The notes below the pieces were generated by a model. The model was not told the DNA's origin, made no database searches, and worked only from the letters and a program-made list of their open reading frames with translations. Positions 1 through 57,723 of a stretch of DNA of 57,723 nucleotides are shown here, piece by piece; positions within the stretch are counted from its first letter, which is position 1, and each line of letters opens with the position of its first letter. Both the position numbers and the translations under genes were made by a program. Source of the stretch: an uncultured Planctomycetia bacterium (GTDB lineage Bacteria > Omnitrophota > Gorgyraeia > Tantalellales > Tantalellaceae); contig CAZMEZ010000001.1 in assembly GCA_964565425.1 (NCBI GenBank), forward strand, positions 1 to 57,723, given 5' to 3'.

Positions 1-55
1 ACCTCCGACCTCATGCATGTGAGGCATGCGCTCTAACCAGCTGAGCTATGCGCCC
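1..55 (-). tRNA. tRNA-Val (anticodon CAC), 5' part only; the 3' part lies beyond the window edge
   Basis: The reverse complement reads GGGCGCA-TA-GCTC-AGCTGGTTA-GAGC-G-CATGC-CTCACAT-GCATG-AGGTC-GGAGGT. This gives the acceptor 5' strand, D arm, anticodon stem-loop with CAC at 34-36, and the start of the T stem. Confidence 0.85.
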
Positions 56-248
56 ATTTCGAAAATACACGTATTTGCTATATTTCTAACGCGCGATATC
101 TATAAAAATTTTGAAAATTATATCAGAAAACCTCTATTCGCACAACCTATATTGACTTAATCGAGTATTCCGGCGTAACGCGTGACGGGTTCGGGAACGG
201 CAATCCTGTCATTCCTCCCTCTCCGGCAAAAAAAGGGCATTTATGGGC

Positions 249-278
249 TTGATATAATTTCGTTCGCTATGCTATAAT
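249..278 (+). promoter_or_regulatory. Candidate sigma70-type promoter for tRNA-Met
   Basis: TTGATA (249-254), 18-nt spacer, TATAAT (273-278). It ends about 17 nt upstream of the mature tRNA 5' end. Confidence 0.45.
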
Positions 279-295
279 ACGCTCCTGATAAAAGC

Positions 296-373
296 GGGGG
301 CATAGCTCAATTTGGTTAGAGCAACTGACTCATAATCAGTAGGTTCATGGTTCAAGTCCATGTGCCCCCACCA
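296..373 (+). tRNA. tRNA with CAT anticodon (elongator Met, or Ile2 if lysidine-modified), CCA encoded
   Basis: 78-nt cloverleaf: GGGGGCA/TGCCCCC acceptor, GCTC/GAGC D stem, ACTGA-CTCATAA-TCAGT anticodon arm, CATGG-TTCAAGT-CCATG T arm, ACCA tail. The anticodon stem lacks the three G-C pairs of an initiator tRNA. Confidence 0.9.
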
Positions 374-384
374 GTTAAACAAAA

Positions 385-408
385 AGCCACCAGAAGGTGG
401 CTTTTTGT
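385..408 (+). terminator. Intrinsic terminator after tRNA-Met
   Basis: AGCCACC / GGTGGCT 7-bp stem with an AGAA loop, followed by TTTTTG. The A-run upstream makes it potentially bidirectional. Confidence 0.75.
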
Positions 409-416
409 TTAACTGA

Positions 417-459
417 GCATTCGAGATCCGAACTTCGGAAAGGGGAGGATCTCGAATGC
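417..459 (+). other. 13-bp perfect inverted repeat (hairpin) between two plus-strand terminators
   Basis: GCATTCGAGATCC (417-429) pairs with GGATCTCGAATGC (447-459). The 17-nt loop contains CTTCGG. Confidence 0.8.
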
Positions 460-495
460 GGTCGACTTTCGATTCTCGAATTTCGCATCCTCTTC

Positions 496-519
496 GCCAG
501 CCTAAAAACTGGCTTTTTT
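496..519 (+). terminator. Second plus-strand terminator-like hairpin
   Basis: GCCAG / CTGGC stem with an 8-nt loop, followed by TTTTTT (514-519). Confidence 0.55.
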
Positions 520-545
520 ATTTAACCGAACGATCGGACGGATCC

Positions 546-579
546 CAAAAAGAAAAGGCGGGCTCAAATTGAACCCGCC
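546..579 (-). terminator. Intrinsic terminator of the lysine-rich mini-ORF
   Basis: The minus strand reads GGCGGGTTCAATTTGAGCCCGCC, a GC-rich stem, followed by TTTTCTTTTT. Confidence 0.7.
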
Positions 580-606
580 TTTCCCGCAATAATAAGTTCG
601 TTGCTC

Positions 607-708
607 TTACTTCTTCTTTTTCTTCGCTGCCTTCTTTTTCTTTTTCTTCACGACCTTCTTTTTCTTGGCAACCTTTTTCTTCGCTGCCTTCTTTTTCTTC
701 TTCGCCAT
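607..708 (-). CDS. 33-aa lysine/alanine-rich peptide (MAKKKKKAAKKKVAKKKKVVKKKKKKAAKKKKK); too short for the ORF track
   Basis: ATG at 708 is preceded by AAGGAGGGTGAG. TAA is at 607-609, with a terminator 30 nt downstream and a possible promoter upstream. A 24-nt internal direct repeat lies at 619-643 and 676-700. Low-complexity sequence could mimic an ORF. Confidence 0.5.
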   Translation of the reverse strand: MAKKKKKAAKKKVAKKKKVVKKKKKKAAKKKKK

Positions 709-772
709 CTCACCCTCCTTCGTTTGTTAAAAAAATTGTTTTAAATTATCTTTCCTTTTTCTTTTGTTTTAA

Positions 773-800
773 AATATACATTATTTTTCTCGATTTGCAA
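773..800 (-). promoter_or_regulatory. Candidate promoter for the lysine-rich mini-ORF
   Basis: On the minus strand: TTGCAA (795-800), 16-nt spacer, TATATT (773-778). The context is AT-rich, so chance matches are likely. Confidence 0.3.
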
Positions 801-1078
801 GTCTGCGGGTGAAATTTTTTTAATTTTTTCGCGGCGCGTATCCGCGCCGGAAAATAAAAACAGGCACTCTCTCCGCGTGCCCTTGAGTTTGTTTTTGTTT
901 TTTTCCGGATATCTTCTGGGATTCAATAAAATCAGCCGTTGCAGGTGGTCAAAAAAAACGGCACGGCGTCGCTCGACAACTTTTCGTTCTCCGGGAAGAT
1001 AGGTCGGAGCGGGGAATTTTTTTTGGATATGTATTTTTCTTTGGGGAAAATCTTACAATGGACGCGATCCTCGGATCT

Positions 1079-1453
1079 TTATTTCTTTCGGGTTCGACGA
1101 TCTGCGGTATCGCAGGATCCCAGGATCTTTTCGAGGCCCTTCTGCGAGTCTCCGAAAGATTCCACGAACTCAACTGCTATGCCGTAGGTCTTGACCATCT
1201 TCTCGCTTATCGGTTCGCATCGGACAACCCGCGCCGTCCACCGCCCTTCCCCTTTAATGCCGGGGATCGCTATAGCGCAGTCAATAAGTTGGCCTATATC
1301 AAAACTGTCCAGGCTCACGAAATAAACCCCGCCGAGGCTTATATTCTCCGAAAAACAAGTGCCCGCGTGACGGCCGCCGGAACCATGAGGACAGTACCTG
1401 ACGGCGAATTTCCTTTTTGACCTTTTAAATGCCCTCTTTTCGTCTGTTATCAT
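1079..1453 (-). CDS. PilZ domain protein (c-di-GMP receptor family)
   Basis: 124 aa with an N-terminal RSKRK (RxxxR) motif and an ENISLGG (D/NxSxxG) motif. Confidence 0.75.
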   Translation of the reverse strand: MITDEKRAFKRSKRKFAVRYCPHGSGGRHAGTCFSENISLGGVYFVSLDSFDIGQLIDCAIAIPGIKGEGRWTARVVRCEPISEKMVKTYGIAVEFVESFGDSQKGLEKILGSCDTADRRTRKK

Positions 1454-1480
1454 GTCGGATCCCGCTTTTGACGAAGATTT

Positions 1481-1918
1481 TCAGTCCAGCTTCAGAAGAT
1501 CGCATCCCGTTTCGTTATCCCTGCGCCGGGATGTTTTCACTCCCAATATTTCCGCAATAACGGCCTCGACCGTAACAAAGACTCCGCAGTTCTTCCTCAT
1601 GCACCCGGTGAGCGCCTTCTCCCCTTTTCCGAAAGTGGCATGGATATGCGCCTGCGCCCGTCCCTCTTCGGCTGTTATTATCCCGAAACCGAGAACTTCT
1701 CTTCCGTCGGAGAAAGAAACTCCTGTCGGAACGGCGGGCAAACTTAATTCGCGCGGGCCGGCAGCAATATCTCCGGCGCTCAAGGCCCCGAGGAAAGTTA
1801 CGGTCGCGAGGGAAATGCCCTCCTTCGACGCCAGATCCTTTAGCTTTTCCAGCAGGTCATCACCATGCTCGAATTTAACGAGGAAAACGCGTCCGATGGA
1901 ACCTTGTTTATATTGCAT
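1481..1918 (-). CDS. PPC (DUF296) domain protein
   Basis: 145 aa. GSIGRVFLVKFEHGDDLLEKLKDLASKEGI is typical of the plants-and-prokaryotes-conserved domain. Confidence 0.7.
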   Translation of the reverse strand: MQYKQGSIGRVFLVKFEHGDDLLEKLKDLASKEGISLATVTFLGALSAGDIAAGPRELSLPAVPTGVSFSDGREVLGFGIITAEEGRAQAHIHATFGKGEKALTGCMRKNCGVFVTVEAVIAEILGVKTSRRRDNETGCDLLKLD

Positions 1919-1944
1919 GGGGTCCGGTCCTTTGGCGCCAGTTC

Positions 1945-1979
1945 AAGGATTAAGGTTAAAGGATAAAGGTTGAAGGTTT
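1945..1979. repeat. Degenerate heptamer array (AAGGWTN) x5
   Basis: aaggatt aaggtta aaggata aaggttg aaggttt, read directly from the sequence. Confidence 0.9.
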
Positions 1980-2026
1980 GTGTAATGTGTCATGACGGAC
2001 AATCATAACACATGACACATTACACA
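1979..2026. repeat. 16-bp perfect inverted repeat made of ACACATG-type heptamers
   Basis: TGTGTAATGTGTCATG (1979-1994) is the exact reverse complement of CATGACACATTACACA (2011-2026). The loop is 16 nt. Confidence 0.9.
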
Positions 2027-2039
2027 TGATACAAGACTC

Positions 2040-2067
2040 AAACCAATAATCAATAACCAACAACCAA
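2040..2067. repeat. Degenerate heptamer array (NAAYCAA) x4
   Basis: aaaccaa taatcaa taaccaa caaccaa. Confidence 0.85.
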
Positions 2068-2248
2068 GTCCACTGGCGCTCGGGCTAACCGGTTCACTGG
2101 CTAACGACCTTGCGTCTACTATGGCCTCTATGCGGCGGCTTTTGCCGCCTTAGATCCCTCGACTCAGCCTCGCTTGGCTCGGCTTCGCTCGGGATAAGTT
2201 CGGCCTTATAACTTGCGTTCGCTATCGCTCCGCAAGTTATGGCCTCAC

Positions 2249-3463
2249 TTACATGTACCTCTCGGGGGCTTCTTTAAGCTCCTTAAGCTCGGCCTTGAAC
2301 GGCTGTTTTTCCCTCCCAAAACATACGCCAAGCTGTTCGAAAAGGGCTACTTCATCCAGATCGACGTTGCGCTGTTTGATGGCCTCTTCCGCGGGCAAGT
2401 AGCGGATCTCTTTGCCTTTTACCCCGGCCAAAGTGACCCCGGATATCCCCTTGCTGAGCAAAACGACCGCACCCGCTCCGGCTTCGCTCCCAAAATTAAC
2501 GTCATAGGCAGAAGTCCGGCCGCAGCGAACAAGGTGGCCGGGTCTTACCGAACGTATTTCGGGCACGGTGTAGAGACCTTCGACATACATGTGGGTCTTT
2601 TTCATGAAATCCGTTACTTTCGGATCCGCCTTGAATCGCTTCTCAAGTTGCTGGCATACAAACTTGCCGGCGCCCGCGAGCTTTTTATGGCCGAAAGCGT
2701 CCACGCCGGCGCTTTCATCCACTATCTCTCCGCCGCTTGCATCCCTGAGTCCTTCGGCCACCACTATCAGGTATGTTCCCGCAAAGACATCGTTTTTCGC
2801 GATGCGCTCCCCGAGCCTCTTCTTCGCCTCCCTGTAAAGGATGTCGAAATCAACCGGGATCTCCGGTATCAGGACCGCGTCGGCATCCGCCGCTATGCCT
2901 CCCCTGAACGCGGTATGACCGGCGTATCGTCCGAATACTTCCACTACCATCACCCTGTTATGGGTCCTCGCCGTGGTTTTTAGGTCATCCGCGAAAACCG
3001 CGATCCTGTTAATGGTGGAATCTCCTCCAACCGAATACGTCTGCAGGTCGAGGTCCATAGTCTTGGGCGCGTGAACGCATCTTACGCCCCGCTTGAACAG
3101 GTCCACGAGTACGCTCCCCGTGTCATCTCCCCCGCTGATGACCAACGCATCGATATCGAATTTTTTCAGGCCTTCCTTTATTCGTTCGTATTTCTTATCA
3201 TCTTTTATCTTTTTTATCTTCACCCGGGAATGGCCCGCCTCCGAACCGGCTAAATTCTGGTTTATCAGATCGAGCCTTTCGGGGGTCAGCTCGGTAAGCT
3301 TGTCAAAATCCACCAAATTATACAATCCGGCATAGCCGTTAGGGATAACACAGCATTTGATGCCCAGGCTGTTTGCCATGGCAGCCGCGCCTTTTACCAC
3401 CGCGTTAAGGCCTCCGCAATCCCCGCCGCTCGTTATTACACCTATCTTCTTTACCTCTGCCAT
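2249..3463 (-). CDS. pfp: 6-phosphofructokinase, probably pyrophosphate-dependent
   Basis: 404 aa with the TSGGDCGGLNA motif. GGDDTGS carries Asp where ATP-PFKs have Gly104, and PKTMDLDL carries Lys where ATP-PFKs have Gly124. Both match the known PPi-PFK signature. Confidence 0.8.
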   Translation of the reverse strand: MAEVKKIGVITSGGDCGGLNAVVKGAAAMANSLGIKCCVIPNGYAGLYNLVDFDKLTELTPERLDLINQNLAGSEAGHSRVKIKKIKDDKKYERIKEGLKKFDIDALVISGGDDTGSVLVDLFKRGVRCVHAPKTMDLDLQTYSVGGDSTINRIAVFADDLKTTARTHNRVMVVEVFGRYAGHTAFRGGIAADADAVLIPEIPVDFDILYREAKKRLGERIAKNDVFAGTYLIVVAEGLRDASGGEIVDESAGVDAFGHKKLAGAGKFVCQQLEKRFKADPKVTDFMKKTHMYVEGLYTVPEIRSVRPGHLVRCGRTSAYDVNFGSEAGAGAVVLLSKGISGVTLAGVKGKEIRYLPAEEAIKQRNVDLDEVALFEQLGVCFGREKQPFKAELKELKEAPERYM

Positions 3464-3505
3464 CGCTCCTCCTGTTCCCTGTTCTCTGTTTTCCTGCTAA
3501 TTGGG

Positions 3506-4006
3506 TCAAAAATAACTTTCTGCCGACCTTTTGAACGGAGAATGCGACGCAGGCATGATGATCTTGAACGTCCGGCCGCTTATTATCATCTTCTTCACGT
3601 CCTTATCGCCGTCCTTCCAATAGCCATAACTCAACATTATTTCAAAATTGTCACCGTTCTTCCTGACGGAACTTATGCGGTACTCCTTGAACTCGAGGAA
3701 TTGAAAATCGAGTTTCGCGGTCTCGAAAGGATAATCCTTTTTGCTTTCGTCATCAAGAAGATCGTACATGGCCCTGTAATTCCCTTCCTGCCATGCCTGC
3801 AAAAATTCGCTTACCGTCGTGACCCCCTGGGGACACAGGTCAAGATTCGCCTCCTCGTCACTCGTCGCGCCCAGGGGTATCCCCATCATAGCGTCCCCGT
3901 TCGTCGCTTCCGCCGGATCTCCGGCCAGAACCGCCAGGGAGAGAAAAATGGCTAATGAAGCCGGTACTTTTCTAAGAAGAGGGGCCTTTTTGCACATCGG
4001 TATCAT
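3506..4006 (-). CDS. Secreted hypothetical protein (possible NTF2-like fold)
   Basis: Signal-peptide-like KKAPLLRKVPASLAIFLSLAVLAG. The start was chosen at ATG 4006, which forms an ATGA overlap with the upstream cupin stop. ATG 3997 or 4048 are also possible. Confidence 0.55.
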   Translation of the reverse strand: MIPMCKKAPLLRKVPASLAIFLSLAVLAGDPAEATNGDAMMGIPLGATSDEEANLDLCPQGVTTVSEFLQAWQEGNYRAMYDLLDDESKKDYPFETAKLDFQFLEFKEYRISSVRKNGDNFEIMLSYGYWKDGDKDVKKMIISGRTFKIIMPASHSPFKRSAESYF

Positions 4007-4275
4007 TTGAATGTATAGTGTTTCCTGATGGGGCTTGTTATTTCCCATACGCAGCTCATCCCGGCCGGAAAAGTTACCAGATCCCCGGCCCCAAACTCGA
4101 CCGTCTCCCCGCCTTCCGGCTTAACCTTCGCCGCGCCTTCCAGGATATAGCAAACCTCCGTCTCGTCGTAACTCCAGTCAAAACGCGAAACCTCTTTCTC
4201 CCATACCGGCCAGCCGCTTACACCAAGTTCTTTCAGCTTGCCTTCGTCCGGCCTTTCTATATTGATCTTCGCCAT
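4003..4275 (-). CDS. Small cupin (DUF861 / cupin_3-like) protein
   Basis: 90 aa. The stretch GWPVWEKEVSRFDWSYDETEVCYILEGAAKV...GDLVTFPAGM is typical of single-domain cupins. Confidence 0.7.
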   Translation of the reverse strand: MAKINIERPDEGKLKELGVSGWPVWEKEVSRFDWSYDETEVCYILEGAAKVKPEGGETVEFGAGDLVTFPAGMSCVWEITSPIRKHYTFK

Positions 4276-4299
4276 ACATACCCCCGGTTCGTGTTCACC

Positions 4300-4755
4300 T
4301 TAATCGGTCTTGACCCCCATAAGGGACGATATCCTCGCGTTCTCTTTTACTCTAAACCCGGATTTCCCGACTATGAGTACCGTTCTGTCCACCTGTTGAC
4401 CGCTGGTAATTATAAAGGTCGAGTGGACTACCCCCGCTCCCAGCGTCCGAGCGAGCGGCTGGATCACCCCTATGCAGCCGTCCGGGATCACGACCTTCTC
4501 ATTAAATTCTACAATATATTCACCTGCTGTCAAGTTCCACCATCCATACTTGTCACCCGGGTCCTTTTTGACCGGTTCAAGTTTTTCTACCAGCGCTTCG
4601 TTCGCCTCGCTGCCACCGAAATCTATTGCGCCTTCCTTTTTAACCGTATAGACGCAGGCTACGGTAAGATCAATACCATGGGGTCCGACCTGGTGTTTCT
4701 CGGAAACCAACTTCCCGACACAACCTGTCATTTCCTCTCCCCTGCAAAATCTCAT
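4300..4755 (-). CDS. dUTPase / dCTP-deaminase-fold protein (divergent)
   Basis: 151 aa. GIDLTV near the N-terminus and the length and beta-rich pattern resemble the DCD/dUTPase superfamily. The canonical RSS motif is not clear. The start forms an ATGA overlap with the dtd stop. Confidence 0.45.
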   Translation of the reverse strand: MRFCRGEEMTGCVGKLVSEKHQVGPHGIDLTVACVYTVKKEGAIDFGGSEANEALVEKLEPVKKDPGDKYGWWNLTAGEYIVEFNEKVVIPDGCIGVIQPLARTLGAGVVHSTFIITSGQQVDRTVLIVGKSGFRVKENARISSLMGVKTD

Positions 4756-5207
4756 TTCTCCTCCCCGTTATCCGTTCCAATAACAAAGGTTACAGGACCA
4801 TCATTGACCAGACTTACCTCCATGTGCGCTCCGAATTCCCCTTCCCTTACGGTCAAACCCTCGGACCTTAATCTTTTATTGAACGTTTTCCAAAGCTCCC
4901 TGGCGATCGCAGGGTCGGCCGCGTCATCAAACCCGGGCCTGTTGCCTTTTTCCGTGCCGGCAAGAAGCGTAAATTGAGGGACGCTCAATACTTCCCCTCC
5001 GACCTGCTTTATATCAAGGTTCATTTTCCCGTTCTCGTCTTCAAATACGCGCATCTTCGCGATTTTCAACGCTATCGTCCCGGCAGTCTCCGCTGAATCC
5101 CTCCTGCCTACACCGACCAAAAGCAGAAATCCTTTTCCGATATTCGACTTTTCCTCGCCGCCAACAGTGACCGCGGCCCTTTCTACTCTTTGCAAGACCA
5201 CTTTCAT
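4752..5207 (-). CDS. dtd: D-aminoacyl-tRNA deacylase
   Basis: 151 aa: MKVVLQRV...GKGFLLLVGV...SVPQFTLL...NDGPVTF. Confidence 0.9.
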   Translation of the reverse strand: MKVVLQRVERAAVTVGGEEKSNIGKGFLLLVGVGRRDSAETAGTIALKIAKMRVFEDENGKMNLDIKQVGGEVLSVPQFTLLAGTEKGNRPGFDDAADPAIARELWKTFNKRLRSEGLTVREGEFGAHMEVSLVNDGPVTFVIGTDNGEEK

Positions 5208-5953
5208 TGTGTTTTCTCCATTTGAACACGATTGACAAGCCTGCCTATACCCCCTATATCAACTGCTATCTCGTCGCCGTCGTTCATGGGGCCGACACCG
5301 GGAGGCGTACCGGTGGCAATAACATCCCCCGGCAGCAAGGTCATCACACCCGAAATAAAACTTATCAGCTCCGGCACACCGAATATGAAGTCGGATGTGC
5401 GCGAGTCCTGCTTAAGTTCGCCGTTCAGATAAGAGCGTATCGGGATGTCCGACGGGTCAAGTTCCGTTTCGACCCACGGTCCCACGGGGGCAAAAGTATC
5501 AAAGGATTTCGCCCTGGTCCACTGCGTATCCTTATTCTGGATATCCCTGGCGGTCACGTCGTTAAAACAGGTGTAACCCTCTATATGTTCTAACGCCTCT
5601 TCCCGCGGAACGTTCCGAACCTTGTCCTTTATAACTATCCCCAGCTCGGCCTCGAAATCGACCCTGTGGGAACAGTTAGGATATAATATCGCCTCACCCG
5701 GTCCTACGACCGCCGTGGAAGGTTTGATGAAGATCACGGGATCGGACGGTATTTCCATGCCCAGTTCTTTCGCGTGGTCCCTGTAATTCAACCCGACCGA
5801 TACGATCTTTGAAGGCGTTACAGGGGCGATAAATCTGACCTCGTCGACCTTGACGGTGCGCGGACGTCCGCTCCCGACTCCGAGGGTCACTTCGTCCCCC
5901 ATCAAAATACCCCTGTGGGCGGCTCCCTTATGAATAAATCTGACAAGCTTCAT
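5204..5953 (-). CDS. Fumarylacetoacetate hydrolase (FAH) family protein
   Basis: 249 aa: DFEAELGIVI...FDTFAPVGP...GDVIATGTPPGVGP. Confidence 0.85.
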   Translation of the reverse strand: MKLVRFIHKGAAHRGILMGDEVTLGVGSGRPRTVKVDEVRFIAPVTPSKIVSVGLNYRDHAKELGMEIPSDPVIFIKPSTAVVGPGEAILYPNCSHRVDFEAELGIVIKDKVRNVPREEALEHIEGYTCFNDVTARDIQNKDTQWTRAKSFDTFAPVGPWVETELDPSDIPIRSYLNGELKQDSRTSDFIFGVPELISFISGVMTLLPGDVIATGTPPGVGPMNDGDEIAVDIGGIGRLVNRVQMEKTQ

Positions 5954-5964
5954 CTATCCTCTCG

Positions 5965-6360
5965 CTATCCGGAAAAAGCCACGCAGGAAAGTTCAATACG
6001 AACATCTTTGGGAAGCCTTGACGCCTGAATAACACACCTGGCAGGTTTTACGCTGCCGCCGAAAGCGGAGCTGTAAACTTCGTTCATGACGGGAAAATCT
6101 CCGATATCCTTTAGATATACGTCAACCTTCACCACTTTGTCCAACCCCAAACCGCAGGAAGAAAGTATGGCTTCCGCGTTCCTGATGACCAGAGATGTCT
6201 GTTCCCTTATCTCCCCGGCCTTTATTTCTCCCGTCTCGGGATCTACAGGGATCTGTCCGGAAACAAAAACAAAACCTCCGGCCGAAACAGCCTGCGAATA
6301 AGGCCCGACGGGCGCCGGGGCGCCGTGACATTCTATCTTATTTATTCCTTTACCAGACAT
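5965..6360 (-). CDS. ridA: RidA/YjgF family reactive-intermediate deaminase
   Basis: APAPVGPYSQAV...GQIP motifs. The start was chosen at ATG 6360, because the ORF-track start at 6402 is a TTG. Confidence 0.85.
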   Translation of the reverse strand: MSGKGINKIECHGAPAPVGPYSQAVSAGGFVFVSGQIPVDPETGEIKAGEIREQTSLVIRNAEAILSSCGLGLDKVVKVDVYLKDIGDFPVMNEVYSSAFGGSVKPARCVIQASRLPKDVRIELSCVAFSG

Positions 6361-6406
6361 GAAAACCCGTTCCTGATACCATGGAAGAGAGGGCTGCGGC
6401 AAAAGG

Positions 6407-6634
6407 TCATTTCTCCCGTATCTCTACGCTGATGCCTTTTTCGCGGAGATAAGAGAACAGTTTGTCCAGCTCAGGTTTTTGCCCGTCTATTATGAGGTAG
6501 GCCCATCCGCTCTCGGTGGAAAAAGAAGCTTCCACTATTTTCATTTCGATATCGAAATTCTTTATCATGCTGCATATGATCGGCTCATCCTTGAGTTCGC
6601 CGGGTATAAATAACTCTATTTTCATTTCTCCCAT
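6407..6634 (-). CDS. Stand-alone NIL (ferredoxin-like) domain protein
   Basis: About 75 aa, resembling the C-terminal NIL domain of MetN-type ABC ATPases. ATG 6634 is preceded by AAAGGAG. Confidence 0.6.
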   Translation of the reverse strand: MGEMKIELFIPGELKDEPIICSMIKNFDIEMKIVEASFSTESGWAYLIIDGQKPELDKLFSYLREKGISVEIREK

Positions 6635-6656
6635 CTCGACTCCTTTCTTGTGCCTT

Positions 6657-8390
6657 TTATTCCGAAAATCCCATATCAAGGAAATTTTTAAGCTTCTTCG
6701 CCCTTATCGGGTGCCGGAGCTTTTTCAGCGCCTTTGCCTCTATCTGCCGGACCCTTTCCCTGGTCACGTTAAATATCTTGCCCACTTCTTCGAGAGTCCT
6801 GGGATAACCGTCCCCTATCCCGAACCTTAACGTCAGGACCTTTCTTTCTCTTTCCGTAAGCGTGTCCAGGACCTCATCCATTTGCTCCCTGAGCATGGCA
6901 TAAGCTGTGGCATTGGCCGGAGACACGGCCGACTTGTCCTCTATAAAATCCCCGAAACTTGTATCTCCCTCGTCCCCTATGGGTGTCTCCAGGGATATCG
7001 GATGCTGGGCTATCTTGATTATGCCCCTCACCTTTTCAACCGGTATTTTCATGGCAGACGCTATCTCTTCGGGCGTCGGTTCCCTGCCGTTCTCCTGCAC
7101 AAGAGCCCTGGAAACACGCACGAGCTTGTTGATCGTCTCGGTCATGTGTACCGGTATGCGTATCGTCCTCGACTGGTCCGCTATCGAACGGGTTATCGCC
7201 TGGCGTATCCACCAGGTAGCGTAAGTGCTGAACTTATATCCCCGCTCATATTCGAACTTGTCGACCGCTTTCATAAGACCCATGTTTCCTTCCTGTATAA
7301 GATCGAGGAAGGAAAGCCCTCTATTAGTATATTTCTTCGCTATGCTGACCACGAGCCTGAGGTTAGCCGCCACCAGTTCTTTTTTCGCCTTGGTGTACTC
7401 TTTCTCTATCTTCGTGAGGGCGCTATAGTCATTGGCGATCTGGTCAGGCGACCGGCCGATCTTCCTGGCCAGGCTTTTCATCTTGTTCTGGGTCTCTTTC
7501 AGCTCTTTTTTGCCCCGCCCTTTCTTGAGCCTCTCGACCTTGCTCTTGAGCCGCCTTGCCTCTTCCATCGGCTTGGATATCTCCTCGCCGATCTTCTCAA
7601 CAAGCGCTATCGTCACTTTCAGCTTTCTCATCAGCTTAATGACGGTATCCCCCTTCGTGGAAAGCTTTATGCGCTTGATCAACTGCCGTTTGGTATCCTC
7701 GAGCCTGTCAAGATCGGCGCCGGGCTGAATATCAAAAACATCGTCCAGGTTATATTCGTTGTCAAAGGCCTCCTCTATGGAGTCCAGCACCATCGCCCTT
7801 CCCGCTTTTATCATGAAGACTATTTCTTTGAAGTCCTTTTCCTTCTTTTTGATCCGTTTCGCAAGATCCAGCTCTTCGCTCCTGCTCAAGAGCGGTATTT
7901 GCCCCATTTGTTTAAGGTACATCTTTACGGGATCGTCTATCTGGACGAACTTGCGCGCTTTGACCTTCTTCTGGGCGCTCTTGACCGCGAGAGGGATCCT
8001 CTCTACCTCTTCTTCCGATTCCACCACCTTTATATCGGCGCTGTGGAGGGCGGTAATAACCTCGTCGATCTCGCTGGAAGACACCACGTCATCGGGAAGG
8101 ATCTCATTGACTTCGTCGTAACTTAAATACCCCTTATCCTTCCCTGCCCTGATAAGTTTGCGGACTATGGCTGACTTGCTCTTCTCGTGCTCCAGCGATC
8201 CCTCTTCGTCCGCGGCGGGGCCTTCTTCCCGCGATTTTTCGGCCCTGGAAGGTTTTTTTGTCCTGTACGACTCTTTCTTCGCCTTGGCGGCGCGCTTGGG
8301 TTTCGGGGCCTTTTTGGCCTTCTTCGCCTTCTTCTTTGACGCCTTTTTCTTCGCCCTGGCGATCTTCTTTATTTTCTTTTTTCTGGTCAT
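6657..8390 (-). CDS. rpoD: RNA polymerase sigma-70 factor RpoD with a lysine-rich N-terminal extension
   Basis: Regions 2-4 are clear: [73 protein letters not shown] at 8390; the track start at 8396 is a TTG. Confidence 0.95.
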
Positions 8391-8392
8391 AA

Positions 8393-10174
8393 TCAAGCGA
8401 CCTTTTCTTTATGCATCTTGCTCAATTCTTCCCTGACATTCTTTATCCGGACTATTATATCCATGATCTCTGTGTCATTCTTCATCTCCTGCGCTTTCTT
8501 GAGCCGGGAATTGAGCCGCTTCAATTCATCTTCGCTGTTCTCTTTTTTCACGCAGAATATACAATCGTTCAGCGCCTTCTCCTGGTCATGGGTTATGTCG
8601 GCCTTCGCAAGCGCCTGGATAAGCGCGCCCTTGGCGTCTTCGCTGTCCTGCAAACGGCTTAGCAGCTTGGCGGGATCGACATCTTCCCCTCCTTTTTCAT
8701 AGAGATCCTTTACGGCGCAAATGGCTTTCTTAACGCTGGCATCGCAGAACTTATCGAACCCCAGCTCGGATCTTATCTTTTCGAACATCTTCCTGCTCAC
8801 CACTGCCAGCCCCAGAAGATGCGTTTCGCTTACCTTGTAATTGCTCGAGTCTTTGTCGACCGCCGCTTCGGATTCATAGTGGTACGAATAATCGGGTTTT
8901 ACTTTTTTCATTTCATATCTCAGGGATTGCTCGTGTATCCCCAGGCGTTCCGCCAGTTTTTTGATATAATCCGATTTTACGACCTCGTTCTGGACCCTTG
9001 CTATCGTCGGCAGCATCTCGTCCGTTACCCCGCCTATGTCCCGCGTCCCGAGCTTCCCTATTAAAAGGTCCAGTTTGTAGTCGAACAGGTCCTTCGCCCC
9101 TCTGACCATCCGCTCGAACCCCTCTTTGCCGTTCTTTCTCACAAAGCTGTCCGGGTCTTCCCCTTCCGGCAGCGAAACGATCCTGACCTTCATCCCGTTC
9201 TCGACCAGGATATCGAGACCCCTGAGGCTCGCCGCTTGCCCGGCCTGATCCGCATCGAAGACCATTACGGCGGTATCCGTGTATTTCTTCAGCATGTGCG
9301 CCTGCCTTGAGGTCAAAGCGGTACCGGAAGCGGCAACCAGGTTCGTGATGCCGTTCTTAAAAGGTATTATCACGTCCATGTACCCCTCGACTATCACCGC
9401 GTGCTCCTTTTCGCGGATCCCCTGTTTGCTGAAATTCAAGCCATACAGGACGTTGCTCTTACTGTATATCAAGGTCTCGGGCGAATTAATATATTTCGGC
9501 AGGGAATCGTCCATTACGCGTCCCCCGAACGCCACGATCTTTCCCCTCTCGTTGAATACGGGGAACATTATCCGGTTCCGGAACCTGTCATAATCGCCTT
9601 TTCCCTTCTCGCTCGGTATCGTAAGCCCGGCTTTCCTGAGAAGATCCGGAAGTATATTCTTAGACCCGCAGAATTTTCTCAGGCCTTCCCATTCATCCGG
9701 GGCAAAACCCACGTGAAAAGTTTTAGCGATATCGGAGCTTATCCCCCGTTTCTTAAGATATTCCTGCGCCCGGCGCCCCTTAGCGCTCATAAGGATATTC
9801 TGGTAGAACCCCGCGGCAAGCTCATTCACTTCGTAAAGACGGGACGAAAGCGATGCTTCTTCATCCGACCTCTTTTCGTATCGGGGCAATTCTACCCCCG
9901 CTTTTGCCGCCAGCATTTCGATAGCCTCGGGAAAGCTGAGGCTCTCATAATTCATGACAAAACCGACAATATTTCCCCCGGCGTGGCAACCGAAACAATG
10001 GTATATCTGCTTGTCGGGACTAACAACGAAAGACGGGGTCTTTTCATTGTGGAACGGACAGCAAGCCTTGAAATTCCTGCCCGCTTTCTTAAGCTGCACA
10101 TACTCGGAGATGACCTCCACTATGTCAAGCCTGTCCAGTATCTGGTCTATTGTTTCCTGCGGTATCATTCCCAT
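8393..10174 (-). CDS. dnaG: DNA primase
   Basis: 593 aa with a zinc-ribbon [11 protein letters not shown]...CFGCHAGG, a TOPRIM region ([20 protein letters not shown]) and a C-terminal helical domain. Confidence 0.95.
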
Positions 10175-10184
10175 TTTAAGCGGC

Positions 10185-11141
10185 CTAAATGCGACTCACC
10201 CTTTTAAATCCCGAACACTCTATAAAGTTGAGCTTTTCTTTTCGTTCGATCTCATCCAATAAAAGATTCATACCCAGGTTGTCGCTCGATATGTGCCCCG
10301 CGATGACATAATGTATGAATTCCGCTTTTGCGACCTTGAAAGAGGTCTCCTTGCAATGCATGCCTACGATAGTTTTTACCCCTGACTGCGACAGCCGGCT
10401 GAACAGTCTATCCGGGCCCGATGTCCCCCCGGTCATGTCGACGAATATCTTCCCGGCATCTTTATCCTCTTCGCCGATAAGGATGTGAGGGCCCACGCCC
10501 CTCTCGACCGCATCCTTGTATTCAGGTATCGTTTTAAGAAAACTTATGACATTTTTCAGCTTTTTCGGCTTTTTCTGATCGAACTTTTTCTGGAGATAAC
10601 GGGCCACGCAGTTATCGGCGGCCGTATGGATGCACATGAACGGTATGTCCAGTATCCTGGCCGCGTCCATGACCTGGGTATGATTGATCGCCGAAAGGTT
10701 GCGGGCCACTTCTTCCATGCGATCTTTCATCATGCCCTTTGCCACTTCAGGCGAAAGGCCGTATTTTTCCCACAGGACCGGCTGTATGTCCATTACCCTG
10801 TTCAGATACGCAAGGCCTTTTCCCGAAGGATGATGGGATATGACCAGGTCCAACTTCACGCCTTTTTCTCTCAACCGATCCGCGAGGAGGATCTCTCCGA
10901 CGCCTATGTCCACGCCCACCATCGCGGTCTTTACCTTCTCGTCCCCCTTACCGTTCAATATCCTGGTATCGGCATACGGGTTTTTGAATCTTTCCCTGTC
11001 GAAGAACGCTTTATCCACTCCCCTGGCTTTTCGGTATTCCTTCTTCGCGTCTTTAAGTACCTCCTCGACAACGCGCTTCGGCCTCTGGTCTTCTTTCATG
11101 CCCTTTTTTACGGCAAGTTCATATAACGCCCTAAGCTTCAT
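10185..11141 (-). CDS. NIF3 (DUF34) family dinuclear-metal protein, divergent
   Basis: LVISHHP and AGHISSD motifs are spaced as in NIF3/YqfO proteins. The start is uncertain (11141 or 11189). Confidence 0.55.
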   Translation of the reverse strand: MKLRALYELAVKKGMKEDQRPKRVVEEVLKDAKKEYRKARGVDKAFFDRERFKNPYADTRILNGKGDEKVKTAMVGVDIGVGEILLADRLREKGVKLDLVISHHPSGKGLAYLNRVMDIQPVLWEKYGLSPEVAKGMMKDRMEEVARNLSAINHTQVMDAARILDIPFMCIHTAADNCVARYLQKKFDQKKPKKLKNVISFLKTIPEYKDAVERGVGPHILIGEEDKDAGKIFVDMTGGTSGPDRLFSRLSQSGVKTIVGMHCKETSFKVAKAEFIHYVIAGHISSDNLGMNLLLDEIERKEKLNFIECSGFKRVSRI

Positions 11142-11706
11142 TTTCCTTACCACCTTTCTTCGCGGTATCAAATATTTCCTTAACAACATCTTCCTTTTGC
11201 TTACCCCCGGATCCTCCCAGGAACTTTGTCATGGAGCTGTACAACCAGGCGTCCAGCTCCACAAAATACATGCAAACCCGGGAATCGCGCGGCGCTGACT
11301 GTTTCAAAGGATCGACCGGGACCATCACCAGGAATATCCCGATAATACCCAGGAACATAAACCCACGAAAACCGGCAAGCACTGCCCCGCCTATCCGTTC
11401 AATGACGGAAAGATCCCCTATCTCCTCCTTCCGGAATATGCTATCCAGAATTTTGACGCCTGCGAACGATATGGCGGATATCGTAAAAAAAGAAACCGGT
11501 TTTGACCACCTGCTCCGTAAAAACCCGAATATGGTTTCCGCAAAATGGTTATAGTAGCTCAAAGAAATGAAAATTATAAACAGACAACCCGCGAGGGAAA
11601 GCACCTGATTGCCGGCGCCGGTGCGTAATCCTTTATAAATTATTCCCAATAAAAGAATTATGAAAAATACGTCCAGCCAGTTGAGATCCTGAATTATGCC
11701 CGGCAA
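11131..11706 (-). CDS. cvpA: CvpA family membrane protein
   Basis: 191 aa with four hydrophobic segments. The N-terminus NWLDVFFIILLLGIIYKGLRTG is typical of CvpA. TTG start. Confidence 0.65.
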   Translation of the reverse strand: MPGIIQDLNWLDVFFIILLLGIIYKGLRTGAGNQVLSLAGCLFIIFISLSYYNHFAETIFGFLRSRWSKPVSFFTISAISFAGVKILDSIFRKEEIGDLSVIERIGGAVLAGFRGFMFLGIIGIFLVMVPVDPLKQSAPRDSRVCMYFVELDAWLYSSMTKFLGGSGGKQKEDVVKEIFDTAKKGGKENEA

Positions 11707-11820
11707 AATTTCCCCCGTTACATTTGGAATTTGGAATTAGGAGTATATCATATAAATATGGGCAAGTCAAACCGGGCGCAAAGCATATCTTAATTTTGAT
11801 TACATTAATATGGCATATTT

Positions 11821-13107
11821 TTACCTATTTTCATAAGTGCTTATCAATAAACACGGTATGGTTTTATCCACCCCTGTGACTTTATTTCGCACTATTTGAC
11901 CCCTCTTAATATCTGCCCCATTGATCCGCGCCATAAGGTACTCGCCCGTATATCCTCCCGCGTATTCCTCGTTTTTTCGTTCTTCGACCAGGATATCCAC
12001 TTCTTTTCCGATAAATTTCCCGCAAAATCCCATTTGCAGTTTTTCGCCCTCTTTTATCAGACATTCCACTCGTTCTTTTGCCGTGGTTGACGGCACCTTG
12101 TCCGCGTAACCGTATGCCGGGGTCCCCTTGCGGTCGCTATACCTAAAGACATGCAGCCGCGATGGCATGAGTTCGCCGATCAGGTCCATTGTGCGGGCAA
12201 AATCCTTGTCGGTTTCGCCGGGAAAACCGGCGATCACGTCCATGGTCAGGCCCAACATCGGCATCTTCCGGCGCACGTTCCCTATGATATCCCTGAAAGC
12301 GGATGAATCATACCTCCTGTTCATGCGGCTGAGCATCCTGTCCGATCCGCTCTGGAGCGGAACATGCAGATGCCGGCACACCTTCCCGGAGCACGCTATC
12401 GCATTTATAAGATCGCCGTCAATGTGGTTCGGCTCGATCGAACTGAGCCTTATCCTGAAATCTCCCGCCACCCCGTCCAGTTCTTTAACGAGGTCCGGGA
12501 GACGCTCCCCTTTCTTCCCCCGCCATGACCCCAGGCAAATACCCGTGATCACGATCTCACGGTACCCTCCCGCCGCCAACCGGGCAGCTTCTTCCAGCAC
12601 CTCGCTACTGCCGCGGCTTCGAGAAGGCCCTCTCACAAGGCTTACCTTACAATAAGCGCATCGCTGGTCACAACCGTCCTGCACCTTTAAAAAAGCCCTT
12701 GTATGCGCGTGGAATCCCGCAATTTCCTCTTTGAACGACCGGTCGGTCTTCTCCCCCGCAAGATAATTCGCGACTATCGACGGTATCTTCCGTTTATCCT
12801 TACCCGGGATGACGCCCTCTACCTCCGGCATTGACTCGAGCGCCGCGATGTCCTCCTCGAATACCGCGTAACACCCCGTAACGAAGACCTTAAGGGCCGG
12901 ATTGCTCTTTTTCACGCTCCGGATAAGCTTTCTTGTTTTCGCGTCGGCCGTATCCGTCACGGTACACGAGTTGAGTATGAAGACATCGGCGCTCCCGGGC
13001 TCCGATTCTTCGAAACCCATTTCCCTGAGGTTTTCCCTCAGCGCTTGTTCCTCATACTGGTTTACCTTACAACCGAGCGCTTTAACCGCGAATTTTATCT
13101 TTTTCAT
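11821..13107 (-). CDS. mtaB: tRNA t6A37 methylthiotransferase MtaB (radical SAM MTTase)
   Basis: 428 aa. N-terminal UPF0004 domain LGCKVNQYE, radical SAM CDQRCAYC, C-terminal TRAM domain. Confidence 0.85.
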   Translation of the reverse strand: MKKIKFAVKALGCKVNQYEEQALRENLREMGFEESEPGSADVFILNSCTVTDTADAKTRKLIRSVKKSNPALKVFVTGCYAVFEEDIAALESMPEVEGVIPGKDKRKIPSIVANYLAGEKTDRSFKEEIAGFHAHTRAFLKVQDGCDQRCAYCKVSLVRGPSRSRGSSEVLEEAARLAAGGYREIVITGICLGSWRGKKGERLPDLVKELDGVAGDFRIRLSSIEPNHIDGDLINAIACSGKVCRHLHVPLQSGSDRMLSRMNRRYDSSAFRDIIGNVRRKMPMLGLTMDVIAGFPGETDKDFARTMDLIGELMPSRLHVFRYSDRKGTPAYGYADKVPSTTAKERVECLIKEGEKLQMGFCGKFIGKEVDILVEERKNEEYAGGYTGEYLMARINGADIKRGQIVRNKVTGVDKTIPCLLISTYENR

Positions 13108-13149
13108 GTCTTTGTCATATGAGCGAACTCAGGATATGGGCCGGAAAAG

Positions 13150-13887
13150 CTACACGGAGAACTCGTAATCCAGTACGGAAAGAAGGAAAAGTCCCGCCGT
13201 GTCGCTCCTCAGCACCCTTTTACCGAGCGAAACGAAGCGACAGTTCTCGGCCCCGGCCATCTTGACCTCTTCGGACGTGAAATCCCCTTCCGGGCCGATA
13301 AAAATGAGAACATTCCCCGTTTTGAACCCCTTGAGCGCTTCCTTAAGGGGGATCGTATTATCCGTAAGACAAGCGACCAGGACCAGGTCATACTGGTCCA
13401 CCCGCGTAAGCATATCGCGGTATTCCGTGACATCATCTATGCCGGGAACGTTCGTTCTCCCGCATTGTTTGGATGCTTCAACGGCTATTTTTCTCCACCT
13501 CTCGACCTTCGTCCTGCACCCCGCGTCATCCGGCCGCACTATGGTCCGATCCGTCACCAGGGGAACCACGCGCGCTACACCCAATTCCGTAGCTTTTTCA
13601 ATGATATAACCCATCTTGGCCTTTTTCGGTATACTTTGAGCGAGGGTCGCCTCGGGAACACGCCTGAGCGAAGGTCTTTCCGTGCGCACCACATCCACGA
13701 CCAGCCTTTTCAGCGTCCTGTTCGCCTCTTTTATGAAGCCGACATATTCGTTTCCCGTGCCATCGAACACGACGACGGTGTCGCCGTCCCGCATCCTCAT
13801 GACATCAAGGATGTGATGGGCCTCCTTACCGTCTATTACTATTTCTTTCTCCCCGGCCTTTTCGGGCGGGACGTAAAATCGACTCAT
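13150..13887 (-). CDS. rsmE: 16S rRNA (uracil1498-N3)-methyltransferase
   Basis: 245 aa: MSRFYVP...HHILDVMRMR...FIGPEGDFT. Confidence 0.85.
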   Translation of the reverse strand: MSRFYVPPEKAGEKEIVIDGKEAHHILDVMRMRDGDTVVVFDGTGNEYVGFIKEANRTLKRLVVDVVRTERPSLRRVPEATLAQSIPKKAKMGYIIEKATELGVARVVPLVTDRTIVRPDDAGCRTKVERWRKIAVEASKQCGRTNVPGIDDVTEYRDMLTRVDQYDLVLVACLTDNTIPLKEALKGFKTGNVLIFIGPEGDFTSEEVKMAGAENCRFVSLGKRVLRSDTAGLFLLSVLDYEFSV

Positions 13888-13890
13888 TGG

Positions 13891-13925
13891 TTCGTCCTTC
13901 GTCGTTCGTCGTTCGAATTTCGGAT
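13891..13925. repeat. Degenerate heptamer array (TTCGNNN) x5
   Basis: ttcgtcc ttcgtcg ttcgtcg ttcgaat ttcggat, directly upstream of the rsmE start. A second block, tactcgt cactcgt caccctc, lies at 13961-13981. Confidence 0.9.
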
Positions 13926-13966
13926 TTGATGAATCAAATCCCTACAGGTATACTTCCCGTTACTCG

Positions 13967-15481
13967 TCACTCGTCACCCTCCAAATCCCTCTCTCCGAAC
14001 ACTTCCGCCGTAAACACGTACATCTCACACTTGCCCGTCTTCCACGCGTCCGACGGTATCCCCGCTTTATGGGCGCAAAGACTGTTCATGAACTGTTCCC
14101 TGTTCCACCCCGTCTCGTCGGCCACTTGCGGAAGGTAGACGCCACCCTTCCAGCCCATGCGTACCATCACGCCGTGCTTTCCAACCTCTATCTCGCTATA
14201 ATCATCTATCTTTTCCATCGAGGACAGGGCCGATATCTCTATATCAACCTCGTCCAGTTCATCCAAAGTCACCGGCGGGAACCTGGGATCTTCCGTGGCA
14301 GCCGCGATGGCCATGTCCCGCACCGTCAAATACAGGGGGCCTGTCGCCGCCAAATTCCCGATACACCCTCTAAGGCTCCCGCTCTCGCGCAGCGTCACGA
14401 AAACTCCCATATCTTTTTTCAGGACCTCGTCGCTGACTTCAGGCTCAAAACGCTTGCCGGTTTCAAGATATTCTTTTATGGTATCCCTGGCTATCTTCAA
14501 AAGCTCTTTTCTCTGTGAACCGTTAAGCATGTTCCCCTCCTTGGATTTTCCGGTTGCCCGGGGCAAGGGGCCGGCAACTCGGGACTTGACGAACGCCGCG
14601 CTCATATATCCGACAACAGAAGCTTTCATGCCGTACGTGTCGCCTGAACTGGCATACTTCAGCACCTTCACTTCATCGGCCCCCAGTCTTTTGCATGCTT
14701 TCATCACGGCATAAACCGCGCCGAACCCGCACATCCGACGGTCATTCTTGTCCAGAATGCTCTTGCGGTAAAACCCATCCGGATCAAAGGTCTTTATGGC
14801 GTCTATCGTGCCGGCATCCTGCTCTCTCGCCTCTTCGTAAGGAAGCTGGTGACACATATCCGTGCTTGCCACTATCGCGTAACTCTTCTCCTCTTTCAAG
14901 GCATCATACAACGCGTCTGCCAGGAGGTCCGCATTATCCTTCCTCTGATCGCAAAGCGCCACAAGCACCAGATCAACATCACCAAGAGCGACCTGGGCGA
15001 ACGGAACTTCAAGCTCAACGGAGTTTTCCGAAGTAAACGCCTCGGGTATATACTGGATCCTCTCATCATAGGCCAGGAGTTTTTCGGTCAGGGTTTTATC
15101 TATGCGCGTTCTTCCGAGCGGTGTAACATAGCTCGAATCCGCCAGCACGGATATCCTGCCCGGAAAATACCTCCTATGCGTGAACCCTACTATTATCACT
15201 TTGCGCGGCCGATCCTCCATGAGCGCCTTGAAGGAGTAGGCCGCGACCGGCCCGGAGAACCTTATACCGGCGTGCGGCGATATGACCCCCAGGACTTCGC
15301 CGTTGATCCTGCCGACATCGGCGTCTTCCAGATATTTTATTATTTCGGCCTTTAGCTCACCGGCTGAAGCGGGGTACCACGAGCCGGCAAGATCGGCCTG
15401 TTTTGCCGGAGCCCCTTCCGGCAGGAATGTAAGCGCGAGAACCAGGCTCGCCAGCAAAAACCGTTTACACGTATCCGTCAT
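13967..15481 (-). CDS. Fusion of MEMO-like (AmmeMemoRadiSam system protein B) and AMMECR1 (protein A) domains, with an N-terminal signal-like segment
   Basis: MEMO part: GSWYPASAGEL, ISPHAGIRFSGPVAAYSF. AMMECR1 part: GVFVTLRESGSLRGCIGNL. The N-terminus is KRFLLASLVLALTFLPEGAPA. Confidence 0.85.
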   Translation of the reverse strand: MTDTCKRFLLASLVLALTFLPEGAPAKQADLAGSWYPASAGELKAEIIKYLEDADVGRINGEVLGVISPHAGIRFSGPVAAYSFKALMEDRPRKVIIVGFTHRRYFPGRISVLADSSYVTPLGRTRIDKTLTEKLLAYDERIQYIPEAFTSENSVELEVPFAQVALGDVDLVLVALCDQRKDNADLLADALYDALKEEKSYAIVASTDMCHQLPYEEAREQDAGTIDAIKTFDPDGFYRKSILDKNDRRMCGFGAVYAVMKACKRLGADEVKVLKYASSGDTYGMKASVVGYMSAAFVKSRVAGPLPRATGKSKEGNMLNGSQRKELLKIARDTIKEYLETGKRFEPEVSDEVLKKDMGVFVTLRESGSLRGCIGNLAATGPLYLTVRDMAIAAATEDPRFPPVTLDELDEVDIEISALSSMEKIDDYSEIEVGKHGVMVRMGWKGGVYLPQVADETGWNREQFMNSLCAHKAGIPSDAWKTGKCEMYVFTAEVFGERDLEGDE

Positions 15482-15906
15482 CGTCTTTCCACCCGCATCC
15501 TGTCAATAACGCTCCCGTTCATGGCGTCCGCGCACTGGTAACATAATGTCCGGAGGTTCGGCCCCGTCTCAAGCCAAAGTCCGTTATAGTCGCTGCAAGT
15601 AAAAGGATCTCCTCCTTCTACTACCATTTCTATTATCTCGGAACTGGCCGCAGCGATCACGTAACCCAGCTTTCTTCCCCTGTTGGTGACCAGCCGCCGC
15701 GCGATCACGTGAATATACACGGCCGGGCCTTCTTTCACCATCCGGACGTCTTTTATCTCTCCGAACGCTTTATCCATGTAATTATCCACTTCTTTGTCGA
15801 TGTCGCCGTCGCCGACGACTTCAACCTTGACGCGTATCCTGTTATCCTGCGCGAGCGCGGCATGGTGAAGAAAAACGACCCCGGCCGCGATGACAAATGA
15901 TATCAA
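15478..15906 (-). CDS. Hypothetical exported protein; start codon unresolved
   Basis: The ORF-track version (to 16239) runs through tRNA-Ala and cannot be real. The only canonical in-frame start before the signal-like KRSLLISFVIAAGVVFLHHAALA is TTG 15906. ATC 15921 and an upstream ATT would give a better signal peptide. The stop overlaps the next gene in an ATGA. Confidence 0.45.
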   Translation of the reverse strand: MISFVIAAGVVFLHHAALAQDNRIRVKVEVVGDGDIDKEVDNYMDKAFGEIKDVRMVKEGPAVYIHVIARRLVTNRGRKLGYVIAAASSEIIEMVVEGGDPFTCSDYNGLWLETGPNLRTLCYQCADAMNGSVIDRMRVERR

Positions 15907-16027
15907 TAAGGATCTTTTGATGTGTGGAATACTAAAAGGAAAGGTATCGGAAAATAGAGAATCGAGAATCGATCGCGATCTCCATTCTCTTCTCTTCGAA
16001 TGTCGAATTTCGAATGTCGATTGCTCC

Positions 16028-16052
16028 AAAATTTCGCCTCCGGCGAAATTTT
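16028..16052 (-). terminator. Terminator hairpin immediately 3' of tRNA-Ala
   Basis: AAAATTTCGCC-TCC-GGCGAAATTTT, an 11-bp perfect palindrome whose outer A/T runs provide the U-tract. Confidence 0.6.
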
Positions 16053-16128
16053 TGGTGGAGCAGATGGGATTCGAACCCACGACCCCCACGTTGCGAACGT
16101 GATGCTCTTCCAGCTGAGCTACTGCCCC
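16053..16128 (-). tRNA. tRNA-Ala (anticodon CGC), CCA encoded
   Basis: The reverse complement reads GGGGCAG-TA-GCTC-AGCTGGAA-GAGC-A-TCACG-TTCGCAA-CGTGG-GGGTC-GTGGG-TTCGAAT-CCCAT-CTGCTCC-ACCA. The G3:U70 identity pair is present. Confidence 0.9.
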
Positions 16129-16146
16129 ACCGTTAAATTGTGAAAC

Positions 16147-16174
16147 ATTATAACACATATTCTCAAAACGTAAA
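16147..16174 (-). promoter_or_regulatory. Candidate promoter for tRNA-Ala
   Basis: On the minus strand: TTTACG (16169-16174), 16-nt spacer, TATAAT (16147-16152), about 18 nt upstream of the tRNA. Confidence 0.45.
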
Positions 16175-16214
16175 GCTTGCGTCTCTAATGTCACGTCTCC
16201 GCACCCCCGTCCTG

Positions 16215-17141
16215 TTACGCCGCAAAGACTTTTACGCATTCTTCTATGGTAGCGAAATGTATGTCCACTGTATCCGCGCGGTCGACCGCATACCCTCCGG
16301 CCAGCGTCACGGCAATAGACACGCCGAAATTACGCGCCTGGGTGTAAATAAAATTATCCCTTTCCCTTAGCCCTTTCTTCGACAGGGCCAGCTTGCCAAG
16401 CTGGTCTTCCTTATAAGGATCGGCTCCGGCAACGTATAAGATAAAATCCGGCTTAAAAGTGTTTATGATCTTGGGGACCTTATCGTAAAGGTGCTCAAGA
16501 TAACGTTTGTCCCCGGTATAATCAGGAAGCCCTATGTCCATGTCGCTTTTCGGCTTGTGGAAGGGGTAGTTGCTTTCCTGATGTATCGAAAAAGTGAACA
16601 CGGAAGCGTCATCACGGAAAGCATAAGCGGTCCCGTTGCCCTGATGAAGATCACAATCGACCACCAGTGCCTTCTTTATGACGCCTTCGTTCTGCAGCAC
16701 CCTTACGCTGACAGCCACGTCATTGAGGACGCAAAAACCCTCCCCGTGATCCGGGAACGCGTGATGGAACCCGCCGCCCAGATGGATAGCCGCGCGGTCT
16801 TCGAGCGCCCTGCACGACGCCGTCAGCGTGCCGCCGCAACAGATAAAAGACGCTTCGACCAGGCTTTCCGAGAACGGCACTTCCATTGCATATATCTCCT
16901 CGCCGCTCAAGGTCCCGGTCCGCAACTTCCTGACGTATTCCTTTGTATGCACGGTCAGGACCTCGTCGTCGGTAGCGACTTTGGGCGTCACGACCTCGAA
17001 CCTTCCATCCAAAGAACTGTCCGAATCCAAGCGTTTTTTCAATATCTTGTACTTTGAGGTAGGGAACACATGATCCCCTATGTCAACGTAATACGTTTCA
17101 GAATATATGATCGGTATTTTGGCCTGTTTAACAGACAACAT
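16215..17141 (-). CDS. Histone deacetylase family (acetoin utilisation / acetylpolyamine amidohydrolase-like) protein
   Basis: 308 aa: GGGFHHAFPDHGEGFCVLNDVAV, DCDLHQGNGT, GADPY. Confidence 0.85.
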   Translation of the reverse strand: MLSVKQAKIPIIYSETYYVDIGDHVFPTSKYKILKKRLDSDSSLDGRFEVVTPKVATDDEVLTVHTKEYVRKLRTGTLSGEEIYAMEVPFSESLVEASFICCGGTLTASCRALEDRAAIHLGGGFHHAFPDHGEGFCVLNDVAVSVRVLQNEGVIKKALVVDCDLHQGNGTAYAFRDDASVFTFSIHQESNYPFHKPKSDMDIGLPDYTGDKRYLEHLYDKVPKIINTFKPDFILYVAGADPYKEDQLGKLALSKKGLRERDNFIYTQARNFGVSIAVTLAGGYAVDRADTVDIHFATIEECVKVFAA

Positions 17142-17199
17142 CGCAAGTTACCAATGCCCGTATAACTGTTAGCTTCTTTAATGACCGGCGCGCCCGGCG

Positions 17200-17523
17200 T
17201 TAAGTCAATTCGTTTATGAAGGACTCTACCGCCTTTTTCATTATCTGCCAGTCTTCATTTGAGTGTATGCCGAATTTCTGCTTCCTCTTCCAGCTGTCGT
17301 CTTTCTTCTGCCACAGATAAAAGCAGATCTGCTTTTTCGCGTAACTTTCCAGCAAGACGACCGCGGCCCACCATCCAAACTTCTTGTTGACGGTCCGATA
17401 CTTAAGAACCCTTAGCGGCGCCTTTATCGGAAGCCTTTCTTCTCCTTCCGGAGTCTCTTCTATCGGCAGCGCCCGGGTCTTTTCCTGTTGGATATCGGGA
17501 CCCTTTACATTTTCCTCGTTCAT
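17200..17523 (-). CDS. Hypothetical protein (107 aa)
   Basis: An ORF with ATG start, 10 nt downstream of the preceding gene. I recognise no family. Confidence 0.5.
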   Translation of the reverse strand: MNEENVKGPDIQQEKTRALPIEETPEGEERLPIKAPLRVLKYRTVNKKFGWWAAVVLLESYAKKQICFYLWQKKDDSWKRKQKFGIHSNEDWQIMKKAVESFINELT

Positions 17524-17533
17524 GCCTTCCCCC

Positions 17534-17737
17534 TTAATCGGTTAACTTTACTATCGAACTGGACGACGTGCCCTCCAGGAACACGTGACCTTCCCTGGCA
17601 AGCCATCCGATGCTCATCAGCACCAGATCCCTGTCCTTTTGCAGATCGCCGATAAGCTCCCCCATACTGGCTTTCCTGTCGTGATGTTCGAGATAATCCC
17701 ATATCTCGCCGGCTGCCAACCCTATCTGGGTTATCAT
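17534..17737 (-). CDS. Small winged-helix protein (DUF2582-like)
   Basis: 67 aa: GEIWDYLEHH...MSIGWLAREGHV resembles the DUF2582 wHTH family. The overlapping 17520-17744 ORF in another frame is rejected. Confidence 0.6.
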   Translation of the reverse strand: MITQIGLAAGEIWDYLEHHDRKASMGELIGDLQKDRDLVLMSIGWLAREGHVFLEGTSSSSIVKLTD

Positions 17738-17757
17738 ATCCCACCTCCTTTCCGTGA

Positions 17758-18012
17758 TCAGACTTTTATCGAAAAACCCTCTTTTTTGCCCCTCTGGTTA
17801 TAACTGCCGCACCTGGGACACCTTGATATCTCATCATGCCTGCTGTCTATATAAGTGCAGGAACAAATATTGCAATGCCAGATATGTTTCTCGTCGGAAG
17901 AGAATGTCTTCATCTTTGTCCCGAAATCGACGAAAAACCACATTATGAGCAAAAGCACGGCCGTAAAGAGCAGGTAAATAAAAAGCGCCATGGATATATC
18001 AAGCTTTACCAT
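17758..18012 (-). CDS. Membrane-anchored zinc-ribbon protein
   Basis: 84 aa. One N-terminal TM helix (ALFIYLLFTAVLLLIMWFFV), then CNIC...17 aa...CPRC. The start abuts the stop of the TonB-like gene. Confidence 0.55.
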   Translation of the reverse strand: MVKLDISMALFIYLLFTAVLLLIMWFFVDFGTKMKTFSSDEKHIWHCNICSCTYIDSRHDEISRCPRCGSYNQRGKKEGFSIKV

Positions 18013-18708
18013 TTATTCGCGTCCCGTGTTCAATATGACTTCCACTTCCTGCCACTCATCCTCTCCGGCGATCCCTTTTCTCGGCTCGAATATCCAGCCC
18101 TTGACGAATTTCGAAGCCGTCATGTCCAGCTGAGGATGCCCCGTTGTCGTCAAAGGTTCCGCGCGCTTAACGTCGCCGTCTTTTCCTATCAAGACATTCA
18201 GCCGGACCTTGAACGACGCCTCATCCCCGTATCGGCTCCGCATTATCAAGGGAGCCTCGGGCTTATAAACGACTGCCCTTGTCCTGGGGGAAGTTTTGTC
18301 CATTCCGTCCCATCCCCTGAAAACGGGACTTTTCCCTGCAAGATCAAGCTTTATTCCCGGTACGGTCTTCGCCCCGGTAAGATACCCGATAACGAACGTA
18401 TCCATATTGCTTTCGAGCCGGTCCGGGAACTCCGGCACGGCCGGCTTCCTTTTAGTGATAACCACATCAAGGTAACTGTCATGCGCGTCAAGCGGCGAAT
18501 ACTGATAAGTCGTGCTCATGAGAGGTTCCGCGTTTTCCAGCATTATATCGAACGCCGTTTTTTTCAGGATCGGACCGAGAAAATCAACACGGGTGTACGG
18601 ACCACTCCGCCTAAGGTCCTCGGGCGTTATTATCGTTACCGCGGACATCCCGAAGACATGGATCGCCATCGACACGAGCAATGCTATGCCGAGGCCTCTC
18701 CCTATCAT
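18013..18708 (-). CDS. TonB family protein (C-terminal TonB domain, no Pro-rich linker)
   Basis: An N-terminal TM helix, then the C-terminus FKVRLNVLIGKDGDVKRAEPLTTTGHPQLDMTASKFVKGWIFEP. It lies downstream of exbB-exbD. Alternative start at 18771. Confidence 0.6.
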   Translation of the reverse strand: MIGRGLGIALLVSMAIHVFGMSAVTIITPEDLRRSGPYTRVDFLGPILKKTAFDIMLENAEPLMSTTYQYSPLDAHDSYLDVVITKRKPAVPEFPDRLESNMDTFVIGYLTGAKTVPGIKLDLAGKSPVFRGWDGMDKTSPRTRAVVYKPEAPLIMRSRYGDEASFKVRLNVLIGKDGDVKRAEPLTTTGHPQLDMTASKFVKGWIFEPRKGIAGEDEWQEVEVILNTGRE

Positions 18709-18722
18709 ATCCCTTCGTTTGC

Positions 18723-19115
18723 TCACTGTGTTGTGGCTATGTTTATCTGTTTGATATTCATTTGACGGCATATATCCCAGATCTCAATGACCTTGCCCAT
18801 GTCCGCCTTTTTGTCGGACCTGATAAGAAGGGACTGGCCGTCCCGCGACGCCATCGTTATCCGCGATATCAGCTCATCCTTCTCCACCGGACGTTCGTTC
18901 ACGAGGACCTCGTTATCCTCCGTTATCGTGACGATGAGCAGCTCTTTGTGCAGGACCTCGCTGGTCACCGCCTTCGGCAGGTTGACCCTTATGCCCGGCT
19001 GGAAGATAAAGCTCGATGTAAGCATGAAAAATATGAGCAGCAGGAAGACAACATCTATCAGCGGGGTTATATCGAGCCGCCCTTTTTCCAGGGACACTCT
19101 CCTCTTAAGCTTCAT
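18723..19115 (-). CDS. exbD: Biopolymer transport protein ExbD/TolR
   Basis: 130 aa: ITPLIDVVFLLLIFFM followed by a periplasmic domain. Confidence 0.85.
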   Translation of the reverse strand: MKLKRRVSLEKGRLDITPLIDVVFLLLIFFMLTSSFIFQPGIRVNLPKAVTSEVLHKELLIVTITEDNEVLVNERPVEKDELISRITMASRDGQSLLIRSDKKADMGKVIEIWDICRQMNIKQINIATTQ

Positions 19116-19737
19116 TTTCTTCCCTCTTGGTGCCGAGAATGTTTATCACATCCGTCGCGCTTTTTTCCATTTCAAGCACGAACCCGTCGACCTTGCTTAC
19201 CAGAAAGTTATAGGCCACGTAAGTAGGTATGGCTACCGCCAGACCCGCGACCGTCGTTACAAGGGCCTCCCATATGCCCCCCGCCAGATCCCCTGGGTTG
19301 ACCGACATGAGCGCGGTAGCTTTTTGCTCAATGACCTGAAAAGAACGCACCATACCCGTAACGGTGCCCAAAAGACCCAGAAGAGGAGTGATATGCGCGA
19401 TGGTAGCGAGGGCGCTCAGGTTCTTCTCAAGGACAGGCACCTCGTGAATGCCCGCGTCCTCGATAGCCTCCTTGATCTCCGCCCGGGGACGGTCATGCTT
19501 CAGTATCCCGGCTTTAAGTATCCTCGCGATCGGCCCGGGCATCGCGTTGCATTTGTCCACGGCCTCCATGATCTTGTTCCTTTTCAGGGTTTCGGCTATG
19601 TCTTCCATGAAGTCTTCCGTATCGATCTTGTCCCGGTGCAAATGCCATAATTTCTCTATAACTACCGCCAGGGCGATTATAGAGCACATGAAAATGAGCA
19701 GCATCAAAGGTCCACCTTTAACCATAAGTTCCCACAT
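19105..19737 (-). CDS. exbB: MotA/TolQ/ExbB proton channel protein
   Basis: 210 aa with three TM segments: LATIAHITPLLGLLGTVTGMV...GGIWEALVTTVAGLAVAIP. Confidence 0.85.
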   Translation of the reverse strand: MWELMVKGGPLMLLIFMCSIIALAVVIEKLWHLHRDKIDTEDFMEDIAETLKRNKIMEAVDKCNAMPGPIARILKAGILKHDRPRAEIKEAIEDAGIHEVPVLEKNLSALATIAHITPLLGLLGTVTGMVRSFQVIEQKATALMSVNPGDLAGGIWEALVTTVAGLAVAIPTYVAYNFLVSKVDGFVLEMEKSATDVINILGTKREENEA

Positions 19738-19782
19738 ATTTTCCTCCTGAAATATTAGCGGTCTTTCCCGCGTCTCGCAATG

Positions 19783-22263
19783 CTACCGAACATACCTTCT
19801 CAATATCTCTATCTTTTCCCTGGCGAAGTCGGCCTCCTGGCCCTCTCCCTCCGAAAGTTCCCGATATATGCCGTACGCCCTTTCGTTTCTTCCGTGTTTT
19901 TCGAGGAGTTCCGCGCACTTGAGCCGCGCCCGCGTACCCCAGAATTTGCCGAGCGGATATTTGTACCACACTTTGAGGTATTCCTCGATCGCCTCCTGTT
20001 CCCTGCCCGCCTTCTCGTAACATTCGGCGATATCGAACTGGATCTGGGCGTTCACTTCCGAATTTTCCGAAGTAAGCGCGATCCTGAAATATTCGACGGC
20101 CAACGCATAGTTCTCCTGAGATTTAAGGAGCGTCCCTATACGGTTATTAGCTATGTTCGTGATACCGCTTTCGGGATACCGCTTGATAAGGTTCTTATAC
20201 CTCGTTACCGCCTTATCGTCTTCGCCTTTTTTTCTATATATATCCCCCAGCGCAAGGATCGCATGAGGCGCCCATTTGCTGTCCGAGCTCCTGCTTATTA
20301 TCCGCTGAAATTGGTCAATACTCCGGGCAACCATGTTGTCGTCATAAAGAGCCCATCCCATCCAGTACGACGCGTCATCAGAGAAAGGGCTTTCGGGATA
20401 ATTCTCTATTACCTCCGAAAAATACTTCTGGGCGTTCTTGAGATCGCCGCTATTATAGTAATACTCGCCGAACCAGAGTTTTGTCCCCGGAAGGAACCTG
20501 TTCCCGCCCGGCTCACTTGTTATCTTTCCGAATATTTCGAGGGCTTTTTTCTCCTTGCCCAGTTTATAATAGGCCCAGCCCGCGTGATACCTCGACCTTT
20601 GGACAAGCTCATCGTCGCTAGAAGACCGGGCGAGTGTTTCATATATCTCCGCGGCATCCGAATATTCTCCGTCGTTATACAGCGAATTCGCCTTCTGGAG
20701 CAAGGCATTCTCGCGCAGCTTGCTTTTCGAAAAATCTTTTATCAGAATATCGAACTGTCTGATCGAGGTCTTGTAATCGCCTTTCTGCGCGTAAAGGAGG
20801 CCGAGCTGATAATACGCCTTGTCGAGGAGGCTGGAACGGGGAAAATTCACGACCAGCGATCGAAAGGCGAGTATGGCGGCGTCATCCCTGTTCATCTTGC
20901 GGAGTATAACTCCCACTTCATACTGCGCGCTATCGGCCAGGATGCTGTCCGGGAAATCCCTGAGGACCCTGTCATAGACATCGACCGCGCGCTCGTTCTC
21001 TCCCTGCCCCTGTAATATGTCCCCTATACTGCTTAAGGCGCTTACCACAAGGTCCTCGTTGTCCGAGAGTTCGACCGTCCTGTCAAATTCACTAAGAGCT
21101 TCGTTCTCCTTCCTGAGCCCTAAATACACCCAGGCAAGGTTGTAATGCATCTCATCGGAAAACTCCCCGTTGGGGAATTTTTCCAGGCCGGCGCCATAAA
21201 CACCGGCAGCGCCCCGCAGGTCACCGTTTTTGTATAATGCCTCCCCCAGCCAGTAATACGCGTTATCCGTCCATTCGTTCTCGGGGACCTCTTCGATTAT
21301 CTCCCGGTAAACAGATACCGCCCGGGCCCTGTTATCCGCCTCCCCGGAGCCGGATTCGGCCCTTTGAAGATTGATCTTGGCTATCCCCATCAAGGCCGCG
21401 CTTCGTGTCGCGGGATCATTGCTGCCCGCCGCCTTTTCGAACCACGATTCGCCCTCGTCAAGATCCCCCAGTTGCTGGTAAGACCGCGCGAGCTTATATT
21501 GCGCTATCGGCTTCCATAGCTCGCGTTCTCCTCCTCTCAGCGCTTTTTCAAGAGCCGTCACGGCATCACGGTATTCGCCCGACTTGTAATAACTATCGCC
21601 GAGTATATAATAGGCGTCGAACATCCGTTCGCTGACCGGATATTTTTGCACGAAGGCGCCCAGTTCCGACACCGCTTCCCGGTACCTGCCGGTCTTATAA
21701 AACACCTCGGCTATCTTGTATCTCGCCTTCACCGCGAGTCCGGTTTCGGGATACAGCTCCACCACCTCATTGAAGGATTCGATCGCCGCGGCGTATTCCT
21801 CCAGTTTTTCATAACACCATGCCTGGGAATAACGCGAATACATTACGTACTCGCTGGCCGGATAGGATTTTATGACGGAATGATAGTAGGTCAGGGCCTG
21901 CTCGAAATCCTCTTCCTTGAAATAAACTTCGGCTATCCAGTAGGTCGCCCGAGCCGCCAGATCGATATCCCTGTACCTCTCGAGAACGATATTGAATTCG
22001 GTAAGGGCCTTTACGGGGGTATTTTTTTCGTAATAGACCCTCCCCAGAAGAAGATGGGCTTCCGCTTCTGTCTCCTTGGACGCGCCCATGATGAGCAATG
22101 AATGCAGTTTGCCCTCGGCCAGATCGTAAAAACCGTCCCGCATGGCCTTACGCGCGAAATCCAGTTCAGACCTGAAAGATTCCTCCGCGGCATAAGAGCA
22201 GCATCCCAAAGAAGCACCTAACAGTATTATTATTGAGATAGATAAAATTTTTGTTTTAGGCAT
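19783..22263 (-). CDS. Large tetratricopeptide-repeat lipoprotein (826 aa)
   Basis: Lipobox-like LLGASLGCC, then more than 15 TPR-like units (A..Y.lg..Y...g.y..A). It heads the exbB-exbD-tonB-like string. Confidence 0.8.
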   Translation of the reverse strand: MPKTKILSISIIILLGASLGCCSYAAEESFRSELDFARKAMRDGFYDLAEGKLHSLLIMGASKETEAEAHLLLGRVYYEKNTPVKALTEFNIVLERYRDIDLAARATYWIAEVYFKEEDFEQALTYYHSVIKSYPASEYVMYSRYSQAWCYEKLEEYAAAIESFNEVVELYPETGLAVKARYKIAEVFYKTGRYREAVSELGAFVQKYPVSERMFDAYYILGDSYYKSGEYRDAVTALEKALRGGERELWKPIAQYKLARSYQQLGDLDEGESWFEKAAGSNDPATRSAALMGIAKINLQRAESGSGEADNRARAVSVYREIIEEVPENEWTDNAYYWLGEALYKNGDLRGAAGVYGAGLEKFPNGEFSDEMHYNLAWVYLGLRKENEALSEFDRTVELSDNEDLVVSALSSIGDILQGQGENERAVDVYDRVLRDFPDSILADSAQYEVGVILRKMNRDDAAILAFRSLVVNFPRSSLLDKAYYQLGLLYAQKGDYKTSIRQFDILIKDFSKSKLRENALLQKANSLYNDGEYSDAAEIYETLARSSSDDELVQRSRYHAGWAYYKLGKEKKALEIFGKITSEPGGNRFLPGTKLWFGEYYYNSGDLKNAQKYFSEVIENYPESPFSDDASYWMGWALYDDNMVARSIDQFQRIISRSSDSKWAPHAILALGDIYRKKGEDDKAVTRYKNLIKRYPESGITNIANNRIGTLLKSQENYALAVEYFRIALTSENSEVNAQIQFDIAECYEKAGREQEAIEEYLKVWYKYPLGKFWGTRARLKCAELLEKHGRNERAYGIYRELSEGEGQEADFAREKIEILRRYVR

Positions 22264-22320
22264 TTTATACGCTAATTGTGGGCTAAAGTGGGTTCTTTCT
22301 ATAATACTAACAGATTAACT

Positions 22321-25137
22321 TTACCGCTTCAAGATATTTTTAAGGTATGCTCCGGTATGCGAGTGTTTGTGCCCGGCCAGTTCCTCGGGGGTCCCGCAAG
22401 CGACAAGTTCGCCGCCTTCATCCCCGCCGCCCGGACCCAGGTCTATGATATGGTCTGCCGACTTTATCACGTCAAGGTTGTGCTCTATCACCAGCACCGT
22501 ATTCCCGGCCGAAACCAGGGTATGCAGAACATCCAAAAGTTTATGTATATCCGCAAAATGAAGACCCGTCGTGGGCTCATCCAGTATATAAAGGGTATTT
22601 CCCGTGGCTGTCTTCGAGAGTTCCGTGGAAAGTTTGATCCTCTGGGCCTCCCCTCCGGACAGCGTGGTAGCCTGCTGCCCCAGACGTATATATCCTAACC
22701 CGACATCGTACAGGGTCTTCATCTTGTTCTTTATCGCCGGTATGTTCTCGAACAGCTTAAGGGCATCCTCGACGCTCAGGTCGAGCACGTCGGATATATT
22801 ATGCCCCTTATATAGTATTTCCAGGGTCTGGTCGTTGAACCTTTTGCCGCCGCATACCTGGCATTTGACGTAAACGTCAGGCAGAAAATGCATCTCGATC
22901 TTTTTCACGCCGTCACCCTGGCAGGCCTCGCAGCGCCCGCCCTTAACGTTGAAACTGAACCTGCCGGGCTTATACCCGCGCATGCGTGATTCCGGCAATG
23001 AACTGAAAAGTTTGCGTATCGGATCAAAGGCCCCCGTATACGTGGTTGGGTTCGACCTCGGGGTCCTGCCTATGGGGGACTGGTCGATCACGATAACCTT
23101 GTCGATAAGCTGAACGCCGTTTATGCGCTTATGTTTCCCGGGTTTCTCCTTGCTCCGGTAGAATTTCTTGGCCAGCGCCCTGTAAAGTATCTCGTCAACG
23201 AGGGTGCTCTTCCCCGAGCCCGAGACACCCGTCACGCAGTTGAACAGGCCCAATGGTATTTTTACGTCTATATCCTTGAGATTATGCTCGGCCGCCCCCA
23301 CGATCACCAGGCAATTTGGATCTTCGTATCTCCTGCGTTCTTTCGGCACCTCTATTTTGAGCTCTCCCCTGAGGTACTTCCCGGTAAGGGAACGTTCGCT
23401 CTTCAATATGTCCTCGATCGAGCCCTGCGCGACCACCTTTCCCCCGTGCTCGCCCGCCCCCGGTCCGAGGTCTATCACGTGGTCCGCCATCCGTATGGTG
23501 GCCTCGTCATGCTCGACCACGACCAGCGTGTTCCCCAGGTCCCTCAGGGCGCACAACGTATCCAGCAGTTTTTTATTATCCCTCTGATGTAGGCCTATGC
23601 TGGGCTCGTCCAGCACATATAAGACGCCTACCAGGCCAGCCCCTATCTGCGTGGCGAGCCGTATGCGCTGGTCCTCGCCGCCCGAAAGCGTGCTCGTCTT
23701 CCTGTCGAGCGTAAGATAATCGAGCCCCACGTTCACCATGAAATCCAGGCGCGCCTGTATCTCCTTCAGGGCCTCTTCGGCTATCTTTTTCTCCGTCGGA
23801 CCGAGTTCAAGCCCGGCGAAATATTTCTTCGCCTCTGTTATGGACATCCCGGCCACGTCGGCTATATTCTTACCGTCGATTAAAACGTTCAAGGATTCGG
23901 CCCGCAGCCGCTGGCCCTTGCAGTCAGGGCACGGCTGGACCGACATGAAGCCGCTTATCATCTCTTTTATGAAATCGCTTTCCGAATACTGGAACCGCCT
24001 CTCGAGGTTGGGTATAACGCCTTCGAACCCGGATCCATCGTCGCCGTAGAGCACCATGCTCTTCTGCCGGGCCGTGAGCTTCTCGAACGGCATTTCATAG
24101 TCGAAACCGTGGACCCGCGCGAGCCGCCTGATCCGCCTGCGGTAATGGAGGACTATGCCCTTGCCGCCTCTCTTCCAGGGCACTACCGCCTTCAAAAGCG
24201 TTTCGGCCTTATCCGGCACAATGAGCTCCGGGTCTATCTCCATTTTATTGCCCAGCCCGTTGCACGCGGGGCAAGCCCCATAGGGGCTGTTAAAAGAGAA
24301 ATTCCTCGGGGCAAGTTTCTCGAAACTTATACCGCATTCGATGCAGGCGTTCTGTTCGCTGAAAAGGACGTCCTTTCGCAATCCCTTTTGTTTTTCATCC
24401 GCGGGCGCTATGATCATGACGCCCGCCCCCAGCTTGAGGGCCGTCTCCACCGAATCGGAAAGACGCGTCCTCTTGTCCTTCTTTATCTCCAGCCGGTCGA
24501 CCACAGCCTCTATCGTGTGCTTGACCTTTTTGTTGAGCCGGGGAACACTGTCGCCGATATCGGTTATTTTCCCGTCAAGGCGGATCCTTATAAGGCCTTC
24601 TTTCCTGGCTCCCTTCATCACCTCGACGTGCTCGCCCTTTCTGCCGCGGATGAGGGGGGCAAGGACCATGATCTTCGTCCCTTCCGGGTACGACATGATA
24701 CGGTCCACTATCTGCTGGGAGCTCTGGCCCGAGATCACCTTGCCGCACCCGGGGCAATGCTGCACCCCTATCCTCGCGAAAAGCACCCTGAGGTAATCGT
24801 ATATCTCCGTCTGCGTTCCCACGGTTGAACGGGGATTCCTGCCGCCCGCCCTCTGCTCGATGCTGATCGTCGGGGACAGGCCCTCGATGTAATCCACGCT
24901 CGGCTTCTGGAGCTGCTCGATGAATTGCCTGGCATAACTTGAAAGGGATTCCACATACCGCCGCTGCCCTTCCGCGTACAGCGTGTCAAAGGCGAGGGAA
25001 GACTTTCCCGATCCCGAAAGCCCGGTAACAACGCACATCTTATCCCTCGGGATACGGACATCGACGTCCTTAAGGTTGTGCTCCTTAGCGCCTTTAATAT
25101 AAATATACTCTTTGCGCATAGGACATAATTGTATCAT
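22321..25137 (-). CDS. uvrA: Excinuclease ABC subunit A
   Basis: 938 aa with two ABC modules ([23 protein letters not shown]), LSGGE signatures and zinc-finger CxxC pairs. An alternative ATG at 25119 would give the more usual N-terminus. Confidence 0.95.
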
Positions 25138-25192
25138 AAGGTACCGGCCGGAACAAGTAAGGCCGGATTTTTCATCTTATTAAAAATTCCAT

Positions 25193-25221
25193 TTGATAAT
25201 ATATGAAATGTGGGGTATAGT
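25193..25221 (+). promoter_or_regulatory. Candidate sigma70-type promoter of the XRE-cupin / RR / HK operon
   Basis: TTGATA (25193-25198), 17-nt spacer, TATAGT (25216-25221). It lies just outside the duplicated segment. Confidence 0.5.
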
Positions 25222-25238
25222 ATATTCAGCGGTCAGCA

Positions 25239-25742
25239 CTCAGCGTCCAGCGGTCACACGTATGCGCCGGCGGCATGACGCGATGATTCTCAGCGGTCAA
25301 AGCGCACAAAAGCTTTTTCTCCTGTACGCTGAATGCTGAATTGCTCTTGTGAACGCCGGACGCCGAACGCTGTACGCTGAATTTGAAAGGAGATGAGATG
25401 AAGATAGGAAAAATGATAAGGAAGCTGAGAAAAGAAAAAGACATGACGCTGGAGGAACTCCCCGAAAAGAGCGAGGTCGCCCTCGCCACTCTCAGCGTCC
25501 AGCGGTCACACGTATGCGCCGGCGGCATGACGCGATGATTCTCAGCGGTCAAAGCGCACAAAAGCTTTTTCTCCTGTACGCTGAATGCTGAATTGCTCTT
25601 GTGAACGCCGGACGCCGAACGCTGTACGCTGAATTTGAAAGGAGATGAGATGAAGATAGGAAAAATGATAAGGAAGCTGAGAAAAGAAAAGGACATGACG
25701 CTGGAGGAACTCTCCGAAAAGAGCGGGGTCGCCCTCGCCACT
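25239..25742 (+). repeat. Tandem duplication, 2 x 252 bp, bounded by CTCAGC microhomology
   Basis: 25239-25490 and 25491-25742 differ at only 3 positions (25439/25691 plus two in the CCCGAAAAGAGCGAG versus TCCGAAAAGAGCGGG stretch). CTCAGC is found at 25239, 25491 and 25743. Confidence 0.95.
25398..25538 (+). pseudogene. Truncated duplicate of the XRE-cupin regulator 5' end (46 codons, out of register after codon 33)
   Basis: MKIGKMIRKLRKEKDMTLEELPEKSEVALATLS matches the first 33 residues of the full gene at 31 of 33 positions, the exceptions being P22/S22 and E26/G26. It then reads into the duplicated leader and stops at TGA 25536-25538. It keeps its own AAAGGAG RBS. Confidence 0.7.
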
Positions 25743-26201
25743 CTCAGCCGCATGGAGAACGGAAAGATGACCGGGACACTGGATTCGCACAACAGGATAT
25801 GCAGGGCCCTGAACGTTTCGATAGCCGCGCTTTACAGGGAGATAGAAGATGAATCCAAGACGGTCGAGGCCGTTCCCAGAAAAAAACGGACGGAACACTT
25901 CATCCACGCCAGAAAAGCGAAATACGAACTCCTCGTCACAAAGGCCATGGACAAGAAACTCATGCCGCTCATGATGATAATATCGCCCGGCGGCGAAACG
26001 CAAAAGGAAGAGAACAAGTCCGGCGTGGAAAAATTCGTTTACCTCATGTCGGGATCTATCGAAGCGATCATCGGCGGGGAAAAACATTCTCTCAAGCGCG
26101 GCGATAGTCTTTATTTCGACGCCTCCCTCCCCCATTCGTTCAAGAACTCGGGCAAGACCGAGGCTGAAGCGATATGTATCGTATCGCCGCCGGCGTTATA
26201 G
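25650..26201 (+). CDS. XRE-family HTH regulator with C-terminal cupin domain
   Basis: The N-terminus IRKLRKEKDMTLEELSEKSGVALATLSRMENG is an HTH_3 motif. The C-terminus has cupin_2 signatures (GGETQKEENKSGVEKFVYLMSGSI...GDSLYFDASLPHSFKN). ATG 25650 is preceded by AAAGGAG; the track start at 25635 is a TTG. Confidence 0.85.
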   Translation: MKIGKMIRKLRKEKDMTLEELSEKSGVALATLSRMENGKMTGTLDSHNRICRALNVSIAALYREIEDESKTVEAVPRKKRTEHFIHARKAKYELLVTKAMDKKLMPLMMIISPGGETQKEENKSGVEKFVYLMSGSIEAIIGGEKHSLKRGDSLYFDASLPHSFKNSGKTEAEAICIVSPPAL

Positions 26202-26229
26202 ATCGTAAATCGTGAGTCGTGAATCGTAT
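26202..26229. repeat. Degenerate heptamer array (RTCGTRN) x4
   Basis: atcgtaa atcgtga gtcgtga atcgtat, ending at the AAGGAGG RBS of the response regulator gene. Confidence 0.9.
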
Positions 26230-26242
26230 TTAAGGAGGAGAT

Positions 26243-26599
26243 ATGGATAAACGAAAGAAAATACTGGTATGTGATGACGAAGAAGGTATAAGGGAATCTT
26301 TGAACCTCATACTCGAGAAGGATTATGACCTGGATTTCGCCTCATCCGGCAACGAGGCCATAGAAAAAATAAAAAATAGCAGCTACGACTGTCTTATCCT
26401 CGATATTAAAATGCCCGCCAAGGACGGCCTGGAAACGCTTGCCGAGGTCAAAAAGATCTCGCCTGAAACAAAGGTCATCATCGCCACCGGCTACCAAAGC
26501 GTCGAAACCGCCTCTAAAGCAGTAAGATTAGGGGCTATGGACTACATCACCAAGCCGTTTGAAAGTGATGAGGTTAGGGAAAAGGCTAGACGGATCTAA
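26243..26599 (+). CDS. Single-domain response regulator (CheY-like receiver)
   Basis: 118 aa: ILVCDDEEGIRESL...DCLILDIKMPAKDGLETL...ITKPF. Confidence 0.9.
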   Translation: MDKRKKILVCDDEEGIRESLNLILEKDYDLDFASSGNEAIEKIKNSSYDCLILDIKMPAKDGLETLAEVKKISPETKVIIATGYQSVETASKAVRLGAMDYITKPFESDEVREKARRI

Positions 26600-28218
26600 T
26601 GAACATTTTTGGAATAACACAGCTAATAAGCGGGATTTTTAGTCTTTTAATAGGGCTATTTGTTCTTTGTCAAGATCCAAAAAATAAAGTTTATCGCGCT
26701 TATGCCTTTTTTACTTTTTCACTGTCTGGCTGGTGCACTTGCTATTTTATATGGCAATTTCAAACAGTGGAGACATGTGCAATTTTCTGGCTAAGAATAC
26801 TGATGGCTTTTATGGCATATATCCACTCCTTCTTTCTGCACTTCGTGCTCTCAAACATTAACCTTGTTGAAGCCAGAAGAAAAATCCTGTGGTTCTCTTA
26901 TTCGTGGAGCACTGTTTTTGCTATATTGTTTTTAACCGGGGTAGGATTTGCTAACAATGCGAGGCAAAAACTATTTGCAAAATTTTGGCCGGACGCCAAT
27001 TTTTTTACCTCCTTGTTCCTTGTAGTCCAAATAGCCATAGTTTGTTATAGCCTTTATTGCTTGTACTCTTCGATTAATAAAGCTGAAAAGGATAAAAAAA
27101 ATCAGTTAAAATACATAGTGCTTGTAAGCGCGCTCGCCTGGGCAGGTGGCCTTGCAAATTGGCTCCTCTGGTTCAATATATATATTCCCCCGCTGGGCAA
27201 TTCTATTATCACAATATATCTCGCGGTAATTGCGTATGCCATACTTCGTCATCATCTTCTTGACATAAATGTAGTATTCAAGAAAAGTATAATTTATTCT
27301 GTGTCAGCCACGATTTTAACCGCAATGTATTTCCTGATAGTGTTTTTGTCAGAGCAATTATTCCGAGGCGTCACTGGCTACAGTTCCATGCCATTGACCA
27401 TTTTTATTCTTATATTTTTTGCCTTTATGTTCCACCCCCTAAAAAACCAAGTCCAACGCATTATAGACAAATATTTTTTCCGGGGCTCGATCGAACAAAT
27501 TGACGAAGAAAATATCAAACTCCGCGAAGAACTTCAAAAAAGTGAAAAATTAAAAGCGGTTGCCACCCTTGCAGCAGGCATGGCACACGAGATCAAGAAC
27601 CCCCTTACCTCTATCAAGACTTTTGCGGAATATCTTCCGGAGAGATATGCCGACCCGGGATTCCGTGAAAAATTCAATAAAATAGTCGGAAGTGAGGTCG
27701 ACCGCATAAATACCATAGTCAAACAGCTTCTCGAATTCTCCCGGCCGAGCGAGCCGGACCTCAAAGAGGCCGATATCAATAAACTCATGGATGAAACCCT
27801 GGCCCTCTTAAATAACGACCTCCTTAAGCGCGGCATCAGGGTCAAGACCCATTACTCTCCCCTCCCGCGCATAAATGTCGACTCCTCGCAGATAAAACAG
27901 GTGTTTCTTAATATTGCATTGAACGCCACCGAAGCGATGAAGAAAGGCGGCACTCTCACCGTTTCAACCGAAACGATTCACGACTCACGATCCGCGACTC
28001 ACGAACCTGCCGTCTCGATCACGATATCCGATACCGGTGAGGGGATCGGGAAAGAGGACCTGAAACGCATTTTCGACCCCTTCTTTTCCAGGAAGGACGG
28101 CGGAACCGGCCTGGGGTTAAGCGTGGTCCACGGGATAGTCGAAAAACACGGCGGAGCGATAAGCGCGGAAAGCGCCCCCGGCAAAGGCACCGCGTTCCAT
28201 ATAACCCTTCCCGCTTAG
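26599..28218 (+). CDS. Sensor histidine kinase with N-terminal 7TM sensor domain
   Basis: Seven hydrophobic segments end in YAILRHHLLDI, followed by the H-box AAGMAHEIKNPL and HATPase N/G boxes (NIALNATEAM, DTGEGI, GTGLGLS). TAATG overlap with the upstream RR gene. Confidence 0.9.
   Translation: MNIFGITQLISGIFSLLIGLFVLCQDPKNKVYRAYAFFTFSLSGWCTCYFIWQFQTVETCAIFWLRILMAFMAYIHSFFLHFVLSNINLVEARRKILWFSYSWSTVFAILFLTGVGFANNARQKLFAKFWPDANFFTSLFLVVQIAIVCYSLYCLYSSINKAEKDKKNQLKYIVLVSALAWAGGLANWLLWFNIYIPPLGNSIITIYLAVIAYAILRHHLLDINVVFKKSIIYSVSATILTAMYFLIVFLSEQLFRGVTGYSSMPLTIFILIFFAFMFHPLKNQVQRIIDKYFFRGSIEQIDEENIKLREELQKSEKLKAVATLAAGMAHEIKNPLTSIKTFAEYLPERYADPGFREKFNKIVGSEVDRINTIVKQLLEFSRPSEPDLKEADINKLMDETLALLNNDLLKRGIRVKTHYSPLPRINVDSSQIKQVFLNIALNATEAMKKGGTLTVSTETIHDSRSATHEPAVSITISDTGEGIGKEDLKRIFDPFFSRKDGGTGLGLSVVHGIVEKHGGAISAESAPGKGTAFHITLPA
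27973..28007 (+). repeat. Heptamer array (ACGANYC-type) x5 inside the histidine kinase coding sequence
   Basis: acgattc acgactc acgatcc gcgactc acgaacc, translated as part of TIHDSRSATHEPA. Positions 27973-27991 are the exact reverse complement of 26209-26227. Confidence 0.9.
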
Positions 28219-28229
28219 AGCATCGCGCG

Positions 28230-29606
28230 TTACATGGAATTCTTTATCTTCCCCTTGCGGTATGCCAGGAGAAAAGCGCTCACGATTATCGAGTCGAATT
28301 GCGTGCCCGAATTATCCTTGATTATCTGTATGGCCACCTCCGCCATTTTCTTCTGGCGGTACGGCCTGTCACTCGTTATGGCGTCAAAAGTGTCCGCTAC
28401 GGCGATTATACGCGCCATAAAGGGTATCTCCTCCCCCTTGAGGCCGTCAGGGTAACCCATCCCGTCATATCTTTCATGGTGCGCCCTGATCTCCCGGGCT
28501 ATATCGCCGAGTTCCCTTATGGGGTAAAGTATAGCGGCTCCGGTCACTGAATGTTCCTTCACCCTTTCATATTCTTCCTTCGTGAGCTGGCTTTTCTTGT
28601 TGAGTATGCTGTCCGGGACGCCGATCTTCCCGACATCGTGCAAAAGACCCGCTATGTGAAGGGTCTCCCTGAAATTCCTGTACGCCCGCGTCTCGGGGAG
28701 ATCTTCCAGCTCCTCCGCTATGGCCAGCGCGTAACGGGTGACCCGTTCCGTATGCCCGTGCGTGTAAGGGTCCCTGGCGTCGATGGCCGCCGCGAGGGAT
28801 ATCGACGTGTGGATGAATATCTTATGCTCCCTCTCGTAAAGGTTATGGACCTCATATATCTTTTCCTGGAGGCTCTGTATAAGCTCGGTGTTCGCCAAGG
28901 CCATCGCCACGTCGTTCGCCAGGGTCGTGAAAAAGCCGATCTCCTGCCTGGAGAACTTAACGTTTGACAGTTTTTTGCCGAGGACAAACACGCCTTTGAG
29001 CCCTTTTTTATAATAAATAGGGACGCAGATGGTGGCCTTGAGGAGCTCCATCTGCCTGATGCTGAGCTCAATGAGCTCGGCAAGCTCCTCGTCCTTTTTG
29101 ACGTTCTCGTCCCTCTGGAGGATGTCCAGGAGTTCCTTGTACCCGACGGCGCCCGTTTCGGATATCTTGTAATTATGCCTCTCGTTAAAAAGCCGGATAA
29201 GCGGGTTGTCGAAGGTCATGCGGATAAATCCTATCGGTATCTTGACGCCCTCGGATCCCTTGCTGTCGATGAGGATAAAGGAATCCTTGTCCTTCTTGTG
29301 CATGAGCATGGCCGTGTGCGTGACCTTGACCTGTTCGTCTATTATCCGCACTATCATCCTGATGAGACGCTCGGGCTTCCTGAACCGTATCATGGTCCTC
29401 GACGCGTTCTCCAGGAAGACCTGGTAATCGAGCTCCGGTTCCTGGCGTCTCTGGATGCCCTCCGCGTCCATCGGGATAAGCGCCCCGTCGCAGTTCTTCA
29501 TCTTCTCGATGATCCAGTCCTGCAGTTTGAGCCAGTTGTCGCTGTTCACGGTCCTGTTCACAGGTTTGTCCCCCACCTTCTGTCCCTCCATTCTATGGTA
29601 AACCAC
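28230..29606 (-). CDS. HD-GYP domain c-di-GMP phosphodiesterase with N-terminal GAF-like region
   Basis: HTERVTRYA...HDVGKIGVPDSILNK...HHERYDGMGYPDGL. GTG start at 29606, or ATG at 29591. Confidence 0.85.
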   Translation of the reverse strand: MVYHRMEGQKVGDKPVNRTVNSDNWLKLQDWIIEKMKNCDGALIPMDAEGIQRRQEPELDYQVFLENASRTMIRFRKPERLIRMIVRIIDEQVKVTHTAMLMHKKDKDSFILIDSKGSEGVKIPIGFIRMTFDNPLIRLFNERHNYKISETGAVGYKELLDILQRDENVKKDEELAELIELSIRQMELLKATICVPIYYKKGLKGVFVLGKKLSNVKFSRQEIGFFTTLANDVAMALANTELIQSLQEKIYEVHNLYEREHKIFIHTSISLAAAIDARDPYTHGHTERVTRYALAIAEELEDLPETRAYRNFRETLHIAGLLHDVGKIGVPDSILNKKSQLTKEEYERVKEHSVTGAAILYPIRELGDIAREIRAHHERYDGMGYPDGLKGEEIPFMARIIAVADTFDAITSDRPYRQKKMAEVAIQIIKDNSGTQFDSIIVSAFLLAYRKGKIKNSM

Positions 29607-29608
29607 TT

Positions 29609-29657
29609 ATCCTTTAACCTTTATCCTTCATCCTTTATCCTTCATCCTTATATCCTT
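29609..29657. repeat. Degenerate heptamer array (ATCCTTN) x7
   Basis: atccttt aaccttt atccttc atccttt atccttc atcctta tatcctt, between the RR stop and the HD-GYP start. Confidence 0.9.
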
Positions 29658-29662
29658 GTTTC

Positions 29663-30049
29663 CTACATTTCGGACGCCATTCGTAACTGTTCGGCTATCG
29701 TCATGACGGTCCTCTCGAGCTGTTCGAGGAGAAGCGGTTTCGTGATATATTCCACCGCCCCGTGATGTTTCGTCTCCTCGGCCATCGCGGTATCCTCGAC
29801 CGCCGTGACCATGACGACCTTTATCTTGTCGTCGATCCTGCGTATCGCCTTGAGCGTGTCGAGGCCGTCCATGACCGGCATCTTGAGGTCCAGAAGGACT
29901 ATGTGCGGCTTTCTGGCCTTTATACGGCTTATCGCCTCTTTACCGTCGTAGGCCACGTCCACGTCAAAATTCCGATCCTTGAAGAAATTCTTCACGAAGT
30001 CGCAAATATCGACCTCGTCATCCACCACCAGTATCCTCATCATGGCCAT
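29663..30049 (-). CDS. Single-domain response regulator
   Basis: 128 aa: ILVVDDEVDI...IVLLDLKMPVMDGLDTL...ITKPL. AGGAGGA RBS. Confidence 0.9.
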   Translation of the reverse strand: MAMMRILVVDDEVDICDFVKNFFKDRNFDVDVAYDGKEAISRIKARKPHIVLLDLKMPVMDGLDTLKAIRRIDDKIKVVMVTAVEDTAMAEETKHHGAVEYITKPLLLEQLERTVMTIAEQLRMASEM

Positions 30050-30058
30050 TCCTCCTCT

Positions 30059-30433
30059 TTATCCGCTTCCCGCGGCTTTATTTATAAGGTCCTCCAGGTC
30101 CTTTAAACTCGTCAACGGTTTTTCAAGAAAAGCGTACGCGCCTCCGTCCAGAAGGCGCGTCTTAGTTACCCCCGAATCCGTGTAAGCCGATATGAAGATC
30201 ACCTTCATGCCTTTTTCGAGTTTCTTAATCTCACTCATTATCTGCTCGCCGCTCAAGCCCGCCATCTTGAGGTCGAGTAAGGCCACGTCGTATTCGTTCG
30301 TGTTCAAAAGCTCCATACCCTTTTCCCCGTCGCCGGCTATGTCTATCTTGTACCCCCTGGGCTCAAAATACTGCCTCAGCATGTCGGTGAAGTTCAGTTC
30401 GTCGTCTATCGAAATGATCCTGGGCTTTTCCAT
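30059..30433 (-). CDS. Single-domain response regulator
   Basis: 124 aa: IISIDDELNF...VALLDLKMAGLSGEQI...LEKPL. Confidence 0.85.
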   Translation of the reverse strand: MEKPRIISIDDELNFTDMLRQYFEPRGYKIDIAGDGEKGMELLNTNEYDVALLDLKMAGLSGEQIMSEIKKLEKGMKVIFISAYTDSGVTKTRLLDGGAYAFLEKPLTSLKDLEDLINKAAGSG

Positions 30434-30436
30434 ATC

Positions 30437-32608
30437 TTATCGGCTTTTTCCGGACCTTACGCCGTGCCTCCTTTTAACATCATCAGCACCCGAAGCGTCG
30501 AACCTTAGGTAAAAGGTGGTTCCCTTCCCGGGTTCGCTTTTAACGGCAATACGTCCCCTGTTACGCTCCACTATCTGCTTCACTATAAAAAGGCCGAGGC
30601 CCGTCCCCTTACCCGGCTCTTTGGTCGTAAAAAAAGGATTGAATATCTGGGCCAGGTGGCTCTTGCTCATCCCGGTGCCGGTATCCTCAATGTCTATGTA
30701 AACCTTGTCGTTCGAGCTTGTGGCCCTTACCGATATCTTCCCCCTGTCCCTTATGGCCTGGGCCGCGTTCCTTATGATGTTGAAAAGTATCTCCTGGAGC
30801 TGTTTCCTGTCGGCCGTAATGGGGGGAAGGCCCTCCGCTATCTCTTTCGTGACAGCGATATTGTCAAGCTTGAGGTCATGCTCGACCAGCGATATCACTT
30901 CGTTCAGCTCTTTTTCGACATCGACGTCGTCCGACATGATCCCCGAGGACGGTTTGGCGAAAGAAGACAATTTCTTGGTTATCACCGTGGCCCTGTCCGT
31001 CTCGTTGATAACCTTTTGCATGATGTCGCTCGCTTTTTCAACCAACTCCTCCGGCTTTTTATCCTTATATATCCCCTCTTTCAGGTTCAAAAGAAACATC
31101 TCGCATTGGCCCCGCGCTATACCCAGGGGGTTGCATATCTCATGATTTATACCGGCCGAAAGCGTCCCGATAACAGCCATTTTCTCCCTCTGCGCCGCCT
31201 GCGCCTGCGCCTCGGATAGCTTTTCGAAGAGTTGGGCGTTGGTTATGGCTATGGAAAGCGTCTTCGCAAGCGGTAAAAGTATGTCTATGTCATCCTGCGC
31301 GAACTCCTCATCGGATTTCTTTTTCCCGAGCGCCAGCATACCTACCATGTTGTTCTGGTGCAGTAAAGGTATAACGAGCACGGCCTGCAGATCCAGGACG
31401 TTTCTCTTTATATTGTTATCGATAAATTTCTTAGCCGAAGTGCTTTCGATGTGGATATATTCACCCGTATCCTTCATCCGGGCTATTATCTCGTCGCTAT
31501 AAGATAGCTCGTACTCGGCGTCTTCCAGGCCGGCCGACGCAACGATCCTGTATTCTTCGTTTTCCCCGTCACGGAGTAGTATCGTGGCGTTCTCCAGCTT
31601 CATGATATCTGCCAGGTTATTTACGGTAAGGTTAACAAGCTTATTAAGATCGAGGACGGTAATAACTTCGTCGGTGAATGTTTTGAGCAGCTTCTTATAA
31701 TCATATTTTTTTTGAAAGAGATACTTATCGGTCATCTTGACCAACAGATCCTCGAGCGGACGCACGCCGGCAATTATAACAATAGCGCTTATCGCTAATC
31801 CCAAAAAACTGCCTTCTGCGATCAGCTCCTGCGTTATCAAAGTTATAGCCACGAAAATGCCGAACGTTATCAGAAATAACGATGCGAATACGATCGTTTT
31901 CTTGATTATTACTTCTATATCCATCAATTGATGGCGAATGATCGCGTAACCCATGATCAAAGGATACAAAGGAACCGTTATGTTTAAAACCGGGTATATG
32001 TTTATACCGAAACACGGCAAATAAGAAGTACCTCCTCCGATAAACCCCAAGGCGGTTGCAAGGAAAAAGTATTTTATTTGATACCGCTTCAGAAGCGTTG
32101 CATTCCTATAGGCCTTAAGCAGCTTTATATGAGCATACATCAGAAAGCCCGCGTACAACACCAACGTGTAAAAAACGTGTAAAGGTCCGGGCGGATACAC
32201 CCACCAGGCCTCTTTGAAGTATGTTGAATCCGTGAATAGCAAACTTACGTTTCCGATAAAAAGATCTTTGCTAAAGATATCGGCTGCGAGTAAAAATATG
32301 CTGATTATATATACCAGCAAGACCAGAATACTGCGCTTGGATTCCAAGAAAACGTAAACAAAATGGACAAATAGCGGCGGCAGCAAAATAACGCCTACAT
32401 ATGAAACCTGCCACCAGAAAAACGCCGACTCATAGTTTTTGGCCCCGGATGCCATATAAGCGCCGAACCCGTAGATCGCGACACATATCGCAAAAATCGA
32501 CCATATCCGGCACAGCTTGCTCCTGTAACCCTTGATATATACAAAGACCGCCATCGCAGTGCTGGCTATGGCTGTCAATATATTTGAAATTCCGTACAGA
32601 TTAACCAT
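30437..32608 (-). CDS. Sensor histidine kinase: 7TM sensor domain, GAF, HisKA, HATPase
   Basis: The 7TM region ends in YAIIRHQLMDI, making it a paralogue of 26599-28218. A GAF-like middle follows, then SAGINHEICNPL, NIIRNAAQA, DTGTGM, GTGLGLF. Confidence 0.9.
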   Translation of the reverse strand: MVNLYGISNILTAIASTAMAVFVYIKGYRSKLCRIWSIFAICVAIYGFGAYMASGAKNYESAFFWWQVSYVGVILLPPLFVHFVYVFLESKRSILVLLVYIISIFLLAADIFSKDLFIGNVSLLFTDSTYFKEAWWVYPPGPLHVFYTLVLYAGFLMYAHIKLLKAYRNATLLKRYQIKYFFLATALGFIGGGTSYLPCFGINIYPVLNITVPLYPLIMGYAIIRHQLMDIEVIIKKTIVFASLFLITFGIFVAITLITQELIAEGSFLGLAISAIVIIAGVRPLEDLLVKMTDKYLFQKKYDYKKLLKTFTDEVITVLDLNKLVNLTVNNLADIMKLENATILLRDGENEEYRIVASAGLEDAEYELSYSDEIIARMKDTGEYIHIESTSAKKFIDNNIKRNVLDLQAVLVIPLLHQNNMVGMLALGKKKSDEEFAQDDIDILLPLAKTLSIAITNAQLFEKLSEAQAQAAQREKMAVIGTLSAGINHEICNPLGIARGQCEMFLLNLKEGIYKDKKPEELVEKASDIMQKVINETDRATVITKKLSSFAKPSSGIMSDDVDVEKELNEVISLVEHDLKLDNIAVTKEIAEGLPPITADRKQLQEILFNIIRNAAQAIRDRGKISVRATSSNDKVYIDIEDTGTGMSKSHLAQIFNPFFTTKEPGKGTGLGLFIVKQIVERNRGRIAVKSEPGKGTTFYLRFDASGADDVKRRHGVRSGKSR

Positions 32609-33899
32609 TCTTATCTCCGCTTAATAAATGCCTACTTAAACGCTTCCCCAGGGAAACTATTGTCACAATCGGAGGCGCCCCCGGCGATGTGGGCAGAACA
32701 CTGGCATCGCAAACGTAAAGATCTTTTATTTTTGTCTCCAGGTTTTTATCAACAACCTCACCGATTGCCGCGGATCCCCCCGGATGCGCGCCTCTTGGTT
32801 TCGTGAAAATAACGTCCCTTTTTTTAACGCCGGCTCGAGTTAATATCTTTTCAGCGACCCTTGACCCCTCATCAAGCTTTTTACTGTCGATTTGACTCGG
32901 CTTTTTTTCAAACGTCTCTTTCAAGGTAACATTTCCGATATTTTCATCCCTTGTTTTGACCATAATGCCCAGCAGATTTTTGTATTTGAAATTTTTTAAT
33001 TGTTCCCTTTTAGATATAACCCATCTCAAGACCAACGGCACGTCAATAAAAGGCGATACGATAAAACCCTTGCTTTTCATGTATTTTTTGCTGAAAACCG
33101 CCATCGTAGGTTCATTCCACAAATTTATATCTTCTTTATCTAAAATCCCGTATGTAACATTGAAAAGATCCGCAAACAATTTCTTGCCGGCATTCTCGAT
33201 CCCGCTTCTTTTTAAAATAACAGGAGAACCGACACCCCCCGCTGATAAGATTATTTTATTTGCATAAATTCTGATTTTGCCTTTTGGTCCAATAGCCACC
33301 AAACCTATCGCTTTCCCGTTATGCAACACTATGCTTCTCACGTTAGTTTTAGTTATGATTTTCGCGCCATATTGCCGCGCTCTTTCAAGAAACAGCAATG
33401 ATGACCATTTGGCCCCGGTCCTGCAGCCCAAAACACATTTACCGCAAGATGTGCACAAGCCAGGGTTGATGAATTTCGGCATTGGCTCCATTTCGAGACC
33501 TAAGTCATTCGCCGCGTTCAGGATCAACCTGGAGCCGGGTCCTATTAGTTCTTTGGGCAACGGCTTTATCCCGAGTTCTTTTTCTGTCTCTTCAAATTCG
33601 CGAGATAATCTTATCCCTAAATTTCCCAATTCCTCTTCAAGAACCCTGATCCCGCTCCCGCAACTAACGACCGTGGTCCCACCGGCCATCAACGCCCTGT
33701 AAATAATAATACCCTCTTTGCTCGCCCTTAATCCGCATCTGTCATAAAATTTTAAGGCTTTTCTTTGCGTTCCGAGGTGATCTGCGAAATCACCCTTTTC
33801 CACAATCAATACCTCTTTCTTTGTCTTGGCCAGTTCCATGGCTACAGTCGCCCCGCCGGCGCCGGAACCAATAATCACATAATCGGCTCTATACTTCAT
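32601..33899 (-). CDS. GMC-family FAD-dependent oxidoreductase
   Basis: DYVIIGSGAGGATVAMELA dinucleotide-binding motif, and the C-terminus GAHPGGSAAIGEVVD...LYVCDASVLP. ATG 33899 forms an ATGA overlap with the ALDH stop, and the stop overlaps the HK start by 8 nt. Confidence 0.8.
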   Translation of the reverse strand: MKYRADYVIIGSGAGGATVAMELAKTKKEVLIVEKGDFADHLGTQRKALKFYDRCGLRASKEGIIIYRALMAGGTTVVSCGSGIRVLEEELGNLGIRLSREFEETEKELGIKPLPKELIGPGSRLILNAANDLGLEMEPMPKFINPGLCTSCGKCVLGCRTGAKWSSLLFLERARQYGAKIITKTNVRSIVLHNGKAIGLVAIGPKGKIRIYANKIILSAGGVGSPVILKRSGIENAGKKLFADLFNVTYGILDKEDINLWNEPTMAVFSKKYMKSKGFIVSPFIDVPLVLRWVISKREQLKNFKYKNLLGIMVKTRDENIGNVTLKETFEKKPSQIDSKKLDEGSRVAEKILTRAGVKKRDVIFTKPRGAHPGGSAAIGEVVDKNLETKIKDLYVCDASVLPTSPGAPPIVTIVSLGKRLSRHLLSGDKNG

Positions 33900-35452
33900 G
33901 CCTTTTGAACCACCCTGGTAACGCCTTGCAGATGAGAAGTTTTCTGCCAAAAATAATTCATTTCCCCAAAAGGACCGCCTGTTCTTTTTGTTCCTCCATG
34001 CGTTGAGAGATAGCGTGAAAATCCTATATGCCTCGTATTAATTCTCAGCAAGCCCGTATTATCCAGATTTTTGACAAATTTACGTAAATATTTAAACGAA
34101 GATACCCACAATGAAGTCCTTAGGCCGTATTCATGGATGTTCGAGATATTAGTGATTTTCTCAAAAATATCCTCATCGCCACCGGCAACCCTTACAAGCG
34201 GTAAAAGCGGGAAAAATATTTCCTCCTGAAGGCATTTCATGGTCTGTATTTTAGCGACATCTTCTATCTCTAACAATGTCGGCTGAACGTATAGACCTTT
34301 TTCGGAAACTTTTCCCGAATGATCGACCTGTTTCCCCCCATAGATCAATCTTGCCCCTTTCACTAATGCATCATTTAAAAACTCAAAATATTCGCTTATG
34401 CGTCCTACGGGACTGAATACCGTATCGCCGTCGGAAGGCAACCCGAACTTAAGCGCTTTTACTTTTGATGTGAACGTTCTTGTGAATTTTTCATATATTT
34501 CTTCGTGCATAAGCGCTATTTTCGGAACCATGCATATTTGTGTTGACCCGAAAAAACAATCTAAAAGAGAATTGGCAGCACCCTCCAGATCCGCGTCCTT
34601 CCATACTATGAATAAATCATTGCCAGATAATTCCAAAATCGGCTTTTTCCCAGCATTATATACCTTTTTTCCAACATCAAGACCCTTTTTGCTGTTACCG
34701 AAATATATCACATCGTTGATCATGGGAGAATTCAACCAGGCATCTAACATCTTTTGCGAATTTCCCAAAACAATATTAACGGATCCGTTCGGTGCTCCGT
34801 TTTTCTTCAACGCTTCCCATACAATATTCTTCCACAAAAATATCGTCGAGATCGGATTCTTTAAAGGCGGTTTTACTATTAGCGTATTCCCCGTAATGAA
34901 TGCCAAAATAGCATTGTAAGAATTGCTCGCGGACGCATTTCGCGGCGGATTCAAACACACCACGCCATCCGGCTTTCTCGACCAATATACGATCTCATCT
35001 TCATGTCTCCCGATCTCTTTCCTTATCTGCGAAAAATAAAAATCAATGGTCTCCGGAGAGCTTCCGATTTCCATGCCCTCGAACTCCCATTCGGCCAATT
35101 TCCTGGGATGCCCCTCGGCTATAAGGATATTGATGAAATCTTCTTTTTTTTGCATCAAAATCTCATACATATCGTGGAACATTTTTTGTCTTGCGCGCAA
35201 CGGCATTTTTTTCATTTCGACAAAAGCCCGCCTGGCGGCAGCGATTGCGCTCTTATTTTCCCCATCACCGCTTATGCAATATTGACCGAATATGAACTCC
35301 TCATTTATCTTCTTGGAGTCATTGCTTTTTGCGTCTTTAATCGCTTTTCGGGTATTTTCATAATCCAGGATAATCTTATCAACGTATGGAAAATACTCAT
35401 AATTTTCCGTGTCGACATCTTTTCCGTCAATTAACAATGTAAATTTCTGCAT
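33896..35452 (-). CDS. Aldehyde dehydrogenase superfamily protein (divergent)
   Basis: 518 aa with the ALDH-like layout. ELSGND aligns with the conserved ELGGK glutamate motif, and GSTQICMVP with the catalytic Cys motif. Confidence 0.7.
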   Translation of the reverse strand: MQKFTLLIDGKDVDTENYEYFPYVDKIILDYENTRKAIKDAKSNDSKKINEEFIFGQYCISGDGENKSAIAAARRAFVEMKKMPLRARQKMFHDMYEILMQKKEDFINILIAEGHPRKLAEWEFEGMEIGSSPETIDFYFSQIRKEIGRHEDEIVYWSRKPDGVVCLNPPRNASASNSYNAILAFITGNTLIVKPPLKNPISTIFLWKNIVWEALKKNGAPNGSVNIVLGNSQKMLDAWLNSPMINDVIYFGNSKKGLDVGKKVYNAGKKPILELSGNDLFIVWKDADLEGAANSLLDCFFGSTQICMVPKIALMHEEIYEKFTRTFTSKVKALKFGLPSDGDTVFSPVGRISEYFEFLNDALVKGARLIYGGKQVDHSGKVSEKGLYVQPTLLEIEDVAKIQTMKCLQEEIFFPLLPLVRVAGGDEDIFEKITNISNIHEYGLRTSLWVSSFKYLRKFVKNLDNTGLLRINTRHIGFSRYLSTHGGTKRTGGPFGEMNYFWQKTSHLQGVTRVVQKA

Positions 35453-35489
35453 TTCATTCCTCTCCGCTGACGTGTGATACTGACTATAT

Positions 35490-35678
35490 CTATTCGTATT
35501 TTCTCTTGCTTTTTTCCTTTTCTTTTATCCAATCATCAATAGTGTCTTTTTTGAACCGCCATTTTGAGCCGACCTTGAACCCCGGGATCTTTCCATCCTG
35601 GGCATGTTTATAGATCGTGACCACCTTCATCTTCAAGTAGTCGGCAAGTTCTTCTACCGTCATTACAGGACTAACCAT
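35490..35678 (-). CDS. Excisionase-family (MerR-like, HTH_17) DNA-binding protein
   Basis: 62 aa: MTVEELADYLKMKVVTIYKHAQDGKIPGFKVGSKWRF. Alternative ATG at 35663. Confidence 0.7.
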   Translation of the reverse strand: MVSPVMTVEELADYLKMKVVTIYKHAQDGKIPGFKVGSKWRFKKDTIDDWIKEKEKSKRKYE

Positions 35679-36036
35679 ATCGCCTCGCCCCCCTGATATT
35701 TTATATCTTTCATTGATATGCTTTAATTTGAAGTATCTTTTTTTGCTTTATGCTGGTATATTTTAGTGTTTTCCAATACATATTGTATTATATTTATAAA
35801 GTAAATTAACATAAAATCCTTTAATTACGTAACTTACGACATCTTAGCCTTGGTATTTCTACCCCTTTACCCTTGTATTTTGGTCTAATTTGATACGGAT
35901 TGGTATAAATTAATCGGCGTTGATAAGTATAATGAGTAAATACCCAAAGTCAAGATTTGGATGCGCTTTTTTTGAGTATATACCCATTGTCGGAACATTC
36001 CCGGTGGGGAGAAAACCGATGAGAACATACCGGGGC

Positions 36037-36492
36037 CTATATGTTGAATATGCGGACTATCACTTGAAGTGCAAGGTTGGCGTAGATCGCGGCAAGAAGA
36101 TCGTCGAGCATTATACCCCATCCGCCCTTGACCTTTTCGATAAAACGGATCGGAGGGGGCTTTATTATGTCGAACAACCTGTAAAGGCCAAAACCGGCGA
36201 TCACCGTAAGAACGGTGATCGGGATGAAAAGAAAAACGACAAAGACGCACGCGAACTCATCTATTATCACGTATGAGGGATCCTTCAGCCCGGTCTCTGC
36301 CTCCACCTTTCCGGATGATACGACACCCGCGGCAAAAAGCGCAAGAAAACACGCCGCGTAAACAAAAGGATACCCGTGAAGGGCCAGACACGGCACAAGG
36401 CCCGCTAAACTGCCCGCTGTTCCCTGCGCGAACGCGATGTGCCCCAATCCGAACACGGTCGCGATGTGCTTATGAATGTTCCCGGTCCTCAT
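36037..36492 (-). CDS. pgpA: Phosphatidylglycerophosphatase A
   Basis: 151 aa: VFGLGHIAFAQGTAGSL...IIDEFACV...FRLFDIIKPPPI...GGWGIMLDD. Confidence 0.85.
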   Translation of the reverse strand: MRTGNIHKHIATVFGLGHIAFAQGTAGSLAGLVPCLALHGYPFVYAACFLALFAAGVVSSGKVEAETGLKDPSYVIIDEFACVFVVFLFIPITVLTVIAGFGLYRLFDIIKPPPIRFIEKVKGGWGIMLDDLLAAIYANLALQVIVRIFNI

Positions 36493-37094
36493 GAAATGTT
36501 CTTCTGGTGATCGCCGTTATTGAACAGGTACCTCCTGTTCCCGAGGAGATAGGATACCCCGCTGATCATCGTCAATATAACGGTTATCAGCATCAGGATG
36601 AATATAAGCTGTTTATACCAGTATTCGAACGAGGCGTTCCAAAAACCGAAAGTCTCGACGCCGGCTTCCTTTATCACGATAAAGACCAATATTATAAAGA
36701 TGGAAAGCATCTGCGATATCGTTTTGTGTTTTCCCGCCATTCCGGCGGCAAGGACCTCCTTGCTCTTCAGGGCGACCAGGCGGATGCTGGTAATAATGAG
36801 TTCGCGCATGATTATTATGACGACCATCCAGGCGGGAACGAGCTTCATTTCGACAAAAGCCAGGAAGGCGGCCAGCGTCAATATCTTGTCCGCGACAGGA
36901 TCCATTATCTTGCCGAAATCGGAGGTGATCTTGTATTTTCTGGCGATATATCCGTCCAGGTAATCGGTAAGGGCCGCTATAACAAAAATGGCCAGGGCCG
37001 CGGACTTGAACAATAACCCCTTCGAGAAAAGCGTTATCATGAAGACAAAGGTCAGCGCTATCCTGCCCAGAGTTATCTTGTTCGGAAGGTTCAT
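36489..37094 (-). CDS. pgsA: CDP-diacylglycerol--glycerol-3-phosphate 3-phosphatidyltransferase
   Basis: 201 aa: NLPNKITLGRI...DYLDGYIARK...GKIMDPVADK. Confidence 0.9.
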   Translation of the reverse strand: MNLPNKITLGRIALTFVFMITLFSKGLLFKSAALAIFVIAALTDYLDGYIARKYKITSDFGKIMDPVADKILTLAAFLAFVEMKLVPAWMVVIIIMRELIITSIRLVALKSKEVLAAGMAGKHKTISQMLSIFIILVFIVIKEAGVETFGFWNASFEYWYKQLIFILMLITVILTMISGVSYLLGNRRYLFNNGDHQKNIS

Positions 37095-38440
37095 GTCGCT
37101 TCTCCTGTCAGATCGTACTCCATCGTGCCGGTAATACGCGCGTCAACGAACTGCCCGACACTGAGTCCTTCGCCTTTCACATAGATCATGCCGTCGACCT
37201 CGGGGGCATCCGTACAGGACCTGCCGAGATACGTGCCGGAGGATGACGGATCCTTTTCGTCTACAAGCACCCGCACCGTCCCTCCCAGATAACGGAAGTT
37301 GTTCTCGGCCGATATTTTCTGCTGGAGCTTCATTACGCGGTCGAACCTGGACCTTTTGACTTTCTCCGGCACCTGTCCCTCGAGATCGGCCGCGGAGGTC
37401 CCTTCTTCCCTGGAATAGATGAACGCGCCCAGGCGCTCGAACCTTATATCTTCCAGAAAACCGGCCAGTTCGTCGAATTCCCCGTCCGTTTCGGTCGGGA
37501 ACCCCACGATCACCGACGTACGAAGCGTTACATCCCCGGTCTTCCCGCGGATACGCTCAATAAGACGAATGATGTCGCCCTTCGATACCCGCCGGTTCAT
37601 CTTCCGCAATATTCTATCATTTATATGCTGTATCGGCAAATCGATGTAATTGCATATGTTTTCGGTGCCGGCTATGACGTCTATGAGCTCATCGGTGAAA
37701 TGGGCCGGGTGGGTGTAAAGGAGCCGTATCCACCCGTCTTCCATCAGCGGGCTTGCCGCCCTCAGGAGGCCGGCAAGCTCCGGATTCCCGCCCGTATCCA
37801 GCCCGAAAGACGTGGTATCCTGCCCGATAAATATCAGTTCTTTCAGGTCGCGCTCCCCTTTCAACCTTTTTATCTCAGCCAGTATGGAACCGGCTTCGCG
37901 GCTGCGTCTTGGGCCTTTCAGTTCCGGAATGACACAATAAGAACACCTGTTGGAACACCCTTCCTGTATCTTAACGTAAGCGTAGTGGGCGGGCGTGAGC
38001 GTCTTTCTTCTGTCCATGTGGTTGTACAGGAAATCCGGCACGGGTTTCACGTCTTTTATCTTCTCCCCGGAAAACAGCTTATCCAGGAGCCCGGGGATAT
38101 CGGTGAAACTGGATGTCCCGAAGATGCCGTCGATCTCACCTATCTCAGAAGCAAGCTCATCGGGATATCTCTGGGATAGACAGCCGACAACTACCAGTTT
38201 TTTTATCAGTGAGTTCTTCTTGAATTCGGCCAGCTGAAGGATAGCGTCGATGGATTCCTGTTTAGCGTCCTGAATGAAGCCACAGGTATTCACTACGGCT
38301 ACATCGGCCCCCTCGGGCTCATCGACGATGGAAAAACCTTTTTCTTCAAGGGCACCGAGCAAGACCTCGCTGTCCACGAGATTACGGGGGCATCCCAGGC
38401 TCAGAAGGTAAACTTTTTTCATGGGGCAGGGATCAGTCAA
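37091..38440 (-). CDS. rimO: Ribosomal protein S12 methylthiotransferase RimO
   Basis: LSLGCPRNLVDSE, radical SAM CSNRCSYC, C-terminal TRAM domain. Alternative ATG at 38422. Confidence 0.85.
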   Translation of the reverse strand: MTDPCPMKKVYLLSLGCPRNLVDSEVLLGALEEKGFSIVDEPEGADVAVVNTCGFIQDAKQESIDAILQLAEFKKNSLIKKLVVVGCLSQRYPDELASEIGEIDGIFGTSSFTDIPGLLDKLFSGEKIKDVKPVPDFLYNHMDRRKTLTPAHYAYVKIQEGCSNRCSYCVIPELKGPRRSREAGSILAEIKRLKGERDLKELIFIGQDTTSFGLDTGGNPELAGLLRAASPLMEDGWIRLLYTHPAHFTDELIDVIAGTENICNYIDLPIQHINDRILRKMNRRVSKGDIIRLIERIRGKTGDVTLRTSVIVGFPTETDGEFDELAGFLEDIRFERLGAFIYSREEGTSAADLEGQVPEKVKRSRFDRVMKLQQKISAENNFRYLGGTVRVLVDEKDPSSSGTYLGRSCTDAPEVDGMIYVKGEGLSVGQFVDARITGTMEYDLTGEAT

Positions 38441-39296
38441 AGCGGGTCACCCAGTTGTCGCCTATCCTGATACCCTCACCCGACACCTGGATGTTCTTTA
38501 CGACACCTGAAGCGATCTTGCCGATCTCATAGGTATTGACCCTGAAATCCAGCATTTCAGCTTTCCCGGTCCAAACGTTGAGAACGCCCTTGGCCTTCCA
38601 CGTCTCGGAATTCCCCTTTTCCATTATCCCGGCGAAAAGCGTGTCTCCTTCCCTTGTCACCTTTATCCACACCTCCCCGCGGGCTTTAAGGGTGAGGACG
38701 ACCTCGTCCCTTTCCCGGGGGGGCGTGGCGGCGAAATTCGCCAATCCCATAAAGCCTTTTCTCGGCGACGGGGTCTCTTCGACGCGGGGCTGGACCGGAG
38801 CGCGGGTTTCAACGCGGGCAACAGCGGGGGTTTTGGTTTCCCGCGCGCGCGCCGCGGCGGCCTCTCTCCTGCGCTGTCCTGCCCGGACCATCTTGGACTT
38901 GATCATACCGGCAACGGCAAATAAAAGAAAAAGGGCAACGCACGCGGCGGCCACCACGAGCGCCTTCTGGGCCTTTTCCCTGGAAAAGGTAAAGGTAAAA
39001 GCGGGTTCTTTTTCTTCCGCGCCCTCCGGTGTCATCGAAAAATCCCTTACCGGCATGCCGCCGGTCACGGAGTCGAACTTCCTGAGTATATCCGACTCGT
39101 CAAGCCCGAGGAACGATGAATATTTTTTCAAGAAGCCTTTCATGTACAGTTTCCCGAGCCTGTCCAGCACGCCGTTCTCTATGTCCGTTAAGACCTTCAT
39201 GTGGATGCGCGTATTATCGCTGACATCCTCGAGACTCATCCCGCGTTTGGCTCTCGCTTCCCGGAAGACCTTGCCTATCTCTTTTGGCGTCGTCAT
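38433..39296 (-). CDS. rodZ: RodZ-like cytoskeleton protein (HTH, TM, DUF4115)
   Basis: N-terminal HTH (IGKVFREARAKRGMSLEDVSDNTRI), one TM helix, a basic/Ala-rich linker, and a C-terminal beta domain. Confidence 0.7.
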   Translation of the reverse strand: MTTPKEIGKVFREARAKRGMSLEDVSDNTRIHMKVLTDIENGVLDRLGKLYMKGFLKKYSSFLGLDESDILRKFDSVTGGMPVRDFSMTPEGAEEKEPAFTFTFSREKAQKALVVAAACVALFLLFAVAGMIKSKMVRAGQRRREAAAARARETKTPAVARVETRAPVQPRVEETPSPRKGFMGLANFAATPPRERDEVVLTLKARGEVWIKVTREGDTLFAGIMEKGNSETWKAKGVLNVWTGKAEMLDFRVNTYEIGKIASGVVKNIQVSGEGIRIGDNWVTRFD

Positions 39297-39299
39297 GTC

Positions 39300-41558
39300 T
39301 TATCCTTCTTGTATATTTTCGAGCTCTTCGAGGCTTTCCACGAGTATCTCACGGGGCTTGGACCCGTTATATGGCCCCACTATCCCCTCTTCTTCCATTA
39401 TATCGATCATCCTCGCGGCCCTGGTATAACCGACCCTGAGTTTACGCTGGACCATGGACACCGAAGCCTGCCTTGTATGTATGACGATCTTCACGGCTTC
39501 ATGGTAAAGATCATCCTTCTCCTGTTCCACGCCTATTTTCTTTGACTCCTGTGTCGCCACGGCCTCTTCGACATACTGCGCGCCGGCCTGGCCCTTTATG
39601 AACTTGACCAATGCCCTTATCTCGCTGTCCTCCACCAGGCTGCACTGTCCGCGGATCAGGGAAGATTCCCCGGGTTGCATGAGGAGCATATCTCCTCTCC
39701 CGAGAAGTTTTTCCGCGCCGTTGGCGTCCAGGACCGTCCGGGAATCGACCTTGGATGCCACTTTAAAAGATATCCTTGCCGGGAGATTCGCCTTTATTAC
39801 ACCCGTTATTACATTCACCGAAGGCCGCTGGGTGGCCAGTATCATGTGTATACCCGCGGCGCGCGATAGCTGCGCGATGCGCATTATGGCGCCTTCGACG
39901 TCCTGCTGGGCTACGACCATGAGGTCGGCCAACTCGTCAACAATAACGACTATGTACGGAAGTTCCTCGTCTTCCTCTTTCTGCCTCTCCTTGTAAGCGG
40001 CGATATTCCTGACCCCTTTTTCGGCGAATATCTCATACCGTCTTTCCATTTCGCCTATGACCCACCCGAGAGCCGCGGCCGCTTTTTTGGAGTTCGTAAC
40101 GATCGGCGCTACGAGGTGCGGTATGCCCTCGAATATCATGAGCTCCACTCTCTTGGGATCGATCATCATGAACTTCAGCTCGTCCGGGGAAGAATTGAAC
40201 AAAAGGCTGCTGATTATGCAGTTTATGCACACGGTCTTACCGGAACCGGTCGCCCCGGCTATTAAAAGATGCGGCATCCTGGCAAGGTCCGTGACTATAA
40301 CCTCTCCCGAGATATCCTTGCCGAGAGCGAGCTTCAAAGGCGAGTCTTCTTCGCTATATTCCCGGCTCTCCAGAAGGTCCCTTAACCGGACAAGTTCACT
40401 CTTGCTATTGGGAACTTCAATACCGATCGTCCCCTTGCCGGGCAGAGGGGCCAGAATGCGTATATTCGCGGATTTCATCGCCAGGGAAATATTGTCGCCC
40501 AGTGAGGTTATTTTGTTCACCTTGGTCCCGACCGCCGGCTCCAACTCGTACATGGTTATTACCGGCCCCCGGTTTATCTTGACGACCTTGGCCTCCACGC
40601 CGAATTCCAAAAGAGTAGTTTCAAGCGTAAGCGCGTTCCTCTTCAGGTCCTCTTCTTTTTCCTTCACGTTCCCCCTGGACGGGGTCTTCAAAAGGTCCAT
40701 GGCCGGCAGTTTATATTCCACTTTTTCACCGGTGGAACCGTCGGATACGGGAGCCACTCGTGCCGGTTTGGCTTCGGACTTTTGCGGCCTGGAAGGCGTA
40801 ACTATCTTCGGGCCGGCCGCGGCAGCAGGATCTCGCTCCGATGCCCTTTCCGGCTCGGGAACGGCCTTGCGCGCGCGTGAAACCCTGCGGGCTTCCTCGA
40901 CCTGGGCTTTCATCGCTTCGAGTTTCTTCGCTATCTCCTGCCTGGCATTCTTCATCTTGTTCCGTTTTTCCGCGGCCTCCACCGGGGCCCTTTCCCTTTC
41001 GGGCAGCACGGAGCGCAGACGCGAAAACCCCTCTGTCAGGAACTTGAAAGTTGCTACAAGAATGGGAAGAATGAGGAATTCCGTCGCGATCAACACGGAA
41101 AGGATTATCATCGCCACGATGAACACCGTGGCCCCAACCCTCCCGAGGTATTCCAGGAGAAAGGCCGAAACCAGGCTGCCGATGAGACCTCCCTGGGCGA
41201 ACGCCATGGTTCGGCTGGAATCGGCCACCATGCTCAGGCTCGCGCTCACCATCGTCGCGAGGACAAACGTTCCGAAGATCTTGAAAAAGACCTTCCTCGC
41301 CTCGATCTGCAGGAGTCTGGATATCCCCCACACAAGTATCATGAGCGGGATAACGTAAGAAGCTTTTCCCATGAAGAAAAGCAGGACCCCGCCCACATAG
41401 GCCCCCACCACTCCGGTAGCGTTATGCGTTACCAGATTCGGCCTGCTCGTGTAGAAAGAAAGGTCTTGTTCGCTGAACGTGAAAATGCTCAAAAAGAGAA
41501 AAAGGCTTATAGCGAACAGGACAACAGCAATGATCTCGTTCTTTTTTACCTGGTCCAT
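39300..41558 (-). CDS. ftsK: DNA translocase FtsK
   Basis: 752 aa with an N-terminal 4-TM region, a linker, a motor domain (LLIAGATGSGKTVCIN, IVVIVDELADLM) and a gamma wHTH tail. Confidence 0.95.
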   Translation of the reverse strand: MDQVKKNEIIAVVLFAISLFLFLSIFTFSEQDLSFYTSRPNLVTHNATGVVGAYVGGVLLFFMGKASYVIPLMILVWGISRLLQIEARKVFFKIFGTFVLATMVSASLSMVADSSRTMAFAQGGLIGSLVSAFLLEYLGRVGATVFIVAMIILSVLIATEFLILPILVATFKFLTEGFSRLRSVLPERERAPVEAAEKRNKMKNARQEIAKKLEAMKAQVEEARRVSRARKAVPEPERASERDPAAAAGPKIVTPSRPQKSEAKPARVAPVSDGSTGEKVEYKLPAMDLLKTPSRGNVKEKEEDLKRNALTLETTLLEFGVEAKVVKINRGPVITMYELEPAVGTKVNKITSLGDNISLAMKSANIRILAPLPGKGTIGIEVPNSKSELVRLRDLLESREYSEEDSPLKLALGKDISGEVIVTDLARMPHLLIAGATGSGKTVCINCIISSLLFNSSPDELKFMMIDPKRVELMIFEGIPHLVAPIVTNSKKAAAALGWVIGEMERRYEIFAEKGVRNIAAYKERQKEEDEELPYIVVIVDELADLMVVAQQDVEGAIMRIAQLSRAAGIHMILATQRPSVNVITGVIKANLPARISFKVASKVDSRTVLDANGAEKLLGRGDMLLMQPGESSLIRGQCSLVEDSEIRALVKFIKGQAGAQYVEEAVATQESKKIGVEQEKDDLYHEAVKIVIHTRQASVSMVQRKLRVGYTRAARMIDIMEEEGIVGPYNGSKPREILVESLEELENIQEG

Positions 41559-41568
41559 ATTAAAACTC

Positions 41569-42339
41569 TTATCTCAAGAATATCATATATGCCGAGCCAA
41601 GCAAAATGCAATAACCTCCAAAAACGTATAACCGGTTCCTTCTGATAAAGCTCCAGAGAATATGCAGGCACAAAAGACCCGCCGCAAAAGCGACCGCCAT
41701 CCCGGCCGCGTAGTTCAGGACATTTCCTTTAATGACAGCCCCTATATCGATAGTCATCCCCTTATACAAGACCGCGCCTATGATAGCCGGGATCGAGATC
41801 AGGAACGAGAACCTGAAGGCGTCCTCCTTGTTCATCCCGCCCGCTAATCCGGCCGATATGGTCGTCCCGCTCCGGGAAATTCCCGGCAGAAGGGCGAACG
41901 CCTGGGCTATGCCCACGATCAAAGAGCTGAAAAAAGTCGGAGACGCGCCGCCTGCTTTCCTCTTCGACAGGCTGAATTGTCCCACGAAAAGAACGATGCC
42001 CGTAACGACAAGCATCATGGCGACCTTTACCGGGCTCTCGAAAAAAGACGATATTCTGTCCTCAAAGACCAGCGCCGCCAGGACGGCCGGAACGGTCGCG
42101 ATGATCACATAAGACAACCACTTCCAGTTTCTTTCGCGCGCCAGCTCGGCTATATCCCCGGTGAAATAGATAACAACCGCCGCCAAGGTGGCCACGTGAA
42201 GGCAAATGTCGAAAAATACCGCCGGCTCGCTGAAACCGAATAACCTGTGAATGAACACAAGATGTCCGGAGCTCGATATCGGCAGGAACTCCGTCACGCC
42301 CTGCACTAGCCCCGATACTATCGCTTCCGTCAAAGTCAT
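41569..42339 (-). CDS. uppP: Undecaprenyl-diphosphate phosphatase
   Basis: GVTEFLPISSSGHL and PGISRSGTTI motifs. The start was placed at ATG 42339, because the track start at 42354 is a TTG inside the upstream repeat array. Confidence 0.9.
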   Translation of the reverse strand: MTLTEAIVSGLVQGVTEFLPISSSGHLVFIHRLFGFSEPAVFFDICLHVATLAAVVIYFTGDIAELARERNWKWLSYVIIATVPAVLAALVFEDRISSFFESPVKVAMMLVVTGIVLFVGQFSLSKRKAGGASPTFFSSLIVGIAQAFALLPGISRSGTTISAGLAGGMNKEDAFRFSFLISIPAIIGAVLYKGMTIDIGAVIKGNVLNYAAGMAVAFAAGLLCLHILWSFIRRNRLYVFGGYCILLGSAYMIFLR

Positions 42340-42360
42340 GTTTAAGTTAGCCAATTAGCC

Positions 42361-42399
42361 AGTGAACCGGTTAGCCAGTGGCTGGTTAACCGGTTCACT
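42361..42399. repeat. 13-bp perfect inverted repeat between dut and uppP
   Basis: AGTGAACCGGTTA (42361-42373) pairs with TAACCGGTTCACT (42387-42399). The loop GCCAGTGGCTGGT is itself partly self-complementary. Confidence 0.9.
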
Positions 42400-42401
42400 C
42401 T

Positions 42402-42851
42402 TTACGCGCCCGTATGGCCGAACCCCCCGTGCGCCCGCTCGGTCTCAGCGAGCTCTTCCATTTCAACGAAATCAGCGCGGGTTATCTCGCCGAAAACCAT
42501 CTGCGCCAGCCTGTGGCCGCGCTTAACAGCGAATTCTTCCTTGCCGTGATTGATGACTATCAGGTTGACCAGCCCCCGGTAATCACTGTCTATAGTGCCG
42601 GGGGTGTTGACCATCGTTATGCCGTGTTTCAGCGCCAAGCCGCTTCTCGGCCTGACCTGAGCTTCATACCCCTCAGGCAACTCTATGTAAATACCGCAGG
42701 AGATGAGCTTGATTTCACCCGGAGAGATCGTTACCTCGTCTTCGACATCGGCATAAAGATCCACGCCGCTGGAACCGGCAGTGGCATACGCCGGGATGGG
42801 CAGGTCCTTGGCGCTTTCCTTGCGTTTTATCTTAACCTTTATTCTCTTCAA
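42402..42851 (-). CDS. dut: dUTP diphosphatase
   Basis: 149 aa: [48 protein letters not shown] start. Confidence 0.9.
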
Positions 42852-44928
42852 CTTGTTGAGCTTGTTTTATGCTGAGCCTTACGCGTCCATGGTCGTCAAA
42901 ACCCACGAGTTTTACCTTTACCTTCTGTCCTTCCTTGAGAACTTCCGAGACGTTCTTGACGTATTCGTTCGATACCTCCGACACGTGAACAAGACCTTCG
43001 CGACCGGGCATGAATTCCACAAAAGCTCCGAAATCCATTATCTTGACCACCTTGGAGTCATAGACCCTGCCTACCTCCGGCTCGGCGATTATGTCCCCTA
43101 TCATCTGAACGGCTTTCTCAAGGGATTCCTTATCCGACGAAGCTACCTGGCATGACCCGTCATCCTCGATGTTGATATCCGCTCCGGTTTCCGCTATTAT
43201 ACCGCGAATCACCTTGCCGCCGGGACCGATGACCTCTCTGATCTTGTCGAGTTTTATGTTCAGGGTTACGATCCTCGGAGCGTTAGGCGCTACCTCATTG
43301 AGAGGCTCGGCGATGGTCGCCTGCATGTTCTCCAGGATCTCGAATCGGCCTTTTTTCGCCTGTTCGAAAGCGGCCCTCAGGACATCGTAGCCGACGCCTT
43401 TCACCTTGAGGTCCATCTGGACCGCCGTAACGCCGCTCTTTGTGCCCGCGATCTTCAGGTCCATGTCGCCGAAGTGATCCTCGGCGCCCGCGATATCAGT
43501 AAGCACCGCGTAACCGCTATCGCCCTTCACGAGCCCCATCGCTATACCGCTTACGGTTTCGGTTATGGGGACACCGCTTGCCATGAGTGACAGCGAACCC
43601 GCGCATACCGAAGCCATGGAACTGGATCCGTTGGACTCGAGGATCTCGGATACGACCCTGATCGTGTAGGGAAAAGTCTCTTTCGACGGCAGGACGGGCC
43701 CCAGCGCCTTTTCAGCCAAAGCGCCATGTCCTATCTCCCTCCGCCCCGGGCCGCGAAGCGGCCTCGCTTCTCCGACGCTGAACGGCGGAAAATTATAATG
43801 GAGCATGAAAGATTTAAAACTCTCGCCTTCAAGGGCGTCTATGCGCTGTTCGTCCGCGGCCGTACCGAGCGTGGTGACCGCAAGGGCCTGCGTTTCGCCA
43901 CGGGTAAATAAGGCCGACCCGTGGGTACGCGGAAGGATATTTATCTCCGAAGACAGCGCGCGGATCTCCTCGAACTTCCTGCCGTCTATGCGCCTTTTCT
44001 CTTTCAGTATGATATCCCTGACGACCTCTTCTTCCACGTGGGCCAAGGCCAGTTTTATCTCCGCCTTCTTGGATTCGTCCTCTTCCGCGCCCTCCGCTTT
44101 CACTATCTCTTCTTTTAGCGCGTCCAGCTTTTCCATGCGCATCTGTTTTTCCGGTATCTGAAGCGCTTCTTTTATGCCCTCGCGATGGTTCTTTATGATC
44201 TTAGCGTACAATTCATCGTTCAGGGGGACATAATCCACATCCTGCCTCTTGGGCTTGCCCACCTTATCTCTCAATTTTTTTTGAAGGTCCAGAAGCGGCT
44301 TTAATCCCTCGTGGCCGAATTTTATCGCCTCGAGTATCTTATCTTCAGCGACCATGTCGGCTCCGCCTTCAAGCATGACCACGTTTTCCGCGTTGCCTAC
44401 CACAATAAGGTCCAGCTTCGTTTCCGCGAGATCGGCGATAGTAGGGTTCAATATAAATTTGTCATCCACCATTCCCACGCGCACCGCTCCTATCGGACCG
44501 TTAAAAGGAATGTCGGATATTGTCAGGGCGGCCGAAGCGCCGATAATACCCAGCACGTCAGAATCGTTCTTGCCATCGCAGGACAGTACCGTAGCTATTA
44601 CCTGCACCTCGTTCATCATACCTTCCGGGAAAAGGGGCCGTATGGGCCTGTCTATCATCCGGGAAGTAAGTATGGCTTTCTGTGAAGGACGGCCTTCGCG
44701 CTTGAAAAACCCGCCGGGTATTTTTCCCGCGGCGAATGTCCTCTCCTGGTATTCCACGGTTAAAGGAAAAAAATCGATCCCTTCTCTGCCCTGATGCGAG
44801 CAAACGCAGGTGACCAGGATCATGGTCCCCCCGTACTTAACGGTAACTGCTCCATCCGCTTGTTTCGCCAGTTTTCCGGTACCAATAGTAAGCTCTTCGG
44901 CGCCAAGAGCTATTTTTGCCTCTTCCAT
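42832..44928 (-). CDS. pnp: Polyribonucleotide nucleotidyltransferase (PNPase)
   Basis: 698 aa with two RNase PH domains plus KH and S1 domains ([20 protein letters not shown]). Confidence 0.95.
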
Positions 44929-44972
44929 ATCTCAGCTCCCTCTTTTCGTCTTTTTCTGTTTTCCTGCAAAAA

Positions 44973-45242
44973 TTATTTGCGGAGTCCAAGCTTTTTGATA
45001 AGCCCCTTGTATTTCTCATCATCAGTGTTCTTGAGGTAGGTAAGAAGCTTCCTTCTCTTGTTGATCAAGAGCAAGAGACCTCTCCTTGAATGATGGTCTT
45101 TTTTGTGTTTCTTAAAATGCTCCGTAAGGTTATCGATCCTTTCGCTTATAAGGGCTATCTGGACCTCTGGGGAGCCGGTATCTGTTTCGTGCTGCTTGAA
45201 TTCACCTATTATCTCCTGTTTTTTTCCCTTTACTATAGGCAC
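44973..45242 (-). CDS. rpsO: 30S ribosomal protein S15
   Basis: 89 aa: [36 protein letters not shown]. Confidence 0.95.
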
Positions 45243-45308
45243 TTTAACACCTCCTTATCCTGAAGAGAAAAGTCTTTTTCCCTGCTGGTTTTCCTTGCTA
45301 CCTGCGCT

Positions 45309-45337
45309 ATGTTAGCACATAAATAAAAATTTGTAAA
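45309..45337 (-). promoter_or_regulatory. Candidate promoter for rpsO-pnp
   Basis: On the minus strand: TTTACA (45332-45337), 17-nt spacer, TAACAT (45309-45314). Confidence 0.35.
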
Positions 45338-45385
45338 TATATATTATAGCGAGCGCCGGGCGATGTTTTACGGAAGGGTCTGCGG

Positions 45386-46360
45386 CTACAAGTACTTGTA
45401 CCTTTGTATTTTTCGTATGATATCTTTGCGGTGAAGCAGTTTGCCGGCGATCTTAACGTCTTTGTCTATCTGGCGGATCAGGCGTTCGCTGCCCCGAAAA
45501 CGCTTCTCCCCCCTGATCCGTTTTATGAAAAATATCTCTATGGATTTTGCGTAAAGGTTCTCTTTGTAATCAATTATGTGAGCTTCTATATGGGGTTCCT
45601 TCCTTTTTTTTAATCTGGCGCCGTAAAAGGTGGGCCTGAACCCCACGTTAAGGACCCCGTCATAGAGCTGACCGTCTATATCGGCCTTCACCGCATATAC
45701 CCCCGGAGGCGGGATGACCTCCTGGTGCGGATCCAGGTTCGCCGTAGGTCGCCCGAGAGACCTGCCGCGCTCATCCCCCTTTACCACGGTACCAAGGACG
45801 GATACCGGGCGCCGCAGTATCTTTTCGGCTTTGGCAATATTCCCTGTTTTGATGAGCTTACGCAACCATGTGCTGCTTACGGTCCTTCCTCCCATCTTTA
45901 CCGGCTTGACCGTTATAACGTCCACCCCGTACCTTTTGCCAATCTCTTTCAGATCATCTATATTACCGCTTTTCCCCCTCCCAAAATGAAAATTATCGCC
46001 CACATATACCTTCCTCGCGCCAAGGGCCATTATAACCCTTTTGACGAATTCCTCCGGGGTCATCATGGCGATGAAATCCGTGAAATGTATCACCACCGCC
46101 GCATCCAGCCCCATTTTTTCGAAAATATGCAGGCGATGTTCCAGGGACATGATACGCGGAGGCGTCTTTCCGGGCCTCAGCACCGTCTGCGGATGCGGGT
46201 CGAACGTCACGATGACCTTGTCCCCCCCTGTCTCGCGCGAATTCAGCACCTTGCCTATGACGCGTTTGTGGCCGATGTGGATACCGTCGAATATCCCTAT
46301 AGCGACGATCGGATCTTTTAATTCCTTGCTGGCATCCCTATATCCGTACAATATTTTCAT
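45386..46360 (-). CDS. ribF: Bifunctional riboflavin kinase / FMN adenylyltransferase
   Basis: 324 aa: GIFDGIHIGH, then the C-terminal kinase domain GERGRSLGRPTANL...EAHIIDY. Confidence 0.9.
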   Translation of the reverse strand: MKILYGYRDASKELKDPIVAIGIFDGIHIGHKRVIGKVLNSRETGGDKVIVTFDPHPQTVLRPGKTPPRIMSLEHRLHIFEKMGLDAAVVIHFTDFIAMMTPEEFVKRVIMALGARKVYVGDNFHFGRGKSGNIDDLKEIGKRYGVDVITVKPVKMGGRTVSSTWLRKLIKTGNIAKAEKILRRPVSVLGTVVKGDERGRSLGRPTANLDPHQEVIPPPGVYAVKADIDGQLYDGVLNVGFRPTFYGARLKKRKEPHIEAHIIDYKENLYAKSIEIFFIKRIRGEKRFRGSERLIRQIDKDVKIAGKLLHRKDIIRKIQRYKYL

Positions 46361-47021
46361 AGAGTTTTTCCCTGTCCATGCCCACCAGATCCGAAAAAGA
46401 GATCGCCTGCTCTATCGAAAAAGATCCGGATCTCGTTCTTCGTAATTCGGTTAAATGCGCGCCACAGCCGAGTTTTTCGCCGATATCTTCAGCCAGCTGC
46501 CGTATATAAGTGCCTTTCCCGCAAACCACCCTGAATTCCACAAAAGGCATATCGATCTTTATCACATCAATGGCTTTTATCGTTATTTTTTTAGCCTCCC
46601 TTTTGACCTCTACTCCTTTTCTCGCGAGCTTGTATAACCGTTTTCCGTTAACCTGCTTGGCGGATACCATGGGAGGAACCTGTTCTGTTTCGCCCAAAAA
46701 ACCGGGCACTACCCCCTTTATATCATCCTCCGACACCAGAACTTCCCTCGAAGACACCAACTTGCCGTCGCTGTCACCGCTGTCCGTCTTTTCGCCGAGC
46801 TTCATCACCGCAACGTATTCTTTATCCTCGCCCGCGAACTTTCCGGAGGATTTTGTGGCGGCGCCGAGCAGAAGGACCAGGACCCCGGTAGCGTTGGGGT
46901 CAAGCGTACCGGCATGCCCGACTTTCTTGATCGCGAACTTTCGGCGAACCGCGTTCACGACATCGTGGCTCGTCATGCCCTTTTCTTTATCAACTATAAG
47001 TATTCCCGCGGGATCGGTCAT
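46338..47021 (-). CDS. truB: tRNA pseudouridine(55) synthase
   Basis: GILIVDKEKGMTSHDV...VGHAGTLDPNATGVL. The start was placed at ATG 47021. The 12 extra codons in the track ORF are encoded by a heptamer array. Confidence 0.9.
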   Translation of the reverse strand: MTDPAGILIVDKEKGMTSHDVVNAVRRKFAIKKVGHAGTLDPNATGVLVLLLGAATKSSGKFAGEDKEYVAVMKLGEKTDSGDSDGKLVSSREVLVSEDDIKGVVPGFLGETEQVPPMVSAKQVNGKRLYKLARKGVEVKREAKKITIKAIDVIKIDMPFVEFRVVCGKGTYIRQLAEDIGEKLGCGAHLTELRRTRSGSFSIEQAISFSDLVGMDREKLYENIVRI

Positions 47022-47235
47022 TTCAGACATCAGACTCCAGACTTCAGACAGACTCACGCCGCAAGGTCGTTAGCCCGTTGTCGGTTTGCCCGTTGCCCGA
47101 TATACAGGCAGACAGGATAACGGGCGAACGGGAAACGACATATCACACATCACTCATCACCCATTACTTCTTTACATCTTTACTTCTTTCGCCTCTTGCC
47201 TTTAGCCTAACTTATCACGTATTACTTATCACTCA
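47022..47235. repeat. Series of degenerate heptamer blocks upstream of truB
   Basis: ttcagac atcagac tccagac ttcagac (47022-47049); catatca cacatca ctcatca cccatta (47139-47166); ttcgcct cttgcct ttagcct; aacttat cacgtat tacttat. Confidence 0.85.
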
Positions 47236-47256
47236 ACCCAACATATGCGCTCTACG

Positions 47257-48219
47257 CTATGCTACTCCCATCTCTTTCCTCACTTCCTCCAATACCCTTT
47301 TCTTCGCTTCTTCAAGACCGCAGTTCAATGTACACCCGGAGGCCTGCGCGTGTCCGCCGCCGCCAAAACGCGACGCGATCCTGTTAACGTCAACAGCGCC
47401 GGACGATCTGAAGCTTACGTTTATCCTGTCCCTGGAAGCGGCGTTCTCCTTAAAAAATACCGCGACCTCTACGCCCTTAACGGAGCGGGGGAAATTTATG
47501 AACTCATCTGTGGGTATGCTCTCCACTCCCTCTTCGGCGTACATCTTCTCGGTAAGGGTTATGTGAGCCACCTTTCCTCCTTCTACCTGGAGCGTTGTCA
47601 ATACCCTCCCGAGCAGGCGCATCTGCTGCGGCAATTTGCTCTCGAATATCTCGCTGTAGACCTCTTTGGGGTCAATACCGGCCCCCAGCAATTCACCCGC
47701 GATCTCATGAGTGGTTTTGGAAGTGTTCGCATAATTGAACATCCCCGTATCGGTCAAGATAGCGATGTAGACGTCCTCGGCAAAGCCTTTAGTTATCTCG
47801 AAGCCGTCTTCGACTGCCATCAGGTATATCATCTCCCCGGCGGAGCTTGCATCGGGCTCTACCCAGTTTATGTTCCCGAAGAATTCATTGCTCACATGGT
47901 GGTCGATATTTATGACCGTGTGCCGTTCATTTATATGGTCGCTCACGTGTCCCGCGCGTTCTCTGACCGGGCAATCCAGCACTATAAATGTCTCCGGATG
48001 AAAATTCCCGGGTATCTCTCTCATTATCGAGTCCGCGTATTCCAGGAACCTCAGGTTATCCGGCACTTCGTCATGATCGACCATCACCACGTTCTTTCCG
48101 CGCTTTTTAAGCATCCGGAAAACGGCTATCTGGCTGCCTATCGAATCGCCCTCGGGGTTGACGTGCGAAGTCACCACAAAGTTATCCCTTTCCCGGAAAG
48201 CGTTCATTACGTGTGTCAT
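47257..48219 (-). CDS. nrnA: DHH-family phosphoesterase (NrnA-like oligoribonuclease / pAp phosphatase)
   Basis: VTSHVNPEGDSIGS, DHH, and GGGHAQASG (DHHA1) motifs. ATG 48219 lies 1 nt after the rbfA stop. Alternative starts at 48234 and 48264 (TTG). Confidence 0.75.
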   Translation of the reverse strand: MTHVMNAFRERDNFVVTSHVNPEGDSIGSQIAVFRMLKKRGKNVVMVDHDEVPDNLRFLEYADSIMREIPGNFHPETFIVLDCPVRERAGHVSDHINERHTVINIDHHVSNEFFGNINWVEPDASSAGEMIYLMAVEDGFEITKGFAEDVYIAILTDTGMFNYANTSKTTHEIAGELLGAGIDPKEVYSEIFESKLPQQMRLLGRVLTTLQVEGGKVAHITLTEKMYAEEGVESIPTDEFINFPRSVKGVEVAVFFKENAASRDRINVSFRSSGAVDVNRIASRFGGGGHAQASGCTLNCGLEEAKKRVLEEVRKEMGVA

Positions 48220-48220
48220 G

Positions 48221-48607
48221 CTATCTCTGTTCATCTTCAATCCCTTCTTCCCCTTCGGGTTCAATACCCAGTTCTTCTTCTATTTTACCAAACAGCCTGT
48301 CGATGCTTTCCTGCCTCTCTTTTTCCCTGTCCTCCCTGAACGACACGTGAGGTATATACTTGAGCGACACGCGTTCGGCCAGCTCCTTCCTGATAAAACT
48401 GCCGGAACTTTTCAACCCTTTCGCGACCTCCTCTTTATCGCTGTTCTCGGGTAACGTGTAATAGATCCTGGCCATCCGGAGGTCCCTGGTCACTTCCACC
48501 CTGGTTATGGTAACATGCTTGACCCTGGGATCCCCTATATCGCTTTGCAGGATCCCGGAAACTTCCCTGAGTATCATTTTCCTCACCCTGTCCATCCTGT
48601 CGATCAT
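48221..48607 (-). CDS. rbfA: Ribosome-binding factor A
   Basis: 128 aa: ITRVEVTRDLRMARIYY...LKYIPHVSFREDRE. Confidence 0.9.
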   Translation of the reverse strand: MIDRMDRVRKMILREVSGILQSDIGDPRVKHVTITRVEVTRDLRMARIYYTLPENSDKEEVAKGLKSSGSFIRKELAERVSLKYIPHVSFREDREKERQESIDRLFGKIEEELGIEPEGEEGIEDEQR

Positions 48608-48657
48608 GTTGTCGCTCCGCTCCTATCGTCTCTTGTCACTCGTCACCCGTCACTGCT

Positions 48658-48939
48658 CTATAATATCTCCGTCGAATAATCCGACACCTCTATTGCTCTT
48701 TCGTCCTCTATAAAATTCATTATACCGTCGAGATATCCCGAAAGATGCTTCTTGCCGGTGGAGATAGCGACCACCCCCAGAACCGCCTTCTGCCATTTAT
48801 CCATTTCGTCAACTTCCGCCACCGAAACGTTGAACTTGTTCCTCAGGCGATCCTTCAGCCTCCGCAGACGACCACGCTTCTCTTTCAAAGAAGCGCTGCC
48901 GCTAAGACGTATCTCTATTCGCAAAATACCTACACGCAT
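48658..48939 (-). CDS. DUF503 (YlxP-like) protein
   Basis: 93 aa: SLKEKRGRLRRLKDRLRNKFNVSVAEVDEMD, in the usual position upstream of rbfA. Confidence 0.7.
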   Translation of the reverse strand: MRVGILRIEIRLSGSASLKEKRGRLRRLKDRLRNKFNVSVAEVDEMDKWQKAVLGVVAISTGKKHLSGYLDGIMNFIEDERAIEVSDYSTEIL

Positions 48940-48955
48940 TTTGATCAGATGCCCA

Positions 48956-51607
48956 TCACCCGCGGCTCTTTATGAGTTTTCTCATATAATAGAGCTCGTC
49001 CTTCTTGGTCGCGAGATTACCGTCGAGTTTCGCGTAAAGTACTTTCTGGAGCAATTCCTTGTACCGCGGACCCGGAACTATCCCCTCTTTCTCTATGTCG
49101 TCGCCCCTTATGGAAAGCTTTGTGCCGTTATAATCGGTAAAAAATCTTTTGATGCGCCTGCGGGCTATCGCGGACTTTGTCTTGGCCGTTATACAAAGCG
49201 AGACTTCATGCGCAAGAGGTTCAAGAATGCCGTACACGGCGCTGGGCTTCATATTTTTCCTTGAAGATAGCTTCCTCAGGACCTTGTCGCCGTCCCTCTT
49301 ATATGATCTTATCCTCAGGCTTTCGCTCCTCGTAAAAACGAACTTTTCAAGGACCTCATCCACCTGTTTCGGGGCAAGCTTATCCAGCATTACCATGAGG
49401 TGTATCAACCAGACATCCAGCTTCCGCTTCCGCGCGGCGCGCTCTTCGTACCATTGCACGGCCTTCTTTATTTCGGTGAAAAGCTTCCTTATCGATCTCT
49501 TCAGGACCAGCTCGGGATGTATGAACCTGAGCTCGTGCAGCTCCCTCATCCTTAGAACGGCCTTTTCGGGATCCTTCTCCTTCAGCATAAGTATCAGCTC
49601 GCCCCTGATCCTCTGATTTTCCGTTCTGCTGAACATCTCCTGCTTTATCGCGTGCTTGATAAGATACTCCGTGTGCTTTTCTATTTCGAACCCGAACCGC
49701 TGCTCGAACCTGACCGCCCTGAAGATCCGGGTAGGATCATCAATAAAACTGTTATCATGAAGCGCCTTTATGACGCCTTTCTCCAGGTCTTTAATGCCGT
49801 CGAAAAAGTCCAGGAACAGCCCGAAATCCTTTCTGTTTATCCTGACAGCCATGGCGTTGATCGTAAAATCACGACGATAAAGATCCTCCTTGAGCGAACT
49901 GAATTTCACCGTGGGAAGAGCGGCCGGCGCCGCGTAAGTCTCCTTTCGGGCCATGGCTATATCTATCTTGAACTTGTTGTCGGGGTGAAGGGACGGCCCC
50001 AGCCATTCGGGCCAGTCCGTTACTACCGTGGAGGTCCCGAACTTCCTGTGAACGACAAGAGAGCCGCGCAATTTATCCGCTATAACCTTGCCGAACTTTA
50101 TCGCGTCGCCCTCCATCACTATATCAAGGTCATAATTCTTCTCCCCCAGGAAGATATCCCTGACAAAACCGCCTACGAGAAAAATATTTATTCCGCGCGC
50201 GTCGGCCTCGGAGCTTATGGACCATATCAGCCGCATAAGTTTCTTCGGGAGCATCGATTCCATTTTGACGGTAACATCGAACACGCCCGGTGTCCGCCCG
50301 CCTTGCGCGGGGAACAGCGAACTATGCACCTTTTTCAACACGTCGGTCCTCGTAACTATTCCCACCAGCTCTTTGCCCTTCAGAACGGGAAGCCGTCCTT
50401 TACCTTCCTCGATAAGGATCCTGCGCAGTTCATGAAGCGGGGTATCGGGCGTAACGGTGACCAGAGGCGCATGCATGTATCCCTTCACCCTTGAATGCCC
50501 CATGCCGCGCTTGATGGCTTTTTTCAGGTCACCCATGGTCACCATCCCGGCCAGTTTACCCGAATCGTCCAGTACCGGCGCGCCTCTGTACCCATAACGT
50601 TCAAGTTTCCCGAGCATATCACGGACCTTTTCCTCCTGGGACACGGTTTTCACGGGGGAAGACATTATATCCCCGGCGTAAACACCGGGGCGTATGATCT
50701 CCTCAAGCATTCTCAATATTTCGGCCTTTATCTCCGCGGGGGATCTTTTCTCCACTCTCGCGCTTGCCGCCGACGCGTGTCCGGCGCCGCCGAAACAGGC
50801 CATCAACTTGTTCATGTCGATAAAGTTCTTGCGGCTCCTGGCCATTATCTTTACCCTGTCTCCCGTCTTGAACATGGCGAACAATACCGGATAATTCTCA
50901 ACTTCCTGCAATTTATGCACCACCGTTCCCATTTCCCCCACGAAATGCCTGGCTTCCACGCTGGAAAAAGCCACGTCAACGCCGTGGATATTTTCGACCT
51001 CTATGGACTGCAAGAGATCCACGAACACCGATAGCTCCGCTCCGGAAAGTTCCCTGTTCAAATAGGACGAAACGGCGTTGAGATTAGCCCCCATCCCCAG
51101 AAGCTTGCTAACCATATCAACGTCAAGTTTGGTGGTCGGCGAATACGAAAGCGACCCCGTCTCTTCGTATATGCCGAGAAGCATGAGAGTGGCTTCGAGG
51201 GGGGTAAAATCGAACTTCCCCTCCTTTTCGAGTATCCCGAGCAGGATAGTGACCGTCGCGCCTACCTCGCGGAAGACATCCTTGTCGGCCTTTATGTCGA
51301 AACGGGTCTTCGGGTGGTGGTCATAGATATGCACCTTAATCCCCTTCTTGTCAAGGAGGGAAGCCGCTTCGCCGATACGCGATCTATGACGGTTATCCAC
51401 GATCACCAGGCGCTTCACGTCGTCCATGCGGCATGTTTTTTCGTCCTCGATCCTCACTTTATCCTTTATAAGAGAAAGGAAATTCCTTACAGCTTTCTCC
51501 TGGGATCCCGGGAGCAAAAGACGCGCCTTCGGATATAACTTGCTGGCCGCTACCAGCGAGCTCAAAGCGTCAAAATCAGCGTTCTTGTGTGTTACTATCA
51601 GGTCCAT
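48956..51607 (-). CDS. Multidomain DHH/DHHA1, CBS pair and tRNA nucleotidyltransferase (CCA-adding / poly(A) polymerase family) protein
   Basis: 883 aa. HKNADFDALSS and YDHHP (DHH), GGAGHASAAS (DHHA1), two CBS repeats, then LVGGFVRDIFLG...DLDIV and RRDFTINAM nucleotidyltransferase motifs. Confidence 0.85.
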   Translation of the reverse strand: MDLIVTHKNADFDALSSLVAASKLYPKARLLLPGSQEKAVRNFLSLIKDKVRIEDEKTCRMDDVKRLVIVDNRHRSRIGEAASLLDKKGIKVHIYDHHPKTRFDIKADKDVFREVGATVTILLGILEKEGKFDFTPLEATLMLLGIYEETGSLSYSPTTKLDVDMVSKLLGMGANLNAVSSYLNRELSGAELSVFVDLLQSIEVENIHGVDVAFSSVEARHFVGEMGTVVHKLQEVENYPVLFAMFKTGDRVKIMARSRKNFIDMNKLMACFGGAGHASAASARVEKRSPAEIKAEILRMLEEIIRPGVYAGDIMSSPVKTVSQEEKVRDMLGKLERYGYRGAPVLDDSGKLAGMVTMGDLKKAIKRGMGHSRVKGYMHAPLVTVTPDTPLHELRRILIEEGKGRLPVLKGKELVGIVTRTDVLKKVHSSLFPAQGGRTPGVFDVTVKMESMLPKKLMRLIWSISSEADARGINIFLVGGFVRDIFLGEKNYDLDIVMEGDAIKFGKVIADKLRGSLVVHRKFGTSTVVTDWPEWLGPSLHPDNKFKIDIAMARKETYAAPAALPTVKFSSLKEDLYRRDFTINAMAVRINRKDFGLFLDFFDGIKDLEKGVIKALHDNSFIDDPTRIFRAVRFEQRFGFEIEKHTEYLIKHAIKQEMFSRTENQRIRGELILMLKEKDPEKAVLRMRELHELRFIHPELVLKRSIRKLFTEIKKAVQWYEERAARKRKLDVWLIHLMVMLDKLAPKQVDEVLEKFVFTRSESLRIRSYKRDGDKVLRKLSSRKNMKPSAVYGILEPLAHEVSLCITAKTKSAIARRRIKRFFTDYNGTKLSIRGDDIEKEGIVPGPRYKELLQKVLYAKLDGNLATKKDELYYMRKLIKSRG

Positions 51608-51780
51608 GTTTCAAATTTAAAAGTTAAAAGATAAAATTGAAAATTGCAATTCTAATACCAGAATTAGAGGAAATCCGGATCTCCCCGAAACAAGCACCCT
51701 CTGATATTGACTTCGATGTATGCACTTAATTATAAATTTCTAATTATAATTTTATCTTTTCAATTTTAACTTTTCCATTT

Positions 51781-52668
51781 TTATGCGCGCGGGTGATACT
51801 GTTCGTGTATCTTCCTCAACTTATCCTTATTCACATGAGTGTATATCTGGGTCGTCGATATATCCGCGTGGCCCAGCATCTCCTGGACCCCCCTGAGTTC
51901 CGCGCCTCCCTCCAGAAGATGCGTTGCAAAAGAATGCCTGAGACTGTGCGGAGCAATGTGTTTCTTTATCCCGGCCTGCCGGGCGTATTTCTGTATTATC
52001 TTCCACAGGCTCTGGCGGGATATCTTTTTGCCCAGCCTGGAAAGAAAAAGATGGTCGTCTCCACGGACCTTGCCGGCCAACTTATGCCTCGAGTCCCGGA
52101 TATATCGCTCAACCGCCTTCTCTGCCACTTTTCCGAGAGGCACTATCCGTTCCTTGCCACCCTTGCCCATACACTTAACAAAACCGGCTTCCAGGTTAAC
52201 GTTCATCTTCTTCAGGTTAGTAACCTCCGAAACCCTCAGCCCTGTCGCATACATCAGCTCCAGTATCGCCCTGTCCCTTATGCCCATCCAGCCTTTTCTG
52301 GGCGGAGCGTCCAGAAGCTTTTCGATCTCCTGCCTGTTCAGGACATCCGGAAGCGTCTTCCACGTTTTAGGCGTCTCTACTATGGCAGCAACATTCTCTT
52401 TCACTATCTGCTCAGCCACCATGAATTTCCAGAACGTCTTCATCGCCGCCAGATTTCTCGCGATAGTCGTCGGGGACAACCCTTTATCTTTAAGGTGCAT
52501 GAGGAACTTGACGATGTCATCACGGGTTACACCCGAGACATCTTTGCGCGCCTTTTTAATGTATTCCTCGAATTTCTCAAGATCTCTCCGGTAAGATTCC
52601 ACGGTATTGCGGCTTACGCCTCTCTCAACCTCGAGGAAATATATGAAGTTCTCAATGTGGTTCTTCAT
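51781..52668 (-). CDS. xerD: Tyrosine site-specific recombinase XerD/XerC
   Basis: 295 aa: FIYFLEVERGVSRNTVESYRRDL, RAILELMYATGLRVSE, HSLRHSFATHLLEGGAELRGVQEMLGHADISTTQIYTHV. Confidence 0.85.
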   Translation of the reverse strand: MKNHIENFIYFLEVERGVSRNTVESYRRDLEKFEEYIKKARKDVSGVTRDDIVKFLMHLKDKGLSPTTIARNLAAMKTFWKFMVAEQIVKENVAAIVETPKTWKTLPDVLNRQEIEKLLDAPPRKGWMGIRDRAILELMYATGLRVSEVTNLKKMNVNLEAGFVKCMGKGGKERIVPLGKVAEKAVERYIRDSRHKLAGKVRGDDHLFLSRLGKKISRQSLWKIIQKYARQAGIKKHIAPHSLRHSFATHLLEGGAELRGVQEMLGHADISTTQIYTHVNKDKLRKIHEQYHPRA

Positions 52669-52696
52669 TGTCTCGTCGTTCGAATCTCGTATTTAT

Positions 52697-52817
52697 AGAT
52701 TACGGAGATTCCAAAGAAGATTACAGAGATTATATCTTTGTAATCTAAAAAAAGTTGCCGGATCGTAAATCTTCGTAATCAACGTCTGCCTTTCGCCTCT
52801 AGCCTCTTGCCTTTATC
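52697..52817 (+). repeat. About 120-bp nested-palindrome element, copy 1
   Basis: GATTACGGAGAT (52697-52708) and AGATTACAGAGAT (52717-52729) are mirrored by ATCTTTGTAATCT (52733-52745) and ATCTTCGTAATC (52768-52779). A tail AACGTCTGCCTTTCGCCTCTAGCCTC follows. It aligns with 56816-56934. Confidence 0.85.
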
Positions 52818-52843
52818 CTTTATCCTTTATCCTTTATCCTTTA
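52809..52843. repeat. Perfect heptanucleotide microsatellite (CCTTTAT) x5
   Basis: Five identical tandem units, followed by a degenerate cctcatc. Confidence 0.95.
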
Positions 52844-52855
52844 TCCTCATCCCCC

Positions 52856-53494
52856 TCACACGTCACTGAAAAACGGATTATTCCGCTTCTCATATCCTAT
52901 CGTCGTCTCTGGCCCATGTCCGGGTAAGACCCTGACATCGTCGGGCAGTTTAAAAAGCTTATCCCTGACCGAGATCAACATGGCTTCCGGGTCCCCGCCG
53001 GGAAGATCGGTCCTTCCTATGCCTTCGCAGAACAAGGTATCCCCGCTGAAAAGAACATCTCCGCATCTGAGGGAAATGCTGCCCGGGGTATGCCCCGGCG
53101 TATGCAGGACCGTCATGGACAGCTCTCCCAGCTTTACGATATCACCGTCCGAAAGAAAACGGCTTACCATCTCCGGCCGGACAACGTCTCTCGCGGGAAA
53201 GATCATACTTCTCTGCGAACCGATCAGGCCGGGACCGTCAAGTTCATGGATCAACACCGGGAAACCGAACTCGGTGTCGCCAAGAACATGGTCCAGGTGG
53301 CAGTGGGTGTTCAGGGTAAATTCCACATCGATGCCGCTATCACGAATATGATCCGCAATATCCGGGTCGTAATATCCCGGGTCTATGAGAATACCCTTCC
53401 CGGAGACCCTGTCGTGAGCCACGTAACAATTGGTGTAAAGGCTTCCCACAATGAAGGTTTTTACATCAAGGTTGGGGCTCGGTCCTGAATTCAT
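52856..53494 (-). CDS. MBL-fold metallo-hydrolase (glyoxalase II-like)
   Basis: 212 aa: HCHLDHV (HxHxDH), HTPGHTPGS, GDTLF. Confidence 0.85.
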   Translation of the reverse strand: MNSGPSPNLDVKTFIVGSLYTNCYVAHDRVSGKGILIDPGYYDPDIADHIRDSGIDVEFTLNTHCHLDHVLGDTEFGFPVLIHELDGPGLIGSQRSMIFPARDVVRPEMVSRFLSDGDIVKLGELSMTVLHTPGHTPGSISLRCGDVLFSGDTLFCEGIGRTDLPGGDPEAMLISVRDKLFKLPDDVRVLPGHGPETTIGYEKRNNPFFSDV

Positions 53495-53996
53495 CCCTTA
53501 TACTCCCCCTCACTTTATTATAAGAAAAATCCTCTTTTACGTTCCTGCCGGCCATCTCAAGCGTCCTGCGGATCCTGACCGTATTCCCCCGCGTAACACC
53601 GTTTTTCTTGACATCCGCTTCTATTCCCGCCATCTGGTCTATCAACGGTTGGAGCTGCTCGGCCTTTTCGTCGATAAGCATGCTCTGCAGGTCCATCAGG
53701 TTCGAAACCTCCTGCTCCAGGGATACGATCATTTTTTTCTGGTTAAAATCCTGCTTTCGATCGCTTTCCGCGAGAAGATCAAGAGATTCCCTGTGCCAGT
53801 TCTTCCAGAAAACATATCTCTTCGTATAAAGCTCCAGGGAAGGACGGACCTCATACGTCTTTACCATGCGATACCTCATTGCCGTCCCTTCTTCTTTCGG
53901 CTTCCTTACGAATTTTTCGCTGAGCTGAGCGCACCCGGAAATAAAGAACACCAAAACCAATATCATCGCTATCCAGAAAAAACTTTTCTTCCTCAT
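53466..53996 (-). CDS. Hypothetical lipoprotein
   Basis: MRKKSFFWIAMILVLVFFISGC lipobox. ATG 53996 is preceded by GAGGAG. The longer track ORF begins inside a heptamer array. Confidence 0.6.
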   Translation of the reverse strand: MRKKSFFWIAMILVLVFFISGCAQLSEKFVRKPKEEGTAMRYRMVKTYEVRPSLELYTKRYVFWKNWHRESLDLLAESDRKQDFNQKKMIVSLEQEVSNLMDLQSMLIDEKAEQLQPLIDQMAGIEADVKKNGVTRGNTVRIRRTLEMAGRNVKEDFSYNKVRGSIRDEFRTEPQP

Positions 53997-54100
53997 ATCG
54001 TCTCCTCTTCTTTTAGGCGCAAGGCTAAACGTCAGATTTCGTGTCATGTATTATGACTGCACAACATGACACATGACACAAATCTTTAGATCCCGCCCAA

Positions 54101-54826
54101 CTATCTCCCCACGAACAGCCGCTCCGCGAGCGGCCCGGGAAGGCCCGCTTTAACTATACTTTTCGCGGCGGCATTTATATCGTATTCCACCCTGCGGAAT
54201 TCTATATACTCCTCGTCGGCATCATAAATACAATAACACGCGCGGGGATCACCGTCACGCGGCTGGCCCACGCTGCCCGCGTTCACGATGTACTGCGCCC
54301 CTTCCTCAAGGGCTATCCTTTTCCCTGAAACCCGGCTTATGCTTCCCTCTTTCGATCTGAACACGCCGGGGACGTGCGAGTGCCCCACAAAACATATCTT
54401 TTTTTCCAAAACCTCGAACGTATGCATGGCGTCGGCGCCGGTCATCATGTATATGAACTCCTCGGGTTCGTGCAATGTGCCGTGCGCGACAACGAAAGAC
54501 TCTTCTTCAAGCACGTACGGAAGGTCTTCGAGATACCCGCGGACCGCCGAGTCGATATGCTCCATCGTCCAATAGACCGCCGCGGACGCGTAACTGTTGA
54601 AAAAGGATATATCGGCCTTCCCGACAACACCCGCGTCATGGTTGCCCAGGACGTTCTTCGCCCCAAGCGATTGCACCGCATCCACACACCTGACCGGATC
54701 GGCCCCGTATCCGACGACGTCCCCTCCCGATATTATCCTGCATCCTTCACCAACGGGAAAAGACCCGACCACGGCCTCAAGCGCCTGAAGGTTGCTGTGT
54801 ATGTCGGACAATATGATATATTTCAT
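54101..54826 (-). CDS. Metallophosphoesterase (YfcE/MJ0936-like)
   Basis: MKYIILSDIHSN, GDVVGYG, GNHD, GHSH. The start was placed at ATG 54826, which removes the overlap with acyP. Confidence 0.85.
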   Translation of the reverse strand: MKYIILSDIHSNLQALEAVVGSFPVGEGCRIISGGDVVGYGADPVRCVDAVQSLGAKNVLGNHDAGVVGKADISFFNSYASAAVYWTMEHIDSAVRGYLEDLPYVLEEESFVVAHGTLHEPEEFIYMMTGADAMHTFEVLEKKICFVGHSHVPGVFRSKEGSISRVSGKRIALEEGAQYIVNAGSVGQPRDGDPRACYCIYDADEEYIEFRRVEYDINAAAKSIVKAGLPGPLAERLFVGR

Positions 54827-54864
54827 GCCCCGGGCCCTTCTATTCTTACAGCTTACAGCTTTTT

Positions 54865-55143
54865 TTAAAACCTTATCTCGAACGCCGGAAACTCTCCCGT
54901 TACCGGCTCCCAATCAACCCGGGAGTCGCTTATATACCCGCGCATTTCATTCTTTAATTCCCGCAGGAATATCTCCAGCTGATCCCGGCCCCCTTCGCCA
55001 ACGATCTCGACAGTACCGTCGGGAAGATTCTTTACGAAACCTGTAATGCCGGAACGTGAGGCTATTCTTTCGGTGGCGAACCTGAAACCGACACCATGGA
55101 CTTGCCCGCTATATAACACGTGGACTCTTTGTGCCCGGCTCAT
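54865..55143 (-). CDS. acyP: Acylphosphatase
   Basis: 92 aa: [41 protein letters not shown]. Confidence 0.85.
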
Positions 55144-55164
55144 GTGTGGATTCCCGTTTGAAGG

Positions 55165-55514
55165 ATGGTCGGGGCGCTGGGATCTTACTTCTCACCCGCT
55201 CGTCGACCCCGGCGCCACGAAATATATTTGCGAGGAAGTTTACCGGGGAAACCCTTTTCCCGGGAAACTGCCGGGTAAATATCAAAATAATCTCCCGTCT
55301 CCTGCCACAGGATTATTTTACCATTATAGCGAAGCTAGAATGGTCGGGGCGCTGGGATCTTACTTCTCAACCGCTCGTCGACCCCGGCGCCACGAAATAT
55401 ATTTGCGAGGAAGTTTACCGGGGAAACCCTTTTCCCGGGAAACTGCCGGGTAAATATCAAAATAATCTCCCGTCTCCTGCCACAGGATTATTTTACCATT
55501 ATAGCGAAGCTAGA
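55165..55514 (-). repeat. Two tandem 175-bp repeats, each containing a copy of the last 18 nt of tRNA-Pro
   Basis: 55165-55339 and 55340-55514 differ at a single position (cacccgct versus caaccgct). TGGTCGGGGCGCTGGGAT recurs at 55166, 55341 and 55516, and the third copy is the genuine tRNA 3' end. Confidence 0.95.
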
Positions 55515-55515
55515 A

Positions 55516-55593
55516 TGGTCGGGGCGCTGGGATTCGAACCCAGGACCTCCACGTCCCGAACGTGGCGCGCTAGCCAAACTGCGCTACGCCCCG
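55516..55593 (-). tRNA. tRNA-Pro (anticodon CGG), CCA encoded
   Basis: The reverse complement reads CGGGGCG-TA-GCGC-AGTTTGGCTA-GCGC-G-CCACG-TTCGGGA-CGTGG-AGGTC-CTGGG-TTCGAAT-CCCAG-CGCCCCG-ACCA. Confidence 0.9.
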
Positions 55594-55630
55594 ACATTAT
55601 GTCAACTAGACTATCGGCGATATTGACGTT

Positions 55631-55659
55631 ATGTTATCATCATAATTATATACCGTCAA
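55631..55659 (-). promoter_or_regulatory. Candidate promoter for tRNA-Pro
   Basis: On the minus strand: TTGACG (55654-55659), 17-nt spacer, TAACAT (55631-55636). Confidence 0.35.
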
Positions 55660-55688
55660 CCCAAATGCAGAGGATTTTACCGCGCCGA

Positions 55689-56039
55689 TCAATACGTGAT
55701 GTCTTTGGATCTCTTTTCCAGAAAAAATTCAGGATCCGTAAGGATCGGACCGTAATTTTCCGGGATCGGTATCGGGAAGGTCGCTATTTCAAAGACCCCT
55801 ACTACTATCCTTTTCACAACGTTGACCGTCCCCATAAAAACGCCCCAGGTGCATCCCGCGAAAATACCGCCTCCCTCTTTTGCGTCACCCATGCCCTGGA
55901 TAAGAGCGCACGGTGAGGTCACGACGTTCGCCACTCCCCTGCCCAGTTTTTTGACCGGACCGGAGGTAATGTCATCGGCAATAGCCGTTACGGCCGAGAA
56001 TAACATGATGATAATGAATGTTGCGACGATCTTTCTCAT
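55689..56039 (-). CDS. Small secreted protein resembling the exosortase-system-associated TIGR04073 family
   Basis: 116 aa with a signal peptide, then KKLGRGVANVVTSP...GVFEIATFPIPIP...PEFF, which matches my recollection of that family. Confidence 0.5.
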   Translation of the reverse strand: MRKIVATFIIIMLFSAVTAIADDITSGPVKKLGRGVANVVTSPCALIQGMGDAKEGGGIFAGCTWGVFMGTVNVVKRIVVGVFEIATFPIPIPENYGPILTDPEFFLEKRSKDITY

Positions 56040-56054
56040 TCTCCCCCCTTTGTT

Positions 56055-56143
56055 CCAGGTTCCAGGTGATAGGTATCAGGTTCTAGGTTATAATTAGGCG
56101 TTCAGACAACCTGACACCTAAAACCTAACACCTAGTAACCTGG
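56055..56143. repeat. Inverted pair of heptamer arrays, (NNAGGTN) x5 facing (NACCTNN) x5
   Basis: ccaggtt ccaggtg ataggta tcaggtt ctaggtt (56055-56089), a 19-nt spacer, then aacctga cacctaa aacctaa cacctag taacctgg (56109-56143). This is an imperfect long hairpin directly after the ribE stop. Confidence 0.85.
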
Positions 56144-56767
56144 TTACATGAAACCCTTCTCTCTCAACATATCTTCAGTAATCGAGCTGCTCTTTCCTTT
56201 TTCAGCGTATTTCGCGATAACATCAAACTCCAAGTTAACATAATCTCCCGTTCTTTTCAATTTTAATGTTGTATTATCGAGAGTATGCGGTATCAAAAAT
56301 ACGCGAAGGAAGTCCCGCGATATTTCCCCTACCGTCAGGCTCACTCCGTCGATCGCGACAGAACCTCTCGGGACGATATGCCGCTCATCTCCCGACAAAA
56401 GCCCTACTTCAAGGGTCCATCCCCCGCGGCTCTTCCTGTTACCCCGCACCGGCCTTTCACAATCAACATGGCCCGAAACCATGTGCCCGCTCATACCGTC
56501 TCCTACCTTGAGCGAACTTTCCAGATTTACCGCATCCCCTGTTTTTAATCTTTTGAGGCTGGTTTTATTGAAGGTGTTTTTTACCACATCAAAGGACAGG
56601 GTCTCGCCTTTTTTAACGACACTGAGGCATACGCCGTTCACGGCGACACTGTCGCCGATGCCGATGCCTTCGGCCGTCTTGCGGCACCCTACTTCAAGAA
56701 CGGCGGGATCGCCTTTCCTTGAGATCCTTTTTACCCTGCCTATTTCCGTTATTATGCCTGTGAACAT
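56144..56767 (-). CDS. ribE: Riboflavin synthase (alpha chain)
   Basis: MFTGIITEIGRV...GDSVAVNGVCLSV...GSVAIDGVSLTV. ATG at 56767. Confidence 0.9.
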   Translation of the reverse strand: MFTGIITEIGRVKRISRKGDPAVLEVGCRKTAEGIGIGDSVAVNGVCLSVVKKGETLSFDVVKNTFNKTSLKRLKTGDAVNLESSLKVGDGMSGHMVSGHVDCERPVRGNRKSRGGWTLEVGLLSGDERHIVPRGSVAIDGVSLTVGEISRDFLRVFLIPHTLDNTTLKLKRTGDYVNLEFDVIAKYAEKGKSSSITEDMLREKGFM

Positions 56768-56815
56768 GTTGTTTCGCCCCCGCATTCAGATATCAGCGGG
56801 TGTATTGCGTGATTT

Positions 56816-56934
56816 GATTACGGAGATCAATAAAGATTGCGAAGATTAAATCTTTGTAATCTAAAACCATTGCCTATATTACAAATCTTCGTAATCAACG
56901 GCTCCCTTTAGCCTCTAGCCTCGCGCCTTTAGCC
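56816..56934 (+). repeat. About 120-bp nested-palindrome element, copy 2
   Basis: GATTACGGAGAT (56816-56827) and AGATTGCGAAGAT (56834-56846) are mirrored by ATCTTTGTAATCT (56850-56862) and ATCTTCGTAATC (56885-56896). The tail is AACGGCTCCCTTTAGCCTCTAGCCTC. It overlaps the ribD stop codon and the last roughly 13 codons. Confidence 0.85.
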
Positions 56935-57723
56935 TTCACCACCCGTCCCCGTACAAATATATCCTCTCCCGACCTTTTTATTTGCAACTCTCTCAGGTCC
57001 AGCGCTTTCGCGATATTAGGAGCGCCCTTTCCTTTTATCGAAGAACATCCTCCGCCGATTATCTTAGGTGATATAAAGAACATCACTTCATCGACAAGGC
57101 CGTCATCTATCAGGCTGCCGACCAGTTCGCCGCCCCCTTCCACAAGTATATTGACCATTCCGTCCCGCGCAAGCGCGGAGAGAAGAGACTTCATCGATAC
57201 CCTTTTATTTTTGCTCTTTACCTTTAGCACCCGCACCCCTTTGATCTTACTGAACTTTTTTATCTTTTCCCCGGGCGCGAGTCCGGTCACCCCTATTATT
57301 ACAGGGGCCTTACGGGCGGTATTGATTATATTCGAGATAAAAGGCGTTCTAAGGCGGGTATCCGCTACAACGCGCGAAACAGCGTACCCTTTTCTTTTTT
57401 CATCGAGGAGAAAAGGATCATCTTTTATTACCGTCCCCGAACCAACGAGTATAGCGTCGTATCCGGCGCGCATCTTTTTAACCAGCTTTCGCGACACTGC
57501 GGAAGATATCCATTTAGACGAACCGTCCCTGGCGGCTATCTTACCGTCCATGGACTGGGCCAGCTTCACGGTCACATAAGGAAGACCTTCGGTGACGAAC
57601 TTGATGTACTTGCGGTTAAGGAGCCGCGCCTTTTCTTCAAGAAGTCCGACATATACCGATATTCCCGCGTTTCTGAGCCTTTTCGCGCCACGGCCGCTAT
57701 TCAGGGGATTCGGGTCCTTCATT
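56895..57723 (-). CDS. ribD: Riboflavin biosynthesis protein RibD (deaminase/reductase), C-terminal part; the 5' end lies beyond the window
   Basis: NPLNSGRGAKRLRNAGI is the end of the deaminase domain. The reductase domain follows: PYVTVKLAQSMDGKIA...ILVGSGTV..DDP...VEGGGEL. Confidence 0.85.
   Translation of the reverse strand, partial: MKDPNPLNSGRGAKRLRNAGISVYVGLLEEKARLLNRKYIKFVTEGLPYVTVKLAQSMDGKIAARDGSSKWISSAVSRKLVKKMRAGYDAILVGSGTVIKDDPFLLDEKRKGYAVSRVVADTRLRTPFISNIINTARKAPVIIGVTGLAPGEKIKKFSKIKGVRVLKVKSKNKRVSMKSLLSALARDGMVNILVEGGGELVGSLIDDGLVDEVMFFISPKIIGGGCSSIKGKGAPNIAKALDLRELQIKRSGEDIFVRGRVVKAKGARLEAKGSR

Follow-up and report, generated by a model that had tools for sequence, protein, structure and literature searches.

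Drifting heptanucleotide arrays in the intergenic DNA of a Candidatus Omnitrophota lineage

Many spacers of the window, that is, of the whole 57,723-nucleotide stretch of DNA analysed here, contain short runs of related heptamers, which raises the question of what kind of repeat they represent and how they arose. In the intergenic DNA of many prokaryotic genomes, heptanucleotide repeats stand out as over-represented, polymerase slippage was proposed as their cause, and heterogeneous (GGGANTN)n arrays, mostly of four units, were described together with inverted array pairs and turnover between species (Mrazek 2007, as represented in PMC4679880 and PMC4692102). The original prediction that such arrays had not been described was therefore too strong. 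Relative to the repeats covered in these two sources, the chains of many different short arrays, the Omnitrophota host and the inflation of operon junctions are new. Run counts at 90 unrelated loci (3, 34, 49, 7, 44 and 5 for periods 5 to 10) fit the over-representation and the slippage proposal as given there. The Omnitrophota arrays add a new and clear-cut example to a bacterial repeat class that is already known, though unexplained, and do not amount to a novel kind of system.

Period-7 signal and its extent

Identity at lag 7 was 0.341 in the non-coding DNA of the window versus 0.263 ± 0.007 across 500 dinucleotide-shuffled controls (z = 11.5, 0/500), and lags 14 and 21 were likewise elevated (z = 8.2 and 5.2), whereas the coding DNA showed period 3 alone, without a lag-7 signal, in the same identity-by-lag analysis. 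The excess foreseen for non-coding sequence was thus found. The run scan detected 20 runs of period 7, and 0, 2, 1, 2 and 0 runs of periods 5, 6, 8, 9 and 10, respectively. Correlation at multiples of seven was down to baseline by lag 35-42, i.e. 5-6 units, which implies blocks of about 3-5 units and agrees with the claimed switching of the unit every few copies.

Tandem Repeats Finder returned about 30 arrays with period 7 or 14, matching the predicted positions exactly or within a few bases. They included 1941-1978, 2004-2037, 2041-2067, 3471-3490, 11722-11742, 13890-13915, 13958-13977, 15953-15972, 15996-16020, 25351-25381, 26202-26227, 29607-29657, 47023-47164, 48635-48653, 51613-51636, 51727-51781, 52787-52847, 54064-54080, 54845-54861, 56052-56134 and 56905-56936. 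Detectable arrays were present in 16 of the 28 spacers and made up about 20% of intergenic bases, so the description of spacers as built from heptamers is overstated window-wide. The run at 466-493, with three units, is a weak case.

Architecture of arrays, hairpins and recurring modules

Arrays were compared with those of a sister species and with syntenic relatives having the same gene order and about 65-82% protein identity to the window. The PFK to PCC-domain gene spacer contained an AAGGWTW array of 5.4 units (1941-1978), a hairpin (1980-2037) with heptamer arrays as arms (GTGTAAT GTGTCAT ... ACACATG ACACATT ACACATG) and an AACCAAT array of 3.9 units (2041-2067); the spacer at 1919-2248 folds with z of about -5.5. 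A CCTGTTC array of 2.9 units (3471-3490), reading AACAGRG in the sense direction, continues into GGAGG, the ribosome-binding site of the PFK gene, and three units of ATTTGGA (11722-11742) separate the CvpA gene start from a conserved stretch which reads, by eye, like a promoter; the sister species has fewer of these units and the 72% relative none. TTCGTCS (3.7 units) followed by TTCGRAT (two units; 13890-13925, sense strand CGAACGA) adjoins an RNA methyltransferase start codon. The sister species keeps this array, the remainder of the spacer differing (79 versus 174 nt), and the flanking genes overlap in the 72% relative. Directly 3' of the Memo/AMMECR1 stop codon lie 2.9 units of CGTCACT (13958-13977). 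The trailer of tRNA-Ala (16053-16128, minus strand) carries AATCGAG and TCGAATG arrays of 2.9 and 3.6 units (15953-16020), a cassette that some sister-species strains have swapped for an unrelated 55 nt; a location of these arrays inside a protein gene was rejected, the site being downstream of the tRNA-Ala gene.

Upstream of an HTH-cupin regulator gene, TACGCTG/AATGCTG units and 4.4 units of ACGCYGN (25325-25381) occur a second time at 25603-25633, where a tandem duplication of 252 bp has copied them. An ATCGTRA array of 3.7 units (26202-26227) directly precedes AAGGAGG, the ribosome-binding site of a plus-strand response-regulator gene, and 7.1 units of TTATCCT (29607-29657; sense strand AAGGATR) take up the whole 56-nt gap between response-regulator and HD-domain genes. 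The 8-nt period claimed at 42341-42400, in the dUTPase to BacA gap, proved to be essentially a hairpin with 17-bp arms (GTGAACCGGTTAGCCAG / CTGGTTAACCGGTTCAC; z about -7), of which a 22-mer recurs inverted at 2083-2104 (22 nt, 100%; pair I9). The DHH to TruB spacer (47023-47256) is a chain of blocks: four units of TCAGACA; 4.3 of CGTTGCC, with an inverted partner at 47118-47137; 3.9 of ACNCATC; 3.2 of the 8-nt TTACTTCT; GCCTYTW; and ACTTATC-like units. The DUF503 to RbfA gap holds 3.7 units of GTCACYC (48628-48653).

In the 173-nt spacer between XerD and a poly(A) polymerase-like gene (51609-51781), about 85 nt are enclosed by two arrays in inverted orientation, A-rich at 51613-51651 and T-rich at 51735-51781 (39 nt, 79%; pair I1). 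Directly after the lactamase_B stop codon, 3.7 units of GCCTYTW pass through one substitution into 5.4 perfect units of CCTTTAT (52787-52847; two units fewer in the sister species). A hairpin with heptamer-array arms (GTGTCAT / ATGACAC) overlaps the start of a 193-aa gene (54038-54080) and exists as a 152-nt version in the sister species; it is a partial paralogue of that at 1980-2037 (repeat family D17: 43 nt, 77%). A CTTACAG array of 2.4 units (54845-54861; CTGTAAG) in the acylphosphatase/metallophosphoesterase gap has two full units in the window versus four in the sister species. Finally, in the gap between RibE and a 116-aa gene (56052-56134), 5.4 CCAGGTK-type units and 3.9 units of the reverse-complement AACCTRA form a hairpin of about 26 bp.

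The predicted recurrence of word families at distant loci was borne out for GCCTYTWGCC (6 matches at three loci versus 0.54 expected) and AAGGWTWAAGGWT (9 at three loci versus 0.03). TCGAATTTCG was also present at three sites (476, 13913 and 16003), slightly off the predicted positions and with marginal significance (3 of 100 shuffles reached three matches). Ten pairs of different spacers had 12-mers in common, versus 0.98 expected. Larger modules, of ~95 nt and ~110-160 nt, occurred in 2-4 copies each. The ~95-nt composite module at 1945-2040, of which the AAGGWTW array is the first part, has two sister-species copies (L095 3160-3251 and 7139-7230). A dispersed ~110-nt element with four GATTACRRAGAT motifs, joined to heptamer arrays (52690-52800, minus strand), has a paralogue at 56815-56905 (repeat family D4: 109 nt, 79%), where the second copy continues into a GCCTYTAGCC heptamer array (56905-56936; whole unit 56815-56936, minus strand). 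Furthermore, the A-rich array at 51613-51651 matches the non-orthologous DHH to TruB spacer of the sister species (39 nt, 92%). Recurrence of array-plus-hairpin modules at different spacers was less expected and suggests copying between loci.

Lineage restriction and turnover

The window is part of a Candidatus Omnitrophota chromosome, and the arrays occupy non-coding DNA in a single genus-level clade of that group. No period-7 runs were found by the run scan in the five relatives that carry the XerD-PNPase block (L084, L092, L093, L094 and L098; 72-82% identity); a further relative, L215, has the Memo block in the same gene order. Gap lengths differed correspondingly: 187 nt in the window and 178 nt in the sister species versus 7-13 nt in relatives for lactB to XerD; 173 and 189 nt versus -1 to 8 nt for XerD to poly(A) polymerase; about 200 and 329 nt versus -4 to 14 nt for DHH to TruB; and 50 nt and 125 nt (the latter of unrelated arrays) versus 12-27 nt for DUF503 to RbfA. 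Since gaps of about 0-15 nt in relatives at the first three of these junctions contrast with 50-330 nt in the window and sister species, the arrays are, on this comparison of sequences, a lineage-specific inflation of operon junctions.

The arrays are not assembly artefacts, because the sister species, independently assembled from several metagenomes, has arrays at the same junctions. Of six overlaps between its contigs from different samples, four were 99.95-100% identical; the fifth pair differed by one 7-nt indel alone, and the sixth was identical save for a replaced segment beside tRNA-Ala. L095 and L096, metagenome consensus contigs of this species from two samples, differed over 4,948 nt solely by a 7-nt gap, which equals a single CTAGGTT unit of the 56052-56089 orthologue, and this one indel between consensus contigs is the support for within-species polymorphism. 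Between window and sister species, (AAGGATA)n carried a 14-nt, two-unit indel, and orthologous spacers had some blocks in common and others differing as whole blocks.

Origin of the arrays

These one- and two-unit differences directly support the slippage-like process originally proposed. We consider it reasonably probable, at about two chances in three, that the arrays are lineage-restricted heptanucleotide microsatellites which owe both their origin and their remodelling to replication slippage or to a closely similar form of misalignment. Each step would add or remove 7 nt (one unit) or 14 nt (two units at once), with fast gain and loss; any local heptamer could seed an array, so the unit would be locus-specific. 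Point substitutions would alter a unit, and renewed amplification of that unit or of a dimer would generate the shared core, drifting edges and block switches. As seven is not divisible by three, arrays would be purged from coding DNA and accumulate in gaps alone, where their growth would extend operon junctions from an ancestral length of about 0-15 nt to 50-330 nt. An array facing its own reverse complement would form a hairpin, with arms probably keeping pace via templated correction or weak selection, and some composite array-plus-hairpin modules would be copied from spacer to spacer. We infer that slippage at the fork is the enzymatic cause and that most arrays are nearly neutral; the route of module copying between loci is likewise inferential. 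Slippage alone does not explain the 7-nt size, the occurrence in this clade without its close relatives, or modules at non-orthologous spacers.

No support was found for the other explanation put forward, namely a periodicity selected for structure or protein binding. The unit varies by locus, with 25 arrays falling into about 14 families; orientation is unbiased (sense-strand purine content 0.574, equal to bulk; 15 of 25 arrays purine-rich), direct arrays were without RNA structure in the fold test, and the five XerD-PNPase relatives carry no arrays. Divergence is ordinary, with window-sister identity of 83% in arrays, 82% at other spacer positions and 73.5% at four-fold degenerate sites, and window spacers gave no match to Rfam families. 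Pointing the other way, arrays in the lactB to XerD spacer (46/48) and tRNA-Ala trailer (41/45) are conserved far above four-fold sites, which hints at constraint on at least these modules. Many arrays also adjoin ribosome-binding sites or start codons and, from this placement, may affect expression of the adjoining genes.

Heptamer arrays in the intergenic DNA

The window represents a 57.7-kb piece of a bacterial chromosome, with most of the genes located on the minus strand. Pfam scans identified, among others, UvrA, RpoD, DnaG, FtsK, PNPase, a XerD-like recombinase and two-component systems, and tRNA genes were found at 296-373 (tRNA-Met), 16053-16128 (tRNA-Ala, minus strand) and 55516-55593 (tRNA-Pro, minus strand). 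For PNPase, XerD and the Memo/AMMECR1 protein, the nearest named homologue is in each case from Candidatus Omnitrophota.

Arrays were listed with Tandem Repeats Finder (TRF), runs were counted with a separate simple run detector and 500 dinucleotide-preserving shuffles were used as the null. TRF returned about 30 arrays of period 7 or 14 in the window, almost all of them in intergenic gaps and at the positions where the original prediction had placed them. Lag-7 identity in non-coding DNA reached 0.341 versus 0.263 ± 0.007 in the shuffled controls (z = 11.5), and was raised at lags 14 (z = 8.2) and 21 (z = 5.2) too, whereas in coding DNA it stayed at the baseline (0.247) and the usual period 3 was the sole periodicity. 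The run detector found 20 period-7 runs in the window, compared to 0, 2, 1, 2 and 0 runs for periods 5, 6, 8, 9 and 10. Both the lag-7 score and the run counts show an excess over chance for the arrays taken collectively.

Most arrays consist of 3-5 units, the maxima being 7.1 units at 29607-29657 and 5.4 perfect units at 52810-52847. In the non-coding DNA of the window the correlation at multiples of lag 7 was back at the baseline by lag 35-42; therefore, the blocks truly switch unit after approximately 3-5 copies, as had been described from inspection by eye. The switches are partly single-step drifts of the unit, as from GCCTTTA to TCCTTTA at 52787-52847. The TRF score was often higher at period 14 than at period 7, which is expected if diverged dimers re-amplify. 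Among 25 arrays about 14 unit families were distinguished, with 15 close unit pairs versus 6.1 expected. The description of spacers as built from heptamers suits 29607-29662, 47023-47256 and 52787-52847, but is too broad for the window as a whole, where arrays are present in 16 of the 28 spacers and make up about 20% of the intergenic sequence. The locus 42341-42400, to which a period of 8 nt had been ascribed, is a strong hairpin instead. Recurrence at three distant loci was confirmed for the words GCCTYTWGCC (6 matches, 0.54 expected) and AAGGWTWAAGGWT (9 matches, 0.03 expected); for TCGAATTTCG three matches were found, at coordinates slightly off those first proposed, and this case is marginal.

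The sole array in coding sequence is a weak one (ACGAYTC, 4.6 copies, 27973-28004), located in a histidine kinase gene with a HATPase_c domain. The same unit family is present in a spacer of the sister species (contig L095, approximately 7240-7262), a match that may be due to chance.

Operon junctions in the sister species and in array-free relatives

Five Omnitrophota contigs (L084, L092, L093, L094 and L098) encoding PNPase or XerD 72-82% identical to those of the window have their genes in an order identical to that of the window throughout the XerD-PNPase block, and contig L215, with a Memo protein of 72% identity, has the Memo block in common with the window. The gaps in these relatives are tiny: 7-13 nt between lactamase_B and XerD, -1 to 7 nt between XerD and the poly(A)-polymerase-like gene and -4 to 13 nt between DHH and TruB, and in L215 the Memo and methyltransferase genes overlap. 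The corresponding gaps measure 187, 173, about 200 and 79 nt in the window and 178, 189, 329 and 174 nt in the sister species (contigs L081, L095-L097 and L212-L214), whose proteins are 88-92% identical to those of the window. Not a single period-7 run was detected in the five contigs or in the more distant L085 and L086 (68-70% identity); the sister species, on the other hand, possesses 12 such runs in 16.8 kb and bears arrays at the same junctions. A scan of metagenome contigs with the 883-aa DHH/CBS/poly(A) polymerase-like protein recovered relatives at 61-70% identity only, and these were used as array-poor controls. From the contrast between the tiny, array-free gaps of the relatives and the long ones of the window and its sister it follows that the array-filled spacers are not ancestral regulatory regions but the result of operon junctions having been inflated recently within a single genus-level clade. 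Literature searches returned no description of operon junctions growing from about 10 to 50-330 nt relative to syntenic relatives.

We consider it the best explanation, with a probability of roughly two in three, that heptanucleotide microsatellites driven by slippage would have accumulated in the non-coding DNA of one Omnitrophota clade, the composite modules being copied between spacers as a secondary step. Alignment of orthologous spacers revealed both unit-sized and block-sized differences between window and sister, at a background of 73.5% identity at four-fold degenerate sites (n = 788). The lactamase_B-XerD spacer is 94% identical and exhibits a 14-nt, i.e. two-unit, indel in (AAGGATA)n, while the spacer between XerD and the poly(A)-polymerase-like gene is about 74% identical. 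The DUF503-RbfA spacer is unalignable, with TGACGRG units in the window versus a TAAGGGA hairpin and CGGTTCA units in the sister; in the DHH-TruB and Memo-methyltransferase spacers some blocks are common to both species, the remainder of these spacers differing in whole blocks. Over all alignable positions the identity was 83% in arrays and 82% in the rest of the spacers, and with regard to substitutions the arrays are thus not set apart by either protection or speed. They change mainly by block-sized and unit-sized indels.

Differences of the same kind were observed within the sister species. Its contigs L095 and L096, originating from different metagenomes, differ by no substitution in 4,948 nt and by one 7-nt gap at the level of consensus contigs, and this gap corresponds to one CTAGGTT unit in the array orthologous to 56052-56089 of the window. 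Together with the two-unit indel between window and sister, this supports the slippage-like process initially suggested. The alternative suggested alongside it, selection for periodicity, found no support: arrays show no orientation bias, diverge like the remaining spacer DNA and, where direct, are unstructured. A larger difference was located just 3' of tRNA-Ala, where L212 (9066-9181) carries, as does the window, a 115-nt cassette of hairpin and heptamer array, in place of which L213 and L214 (29-83) have 55 unrelated nucleotides, with flanks 100% identical at consensus level. It should be added that contigs of the sister species tend to end within module-bearing spacers. Our conclusion is that a mutational process generated the majority of the arrays and that these are nearly neutral.

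It could be argued that the arrays arose in sequencing or assembly, as the window is a metagenome-assembled contig and repeats are prone to mis-assembly. The arrays measure 17-60 nt, however, which is below the sequencing-read length, and the same junctions bear arrays in independent assemblies of the sister species (JGI, ENA and Logan). Of six comparisons between these assemblies, four gave 99.95-100% identity, the remaining two differing by the 7-nt indel and by the replaced segment adjoining tRNA-Ala. The independent assemblies effectively refute the artefact reading, the probability of which is practically negligible.

Spacer anatomy, folding and dispersed modules

On the sense strand, a typical spacer leads from the stop codon through a first array, sometimes a hairpin, and a second array to the ribosome-binding site and the start codon. 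Arrays reach the ribosome-binding site or start codon at 3471-3490, 13890-13925, 26202-26227, 29607-29657 and 47023-47057, a placement consistent with functional cis-elements that tune expression. Such elements could serve as copy-number spacers similar to contingency loci, as unstructured ribosome standby sites or, in the case of inverted pairs, as terminator or stabiliser hairpins. The Shine-Dalgarno-like AAGGA inside AAGGATR units, the position of the 11722-11742 array downstream of a conserved stretch read by eye as a promoter, and the conservation of some array-bearing spacers at 94% versus 73.5% for four-fold sites point in the same direction, as do the stable hairpins formed by inverted arrays at 56052-56134, 1980-2037 and 42341-42400. 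Furthermore, an expression-controlling heptanucleotide promoter repeat is known for Haemophilus influenzae hmw1A, a topic of PMC8262952 and PMC12721329. Nevertheless, this role is unlikely: the flanking housekeeping operon genes are expressed with gaps of 0-15 nt in the relatives, units of the AAGGATA family are found in sense (29607 and 52810) as well as antisense (1945) direction, array divergence overall equals that of other spacer DNA and a simple promoter/terminator scan did not single out the arrays.

In approximately half of the array-bearing spacers an array is accompanied by a nearby reverse-complement array, forming hairpins with 7-nt-periodic arms (1980-2037, 47066-47137, 51613-51781, 54038-54080 and 56052-56134). 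The hairpin at 56052-56134 is kept in window and sister with one compensatory pair, which, with two species only, is weak evidence. In a per-spacer fold scan direct arrays were unstructured as RNA and strong folding was confined to a few hairpin-bearing spacers. An explanation by RNA structure was rejected for the spacer between XerD and the poly(A)-polymerase-like gene: in the comparison of two sequences its folds were not more stable than those of shuffles (z = -1.1 and 0.0), although the per-spacer scan, run separately, yielded z of about -2.3 for the window copy. Among known RNA families (Rfam) only tRNAs reached gathering scores and none matched the spacers, nor did a search in E-value mode of 1-2300 and 51500-57000 give a credible match. 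Selection specific to one strand, at transcript level, was rejected as well, because the sense-strand purine content of the arrays (0.574, with 15 of 25 arrays purine-rich) equals that of the bulk strand and orientation is mixed.

Strict periodicity with only partly conserved unit cores would also be compatible with platforms for a protein that reads the 7-nt spacing on DNA or RNA, with cold-shock-like, S1-like or nucleoid-associated proteins as candidates. Three units add up to 21 bp or roughly two turns of the helix, a point made in the original prediction, and cold-shock proteins, S1 and CsrA were put forward as ligands of the TAACTGA repeats of Beggiatoaceae (PMC4679880). Yet the units are unrelated between loci, so that no single sequence-specific binder fits; neither strand nor orientation is preferred, the close syntenic relatives are devoid of arrays and block turnover is fast. 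Taken together, these observations make a binding platform very improbable.

Several arrays form part of larger composite modules. A module of about 95 nt, composed of an AAGG array, a GTGTNAT hairpin and ACAAGACTC, is located at 1945-2040 and in part at 54038-54080, and is present at two loci of the sister species in copies 94.6% identical to each other. Another element, of about 110-160 nt, contains four GATTACRRAGAT motifs (7 matches, 0.02 expected), two direct and two inverted, with an AGGCNAG array attached. It occupies the lactamase_B-XerD and RibD-RibE junctions, with copies at 52690-52800 and 56815-56905 in the window and at 4409-4566 and 8424-8582 in L095. This element comprises a possible, predicted promoter (TTTACG-N16-TAGATT), and its orthologous spacer copy is 94% identical between window and sister versus 73.5% at four-fold sites, because of which it is probably functional, as a candidate operator/promoter cassette. 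The 16-mer CGTTGATTACGAAGAT of the dispersed element gave more than 100 single chance matches in unrelated taxa, the pattern being too short for the 596-Gb collection. Palindromic modules recur likewise, namely a 22-mer hairpin arm at 2083-2104 and 42355-42376 and the hairpin at 1977 and 54038, with 2-4 copies in about 95 kb. Moreover, a 39-nt match of 92% connects 51613-51651 of the window with the DHH-TruB spacer of the sister, although the orthologous spacers of that window locus share only about 74% identity.

The occurrence of composite modules at differing spacers is not explained by slippage alone. Small non-autonomous mobile or recombining mosaic elements, of REP/BIME, REPIN or MITE-like type, may be the main colonisers of the spacers, with heptamer arrays and hairpins being incidental; the junctions would then have been inflated by insertion rather than by slippage in place, and slippage would only alter the elements later. 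Apart from the ~95-nt module and the GATTACRRAGAT element with its AGGCNAG array, found in two copies per genome, this is favoured by 12-mers common to ten pairs of different spacers (0.98 expected), by the 39-nt match joining non-orthologous spacers of two species, by the exchange of an entire cassette next to tRNA-Ala between strains with otherwise identical flanks, and by the tendency of sister contigs to end in such spacers. Nonetheless, no terminal repeats with target-site duplications were seen at the module borders and no transposase was identified among the annotated proteins in a non-exhaustive search. A Pfam scan of the approximately 30 window proteins revealed no RAYT (Y1 transposase) gene. 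The spacer between XerD and the poly(A)-polymerase-like gene, which harbours an inverted pair of array arms and has "empty" sites in the relatives, showed no target-site duplication, and these arms are permuted unit arrays, not the collinear terminal repeats of a MITE. Furthermore, copies number just 2-4 in about 95 kb, the arrays are mostly unique to their locus and the within-species change seen is a one-unit indel, not an insertion. Mobile elements are thus a somewhat unlikely primary cause. Within the preferred reading, slippage followed by module copying, the copying may as plausibly have occurred by ectopic recombination, or by a template switch from one array to a similar one, as by transposition. 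Judging by their sequence conservation, certain modules may be under constraint, above all the tRNA-Ala trailer and the spacer that holds the GATTACRRAGAT element.

REP, BIME and REPIN sequences are short palindromic or mosaic intergenic modules, which also occur within operons, break short-read assemblies and differ between close relatives. Like them, the modules of the window recur in intergenic DNA and differ between close relatives; unlike them, they lack an observed high-copy consensus palindrome, RAYT or transposase, are 7-nt periodic and amount to 2-4 copies. The small dispersed repeats of cyanobacteria (PMC3116915) belong to the same comparison class.

Some features around the tRNA genes and elsewhere in the window should be mentioned separately. 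The region following tRNA-Met (372-590) contains three successive strong terminator-like hairpins (372-415, 497-520 and 556-580) and a hairpin with a 13-bp stem (420-455), and folds with z of about -9 on both strands. At 607-708 (minus strand), a 33-codon ORF for MAKKKKKAAKKKVAKKKKVVKKKKKKAAKKKKK, with the strong ribosome-binding site AAGGAGGG 5' of it, is the origin of the 18- and 24-nt repeats listed by TRF at 597-702; its product may be a small and highly basic protein. At 55162-55593, adjoining tRNA-Pro on the minus strand, a 175-bp unit is present in 2.1 copies, each closed by the tRNA 3' end, and L095 has one copy of the unit and one tRNA-3' fragment; the arrangement looks like an att-site remnant of a tRNA-integrated element, duplicated further in the window. 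A tandem duplication of 252 bp, with copies 99% identical, was found at 25239-25742 in the divergent gap adjoining uvrA. It covers the upstream region with heptamer arrays and the 5' end of a HTH_3/Cupin regulator gene (25635-26201, plus strand), and may be either genuine or a product of collapse or expansion during assembly. In the sister contig L213 (7725-9455) rpoD was called as two ORFs, for regions 1.1-1.2 and 2-4, 27 nt apart, whereas in the window it is a single gene of 579 aa, the acidic linker of which has 9- and 15-nt repeats (8308-8355); the split may reflect repeat-associated variation or sequencing error. Finally, the stretch 32000-36000 has a low GC content (0.39-0.44 versus about 0.52 elsewhere) and may have been acquired horizontally. 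It carries an aldehyde dehydrogenase gene and a small gene matching, by synteny, the HTH_17 gene of relatives; the AT-rich gap of 358 nt that comes next is free of heptamer arrays.

Relation to known heptanucleotide repeats and occurrence in other lineages

The record of heptanucleotide repeats in bacteria goes back to the work on STRR of heterocystous cyanobacteria, the classical case, with a few fixed unit families (CCCCAGT, TTGGTCA and CAACAGT). STRR were reportedly described by Mazel et al. in 1990 (cited in PMC4692102) as tandem heptamers in non-coding DNA at many loci per genome. The window shares with them the tandem heptamers in non-coding DNA at many loci, but its host is a Candidatus Omnitrophota member, not a heterocystous cyanobacterium, and none of the three units occurs in tandem on either strand. 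In H. influenzae, the promoters of hmw1A and hmw2A are separated from the start codons by 7-nt tandem repeats whose copy number shifts by slippage; these are long single-unit tracts at genes for surface adhesins of a host-adapted pathogen. Several window arrays seem, from their coordinates, to be similarly placed between promoter or ribosome-binding site and start codon, but they are short, degenerate and located in housekeeping operons.

According to PMC4679880 and PMC4692102, which refer to Mrazek, Guo and Shah (2007) and, as a further source, to Huang and Mrazek (2014), heptanucleotide repeats are over-represented in many prokaryotic genomes, where no other class of long simple-sequence repeats (LSSR) is as abundant. 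They dominate among unit lengths that are not multiples of three, are intergenic and scattered over phyla, and polymerase slippage was proposed for them, with an explanation by polymerase footprint. The window arrays resemble this class in their head-to-tail 7-nt units, their non-coding location and, at consensus level, the change of copy number by whole units. They differ in being short (3-8 units), degenerate and chained, with a unit that changes every few copies, and in their host phylum, Omnitrophota, which lies outside the lineages reported there.

Rehm et al. (2015) described intergenic (GGGAATC)n in Xanthomonas and (GGGGAYT)n in Nostoc, the heterogeneous (GGGANTN)n having mostly about four units; some form convergent, hairpin-capable inverted pairs, and length and sequence vary among close species (PMC4692102). 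A conserved core with variable positions, intergenic location and some inverted pairs are seen in the window as well. In those genomes, however, one G-rich, G-quadruplex-capable family dominates, versus about 14 unrelated families here; GGGAATC, GGGGATT and GGGGACT were not found in tandem in the window, and no array unit contains a G3 tract. In marine Beggiatoaceae, 2-6 tandem copies of TAACTGA precede start codons, mostly at a distance of just a few nucleotides and also at housekeeping genes, one unit sequence being used genome-wide and related heptamers seldom repeated (MacGregor 2015; PMC4679880). Short tandem runs close to start codons are seen in the window too, but its units are locus-specific, and TAACTGA is present as a single, non-tandem copy on each strand. 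Multicopy elements of Geobacter metallireducens contain runs of four or five heptanucleotides, which in some cases form pairs on the two strands (PMC2700814); short intergenic runs and inverted pairs are common features, but 49 and 16 dispersed copies with one consensus each contrast with the locus-specific units of the window.

Membership in the STRR1-3, TAACTGA, GGGAATC or GGGGAYT families was rejected, none of those units being tandem in the window. The arrays therefore belong to the prokaryotic heptanucleotide repeats but to no named family, and the view that nothing like them had been described was too strong. What is particular here are the many short, chained arrays of different units, the host phylum, the inflation of operon junctions compared to syntenic relatives and the recurring array-bearing modules; the literature that was searched yielded no specific account of heptamer arrays in Omnitrophota, nor of chained arrays that switch their unit.

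The system offers an unusually clean natural comparison between inflated junctions of 50-330 nt in one clade and main junctions of about 0-15 nt in array-free syntenic relatives of approximately 65-82% protein identity. It permits comparing the replication and repair gene content of array-rich and array-free sisters, measuring unit-number polymorphism from existing metagenome reads and asking whether a purely mutational ratchet can enlarge bacterial non-coding DNA. On the practical side, array spacers break short-read assemblies and differ among otherwise identical strains.

The pattern known from the literature was also seen in a sample of 90 unrelated loci (1.47 Mb), where periods 5, 6, 7, 8, 9 and 10 gave 3, 34, 49, 7, 44 and 5 runs, and the period-7 arrays clustered in Acidobacteriota, Nitrospinota and Syntrophobacteria, frequently as inverted pairs. 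It is doubtful, yet conceivable, that arrays and hairpins are the product of an active lineage-restricted process and not of generic polymerase slippage. This process could rest on a variant of a replication or repair enzyme that moves in 7-nt steps. Alternatively, tiny intergenic cassettes of a new class could expand and copy themselves. In both cases tight operon junctions would be colonised, and promoter- or operator-like sequence such as that of the GATTACRRAGAT element would at times be brought along. The process might also be active in array-rich Acidobacteriota, Nitrospinota, Syntrophobacteria and cyanobacteria. If this were true, comparison of clades with and without arrays could identify the responsible gene and answer the long-standing question of the preference of bacterial repeats for 7 nt.

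Dense, locus-specific period-7 arrays were also noticed around the pnp genes of L022, L059, L043, L044, L012, L048 and L017, which come from unrelated MAGs of Syntrophobacteria, Pyrinomonadaceae and other Acidobacteriota, and Nitrospinota. In L059, 3.6 copies of GAATGCG are followed by 4.1 copies of TCCGCAT, i.e. an array and its reverse-complement array.
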